DNA of 20,000 bases from an uncultured bacterium (GTDB lineage Bacteria; Armatimonadota; Abditibacteriia; Abditibacteriales; Abditibacteriaceae): positions 2,470,375 to 2,490,374 of the forward strand of contig CAWJLW010000006.1 of NCBI GenBank assembly GCA_963843795.1. Direction: 5' to 3'. Positions within the stretch are counted from its first letter, which is position 1. Each line of letters begins with the position of its first letter. This document shows positions 1 to 20,000 of the stretch, one piece after another. A program made the position numbers and the translations under genes. A model generated the notes under the pieces. The model was not told where the DNA came from and did not search any database. It saw nothing but the letters and a program-made list of their open reading frames with translations.

Positions 1-2
1 CG

Positions 3-557
3 ACCACATTGTTCGGGCAAACCTTGCTCACGACGTTGCAATCACCCAGCGCGCGCTTGTGGAAAGGCGCGAGCCTGCAAGGCAGTTTGCTGGCGAACGT
101 TTACAATTATTCCAACAATCGACGTGGAATTTCGCCGGGTCTGACGGTTGGTTTGCAGCAAACTTTTGGACGTGTGGGCGCGCTGCAGTTGAACTATAAC
201 TACGACAAGGGCAGCACCAACTTGCTCTCGACGCTCGGCAATGGCGCTTATCGCAATTTGGGCAGCAATTTCTTGTCCGGTTCGCTGTTCTTGAATTTCG
301 GGCAAAGCGTGGGCAGCAATTTCTTCTTCACCAAAAGCCTGACCGATGGCGGCTTATATGGCGCAGGCACGCTGGATTTCTATCCGACACAGAAATGGCG
401 TTTGGGATTGTTTTCCGATTACGCTTCGTTCGCCGACATAGAAAGCTATTTCGATTACGGTTTGGCCGTCGGGCGCGCCGTCGGACAACGCGAAATTTCG
501 CTCAACTGGAGCAAAACGCGCGGGCGCATCTATCTCGAACTCGGCGGCGCACGATGA
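3..557 (+). CDS. Partial hypothetical protein (5' end probably outside the window), possibly the C-terminus of an outer-membrane beta-barrel
   Basis: The frame is open from the window edge to TGA at 555-557. It has alternating hydrophobic/polar, Gly/aromatic-rich segments (LQLNYNYD, LSGSLFLNFG, WRLGLFSDY, RIYLELGG). Function is inferred only. Confidence 0.6.
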   Translation, partial: TTLFGQTLLTTLQSPSARLWKGASLQGSLLANVYNYSNNRRGISPGLTVGLQQTFGRVGALQLNYNYDKGSTNLLSTLGNGAYRNLGSNFLSGSLFLNFGQSVGSNFFFTKSLTDGGLYGAGTLDFYPTQKWRLGLFSDYASFADIESYFDYGLAVGRAVGQREISLNWSKTRGRIYLELGGAR

Positions 558-561
558 AATT

Positions 562-609
562 TCACTTGAAGCGGGCGCTGCAAGTACTTGCAGCGCCCGC
601 TTCAAGTGA
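562..609. terminator. 48-bp perfect palindrome centred on TGCAAGTACTTGCA, between convergent genes
   Basis: TCACTTGAAGCGGGCGCTGCAAGT|ACTTGCAGCGCCCGCTTCAAGTGA fills nearly all the space between the stop codons ending at 557 (+) and 610 (-). U-tracts are weak. Confidence 0.7.
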
Positions 610-1254
610 TTAGGCGATTTCGTTTTCGCGCCACGCTGTCCACCACAGCGCATTGTTCAAAATGCGACCGAAGCTTGGGTTTTCATACGCCGTCACGCCG
701 TGTCCCGATTCCAGACAAAACACGCGACTATCGTGGTAAAAATGCGTCCAGCCGATGGCACGCATCAATTCAGGGTGCGTGGTCGTAAACAACAGTTCGC
801 CCGCTTCGAGTTTGGGTTCTTGAATGTGGTAAATTTCATCCCGAATTACATAAGGTTCAACGCCTTTGGCAATAGGATGCGCGGGATTTTCGATTTTCAC
901 CGGAATATCTTGGTCGAATTTATAGCGGTTGTTATGGCGGTCGGCTATGCCGGTGATTTCGTTCCACAGCGGCCATTCTTTGAAAGCGACGAGGCCGTGA
1001 TGCAACACGATAATGCCCTGCTCGCGCCGCCCCAAAACGCTTTGCATCGTACTTTTCCACTTCTCGGCGAGTTCTTGTTGAAAGTTGTACATCACGACAA
1101 CATCATAAAGCGCGGCAGCTTTGGCATCGTAAGCCCAATCATCCAGAGACTGCACGTAAGAATCGACTTTTGGCATCGCGTGCCACAGATTGTGAAATGC
1201 CACCACGTTGAACGGATGGCCGCCGGTCACAACGGCAATTTGAAGATTTTTCAT
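610..1254 (-). CDS. ThuA-like (trehalose utilisation) domain protein
   Basis: Motifs VVTGGHPF, YDVVVMYN, GIIVLHHG, HPIAKGV..IRDEIY, IGWTH..SRVFCLESGH..AYENPSF..ILNNALWW match the ThuA/class I GATase-like fold. The ATG at 1254 is preferred over TTG at 1281. Confidence 0.8.
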   Translation of the reverse strand: MKNLQIAVVTGGHPFNVVAFHNLWHAMPKVDSYVQSLDDWAYDAKAAALYDVVVMYNFQQELAEKWKSTMQSVLGRREQGIIVLHHGLVAFKEWPLWNEITGIADRHNNRYKFDQDIPVKIENPAHPIAKGVEPYVIRDEIYHIQEPKLEAGELLFTTTHPELMRAIGWTHFYHDSRVFCLESGHGVTAYENPSFGRILNNALWWTAWRENEIA

Positions 1255-1337
1255 AGAATTTAGGTCCCGAATGCAGTGCAATAATTATGACGTATTCTTG
1301 CCCTGCAAGTACTTGCCAAACAAATTGAACAGAAAAT

Positions 1338-2294
1338 ATGACAGCAACCCGACACATTGAAATTTTAGATACGCACACTGGCGGCGAACCGACGCGCATC
1401 GTCGTCGCGGGCGCGCCCGATTTGGGTAGTGGAACCATCGCGGAACGCGCACAAACTTTTCGCGAAAAGTTTGACGGTTTTCGCAGTTGTGTAGTCAACG
1501 AGCCGCGCGGTAGCGATGTGATGGTGGGCGCGCTTTTGTTGGAGCCGCACGATAAAACGTGCACCGTGGGCGTAATTTTTTTCAATAATGTCGGCGTTCT
1601 GGGAATGTGCGGACATGGCAGCATCGGCGTCGGTGTGGCACTGCAATTTTTGGGGCGCGCGCAAAGTGGGCTGCATCGTGTGGAAACTCCGGTCGGAAAT
1701 GTCGAAATCGACCTGCAAAGCGAGCATCGTGTGGCCGTCGAAAACGTGCCGTCCTACCGTTTTCGCCGTGCCGTGACGGTTGAAGTCGAAGAATACGGCA
1801 CAGTAACCGGCGACATCGCGTGGGGCGGCAACTGGTTTTTCTTGGTCGGCCAACACCAAGAACGCGTGGCGGAAGATAATATCGCGCGCCTGACCGAGGT
1901 TTCGCTGCGCATTCGACGGGCGTTGGAAGCGCAAAATATCAGCGGGCGCGATGGCGGCGTTATCGACCATATCGAACTGTTCTCCGTGCCGACGACCGAA
2001 GGTGCGAACTCGAAAAATTTCGTCTTGTGCCCAGGCGCAGCTTATGATCGTTCGCCATGCGGAACCGGTACTAGCGCGAAAATTGCCTGTTTGGCAGCAG
2101 ATGGCAAATTGGCGCCGGGCGAAACTTGGGTGCAGGAATCCGTTATCGGCAGCACCTTTGAAGCTTCCTATCAAAATACCAGCGAGCCAGATATTATCGT
2201 GCCAAAAATCGTCGGCAGTGCGTGGATCATGGGACAGGGCACATTAATCGTTCAAGAGGGTGACCCGTTCGCTGAAGGAATTCGCTTGAAATAG
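1338..2294 (+). CDS. Proline racemase family enzyme, probably 4-hydroxyproline 2-epimerase
   Basis: N-terminal DTHTGGEPTR, EPRG, and both catalytic Cys motifs (MCGHG and DRSPCGTGTSAK) are present; 318 aa. Confidence 0.9.
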   Translation: MTATRHIEILDTHTGGEPTRIVVAGAPDLGSGTIAERAQTFREKFDGFRSCVVNEPRGSDVMVGALLLEPHDKTCTVGVIFFNNVGVLGMCGHGSIGVGVALQFLGRAQSGLHRVETPVGNVEIDLQSEHRVAVENVPSYRFRRAVTVEVEEYGTVTGDIAWGGNWFFLVGQHQERVAEDNIARLTEVSLRIRRALEAQNISGRDGGVIDHIELFSVPTTEGANSKNFVLCPGAAYDRSPCGTGTSAKIACLAADGKLAPGETWVQESVIGSTFEASYQNTSEPDIIVPKIVGSAWIMGQGTLIVQEGDPFAEGIRLK

Positions 2295-2306
2295 CGAAAA
2301 CAGCGG

Positions 2307-2338
2307 AATCAGCAGCGCAAGTACCTGCATTGCTGATT
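2307..2338. terminator. Imperfect hairpin around a variant motif (GCAAGTACCTGC), between convergent genes
   Basis: AATCAGCA...TGCTGATT arms flank the variant core at 2317-2328. Confidence 0.5.
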
Positions 2339-2366
2339 TGCATTTACGCGTCAGGGTCGCCCTCTT

Positions 2367-3323
2367 TTAAACATCCGACATTGCGTGCAATGTTTCCCAG
2401 AAATTCGCGTCGTAGGTTTGTTGCCATAAGCCGCGCACTTGTCCCAACAAATAACGCCGCCTGTTTACGTTATAACTGGCAAATTGTGCGGCATCGCCCG
2501 CCAAATCATCCTCGTGCTCGACATCAAAAGCTGTTTGCAACGTTTGATTGAGCACGGTGCGATCTTGCATTTCGCCCAGCACATCCTGCAATTCGACCAG
2601 AATTTTCACCGCCGCTTTGACTTTGCCATCATACGCCGGAGCGAAAGCTTCCAGTGTATAGCGCGTGCGGCGCAGCGCTTTGCGCAGTTCGTGCTGCCCG
2701 GTTTCATTAGCGCCTTCATCCAAGGTTTGGCCCAAAGCAAGCGAGGCTTCGATGCGGCTTTGCAAAATAAGGCGCGCGGCTTCGCGCAGCGAAATTTCAT
2801 CTTCCGACAAACCGGCTACGCCAGCCAGACTTGCCCCCCAAATCCGAAATTCGCTGCGCAATTTTTTTGGGCGTCGGTCTTTTTTAAGGCGGCGCGCTAA
2901 AATCTTGAATTCATCGGCGCGCTCGTCCCGCAAATACTTGCGGAAACTTTGCAATTCTTCGGACGCGTCGAGATTCAGATTTTCGCGTGCGGCAAACTCA
3001 TTCAGATACTCTTCGAGAACATCAAAGTCGCGCACCGCGCCCATGATATCGCCCAATTTTCCCAAATCGCTGCGGTGCGCTTTGATTTGCTTGACGATGT
3101 CGCGCGACAGCCACGCGCGCGCCTGCGGCTCCTGATAATTTTCCAGACACGAGCGCAAACGTCGCAGCGCAACGCGCATATCGTGCAAGGCTTCGGCATC
3201 GCCCGCAAGTACTTGCGCGTGGTGCGACCACGCTTTATCCCACAAACTCATGCTGAGCAGGCTCGCGCCCAGCAAAAACGGTTTGTCCGGCTTAATTCCA
3301 GCATCGCCCGCAATATCCGCCAT
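2367..3323 (-). CDS. CHAD domain protein (polyphosphate-binding family)
   Basis: Duplicated CHAD motifs: EALHDMRVALRRLRS / LGDIMGAVRDFDV and HELRKALRRTRYTLE / LQDVLGEMQD. ATG at 3323 has an upstream GAGG. The longer ORF to 3617 overlaps the divergent gene and is unlikely. Confidence 0.88.
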   Translation of the reverse strand: MADIAGDAGIKPDKPFLLGASLLSMSLWDKAWSHHAQVLAGDAEALHDMRVALRRLRSCLENYQEPQARAWLSRDIVKQIKAHRSDLGKLGDIMGAVRDFDVLEEYLNEFAARENLNLDASEELQSFRKYLRDERADEFKILARRLKKDRRPKKLRSEFRIWGASLAGVAGLSEDEISLREAARLILQSRIEASLALGQTLDEGANETGQHELRKALRRTRYTLEAFAPAYDGKVKAAVKILVELQDVLGEMQDRTVLNQTLQTAFDVEHEDDLAGDAAQFASYNVNRRRYLLGQVRGLWQQTYDANFWETLHAMSDV

Positions 3324-3447
3324 AAATTTCTCTACCTCTGGGTTCAATCGTGCGCAAAGTGCGCACCGAGTCCAATCACGACGAATGACAGGTTTAAACG
3401 CGCCATGAGATAGACTTTGATTTCCAATTTCCAGAGCGGTTTTTCTC

Positions 3448-6400
3448 ATGTCAACACCCAATCTATCCGAACAACCCGGCGCTTCAACACCCAATCCGCA
3501 ACGCAAACTTTTGTTGCGGGGAATTTTTGCCATTGCAATTATCGCGATCGCGGCGATAGGAACGATGTGGCGGCGCGCCAATGTTTTGCCAACTCCGGGC
3601 ACGCCCGAATACACCAAAATGGTACGCGCGTTTTATACCGGCGTCATCGCGATGCAAGTCGGCGATGACGAGCGCGCCGCGCGTAATCTCAAAAATGCCA
3701 TCACAATCGTGCCGCCCGAACCCGCCGCGCACGCCGATTTAGGTGTTCTGGCGCTGCGCGCGCGCGATTTTCCGACAGCTAAAACTAATCTCGACAAAGC
3801 GCGCGAACTGGCGCCCAACAACTCCGAAATCGAAGCGCTTTTGGGCGCTCTGGAAAAAGAACAGGGCAATTTCGACGGCGCGGTTTCGCATCTCAAACGC
3901 GCCATCGAACTTGATGGCAACAATCTGCGCGCTCGTTATGCATTGACCAAAATCATCGCGCAAATCGGAGCGGCGGACGCCGATGCGCAAGTTAAAACTC
4001 AGCTCGATGCGATTCTAAAAACGCAGCCCAATAATTTGGCCGCTCTTCTGGATGCGGCGCGTTTGTCGGCCAAAACCAACGATGCGGCCACGCTGAAAGA
4101 CGTACTGGCAAAGCTAAGTGCTAACAGCGGCGGTTGGAGCGCCGAAGCGCGCGAACAATTGCAGGAATTGCAGGCGGCGCCGATTAATCAGGCCACGACG
4201 CCCGCGATTTATCTGGCGAACCTGCTGCGCGCGCTGCCCGAATATCAAAGCGCGCTGCAAGTACTTGCACCAGCGGGCAACGCCGTCGCCGACCCAATCG
4301 AGAACTTTCTCGTTCTGCAAATTCCGTCCTCGCAACCCGCGCCGCCCGATAGCGCGCTGGCTTTCACGGCCAAGAACGTGATGACCAGCGCAAATTCGCA
4401 ATATGAAGGTGCCCGCGCTTTGATTGCCGACGAAAAAAGCGTGCCGCTCGCAGTGTTCAACGACCTCAAAACCGTGCAGATTTTCAGCGAACCCAAACCA
4501 GTTTCACTGCCGTTCACTGGCACAAAAACCCTGGCGGTTTTGGATTGGAACGCCGATTTTCAAAACGATTTGCTGGCGGCTGGCGCGCAAGGCTTGAAAT
4601 TCTGGCAAAACAACGACGGAAAATTCACCGATGTGAGCGCACAAACCAAGCTGCCCTCGCAAGTACTTGCGGGCACTTATCAAAACACATGGGTTGCCGA
4701 CATCGAAGCCGATGGCGATTTGGACATCGTTCTCAACCCCACCAATGGCGCGCCACTCGAACTACGCAACAATGGTGATGGCAGTTGGCAAACCCAACCA
4801 ATTTTCGCTTCAATTGCTGGAATCAACGCTTTTATTTGGTCGGATTTCGACAATGATAACGACAACGACGCGGCGCTGCTTGATAGTGCGGGCACGTTGC
4901 ATTTTTTCACCAATAATCGTTCGGGACAGTTCAGCGAGCGCACCGACATGGCAAAAATCGGTGCAGCTTTGGCTCTGGCAGTCAGCGATTTAAACAGCGA
5001 CGGTATTTTCGATTTGTTGGTGTGGCAACGAGATGGCGCGCTTTTGCGTTTGTGGCTCGAGGATGACAAATGGCAGCAACAGGTGCTGGGCAAATTCGCC
5101 GTCGAGGGGCAATTCACTGTCGCGCGCTTGCTGTGCGCCGATTTCGATAACAATGGTGCGCCCGATATTTTGGCGAGCGCCGACAATCAAACCCAAATCT
5201 GGCTGGGCGCTGGTGGCACCGATCTCAGCCCGCCGCTGAAGGTTGCGGGCGCAGTTTTCGATGTCGCGGACCTGAACAAAGATGGCCGTCTTGATTTGCT
5301 CGGCGTAGAAAACGGCAAGGCGACGCAGTGGATTAGCGCGGGCACGAAGAATTATCACTGGCAGGAGTTGCGCGCGCGCGCCAAGCAAACCCAGGGCGAT
5401 GGACGCATCAATTCGTTCGGCATCGGCGGTGAAATGGAATTGCGCGTTGGCACGATTTACCAAAAACGGATGATTGCGGCGCCGACCGTTCATTTCGGAT
5501 TGGGCGAAAACACGGCATCTGATGCGCTGCGTTTGACGTGGCCTAATGGCGACGCGCAAGGCGAATTTGAACTCAAAGCCGATCAAACCATTGTCGCCGA
5601 ACAACGCTTGACCGGCTCATGTCCGTATCTGTTTGTGTGGGATGGAACGCAAATGCGCTTTGTCAAAGATGTCAACTGGCGTTCTCCACTGGGATTGAAA
5701 ATCAATTCGCAAGACACAGCGGGTATTGTGCAAACCGAAGATTGGGCGCACATTCGCGGCGACCAGATGCAAGCCAAAGAAGGCAAATACGATTTGCGCA
5801 TCACGGCGGATTTGTGGGAAGCGCATTATTTCGATACTGTGCAATTGCTCAGCGTCGATCATCCGAAAAATACGCGCGTCTGGGTTGATGAACGCTTTTC
5901 GGTTCCGATGCCTCCGCTGCGGGTTTTAACGACGACAATAGACCAACCTTTAGCGCAAGTATTGGATACACAAAAGCGCGATGTGCGCGCGAAAGTGCGC
6001 GACTTGGACGCGGAATATCTCGATTGCGGGCGCGGCCAATATCAGGGCGTGACGCGCGATCATTGGATCGAAGGTGAACTGCCCGAATCTGCGCCGCGCG
6101 ACAACAAACTGTGGCTCATCGCACAAGGCTGGCTGCATCCGACCGATTCTTCGGTCAATGTGGCTCTGGCGCAAAATGGCATCGTGCCGCAGGATTTGAG
6201 CCTTGAAGTCGCCGATGGACACGGCGGTTGGCACGTGGCCCAAGCGCATTTGGGCTTTCCTGCAGGAAAAAACAAAGCGATTACAATTGATCTCAGTCGC
6301 GCGTTTGTGGCCAATGCGCCGCGACGTTTTCGCTTGCGCACCAATCTGGAAATCTATTGGGACAAAATTTCGTGGGCGCTTGAGTTGGATAATTCCAAAA

Positions 6401-6912
6401 CTAAAATCCAGCGTTCGCTCCCGGAAACGGCGCAATTGCGTTATCGCGGTTTCTCGAAAATCGTGGCAAAAAATGCCGCATCGCCGGAATTGCCGACTTC
6501 GTATCGACCCGATGCCGGTACGATGGCGCGCTGGCACGATTTGCCGGGCTTTTACACGCGCTTTGGAGATGTGCGCCCGCTGTTGGAGCGCATTGATGAT
6601 CGCTACGTTATTATGAACGCGGGCGACGAAATGCGCTTGCAATTTGTCGACCCCCCCGCACCAGCCAACGGACAAACGCGTGATTGGATTTTCATCAGCG
6701 ATGGCTGGACAAAGGATGGCAATTTGAACACGACATTTTCGCAAACGCTGCTACCTTTGCCAGCGCACAATTTGGCGCAAACCAATGTGCCGCCGACGAC
6801 GTTGCAAAACGATCCGGTTTACCGAAAACATCGTGACGATTGGCGCGATTATCACACGCGCTGGATCGATAATCAAAAGTTTCAGGGCGCTCTTCGTGCG
6901 GGCTTAAATTGA
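3448..6912 (+). CDS. Large membrane-anchored TPR + FG-GAP/VCBS + ASPIC/UnbV protein with an extra C-terminal domain
   Basis: N-terminal TM helix, then TPR-like repeats (AHADLGVLAL, ALLGALEKEQGNFDGA). Repeated DxDxDGxxD motifs (DIEADGDLD, DLNSDGIFD, DFDNNGAPD, DLNKDGRLD). ASPIC/UnbV-like VHFGLGE..LRLTWPNG, followed by about 430 aa starting at GSCPYLFVWDG. Confidence 0.85.
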   Translation: MSTPNLSEQPGASTPNPQRKLLLRGIFAIAIIAIAAIGTMWRRANVLPTPGTPEYTKMVRAFYTGVIAMQVGDDERAARNLKNAITIVPPEPAAHADLGVLALRARDFPTAKTNLDKARELAPNNSEIEALLGALEKEQGNFDGAVSHLKRAIELDGNNLRARYALTKIIAQIGAADADAQVKTQLDAILKTQPNNLAALLDAARLSAKTNDAATLKDVLAKLSANSGGWSAEAREQLQELQAAPINQATTPAIYLANLLRALPEYQSALQVLAPAGNAVADPIENFLVLQIPSSQPAPPDSALAFTAKNVMTSANSQYEGARALIADEKSVPLAVFNDLKTVQIFSEPKPVSLPFTGTKTLAVLDWNADFQNDLLAAGAQGLKFWQNNDGKFTDVSAQTKLPSQVLAGTYQNTWVADIEADGDLDIVLNPTNGAPLELRNNGDGSWQTQPIFASIAGINAFIWSDFDNDNDNDAALLDSAGTLHFFTNNRSGQFSERTDMAKIGAALALAVSDLNSDGIFDLLVWQRDGALLRLWLEDDKWQQQVLGKFAVEGQFTVARLLCADFDNNGAPDILASADNQTQIWLGAGGTDLSPPLKVAGAVFDVADLNKDGRLDLLGVENGKATQWISAGTKNYHWQELRARAKQTQGDGRINSFGIGGEMELRVGTIYQKRMIAAPTVHFGLGENTASDALRLTWPNGDAQGEFELKADQTIVAEQRLTGSCPYLFVWDGTQMRFVKDVNWRSPLGLKINSQDTAGIVQTEDWAHIRGDQMQAKEGKYDLRITADLWEAHYFDTVQLLSVDHPKNTRVWVDERFSVPMPPLRVLTTTIDQPLAQVLDTQKRDVRAKVRDLDAEYLDCGRGQYQGVTRDHWIEGELPESAPRDNKLWLIAQGWLHPTDSSVNVALAQNGIVPQDLSLEVADGHGGWHVAQAHLGFPAGKNKAITIDLSRAFVANAPRRFRLRTNLEIYWDKISWALELDNSKTKIQRSLPETAQLRYRGFSKIVAKNAASPELPTSYRPDAGTMARWHDLPGFYTRFGDVRPLLERIDDRYVIMNAGDEMRLQFVDPPAPANGQTRDWIFISDGWTKDGNLNTTFSQTLLPLPAHNLAQTNVPPTTLQNDPVYRKHRDDWRDYHTRWIDNQKFQGALRAGLN

Positions 6913-7004
6913 TTCCTGCAGGTACTTGCAGGTGAGAAAATCGCGCGAAATGGGTATAAAAAACTAGCTGCAAGTACTTGCAGCCTGCTGGCAGCACACA
7001 TATT

Positions 7005-8822
7005 ATGTCGAATTCTCGCTCTCGCCTTCCACAAATTATCGCCACTGTTATCTTTGGCGCACTCATCACAGTGCCCATTGTTCTCCAACGTCGCCAGAAC
7101 ACGCAAACCCCCAGCGCGCCCGACCAGAGCGGCGCGTTGAAACGATACGGTTTTTCACTGACCGAAGCCTCGCAAAAAGCGGGCATCGACTTTAAACATC
7201 AGGCACCGAAGCTGGATGCCAAACTTGACCATATCATGCCTCAAGTCGCTTCGATGGGCGCAGGCGTGGCGATTGGCGACTTCGACCGCGACGGTTGGGA
7301 CGATATTTATCTCACCAATTCGGCGCAAAATTCTCTCAACCGTTTGTATCGCAACCGGGGTGATGGCACCTTTGAAGACGTCGCGGGCGCGCTGGGCGTA
7401 GCAGACGTGAACCGTTTCGACGGCGATTCCAAAGGCACGTCAATGGGCGCCGTGTGGGGCGATTACGACAACGATGGCTGGGAAGACTTGCTGATTTACA
7501 AGTGGGGCAAACCGGAATTATTTCACAACGATGCGGGCAAAAAGTTTTCGCGCGCAACTGAGACTTCTGGCCTGCCGAACTGGGTGAACGCCAACAACGC
7601 CATCTGGTTCGATTACGACCGCGACGGCAAATTGGATATTTTCATTGGCGGCTACTACGCCGAAAACGTCAATTTATGGAAGCTGACTACGACGCGCATC
7701 ATGCCCGACAGTTTGGAATACGCGCGCAACGGCACCCGCAAGTACTTGCTGCACGGAATGGGCAACGGCAAATTCGAAGATGTGACGCAGAAAATGGGCT
7801 TGGACAGCAAAAGCTGGACGTTGGCTGCAGTCGCGGCGGATTTGCGCGGCACGGGCTATCCCGATTTATTCATCGCTAACGATTACGGTGTAGCCGAATT
7901 GTGGGCCAATCAAGGTGGCAAAAAATTCGTCAATATCGGCAAAGATAGCGGCGTCGGATATGCGCCCAAAAGTGGCATGAACGCTGCGGTTGGCGACGTG
8001 ATGAACAACGGGAATTTGGCAGTTTATGTGTCGAATATCTCCGAGCCAGGCGTTTTATTGCAGGGCAATAACTTGTGGATGCCGAATCCGGGCACCAAAG
8101 GCAACGGAGTCAAATATCAAAATCTGGCGCACGAAATGGGCGTGGAAGATGGCGGTTGGAGCTTTGGCGCGCAGTTCGGAGACTTGAACAACGACGGCCA
8201 TTTGGATTTATTTTTGGCCAACGGCTACGTTTCGGGCGACAAATCGAGCTACTGGTATGATTATTCGAAAGTTGCGGGCGGTAATAGTTCAATTATTTCT
8301 GACGCCGCAAACTGGCCGCCGATGAACAATCGGAATTTGTCTGGCAATCAGGCCAAACATTTATGGATTAACGATGGAAACGGCAATTTCACCGAAGTCG
8401 CGCAAGCCGTCGGCGCAACCGACCGTTTCGATGGCCGCGCGGTGGCTTTGGCCGATTTCAGAAATAACGGCGCATTAGACATCGTAGAATCGAATCAGCG
8501 TGGGCCGTTGCAATTGTATCGCAACACGGTGGCCGATGGTCGCGATTGGATTGAATTCGCGCTCGAGGGTGCTCAAAGCAATCGCAGCGCGATTGGTGCG
8601 CAAATCGTTATCAATTGGAAAAACGCGCAGGGCGAACAACAACAGAAACAGGAAATTAGCGGCGGCAGCGGATTTTGCGCGCAAAACTCGCGACGTATAC
8701 ATTTCGGCTTGGGCAAAAACGCAAAAATCGAGAAAATTCAAATCCGCTGGCCTTTGGGACAAACGCAAAACGTGGAGGCGATGGCCGTAAATCAACTGCA
8801 CAAAATCAAGGAAACGCTATGA
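7005..8822 (+). CDS. CRTAC1/ASPIC-UnbV family FG-GAP repeat protein
   Basis: N-terminal TM anchor. FG-GAP motifs GDFDRDGWDD, GDYDNDGWED, DYDRDGKLD, GDLNNDGHLD. C-terminal SNRSAIGA..GGSGFCAQNSRRIHFGLG..IQIRWP. The ATG at 7005 is chosen because the TTG at 6978 lies within the palindrome. Confidence 0.9.
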   Translation: MSNSRSRLPQIIATVIFGALITVPIVLQRRQNTQTPSAPDQSGALKRYGFSLTEASQKAGIDFKHQAPKLDAKLDHIMPQVASMGAGVAIGDFDRDGWDDIYLTNSAQNSLNRLYRNRGDGTFEDVAGALGVADVNRFDGDSKGTSMGAVWGDYDNDGWEDLLIYKWGKPELFHNDAGKKFSRATETSGLPNWVNANNAIWFDYDRDGKLDIFIGGYYAENVNLWKLTTTRIMPDSLEYARNGTRKYLLHGMGNGKFEDVTQKMGLDSKSWTLAAVAADLRGTGYPDLFIANDYGVAELWANQGGKKFVNIGKDSGVGYAPKSGMNAAVGDVMNNGNLAVYVSNISEPGVLLQGNNLWMPNPGTKGNGVKYQNLAHEMGVEDGGWSFGAQFGDLNNDGHLDLFLANGYVSGDKSSYWYDYSKVAGGNSSIISDAANWPPMNNRNLSGNQAKHLWINDGNGNFTEVAQAVGATDRFDGRAVALADFRNNGALDIVESNQRGPLQLYRNTVADGRDWIEFALEGAQSNRSAIGAQIVINWKNAQGEQQQKQEISGGSGFCAQNSRRIHFGLGKNAKIEKIQIRWPLGQTQNVEAMAVNQLHKIKETL

Positions 8823-9706
8823 AATCTCCCGCATTGACCGCGCCGGTGGGCGCTGCTCAAAACGAAAACGCATCACCACGACGTTTTAAAATCGACGAAC
8901 GTTATGTGGCGCCGGTTTTAATCACCTGCATTTTGTTGGGTGCGCAACTGAATTTTGGCGTGCTGGAAAGTTTTCCGCACACGCTTTTAGCGATTGCGAC
9001 TTCGATTATCGCGGAGATTTTCTTCAGCAAGCTGCTGCGCGGAACGTGGCCGCATCTGGCGAGCGCTTATATTTCCGGTATCAGCGTGGGAATTTTGGTC
9101 CGCTCGACCGATTTCTGGCCTTATGCGCTGTGTGCGGCGATTGCGGTGGCTTCGAAATACGTAATTCGCGTCAAAGGCCGCCACATCTGGAATCCATCGA
9201 ACTTCGCGATTTCGATCATGTTGCTGATAGCACCTGCTGCGGTTGCGACTTTGAGCGTGCAGTGGGACAATCGTTTGTGGGCGATGCTGGCGATCTGGGC
9301 GTTGGGTTCGGTCATCATCTTGCGTTTGAAACGGTTTCATATCTGCGCGGCTTATGTGCTGTCATTTTTGGCTTTCGCGGGTTTGCGTAGCCTGATTACC
9401 GGGCACAGTTTGGAATCGGAAATTGCACCGATCACCGGGCCGATGTATCAGTTGTTCATCTTCTTCATGATTACCGACCCGAAAACCACCGTCGGCAGCA
9501 AACGCGCGCAAATCATGGTGGCGATTGGCGTGGCGGCGATGGAAATGGTGCTGCGCTTGAACCAAAACATTCACGCGCCTTATTACGCATTATTCATCGT
9601 CGGCCCGATTGCCAACCTGCTGGAAATTTGGAATCGTGAACGCAACGCGAAAAAGCTGGAGGTGCGCTCTGAAGCGATTGTCGAAACGGCTCCGCTCGCG
9701 CGTTGA
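8819..9706 (+). CDS. Polytopic membrane protein, UnbU / RnfD-NqrB-like family
   Basis: Multiple TM helices with SKYVIRVKGRHIWNPSNF and FFMITDPKT motifs. The ATGA overlap with the upstream stop at 8819-8822 implies translational coupling. Confidence 0.78.
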   Translation: MKSPALTAPVGAAQNENASPRRFKIDERYVAPVLITCILLGAQLNFGVLESFPHTLLAIATSIIAEIFFSKLLRGTWPHLASAYISGISVGILVRSTDFWPYALCAAIAVASKYVIRVKGRHIWNPSNFAISIMLLIAPAAVATLSVQWDNRLWAMLAIWALGSVIILRLKRFHICAAYVLSFLAFAGLRSLITGHSLESEIAPITGPMYQLFIFFMITDPKTTVGSKRAQIMVAIGVAAMEMVLRLNQNIHAPYYALFIVGPIANLLEIWNRERNAKKLEVRSEAIVETAPLAR

Positions 9707-9714
9707 AATTCAAT

Positions 9715-9766
9715 AAAACGTAAAAACGCCCTCTGCAAGTACTTGCAGAGGGCGTTTTTACGTTTT
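9715..9766. terminator. 52-bp perfect palindrome, probable bidirectional intrinsic terminator, centred on the motif
   Basis: AAAACGTAAAAACGCCCTCTGCAAGT|ACTTGCAGAGGGCGTTTTTACGTTTT lies between convergent genes and gives T-tracts on both strands. Confidence 0.85.
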
Positions 9767-9832
9767 GACTTTTGAGAATGGGATTATAGGCCCGCACGCT
9801 ACAAATTGAAACTTGCTAGCGGCTTGGACTTT

Positions 9833-11671
9833 CTACAAAATCACGCCGCGCACCTCGCGAAAATCAATGTCGTTTTCGCGGCATTTATCGACAATTTCCT
9901 GCACCGCGCCATTGCCAATCGAAGGCATGGCAATCACAACTTCATCGACGTTGAATTTGCGCACCATATCGAGCAATTCTGAACGCGAACCCAACACTTG
10001 AATGCCATGAATTTTGGCGCGCTGTTTGAGCGGATCGTCGTCTAAGAATCCGACTGGCTGCAATTGCAAGCTTTGGTTAGAAAACATTTCGCGCACAGCC
10101 AGTTCGCCCGCATCGCCCGCACCGACAATCAAAACGCGGCGCAAACCGTCGCGCCATTTAAGCGCGAAATGATAGCGCAAAGTTTTCAAACCTAAACGCA
10201 CGCTCACCAAGGCAATACACAGCAAAGCTGCGTCGATAATCAGGGTTTCAGCAGCCAGTTTCGAGCGCGGCGCGACAATCAAAGCGATCAAAACGCCCGC
10301 GCCCAAGGTACCCGCTACGACGCCACGCACCGCAGCGCCGATATCGGAAATCGTCACATAGCGCCAGATTCCAGCATACAAGCCAACCCAGTAAAACGCC
10401 GCCATTTGACACGCGACCACATAGGGCCAGCATGACAACAACGCGCGCGTGTGATCTGTCATATCACCTTCGTATTGCAGCAAAAATGCGGCAATCAGGC
10501 AAACGCATACCAAACCGAAATCTAAGAACGCTTCTACAAAGCGCCGCTTGTGCATTGAAACGCGACTGAGCACAGTCTTATCGCCCTGCTCGCGGCGTTT
10601 TTGCTTGGCTTTTTCGTATTCCTCTTCGGCGTAAACCTGCACTTCGGCCAGAAAAACTGCGAACACCAATAAGGCGATCATCGACAAAATCGTGATAACG
10701 ATAGTCGCCAGTGGGCTGCGAATCATCGCTCCCCACAAAGCAATCGCACCGAACCACAGCGTAATGCCATATAAATAACAAACTGCGCTGCGCTCGGACA
10801 AGCCCAACATCACCAGGCGGTGCGAAGTGTGATCGCGCCCGCCCTGCGAAATCGGGCGTCCGTTCAAAAAGCGTACAATGGAAACAAAAGTCGTATCGAA
10901 AAGAGGTGTCGCGAGAGCCAAGGTGGGAATCAAAAGAGCGGTGAACAAGTTGCCGGAAAGCAAACGCGATTCGCCCATCAAAGTCAGACAACTGAGAGAA
11001 AAGCCTAGAAACATCGAGCCGCAATCGCCCATAAAGATGCGCGCCGGATTGAAGTTAAAAACCAGAAAACCTGCTGCTGCACCCGCAATGATCAAAGCGC
11101 CGAGAGCGACATTGGTATCGCCCACAACTCCGGCGTGCGCGGCCATCAAAAGCGCGACCAAAGTTGCGACGCCTGCCGATAGGCCGTCCATGTTGTCCAG
11201 CAGATTGAATGCGTTGGTAATTGCGGTAATCCAAATGACGGCGAACGGCATTAGCCACAGATACGTGGGCAGGCGCGCGCCATCGGGAATTGTGCCGTAA
11301 TAAATCGCGACAAAAGCGCAAGCGGCGATAATTTGCGCGATGAACTTGTGTGCGGGTCGCATCGGCTTGAAATCGTCCCACAAACCGACCGCAAAAATCC
11401 ACGTTGCACCAGTGGCCACACCTAAGAACGTACGTTTTTCGGGCAAGAAAAAGGCAGTGGCCAAAGCCACTGCGCCAAAAATTGCCACGCCGCCATACAG
11501 CGCCGTCGGCTTGGAATGCCAACGATCTGCCGAAGGCTTGGCCACCAAACCATATTTTCGTGTCGCCGCGATGACCAAAGGTGTCAACACTAAAGCCGCC
11601 ACAAAAGCGCCCAGACAGCCACCCAAAGCTGCCGGACGATGCTCCAGAAACCAGTTCCAGAAAATCGACAT
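9833..11671 (-). CDS. WecA/TagO (MraY-like GT4) undecaprenyl-phosphate sugar-1-phosphate transferase fused to a CapD/PglF-like TM + CoA-binding module
   Basis: Motifs GLWDD, TNAFNLLDNMDGL, FNFNPARIFMGDCGS, DTTFV..GGRDHTSHRL. C-terminal GLYAGIWRY, RRVLIVGAGDAGE, PVGFLDDDP, VDEVVIAMPS. ATG at 11671 has a purine-rich RBS. Confidence 0.85.
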   Translation of the reverse strand: MSIFWNWFLEHRPAALGGCLGAFVAALVLTPLVIAATRKYGLVAKPSADRWHSKPTALYGGVAIFGAVALATAFFLPEKRTFLGVATGATWIFAVGLWDDFKPMRPAHKFIAQIIAACAFVAIYYGTIPDGARLPTYLWLMPFAVIWITAITNAFNLLDNMDGLSAGVATLVALLMAAHAGVVGDTNVALGALIIAGAAAGFLVFNFNPARIFMGDCGSMFLGFSLSCLTLMGESRLLSGNLFTALLIPTLALATPLFDTTFVSIVRFLNGRPISQGGRDHTSHRLVMLGLSERSAVCYLYGITLWFGAIALWGAMIRSPLATIVITILSMIALLVFAVFLAEVQVYAEEEYEKAKQKRREQGDKTVLSRVSMHKRRFVEAFLDFGLVCVCLIAAFLLQYEGDMTDHTRALLSCWPYVVACQMAAFYWVGLYAGIWRYVTISDIGAAVRGVVAGTLGAGVLIALIVAPRSKLAAETLIIDAALLCIALVSVRLGLKTLRYHFALKWRDGLRRVLIVGAGDAGELAVREMFSNQSLQLQPVGFLDDDPLKQRAKIHGIQVLGSRSELLDMVRKFNVDEVVIAMPSIGNGAVQEIVDKCRENDIDFREVRGVIL

Positions 11672-12000
11672 AAGCCCTTCACTCCACAATTCGACAGATG
11701 CGCCGCCAACAACAATTCTCGCGCCGCAAACCACCAAATCCAAAACGGCCAAACGATGACCTTAATTTATCACATCAGAGACAACCATTTCAAAACTAAC
11801 GCGCCAAAATACACCTGCAAGTACTTGCAGGACACTCAAATCAGTAAATCAGCCGAATGGCGGCAAACGCTCTGCTACACTAATTGTTCAAACAAGTGTC
11901 CATTCACCACAGTGAATTCAACTCATTACAGCAATCAATTTCCGCCGCACAATTTGTCAATGTTTAGTCAACGACACTAAATTGTAGAAAAAGGTTTTTT

Positions 12001-12762
12001 ATGTCCAATCATTCCACGACAGTTCCCGTCAAGCCCACACAAGTTTATCCTTCAACCGAATCGGTCAACAAAGACAATCCGGAGCGCCAGTTCATCACAT
12101 TTTCGTTTTATCGCCTCGACCCGGCGTGGCGTCGTTTGTCGAAAGACGAGCAAGAAAAAGGCAAAGCCGAATGGCTTGAAGTCGTGCGCGAGTTCACCGA
12201 TGGGGGCACTATTGTCGTTCCGTATTCGTGCGTAGGTATTCGCGCTGACCACGATATTTTGTTGTGGCGCATCGACTACGACTTGGGACGTTTACAGCAG
12301 ATGCAGGCCGCTTTGTCGGGCACGGGGCTTGGCAAGTACTTGCTGCCCTCGCTGAGCTTTTTGTCGATGAGCAAACGCAGCGTTTACGTCGATAAAATCA
12401 ATCCCGACCACGACGACGAGCGCACAACCATCGCGCCCGGACGCGGCAAATATATCTTCGTTTATCCGTTCGTGAAAAGCCGCGACTGGTATTTGCTGCA
12501 CAAGCAAGCGCGTCAGGGCATCATGGACGAACATATTCAAATCGGCAATCAATTTCCTTCGGTGAAGCTGAACACAACTTACAGTTTCGGTTTGGACGAT
12601 CAAGATTTCGTGGTCGCATTTGAAGGCGACTTTCCCGAAGATTTTCTGGATTTGGTGATGGCACTGCGCGAAACCGAAAGCAGCAAATACACTGTGCGCG
12701 ACACGCCAATCATCACCGGAGTCAAAGGCACACAGGAAAGCATTTTGGAAACGCTGGGCTAA
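12001..12762 (+). CDS. chdC: Chlorite dismutase superfamily protein, probably coproheme decarboxylase (ChdC/HemQ)
   Basis: YPFVK..WYLL motif, proximal EH (MDEHIQIG) and SFGLDDQDFVV. By eye alignment, VKLNTT has Leu where true Cld has its catalytic Arg. Confidence 0.72.
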   Translation: MSNHSTTVPVKPTQVYPSTESVNKDNPERQFITFSFYRLDPAWRRLSKDEQEKGKAEWLEVVREFTDGGTIVVPYSCVGIRADHDILLWRIDYDLGRLQQMQAALSGTGLGKYLLPSLSFLSMSKRSVYVDKINPDHDDERTTIAPGRGKYIFVYPFVKSRDWYLLHKQARQGIMDEHIQIGNQFPSVKLNTTYSFGLDDQDFVVAFEGDFPEDFLDLVMALRETESSKYTVRDTPIITGVKGTQESILETLG

Positions 12763-12784
12763 AATCTGATGTTTTGATATTCTG

Positions 12785-12819
12785 AAAAGCCCGCTGCAAA
12801 TACCTGCAGCGGGCTTTTT
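12785..12819 (+). terminator. Intrinsic terminator whose stem-loop centre is a two-mismatch variant of the motif (GCAAATACCTGC)
   Basis: AAAAGCCCGCTGCA-AATACC-TGCAGCGGGCTTTTT begins about 22 nt after the chdC stop. Confidence 0.85.
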
Positions 12820-12844
12820 CGTTTCTGAACCGATTTACAAAATG

Positions 12845-12872
12845 TTGCGTTTACGAAAACGCGTTATAAAAT
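12845..12872 (+). promoter_or_regulatory. Possible sigma70-type promoter for tdh-kbl
   Basis: TTGCGT-16 nt-TAAAAT; pattern match only. Confidence 0.3.
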
Positions 12873-12903
12873 GCGGGCTGCGAGTTGCGCAGAGCCATAA
12901 GCG

Positions 12904-12923
12904 CGTGGCAAGTACTTGCCACG
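12904..12923. repeat. 20-bp perfect palindrome around the motif, upstream of tdh
   Basis: CGTGGCAAGTACTTGCCACG, ending about 46 nt before the tdh ATG. Confidence 0.8.
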
Positions 12924-12969
12924 TGCTAATTTGGTAATCTTCATTAGCAGTAGTCAGGAAGGAGCAAAA

Positions 12970-13999
<1,030 letters not shown>

Positions 14000-14022
14000 G
14001 CTTTCAACCAGATTTCAAAAAT

Positions 14023-15241
14023 ATGTCAACTTACACTCGTTTCGAAAATTATCTCACGACACAACTCGACGAAATTCGCGCAGCGGGAACGTTCAAAAAC
14101 GAGCGCCGCATCGACTCGCCGCAAGACGCGCATATCGAAGTCAACGGCAAAACCGTTCTGAACATGTGCGCCAACAATTATCTGGGCTTGGCCGAAGACC
14201 CGCAAGTGCTTGCAGCGGCCAAAAAGGCGTTGGACGATTGGGGCTACGGCTTGGCCAGCGTGCGTTTCATCTGCGGCACGCAGCAAATTCACACGCAACT
14301 CGAAAACAAAATGTCGGAATTTTTGGCACGGAGGACACGATTTTCTATTCTTCGTGTTTCGACGCCAACGGCGGCTTGTTCGAAACTTTGCTCGGGCCCG
14401 AAGACGCGATTATTTCCGACGCGCTTGAACCACGCTTCGATTATCGACGGCATGCGTTTGTGCAAGGCCAAGCGTTTTCGCTACGCCAACAACGACATGG
14501 CCGAACTGGAAGCGCAGCCTCATCGAAGCCAAAGACGCGCGTTTTCGTTTGATCGCCACCGATGGCGTGTTTTCGATGGACGGCATAATCGCCGACCTGA
14601 AAACCATCTGCGATTTGGCCGACAAATACGACGCGATGGTGATGGTCGACGATTCGCACGCCGTCGGTTTCATGGGCGCGCACGGTCGCGGCACGCACGA
14701 ACTGTGCGACGTGATGGGCCGCGTCGATATTATCACCGGCACTCTGGGCAAAGCCTTGGGCGGCGCGAGCGGCGGCTACACTTCGGGCCGCAAAGAAATC
14801 ATCGAATTGCTGCGCCAGCGTTCGCGCCCGTATCTGTTTTCCAACTCATTGGCGCCGATGATCGCCGCGACCTCGCTGCAAGTACTTGCCATGCTCGAAT
14901 CGCCCGATTTGCGCGACAAATTGGAGGACAACACCAAGTTTTTCCGCGCAGAAATCGTAAAACTTGGCTACACCATCGTCGAAAGCACGCACCCGATTGT
15001 GCCGATTATGCTGGGCGACGCGGCTCTGGCAGCGCGCATCGCCGATGCTTTGCTCGAACGCGGCGTTTACGTGATTGGCTTTTCGTATCCGGTCGTGCCG
15101 CAAGGCAAAGCGCGCATTCGCGTGCAAATTTCCGCCGCGCACTCGCGCGAAGATATGGAAACCGCGCTGCAAGCCTTCAGCGGTGTGAAATATCTGCTCG
15201 ATGAACATGCCGCAGCGAATTCCGAAGCGGTTGCAGCATAA
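14023..15241 (+). CDS. kbl: Glycine C-acetyltransferase (2-amino-3-ketobutyrate CoA ligase), split by three apparent frameshifts (sequencing error or pseudogene)
   Basis: [51 protein letters not shown], the PLP lysine in GTLGKALGG, and [11 protein letters not shown] are spread over three frames, with shifts near 14325, 14425 and 14518. Confidence 0.9.
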
Positions 15242-15313
15242 TTCGCAACTAAAACCCATTGTAATCGCGTAATCGTCGCTTCTGTCATTGCGAGTTACCG
15301 AAAATCAAACTAC

Positions 15314-15349
15314 AAAAAGCGCGCTGCAAGTACTTGCAGCGCGCTTTTT
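15314..15349. terminator. 36-bp perfect palindrome, bidirectional terminator between kbl and gap, centred on the motif
   Basis: AAAAAGCGCGCTGCAAGT|ACTTGCAGCGCGCTTTTT. Confidence 0.88.
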
Positions 15350-15368
15350 CGGTTGGTGCGAACTTGGT

Positions 15369-16385
15369 TTACAGACCGCGTTCGGCCATGTAGTTGATCA
15401 AGTCGGCGACGCGGCAGGAATAGCCCCACTCGTTGTCGTACCAGCTCAAAACTTTCAGCAGGTTGTCGCCCAAAACCATGGTGTTGGGTGCATCGACAAT
15501 CGAAGAAAGGCTGTTGCCTTTGTAATCGACCGAAACCAGCTCTTCGTCTTCGATACCCAGAATTCCCTTCATCGGGCCAGCGGCGGCGGCGCGGAACGCG
15601 TCGTTGACGGCTTCGGCAGTGACAGATTGTCCGGTATTAACAACCAAGTCAACCAGAGAAACCGTCGCGGTCGGAACGCGCAGCGACATGCCGTGCATTT
15701 TGCCCGTGAGTTCGGGGATCACGAGAGAAATCGCTTTGGCGGCGCCAGTTGAAGTCGGAATGATATTCATCGCAGCGGCACGGGCGCGGCGCAGATCTTC
15801 GTGAACTTGGTCGGCGATTTTCTGATCGTTAGTATAGGAATGAATCGTGTTCATCAAACCTTTTTCGATGCCGAAGTTGTCCAAAATGACTTTGGCAATC
15901 GGAGCCAGACAGTTGGTCGTGCAGCTCGCGTTCGAGATGACGGTGTGCTTGGCGGGATCATAAAGTTCGTTGTTGACGCCCATCACAAAAGTCGCGTCTT
16001 CGTTTTTGGCCGGAGCCGAAATCACGACTTTCTTGGCGCCGCCCGAATCGACGTGAGCGCGCGCTTTGTTGGCGTCGGTGAAGAAGCCGGTCGATTCGAC
16101 AACGACATCAACGCCAACATCGCCCCATTTCAGAGCGGCAGGGTCGCGTTCTTTGAACACTTTCACAGCTTCACCATTAACAATGAAACCGTCGTCGGTG
16201 ACTTCGATTGTGCCGGGGAAAGCGCCGTAGTTAGAATCGTGCTTCAATAAATGAGCGTTAGTTTTGGGGTCTGACAAATCGTTAATAGCGACAATATCAA
16301 TGCTATCGCCATATTTTTCTGTGATCGCGCGAAACGTAATGCGACCGATGCGTCCAAATCCGTTAATACCGACTTTCACTGCCAT
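15369..16385 (-). CDS. gap: Type I glyceraldehyde-3-phosphate dehydrogenase
   Basis: [30 protein letters not shown] and WYDNEWGYS motifs. GGAGG RBS (16396-16400) lies upstream of the ATG at 16385. Confidence 0.98.
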
Positions 16386-16520
16386 ATTAAATTGGCCTCC
16401 AGAGTTTTTGACATACATGAACAGTTGCGAGTCCGTCATATTCCCGCGTCGCCGCTTCATGTTTCCCTGCAAATTATAACGAAATAGTCAGCAATAAGCA
16501 CGTCTCCGCTGCTTGTCGCT

Positions 16521-17450
16521 CTAAACCACAATGCAACCTTCGCTATCCAATTTCAATTCCAGCGCGCGTCCTACAATCCCCGCCTCGCGCATCGTGTTTT
16601 CAATGCGTGCAAGTACTTGCAGCGCGTTCGCGTCGGGATGAAGCCAGATTAAAACCGTCGGGCCAGCACCCGAAATCGTGACGCCCAAACAGTGTTCGTT
16701 GTCTCCCAATGATTTTTTTAAAATGCCAAAAGCAGGAATCAAACGGGCGCGCTGATTTTGATGCAAACGATCTTGCAGCGCGACCGGCAATTGTTGCCAA
16801 TCGGCATTTTGCAAACTGGCTAAGAGAAAAGCGGTCGCGCTGAGATTAAAAATCGTATCGGCGCGCGAAACTTCTTGCGGCAAAACCTTCCGCGCGGCTT
16901 TAGTTTCCAGTTGCGCTTCGGGAATGAAAACTACGAATTGTGGGTTAGTTTTGATTGCGAATTGAGAAGCGCAGAACGTATGATTTTCGGTTGTCATCGA
17001 AACCGTCAGGCCGCCCAGAAGCGCGGCGGCGACGTTATCGGGATGGCCTTCCAATTCGCTTGCCAATCGCAACAGTTCATCGCGCGTAGCGCTTTTGCGA
17101 TATTGATTTTCCAGCCACGCATTCGCAGCTACTAAAGCGCCCACGCGCGCCGCCGAACTGGAACCCAAGCCGCGCGCGAAAGGAATTTCGTTTTCCAAGT
17201 ACAGATGAATCGGCGGCAAATCGAGCTGCAAGTACTTGCATAAGTGCTGCACGGCAACGAACGCGATATTATTTTCCAGTGCGCCCAGATTATCGGCGCT
17301 TTGGCCAGTGGCAGTGATTTGATGTTGATTAGTAGAAGAACTGGAAACTGAAACGTGATTATAAAGTTGCAGCGCCAGACCCAAGCAATCGAAGCCGGGG
17401 CCGAGATTGGCGCTGGAAGCGGGCACGCGCGCACGAAAGGTTTTATTCAT
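16521..17450 (-). CDS. thrB: Homoserine kinase (GHMP family)
   Basis: PASSANLGPGFDCLGLAL, IPFARGLGSSSAA, EGHPDNVAAA and ISGAGPT motifs. Confidence 0.95.
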   Translation of the reverse strand: MNKTFRARVPASSANLGPGFDCLGLALQLYNHVSVSSSSTNQHQITATGQSADNLGALENNIAFVAVQHLCKYLQLDLPPIHLYLENEIPFARGLGSSSAARVGALVAANAWLENQYRKSATRDELLRLASELEGHPDNVAAALLGGLTVSMTTENHTFCASQFAIKTNPQFVVFIPEAQLETKAARKVLPQEVSRADTIFNLSATAFLLASLQNADWQQLPVALQDRLHQNQRARLIPAFGILKKSLGDNEHCLGVTISGAGPTVLIWLHPDANALQVLARIENTMREAGIVGRALELKLDSEGCIVV

Positions 17451-17629
17451 GAAAAGTAATTAATCATAAACCAACCCTGATGCAAAATAAAATCAGCGCG
17501 CGCAAGTACTTGCAGTGGTTTTACGACCAGCATTCTGGTGAGGCGCACAGTGGCAAGCGCAACTGCTTTTCGCATCTTTTGTCTACGCTTGTGCTGTTTA
17601 TTTTGAAATCGCAACAGAAAAATCGTATT

Positions 17630-18319
17630 ATGTTCCAGCTTCTTTTCTTCAAAAATCTATTTATCAAGCGTGCTGTGTTATGCTGCAGCACTCTGTTTTT
17701 CGTGGCAGTTGCGCCCGGCGCGCGCGCCATGCCTGCGCCCGATGCTCTGGCTCCTAAAAGCGATGCGCCCAGAGTGGAAGAATCGAAAAACGAAGTGGTC
17801 ACGCCCAACCCACAAGGTGCAGCAGGAGCAGCAGGAGCCGATGAAGACAATGTCGAGAGCGCGGCGGCCAAAGCGCCGAAAAGTGCCGAGGAAAAAGCGC
17901 GCGTAGCCCAGATGCAGGAAGAACGCCGCCGTCAGCGCAGCCAGCGCGAAGCCGAATTGCGCGAACTGTTAATGGGCTATGGTATCGCCGAACGCATGCC
18001 GCAAGACGAAATCATTCGCTATATCGCGCATCAAACTCAAGTCAACGAAAAATTGCAGCGCAAAGGTGCCGAACTTTACAACGCGTTGCGCGACAACAGC
18101 ATCAGCGAAGATCGCGTTTATCAATTGTTGACCGCTTATCGTCTGACTTTGGCGCGCAACCGCGAAAGCCGCCAGAAAGATGAAGACCAGTTAAACGAGC
18201 GCATCAGTTTTCGGAATCAGCCGCGTTTGGCAGCTCTATTGGAATTGGCGGGCATTATTGGTGATGGGCCGCTAAACTTGCCGCCGCCCGATAAGCGCGC
18301 CGACAACGCATCACGCTGA
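17630..18319 (+). CDS. Hypothetical secreted helical protein
   Basis: Signal-peptide-like KRAVLCCSTLFFVAVAPGARA, then an Ala/Pro/Glu-rich linker and charged helical segments. The start is uncertain (ATG at 17630 preferred over 17480). Confidence 0.7.
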   Translation: MFQLLFFKNLFIKRAVLCCSTLFFVAVAPGARAMPAPDALAPKSDAPRVEESKNEVVTPNPQGAAGAAGADEDNVESAAAKAPKSAEEKARVAQMQEERRRQRSQREAELRELLMGYGIAERMPQDEIIRYIAHQTQVNEKLQRKGAELYNALRDNSISEDRVYQLLTAYRLTLARNRESRQKDEDQLNERISFRNQPRLAALLELAGIIGDGPLNLPPPDKRADNASR

Positions 18320-18336
18320 AAATCTGATGCACGCTA

Positions 18337-18370
18337 CAAACCGCTTTGCAAGTACTTGCAAAGCGGTTTG
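18337..18370. terminator. 34-bp perfect palindrome centred on the motif, probable terminator
   Basis: CAAACCGCTTTGCAAGT|ACTTGCAAAGCGGTTTG is followed by a T-rich tail and lies between co-directional genes. Confidence 0.7.
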
Positions 18371-18396
18371 ATTAGTTTTGGTAAAGGAAATTTTTC

Positions 18397-19884
18397 ATGA
18401 ACGAGCAGTTCGAGAACATCGTTGACGACAATATCGCTGAAGGCCCGTTTGAACCCTCGTGGGAATCGCTGTCAAATTATCAGTGCCCCGATTGGTTTCG
18501 CGATGCCAAATTTGGTATTTGGGCGCACTGGGGGCCGCAAAGCGTGCCAATGTTCGGCGATTGGTACGCCAAGCATATGTATGAGCAGGACGGGCCGCAC
18601 GGACAATATGCTCATCACGTCGAGAAGTTTGGCCATCCGTCGCAGTTCGGCATGAAAGATATTTTTCCACTGTGGACCGCAGAAAAGTTCGATCCCGAAG
18701 CCTTGATGGAATTATTTGTCGAGGCAGGCGCGCGTTACTTTGTTTCCATGGGCGTGCATCACGATAATTTCGATTTGTGGAATTCACAACACACGCGCTG
18801 GAACGCGGTGAACATGGGACCAAAGCGCGATATTTTAGCCGCTTGGCAGTCCGCCGCGAAAAAGCACGATTTGCCATTTGGAGTTTCCGAACATTTGGCG
18901 GCAAGTTTCACCTGGTGGCAAACCAGTCACGGCACCGATAACACTGGCGATTTCGCGGGAGTTCCATATGATGGAAATGACCCGCAGTATGAAGATTTGT
19001 ATCATCGCTTGGCCGCGCCAGGTGACAATGCATGGTATTCCAACGATCCGCAATGGGCGTGCGATTGGTACCGGCGCATTCGCGATTTGCTCGATCAATA
19101 CCAGCCAGACTTGCTATATTCCGATGGCGCGCTGCCATTCGGCAAAGTCGGATTGACGATGTTGGCGCATTTTTACAATTCTAATATTGAACAGCACAAT
19201 GGAAAGTTGGAAGCGGTTTACAATTTGAAAGACTGGAGTCAGCGGCCCGGACATGGCGACTTCCGCGAAGGCATCGGTGTGCAAGACGTAGAACGTGGCG
19301 GCCTGTCACAGATTAACGATGCGCCCTGGCAAACTGATACTTCCATTGGCGACTGGTTCTACAACCAGAATTGGCAAGCCAACGATACCGGAACAATGTA
19401 TCGTGGTGCGCCTTGGGTAATTCGAAACATGGTCGATATGGTGAGCAAAAACGGCAATATGCTCTTGAACGTGATTCAGCGCCCGGATGGTTCGCTAGAT
19501 GAAGAAGTGCAGCAATTGCTCAGTGAAGTCGGCGTATGGATGAAAATCAACGGTGAGGCAATTTACCAAACGCGCCCCTGGCGCATTTACGGCGAAGGCG
19601 ATACCGAAGTTGAAGAAGGTGCTTTCAAGGAAGATTTCTCTTTCAGCGCTGCTGATATTCGTTTCACGCAAGCCAAAGACCAAAGTGCACTTTATGCTAT
19701 CGCCCTGGGCTGGCCTGCAAGTGGAAAATTGCACATCAAAGCACTGGCCCGGGAAACCATCAACAGCGTGAACCTGCTAGGGCACAATGGCGAACTCGCT
19801 TTCGAGCAAAACGCCGATGGCTTGATGGTAACTTTGCCCCAAACGCCGCTGAGCACAGTGGCTTGCAGTTTGAAAATTACGTGA
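18397..19884 (+). CDS. Alpha-L-fucosidase, GH29
   Basis: PSWESL..PDWFRDAKFGIWAHWG, HHDNFDLWNS, LLYSDG (nucleophile region), VSKNGNMLLNV and GEAIYQTRPW motifs. No signal peptide seen. AAGGA RBS. Confidence 0.93.
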   Translation: MNEQFENIVDDNIAEGPFEPSWESLSNYQCPDWFRDAKFGIWAHWGPQSVPMFGDWYAKHMYEQDGPHGQYAHHVEKFGHPSQFGMKDIFPLWTAEKFDPEALMELFVEAGARYFVSMGVHHDNFDLWNSQHTRWNAVNMGPKRDILAAWQSAAKKHDLPFGVSEHLAASFTWWQTSHGTDNTGDFAGVPYDGNDPQYEDLYHRLAAPGDNAWYSNDPQWACDWYRRIRDLLDQYQPDLLYSDGALPFGKVGLTMLAHFYNSNIEQHNGKLEAVYNLKDWSQRPGHGDFREGIGVQDVERGGLSQINDAPWQTDTSIGDWFYNQNWQANDTGTMYRGAPWVIRNMVDMVSKNGNMLLNVIQRPDGSLDEEVQQLLSEVGVWMKINGEAIYQTRPWRIYGEGDTEVEEGAFKEDFSFSAADIRFTQAKDQSALYAIALGWPASGKLHIKALARETINSVNLLGHNGELAFEQNADGLMVTLPQTPLSTVACSLKIT

Positions 19885-19916
19885 GCAGCCGATCTATGCT
19901 GTAACTTTGAGTTCAT

Positions 19917-19946
19917 GAAGCGCTGCAAGTACTTGCAGGTGCTTTC
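19917..19946 (+). terminator. Imperfect hairpin around the motif, downstream of the fucosidase gene
   Basis: GAAGCG-CTGCAAGTACTTGCAG-GTGCTTTC. Confidence 0.45.
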
Positions 19947-20000
19947 GCGGTAAATATGAAATGATAAAACTTTTCTTATTAATTTTGCTTGCCTGTGTAG

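Follow-up and report, generated by a model that had tools for sequence, protein, structure and literature searches.

The 12-bp perfect palindrome GCAAGTACTTGC is iterated throughout the genome of a member of the Abditibacteriaceae, with 2567 exact copies in 4.3 Mb, spread over all 11 contigs, where Markov models expect about 0.3 (range 0.2-0.5). The enrichment is real and genome-wide. At 597 copies per Mb, with an observed-to-expected ratio in the thousands under order-2 and masked order-4 models, it lies in the range of a HIP (more than 10-fold over-representation, hundreds to thousands per Mb). The first-pass annotation had proposed a lineage-specific genome-wide signal comparable to HIP1 or DUS, and the copy number, the dialects of relatives, the assemblies of other species, the conservation at orthologous codons and the tie to an orphan methyltransferase that is probably GTAC-specific all uphold that proposal. 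The candidate mechanisms it named, a DNA-binding protein, an uptake receptor and methyl-directed repair, are all still in contention.

A signal of this kind has so far been described mainly in cyanobacteria. For three decades there has been no settled answer to what HIP1 does or where it comes from, and few lineages are known to have uptake sequences. The Abditibacteriaceae provide a natural experiment largely missing in cyanobacteria, as the family includes motif-rich, motif-free, nuclease-bearing and methyltransferase-less genomes along with several dialects; they also make it possible to test how restriction-modification could give rise to a genome-wide signal. The word is long enough for clean pull-downs and marks its bearers at species level, which helps binning and later genetic work on these organisms. 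A literature search, mostly outside subscription journals, found no paper on the 12-mer, the dialect words, over-represented AGTACT or Abditibacteria palindromes; for GTAC methylation in Armatimonadota there was one matching preprint, the main text of which does not describe the motif. The source organism is a soil bacterium.

Copies in the window and across the genome

The window, i.e., the whole 20-kb stretch of DNA that was analysed, harbors 18 exact copies at 580-19936, 10 of which extend to the full 14-mer; a recount returned both figures of the earlier annotation, and 200 dinucleotide shuffles contained no copy. Five variants with one or two mismatches, as many as the minimum first reported, compare with a shuffle mean of 0.93 for all matches with up to two mismatches. 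By the gene calls made in this analysis, 10 exact copies are intergenic and 8 genic, in line with the original observation that they fall both between and inside genes. Four of the 18 form the apex of perfect palindromes that extend 11-20 bp per side. The copies are as follows.

580-591: exact, apex of a 48-bp perfect palindrome (562..609) between convergent genes; terminator-like, perfect extension 18, RNA fold -44.6 kcal/mol, z -12
1305..1316: exact, single, in a divergent intergenic region; no stable hairpin, z -0.2
2317..2328: 1-mismatch variant, intergenic
2930..2941: 1-mismatch variant inside ORF 2367-3323(-)
3205..3216: exact, inside ORF 2367-3323(-), xQVLA frame
4257..4268: exact, in the 1154-aa TPR-containing ORF, encodes LQVLA
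4659..4670: exact, in the 1154-aa TPR-containing ORF, encodes SQVLA
6918..6929: 1-mismatch variant, A>G form, 5 bp past a stop codon
6970..6981: exact, intergenic
7738..7749: exact, in a 614-aa ORF, encodes RKYLL
9735-9746: exact, apex of a 52-bp perfect palindrome (9715..9766) that has a T-tail on each strand and resembles a bidirectional terminator; fold -39.2 kcal/mol, z -12
11817..11828: exact, in a divergent intergenic region
12332..12343: exact, in a HemQ/ChdC-like gene, encodes GKYLL
12796-12807: 2-mismatch variant, loop of a terminator-like hairpin (12784..12819), fold z -7
12908..12919: exact, upstream of tdh, palindromic flanks imperfect
14202..14213: 1-mismatch variant with broken core, in a frameshifted kbl-like gene, encodes PQVLA
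14878..14889: exact, in the kbl-like gene, encodes LQVLA
15326-15337: exact, apex of an A5-GCGCGCT...AGCGCGC-T5 palindrome (15314..15349) downstream of gap; terminator-like, fold z -5.2
16609..16620: exact, in thrB, encodes LQVLA
17228..17239: exact, in thrB, encodes CKYLQ
17502..17513: exact, in a divergent intergenic region
18348-18359: exact, apex of a 34-bp perfect palindrome (18337..18370); terminator-like, fold z -6.5
19925..19936: exact, 40 bp past a stop codon

The window is denser (0.9/kb) than the chromosome average of 0.63/kb, and the genome-wide mean interval between copies is about 1.7 kb. Along the chromosome, distribution is uniform, the terminus half included: 68 of the 72 full 50-kb bins hold 25-43 copies each. 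Contigs C5 and C9, which bear parA, carry 0.44-0.50/kb, and foreign-looking islands of 26, 26 and 33 kb have a single copy each. Spacing, analysed below 6 kb, is even (variance/mean 0.52, relative to 2.1 in the null and 1 for Poisson), and pairs closer than about 1 kb are halved, indicating mutual exclusion. Intergenic regions hold about one copy each, independent of their length, and genic copies lie far from intergenic ones as if filling gaps. Sites are enriched directly past stop codons and between convergent genes. Counts fall steeply from exact copies to the 506 single-mismatch variants, the commonest of which is an A>G form. Deviations are distributed across all positions; 140 of the 506 affect the GTAC core (4 of 12 positions), so mismatches are no rarer there and give no sign of extra protection of the methylatable core.

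Intergenic copies (1820) make up 71% of the total and genic copies (743) 29%, the latter against 5-7 expected from codon resampling. The genic copies show a reading-frame bias, and the signal has reshaped the proteome: the tetrapeptide QVLA is inflated 15-fold (560 versus 37 expected from codon resampling) and ASTC 34-fold. At genic sites, 53 of 68 ortholog comparisons are without a gap nearby, and these copies arose via substitution.

Could the palindrome instead be a mobile element of the REP type that a RAYT transposase has spread and that the host uses for termination? Such repeats flank a cognate RAYT gene and are extragenic hairpins with a 5' tetranucleotide. The intergenic majority would fit, as would the 554 copies that head long terminator-like hairpins; the source genome also encodes one RAYT-like gene (72 bits, below the cut-off of 80), and a 22-bp element with terminal GTAC in the related genome G006 is REP-like. 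However, the RAYT-like gene is flanked by its own, unrelated GTAG-type repeats rather than by GCAAGTACTTGC, the genic copies are in frame and mostly gap-free between orthologs, no three or more copies cluster at steps within 120 bp, and 1266 of the 1820 intergenic copies lack a long hairpin. A REP/RAYT origin is largely refuted, and we give it very little credence.

Dialects and conservation in related genomes

The same word occurs in two independent metagenomic species, separately assembled and ranging from 62-68% GC, and five relatives carry AGTACT-centred dialects. Enrichment is neither limited to one contig nor absent from relatives. Orthologous codons in two species at about 66% amino-acid identity retain AGTACT at 20/32 and 17/28 sites, and across dialects it is retained at 3/20, 2/28 and 1/4 (at most 0.03 expected in each of these comparisons). 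The exclusion zone of about 1 kb is repeated in G009 and G012. Frameshifts in the source assembly (the kbl-like gene in the window, mutS and a type ISP gene) could raise the suspicion of an assembly or base-calling artefact, but such an origin is refuted by the independent assemblies, the orthologous codons and the reading-frame bias, and its probability is negligible.

Three DNA sequencing runs of one study were excluded as support because they provide short contigs only and a link to the source sample is possible; no RNA run was listed as containing the motif. Among viral contigs, matches to three patterns were single or in unrelated viruses of 38-47% GC, and no phage of the host was recognised. 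No ghost sites were found in G003 and G017, where a motif-loss scenario might predict them.

The orphan methyltransferase, the phased flanks and candidate readers

The source genome encodes an orphan beta-class methyltransferase 27 kb from the window. PabI acts on GTAC. Because homologues of the methyltransferase adjoin PabI-family genes (6 bp behind them in 5 of 80 loci), the orphan enzyme is probably GTAC-specific, and it would methylate the genome there via m6A. Its target-recognition region is conserved, with no dialect-specific pattern in an alignment inspected by eye, and the G015 homologue reads EPPY instead of DPPY. The gene is present in 22 of 27 family genomes, including 7/7 motif-rich ones. 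A PD-(D/E)XK-like, REase-like partner gene (215 aa) is present in 13 of 27 and in 0/7 motif-rich genomes, and all 13 carriers are AGTACT-poor and GTAC-depleted. Searches among plasmids and phages found no named relative of this partner, so its specificity is putative; a PabI-family search over the 27 genomes had no match anywhere, controls included, and is uninformative. The methyltransferase alone is insufficient for the motif, as G004 and G007 lack the motif although they carry the gene, and no partner was found in either. Likewise, iterated AGTACT is present at 0/58 non-Abditibacteria methyltransferase loci, where GTAC and CTAG are equally depleted (below 0.7 in 48/58 and 46/58, respectively). 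GTAC outside the iterated word is depleted as well (O/E 0.62-0.66). The first-pass annotation had suggested correlating the motif with GTAC methyltransferases and competence genes; a probably GTAC-specific enzyme does accompany the motif in all motif-rich genomes, whereas the competence genes do not track it, with ComEC and ComEA present in the source genome and equally in motif-poor relatives.

The first-pass annotation had described flanks that share little beyond a loose GC(T), but genome-wide they follow AAA-(GCGC)GCT / AGC(GCGC)-TTT. Beyond these, AT-rich patches phased at 10.5-10.75 bp reach 70-100 bp to each side, with peaks about 14.5, 25, 35.5, 46, 56.5 and 67 bp from the dyad. The pattern is locked to the motif, persists whichever reading frame is considered and when only non-coding bases are counted, and has an amplitude of 2.0%, compared with 0.7-0.9% at T-tract anchors and 0.3% at other GTAC. 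Phasing of this kind suggests that a protein bends the DNA or wraps it around itself.

The main rival to the reading we favour below is an intracellular chromosome-handling site, in which an abundant dimeric protein would bind the (hemi)methylated dyad, wrap about 150-200 bp, and organise supercoil loops or load repair or replication machinery once per kb, with sites maintained by purifying selection rather than uptake. The phased flanks and the uniform placement of sites, also on the parA-bearing contigs, are consistent with such a protein and fit this role at least as well as a self-DNA signal; a chromosome-structure role is also proposed for HIP1 in passages of an earlier paper (PMC5861425). 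However, at least 11 family genomes live with just 1-21 AGTACT sites in total, and the function is thus not an essential one family-wide. No histone-fold protein was found in any of five genomes searched, and a single HU is encoded in motif-rich and motif-poor genomes alike. Rapid dialect change is, moreover, more typical of uptake signals. We consider the chromosome-handling role unlikely, though a serious contender. An attempt to pick out an abundant small protein by codon bias was led astray by foreign genes and was of no use.

A related possibility is that each copy is a strong DNA gyrase site fixed in the sequence: gyrase would make its 4-bp staggered cut at GTAC, and the GyrA C-terminal domains would wrap the phased arms. 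In E. coli, the gyrase motif is symmetric, spans 130 bp and has a period of 10.75 bp (PMC6379681), a period that our flanks share; enrichment past stop codons and between convergent genes would also fit, as would the single GyrA/ParC-family gene in each of 25/27 genomes, although this gene is present whatever the motif status. Against it, the published consensus AT peaks, read by eye from one reference species at about 18.5, 29.5, 38.5, 49.5 and 61 bp from the dyad (PMC6379681, sheet DS10), are about 4 bp out of phase with those of GCAAGTACTTGC; the GyrA alignment, inspected in its outer parts, has no motif-specific feature; and gyrase reads DNA shape rather than a fixed 12-mer. We regard this explanation as highly improbable.

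Alternatively, the palindrome could be the product of a neutral ratchet, as in Elhai's HIP model: methyl-directed mismatch repair nicks the methylated palindrome and favours mutations that create it until each base lies within about 1 kb of a copy, with no further function. The exclusion distance and gap-filling are as expected from section 3.4 of PMC4390886, both MutL and MutS are encoded, and in G009 the methyltransferase lies about 3 kb downstream of mutL. Nevertheless, this linkage was not seen at the other methyltransferase loci, neither MutH nor a DpnI-like reader was found in any of five genomes searched, and MutL has its own endonuclease-type motif and is in 25/27 genomes regardless of the palindrome. 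Under the model, moreover, deviations should fall at the ends and spare the core, whereas they occur at all positions, and the phased flanks are left unexplained. It is improbable, if less so than the gyrase and REP readings.

Our preferred explanation, held tentatively and at somewhat short of an even chance, is that a restriction-modification mark was recruited as a self-DNA signal that is read by a protein and serves transformation or recombination, as in HIP1 or RAATTY. A GTAC restriction-modification system would have lost its nuclease, and the mark, whose absence had exposed DNA to cutting, would have become a label for DNA to be accepted. The 12-14 bp dyad would be built on the GTAC target of the retained methyltransferase, and a candidate dimeric protein would read it and bend or wrap the flanking DNA. 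If one site serves about 1 kb, point mutations would create sites wherever the sequence can bear them (between genes, in the loops of terminators and in QVLA, KYL or ASTC codons), up to about one per kb. A methylation-marked signal could favour uptake or recombination of kin DNA, and that bias would drive and maintain the sites. The abundance and even spacing of sites, their near absence from islands, the orthologous retention, the phased flanks, the PabI-family neighbours, the opposite distributions of methyltransferase and REase-like partner in motif-rich genomes and the presence of ComEC and ComEA speak for self-DNA reading. Against it stand the equal presence of ComEC/ComEA in motif-poor relatives, core mismatches that are not rarer, methyltransferase without motif in G004 and G007, the equal CTAG depletion, the EPPY of G015 and the lack of ghost sites; no gene for a reader or receptor was found.

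A bolder version, possible but doubtful, is that a HIP evolved independently outside the cyanobacteria. After a GTAC restriction-modification pair had lost its nuclease, a new reader would have adopted the methyl mark, wrapping about 150-200 bp around the 12-bp dyad at one site per kb; reader and genome would then have changed together, giving species dialects while the orthologous positions stayed fixed. Since nuclease-bearing sister lineages have nearly erased the core, the two opposite fates of one methylated word would be on view within a single family.

Comparison with known systems

The E. coli SlmA site, GTGAGTACTCAC, is a 12-bp palindrome with an AGTACT core; its copies are sparse, and none is known in ter. 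The likeness drawn in the first-pass annotation is correct for this core, and the G012 dialect shares 8 bp; it does not go further, since GCAAGTACTTGC has thousands of sites spread uniformly through the terminus half. Similarly, the regional restriction or strand polarity of SlmA, MatP, KOPS and Chi sites is not a feature of this uniform palindrome. Type II GTAC restriction-modification systems (PabI family; PD-(D/E)XK-like partner) share the methyltransferase family and its conserved target-recognition region, but the source genome has no detectable PabI-like or partner-like gene, and the site is amassed rather than avoided.

The DUS of Neisseriaceae and USS of Pasteurellaceae resemble GCAAGTACTTGC in copy number (1500-2500 per genome), even spacing, a steep drop from exact to 1-mismatch copies, genus or species dialects, terminator use, proteome imprint and scarcity in foreign DNA. 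USS is flanked by AT-rich patches, as is GCAAGTACTTGC. DUS/USS terminators are inverted pairs, whereas here a single dyad forms the hairpin apex; no receptor for GCAAGTACTTGC was found. DUS and USS are also non-palindromic (passages of PMC1939737), in words of 9-12 bp, unlike our palindrome. In Campylobacter jejuni, a palindromic site, RAATTY, is paired with an orphan methyltransferase, CtsM, and methylated DNA is preferred in transformation (passages of 10.1101/2024.09.10.611283). GCAAGTACTTGC shares this pairing, but RAATTY is a degenerate 6-mer identical to the methyltransferase target and recurs every ~60 bp; GCAAGTACTTGC is three times longer than its predicted target, and other GTAC is depleted.

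HIP1 (GCGATCGC) provides a precedent for a methylation-marked signal that aids uptake or recombination (passages of 10.1101/2024.09.10.611283 and PMC4390886). HIP1 proper is excluded by sequence, phylum and the absence of a PF00145 match in the source genome: GCAAGTACTTGC is 12-14 bp instead of 8, has a GTAC core and is accompanied by one beta-class amino-methyltransferase, with no m5C enzyme found, rather than by the m5C CGATCG methyltransferase of HIP1. It is also strongly intergenic, built into terminators and flanked by 10.5-bp phasing, and its sister lineages are almost without the core. HIP1 proper is further characterised by a periodicity of 10-90 kb along the chromosome; the spacing analysis here covered distances below 6 kb. 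Overall, HIP1 and Elhai's alternative HIPs nonetheless share with GCAAGTACTTGC a palindrome at about one per kb in and between genes, substitution origin, conservation at orthologous positions and lineage variants; HIPs also contain the target of an orphan methyltransferase, and for GCAAGTACTTGC such an embedded target is predicted from PabI-family neighbours.

Abundance and placement of the palindrome

The palindrome is real. In agreement with the first-pass annotation, the window holds 18 exact copies of GCAAGTACTTGC, against none in 200 shuffles, with 10 of the 18 in the full 14-mer form and five near copies in addition; their neighbors are unrelated housekeeping and accessory genes, and that annotation likewise called the genes functionally unrelated. 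Across the genome (4.30 Mb), GCAAGTACTTGC occurs 2567 times and on all 11 contigs, relative to Markov expectations of 0.32 (order 2) and 0.45 (order 4, after masking the motif, which itself contaminates higher-order models), and the next most frequent 12-mer palindrome has 33 copies. Single-mismatch forms total 506, affect all positions and are predominantly transitions.

Using gene calls made in this analysis (3340 genes), 2563 copies were placed: 1820 are intergenic (2.75/kb) and 743 are coding (0.20/kb), where synonymous-codon resampling predicts 5-7. Both nulls had been suggested as checks, and the excess holds against each. The three reading frames encode xQVLA (489), xKYLx (141) and ASTC (113), and the genome contains 560 QVLA peptides (37 expected) and 131 ASTC peptides (4 expected). 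On the main contig, 68 of the 72 full 50-kb bins hold 25-43 copies each. Mapping the density against islands, another suggested check, places the gaps at foreign-looking regions with a single copy apiece.

Foreign-looking islands in the density gaps (gene labels by inspection)
26 kb, IS-rich island, 1 copy
26 kb, type I R-M island, 1 copy
33 kb, T4SS-like island, 63% GC, 1 copy

Several features of C6, the contig of the window, were recorded. At the end of this contig, a 63% GC region bearing VirB-like genes (3590000-3623414) is either an integrated element or foreign DNA joined in by misassembly, and parA with five adjoining parS-like sites (3511616-3515023) marks a probable origin region. 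The kbl-like gene 3' of tdh (window 13728-15241) is broken across three reading frames, and mutS (C6:2528748) and a type ISP-like gene (C6:748575-751655) appear frameshifted; these are probably long-read indel errors. A REP origin of the palindrome is largely ruled out because the sole RAYT-like gene (L081, C6:751650-752480) carries its own GTAG repeats, present as flanking REP pairs unrelated to the palindrome.

The palindrome forms the apex of longer palindromes in 554 intergenic copies, which peak 20-30 bp past stop codons and mostly carry T-tails; the remaining 1266 are single. Between convergent genes, 66% of copies extend perfectly by at least 6 bp, and terminator-like examples in the window fold with z of -5 to -12. 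This terminator role is secondary, since long hairpins are missing from about two-thirds of intergenic copies and from nearly all coding ones.

Spacing and phased flanks

Copies are evenly spaced. Occupancy of intergenic regions >50 bp is ~0.4-0.8 and does not increase with length; the variance/mean of copies per 20 kb is 0.52, compared to 2.1 in a coding-aware null that clumps in long intergenic regions (Poisson, 1); and gaps >4 kb number 80 rather than 235. The median distance from a coding copy to its closest intergenic copy is 1042 bp (null, 690 +/- 32), and pair distances of 200-800 bp occur at about half of the plateau, levelling near 1 kb. Elhai's repair ratchet, as set out in PMC4390886, would generate the palindrome and predicts just such a 1 kb saturation, but searches of five genomes detected neither MutH nor a DpnI-like gene, and the mismatch spectrum of the variants does not spare the core.

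Flanking A/T content oscillates on both sides with a period of 10.5-10.75 bp, with peaks at distances of ~14.5, 25, 35.5, 46, 56.5 and 67 bp on either side of the dyad, and fades by ~100 bp. Each of the three frames shows the phasing, as do non-coding bases taken alone, and other GTAC sites of the genome do not; at copies lacking the first tract, the oscillation is still 1.8%, relative to 0.7-0.9% at T-tract anchors remote from motifs. We infer that a protein bends or wraps the DNA. By the geometry of nucleosome work, the phase is consistent with a single continuous bend whose major groove faces inward at the dyad, the place at which an adenine methyl group would lie. The published gyrase motif (PMC6379681) shares the period, but the flank peaks are, by eye, ~4 bp out of phase with it.

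Overall, the data require an agent that recognizes a ~12 bp dyad, acts over ~1 kb and prefers phased flanks; our search identified no reader protein. An intracellular chromosome or repair site, ranked second and possible though doubtful, is favored by the long phased arms and by presence on parA-bearing contigs, and a role in chromosome structure was proposed for HIP1 (PMC5861425).

Dialects and age of the sites

The family is Abditibacteriaceae, judged by how homologous proteins and records are named. The exact 12-mer has only 0-3 copies in each of 60 relatives. The proposed survey of relatives recovered AGTACT-centered dialects, namely (C)CAAAGTACTTTG(G) in G001 (AAGTACTT, n=2725), (A)TCGAGTACTCGA(T) common to G009, G015 and G019, and GAGTACTC with loose flanks in G012. 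G006 features a different, apparently intergenic 22-bp palindrome, GTACGGTCGA-WW-TCGACCGTAC, with GTAC at each end, even spacing at ~0.4 per kb and often A/T tails (L031, L047, L084), possibly a distinct signal, REP-like or derived. Among 301 phylum genomes at least 70% complete (a threshold that leaves out G001), 2800-4700 AGTACT occur only in the genome studied here (G000) and in G009, G012, G015 and G019; the other 296 have at most 1197, and counts of 1-33 are frequent within the family. Extreme AGTACT/GTAC avoidance was observed in G005, G008, G011, G022, G026 and genera g17 and g56. Many genomes of 2.4-6 Mb have 0-5 such sites, to our knowledge among the strongest site avoidance known, and in Abditibacteriaceae CTAG is avoided too.

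Metagenomic contigs with (G)CAAGTACTTG(C) have 62-68% GC and mostly 50-80% protein identity to G000; their AGTACT density, 1.2-1.3/kb, is biased upward because the loci were chosen by the motif. The scan gave at least 132 loci, with flanks for 80; 31 and 30 from two assemblies were used, after dropping overlapping loci, a third assembly duplicating one organism, and short or unrelated matches. In these two metagenomic species, 20 of 32 and 17 of 28 coding sites of G000 keep AGTACT at the same codons, where four-fold sites are just 45-48% identical. Across dialects the counts are 3/20 in G012, 2/28 in G009 and 1/4 in G001 (expected, at most 0.03 each), every kept site being written in the relative's own dialect, and 0/7 in G017, 0/10 in G006 and 0/1 in G015/G019. 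Because orthologous codons share sites, mostly without gaps (53 of 68 comparisons have none nearby), the sites must be old, born by substitution and switched in dialect in place.

Short-range exclusion recurs, with gaps <300 bp numbering 18 in G009 (87 expected) and 15 in G012 (55 expected). The first flank peaks of G009 resemble those of G000. G012 and one of the metagenomic species show weak phasing, and the second metagenomic species lacks it.

Clusters of AGTACT-centered sites, some in the G000 dialect, also occur on small stretches of motif-poor genomes (G024:C98; G017 L039 and L067) and could possibly be transferred DNA, misbinned contigs or remnants. Unrelated viral contigs of 38-47% GC (L188, L195, L207, L221) show several GTGCAAGTACTTGCAC-like sites, which might be phage operators.

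Methyltransferase, putative nuclease partner and known systems

The candidate link to METHYLTRANSFERASE is the single N6/N4 methyltransferase (MTase) of G000 (C6:2517365-2518135, DPPY, 27 kb off the window); no m5C MTase was matched in this genome. Orthologs, two of which are broken, were detected in 22 of the 27 family genomes and lack conserved neighborhoods. These genomes include all seven motif-rich genomes (those with the palindrome, a dialect or the G006 element), in line with the suggested correlation if the MTase is, as predicted, GTAC-specific. Among the best 80 of 252 homologues across GTDB, five loci encode a PabI-family gene 6 bp upstream (Pfam PF09522 for three tested; PabI structure match, E 4e-21). 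GTAC is the target of PabI, whose action m6A blocks, and the MTase target-recognition region is conserved between PabI-linked homologues and G000. Outside Abditibacteria, 58 loci of 7 kb or more were examined (eight shorter ones were dropped), and 48 have a GTAC O/E of <0.7; CTAG is similarly depleted (46 of 58), so GTAC depletion alone does not decide the target. Where CTAG O/E is at least 0.75, GTAC is at most 0.64 in 7 of 9 loci. In the five family genomes without the MTase, both sites are relaxed in three and still depleted in two.

The same MTase occurs as an orphan in ~40 Verrucomicrobiaceae loci (L119-L180; best 80 of 252), flanked by probable acetolactate synthase large and small subunit genes and with no iterated palindrome. 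An Mrr-like gene directly adjoins it in G014, G005 and G025 (L086, L092, L079).

A second, convergent neighbor was found at five loci (best 80 of 252).

REase-like partner of the MTase
L101:4473-5120, (-), 215-aa REase-like protein (P0121), type II REase match E 3e-8

Its PvuII/ScaI-like resemblance provides leads only; searches including plasmids and phages found no named relatives, and homologues of this REase-like protein occur in cyanophages and giant-virus clusters. Thirteen of the 27 family genomes carry the partner, frequently away from the MTase. All 13 are AGTACT-poor, and it was detected in none of the seven motif-rich ones; a profile search of G000 returned nothing. Among the 22 MTase-positive genomes, motif-rich/motif-poor counts are 0/13 with the partner and 7/2 without (Fisher p 2e-4; this value is overstated, since relatives are not independent observations, the G006 element differs and not all genomes are complete). 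In a three-gene tree (2000 replicates under a fast search, with G001 represented by 248 of 1770 columns), G003 and G017, with partner and no motif, nest among motif-rich genomes (aLRT 98.6), and motif-rich monophyly is rejected (AU p <=0.01). This nested position, together with sites shared across dialects, suggests that G003 and G017 may have lost the motif upon gaining the nuclease; no ghost sites, which such loss might leave, were found in either.

We rank first, tentatively, a methyl-marked self-DNA signal, on the basis of HIP1 and RAATTY precedents, competence genes and DUS/USS parallels; it is compatible with a chromosome or repair site, and both can hold together. HIP1 and RAATTY are the two described over-represented palindromes with an orphan MTase, and in both the methylated site raises transformation (10.1101/2024.09.10.611283; PMC13756078). 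G000 encodes ComEC and ComEA, with pattern matches to DprA, ComM and PilB/T. Orphan GTAC MTases listed in passages of PMC10609329 are archaeal m4C only.

The palindrome is apparently undescribed: full-text searches of open-access papers and preprints, supplements apart, found no description. The first-pass characterization as HIP1-like but none of the known signals stands: the palindrome behaves like HIP1 yet is not HIP1, and it resembles DUS/USS in dialects, even spacing and terminator use (PMC1939737) but, being palindromic, fails their non-palindrome criterion. It is thus a variant of HIP and uptake signals with a testable link to restriction-modification.
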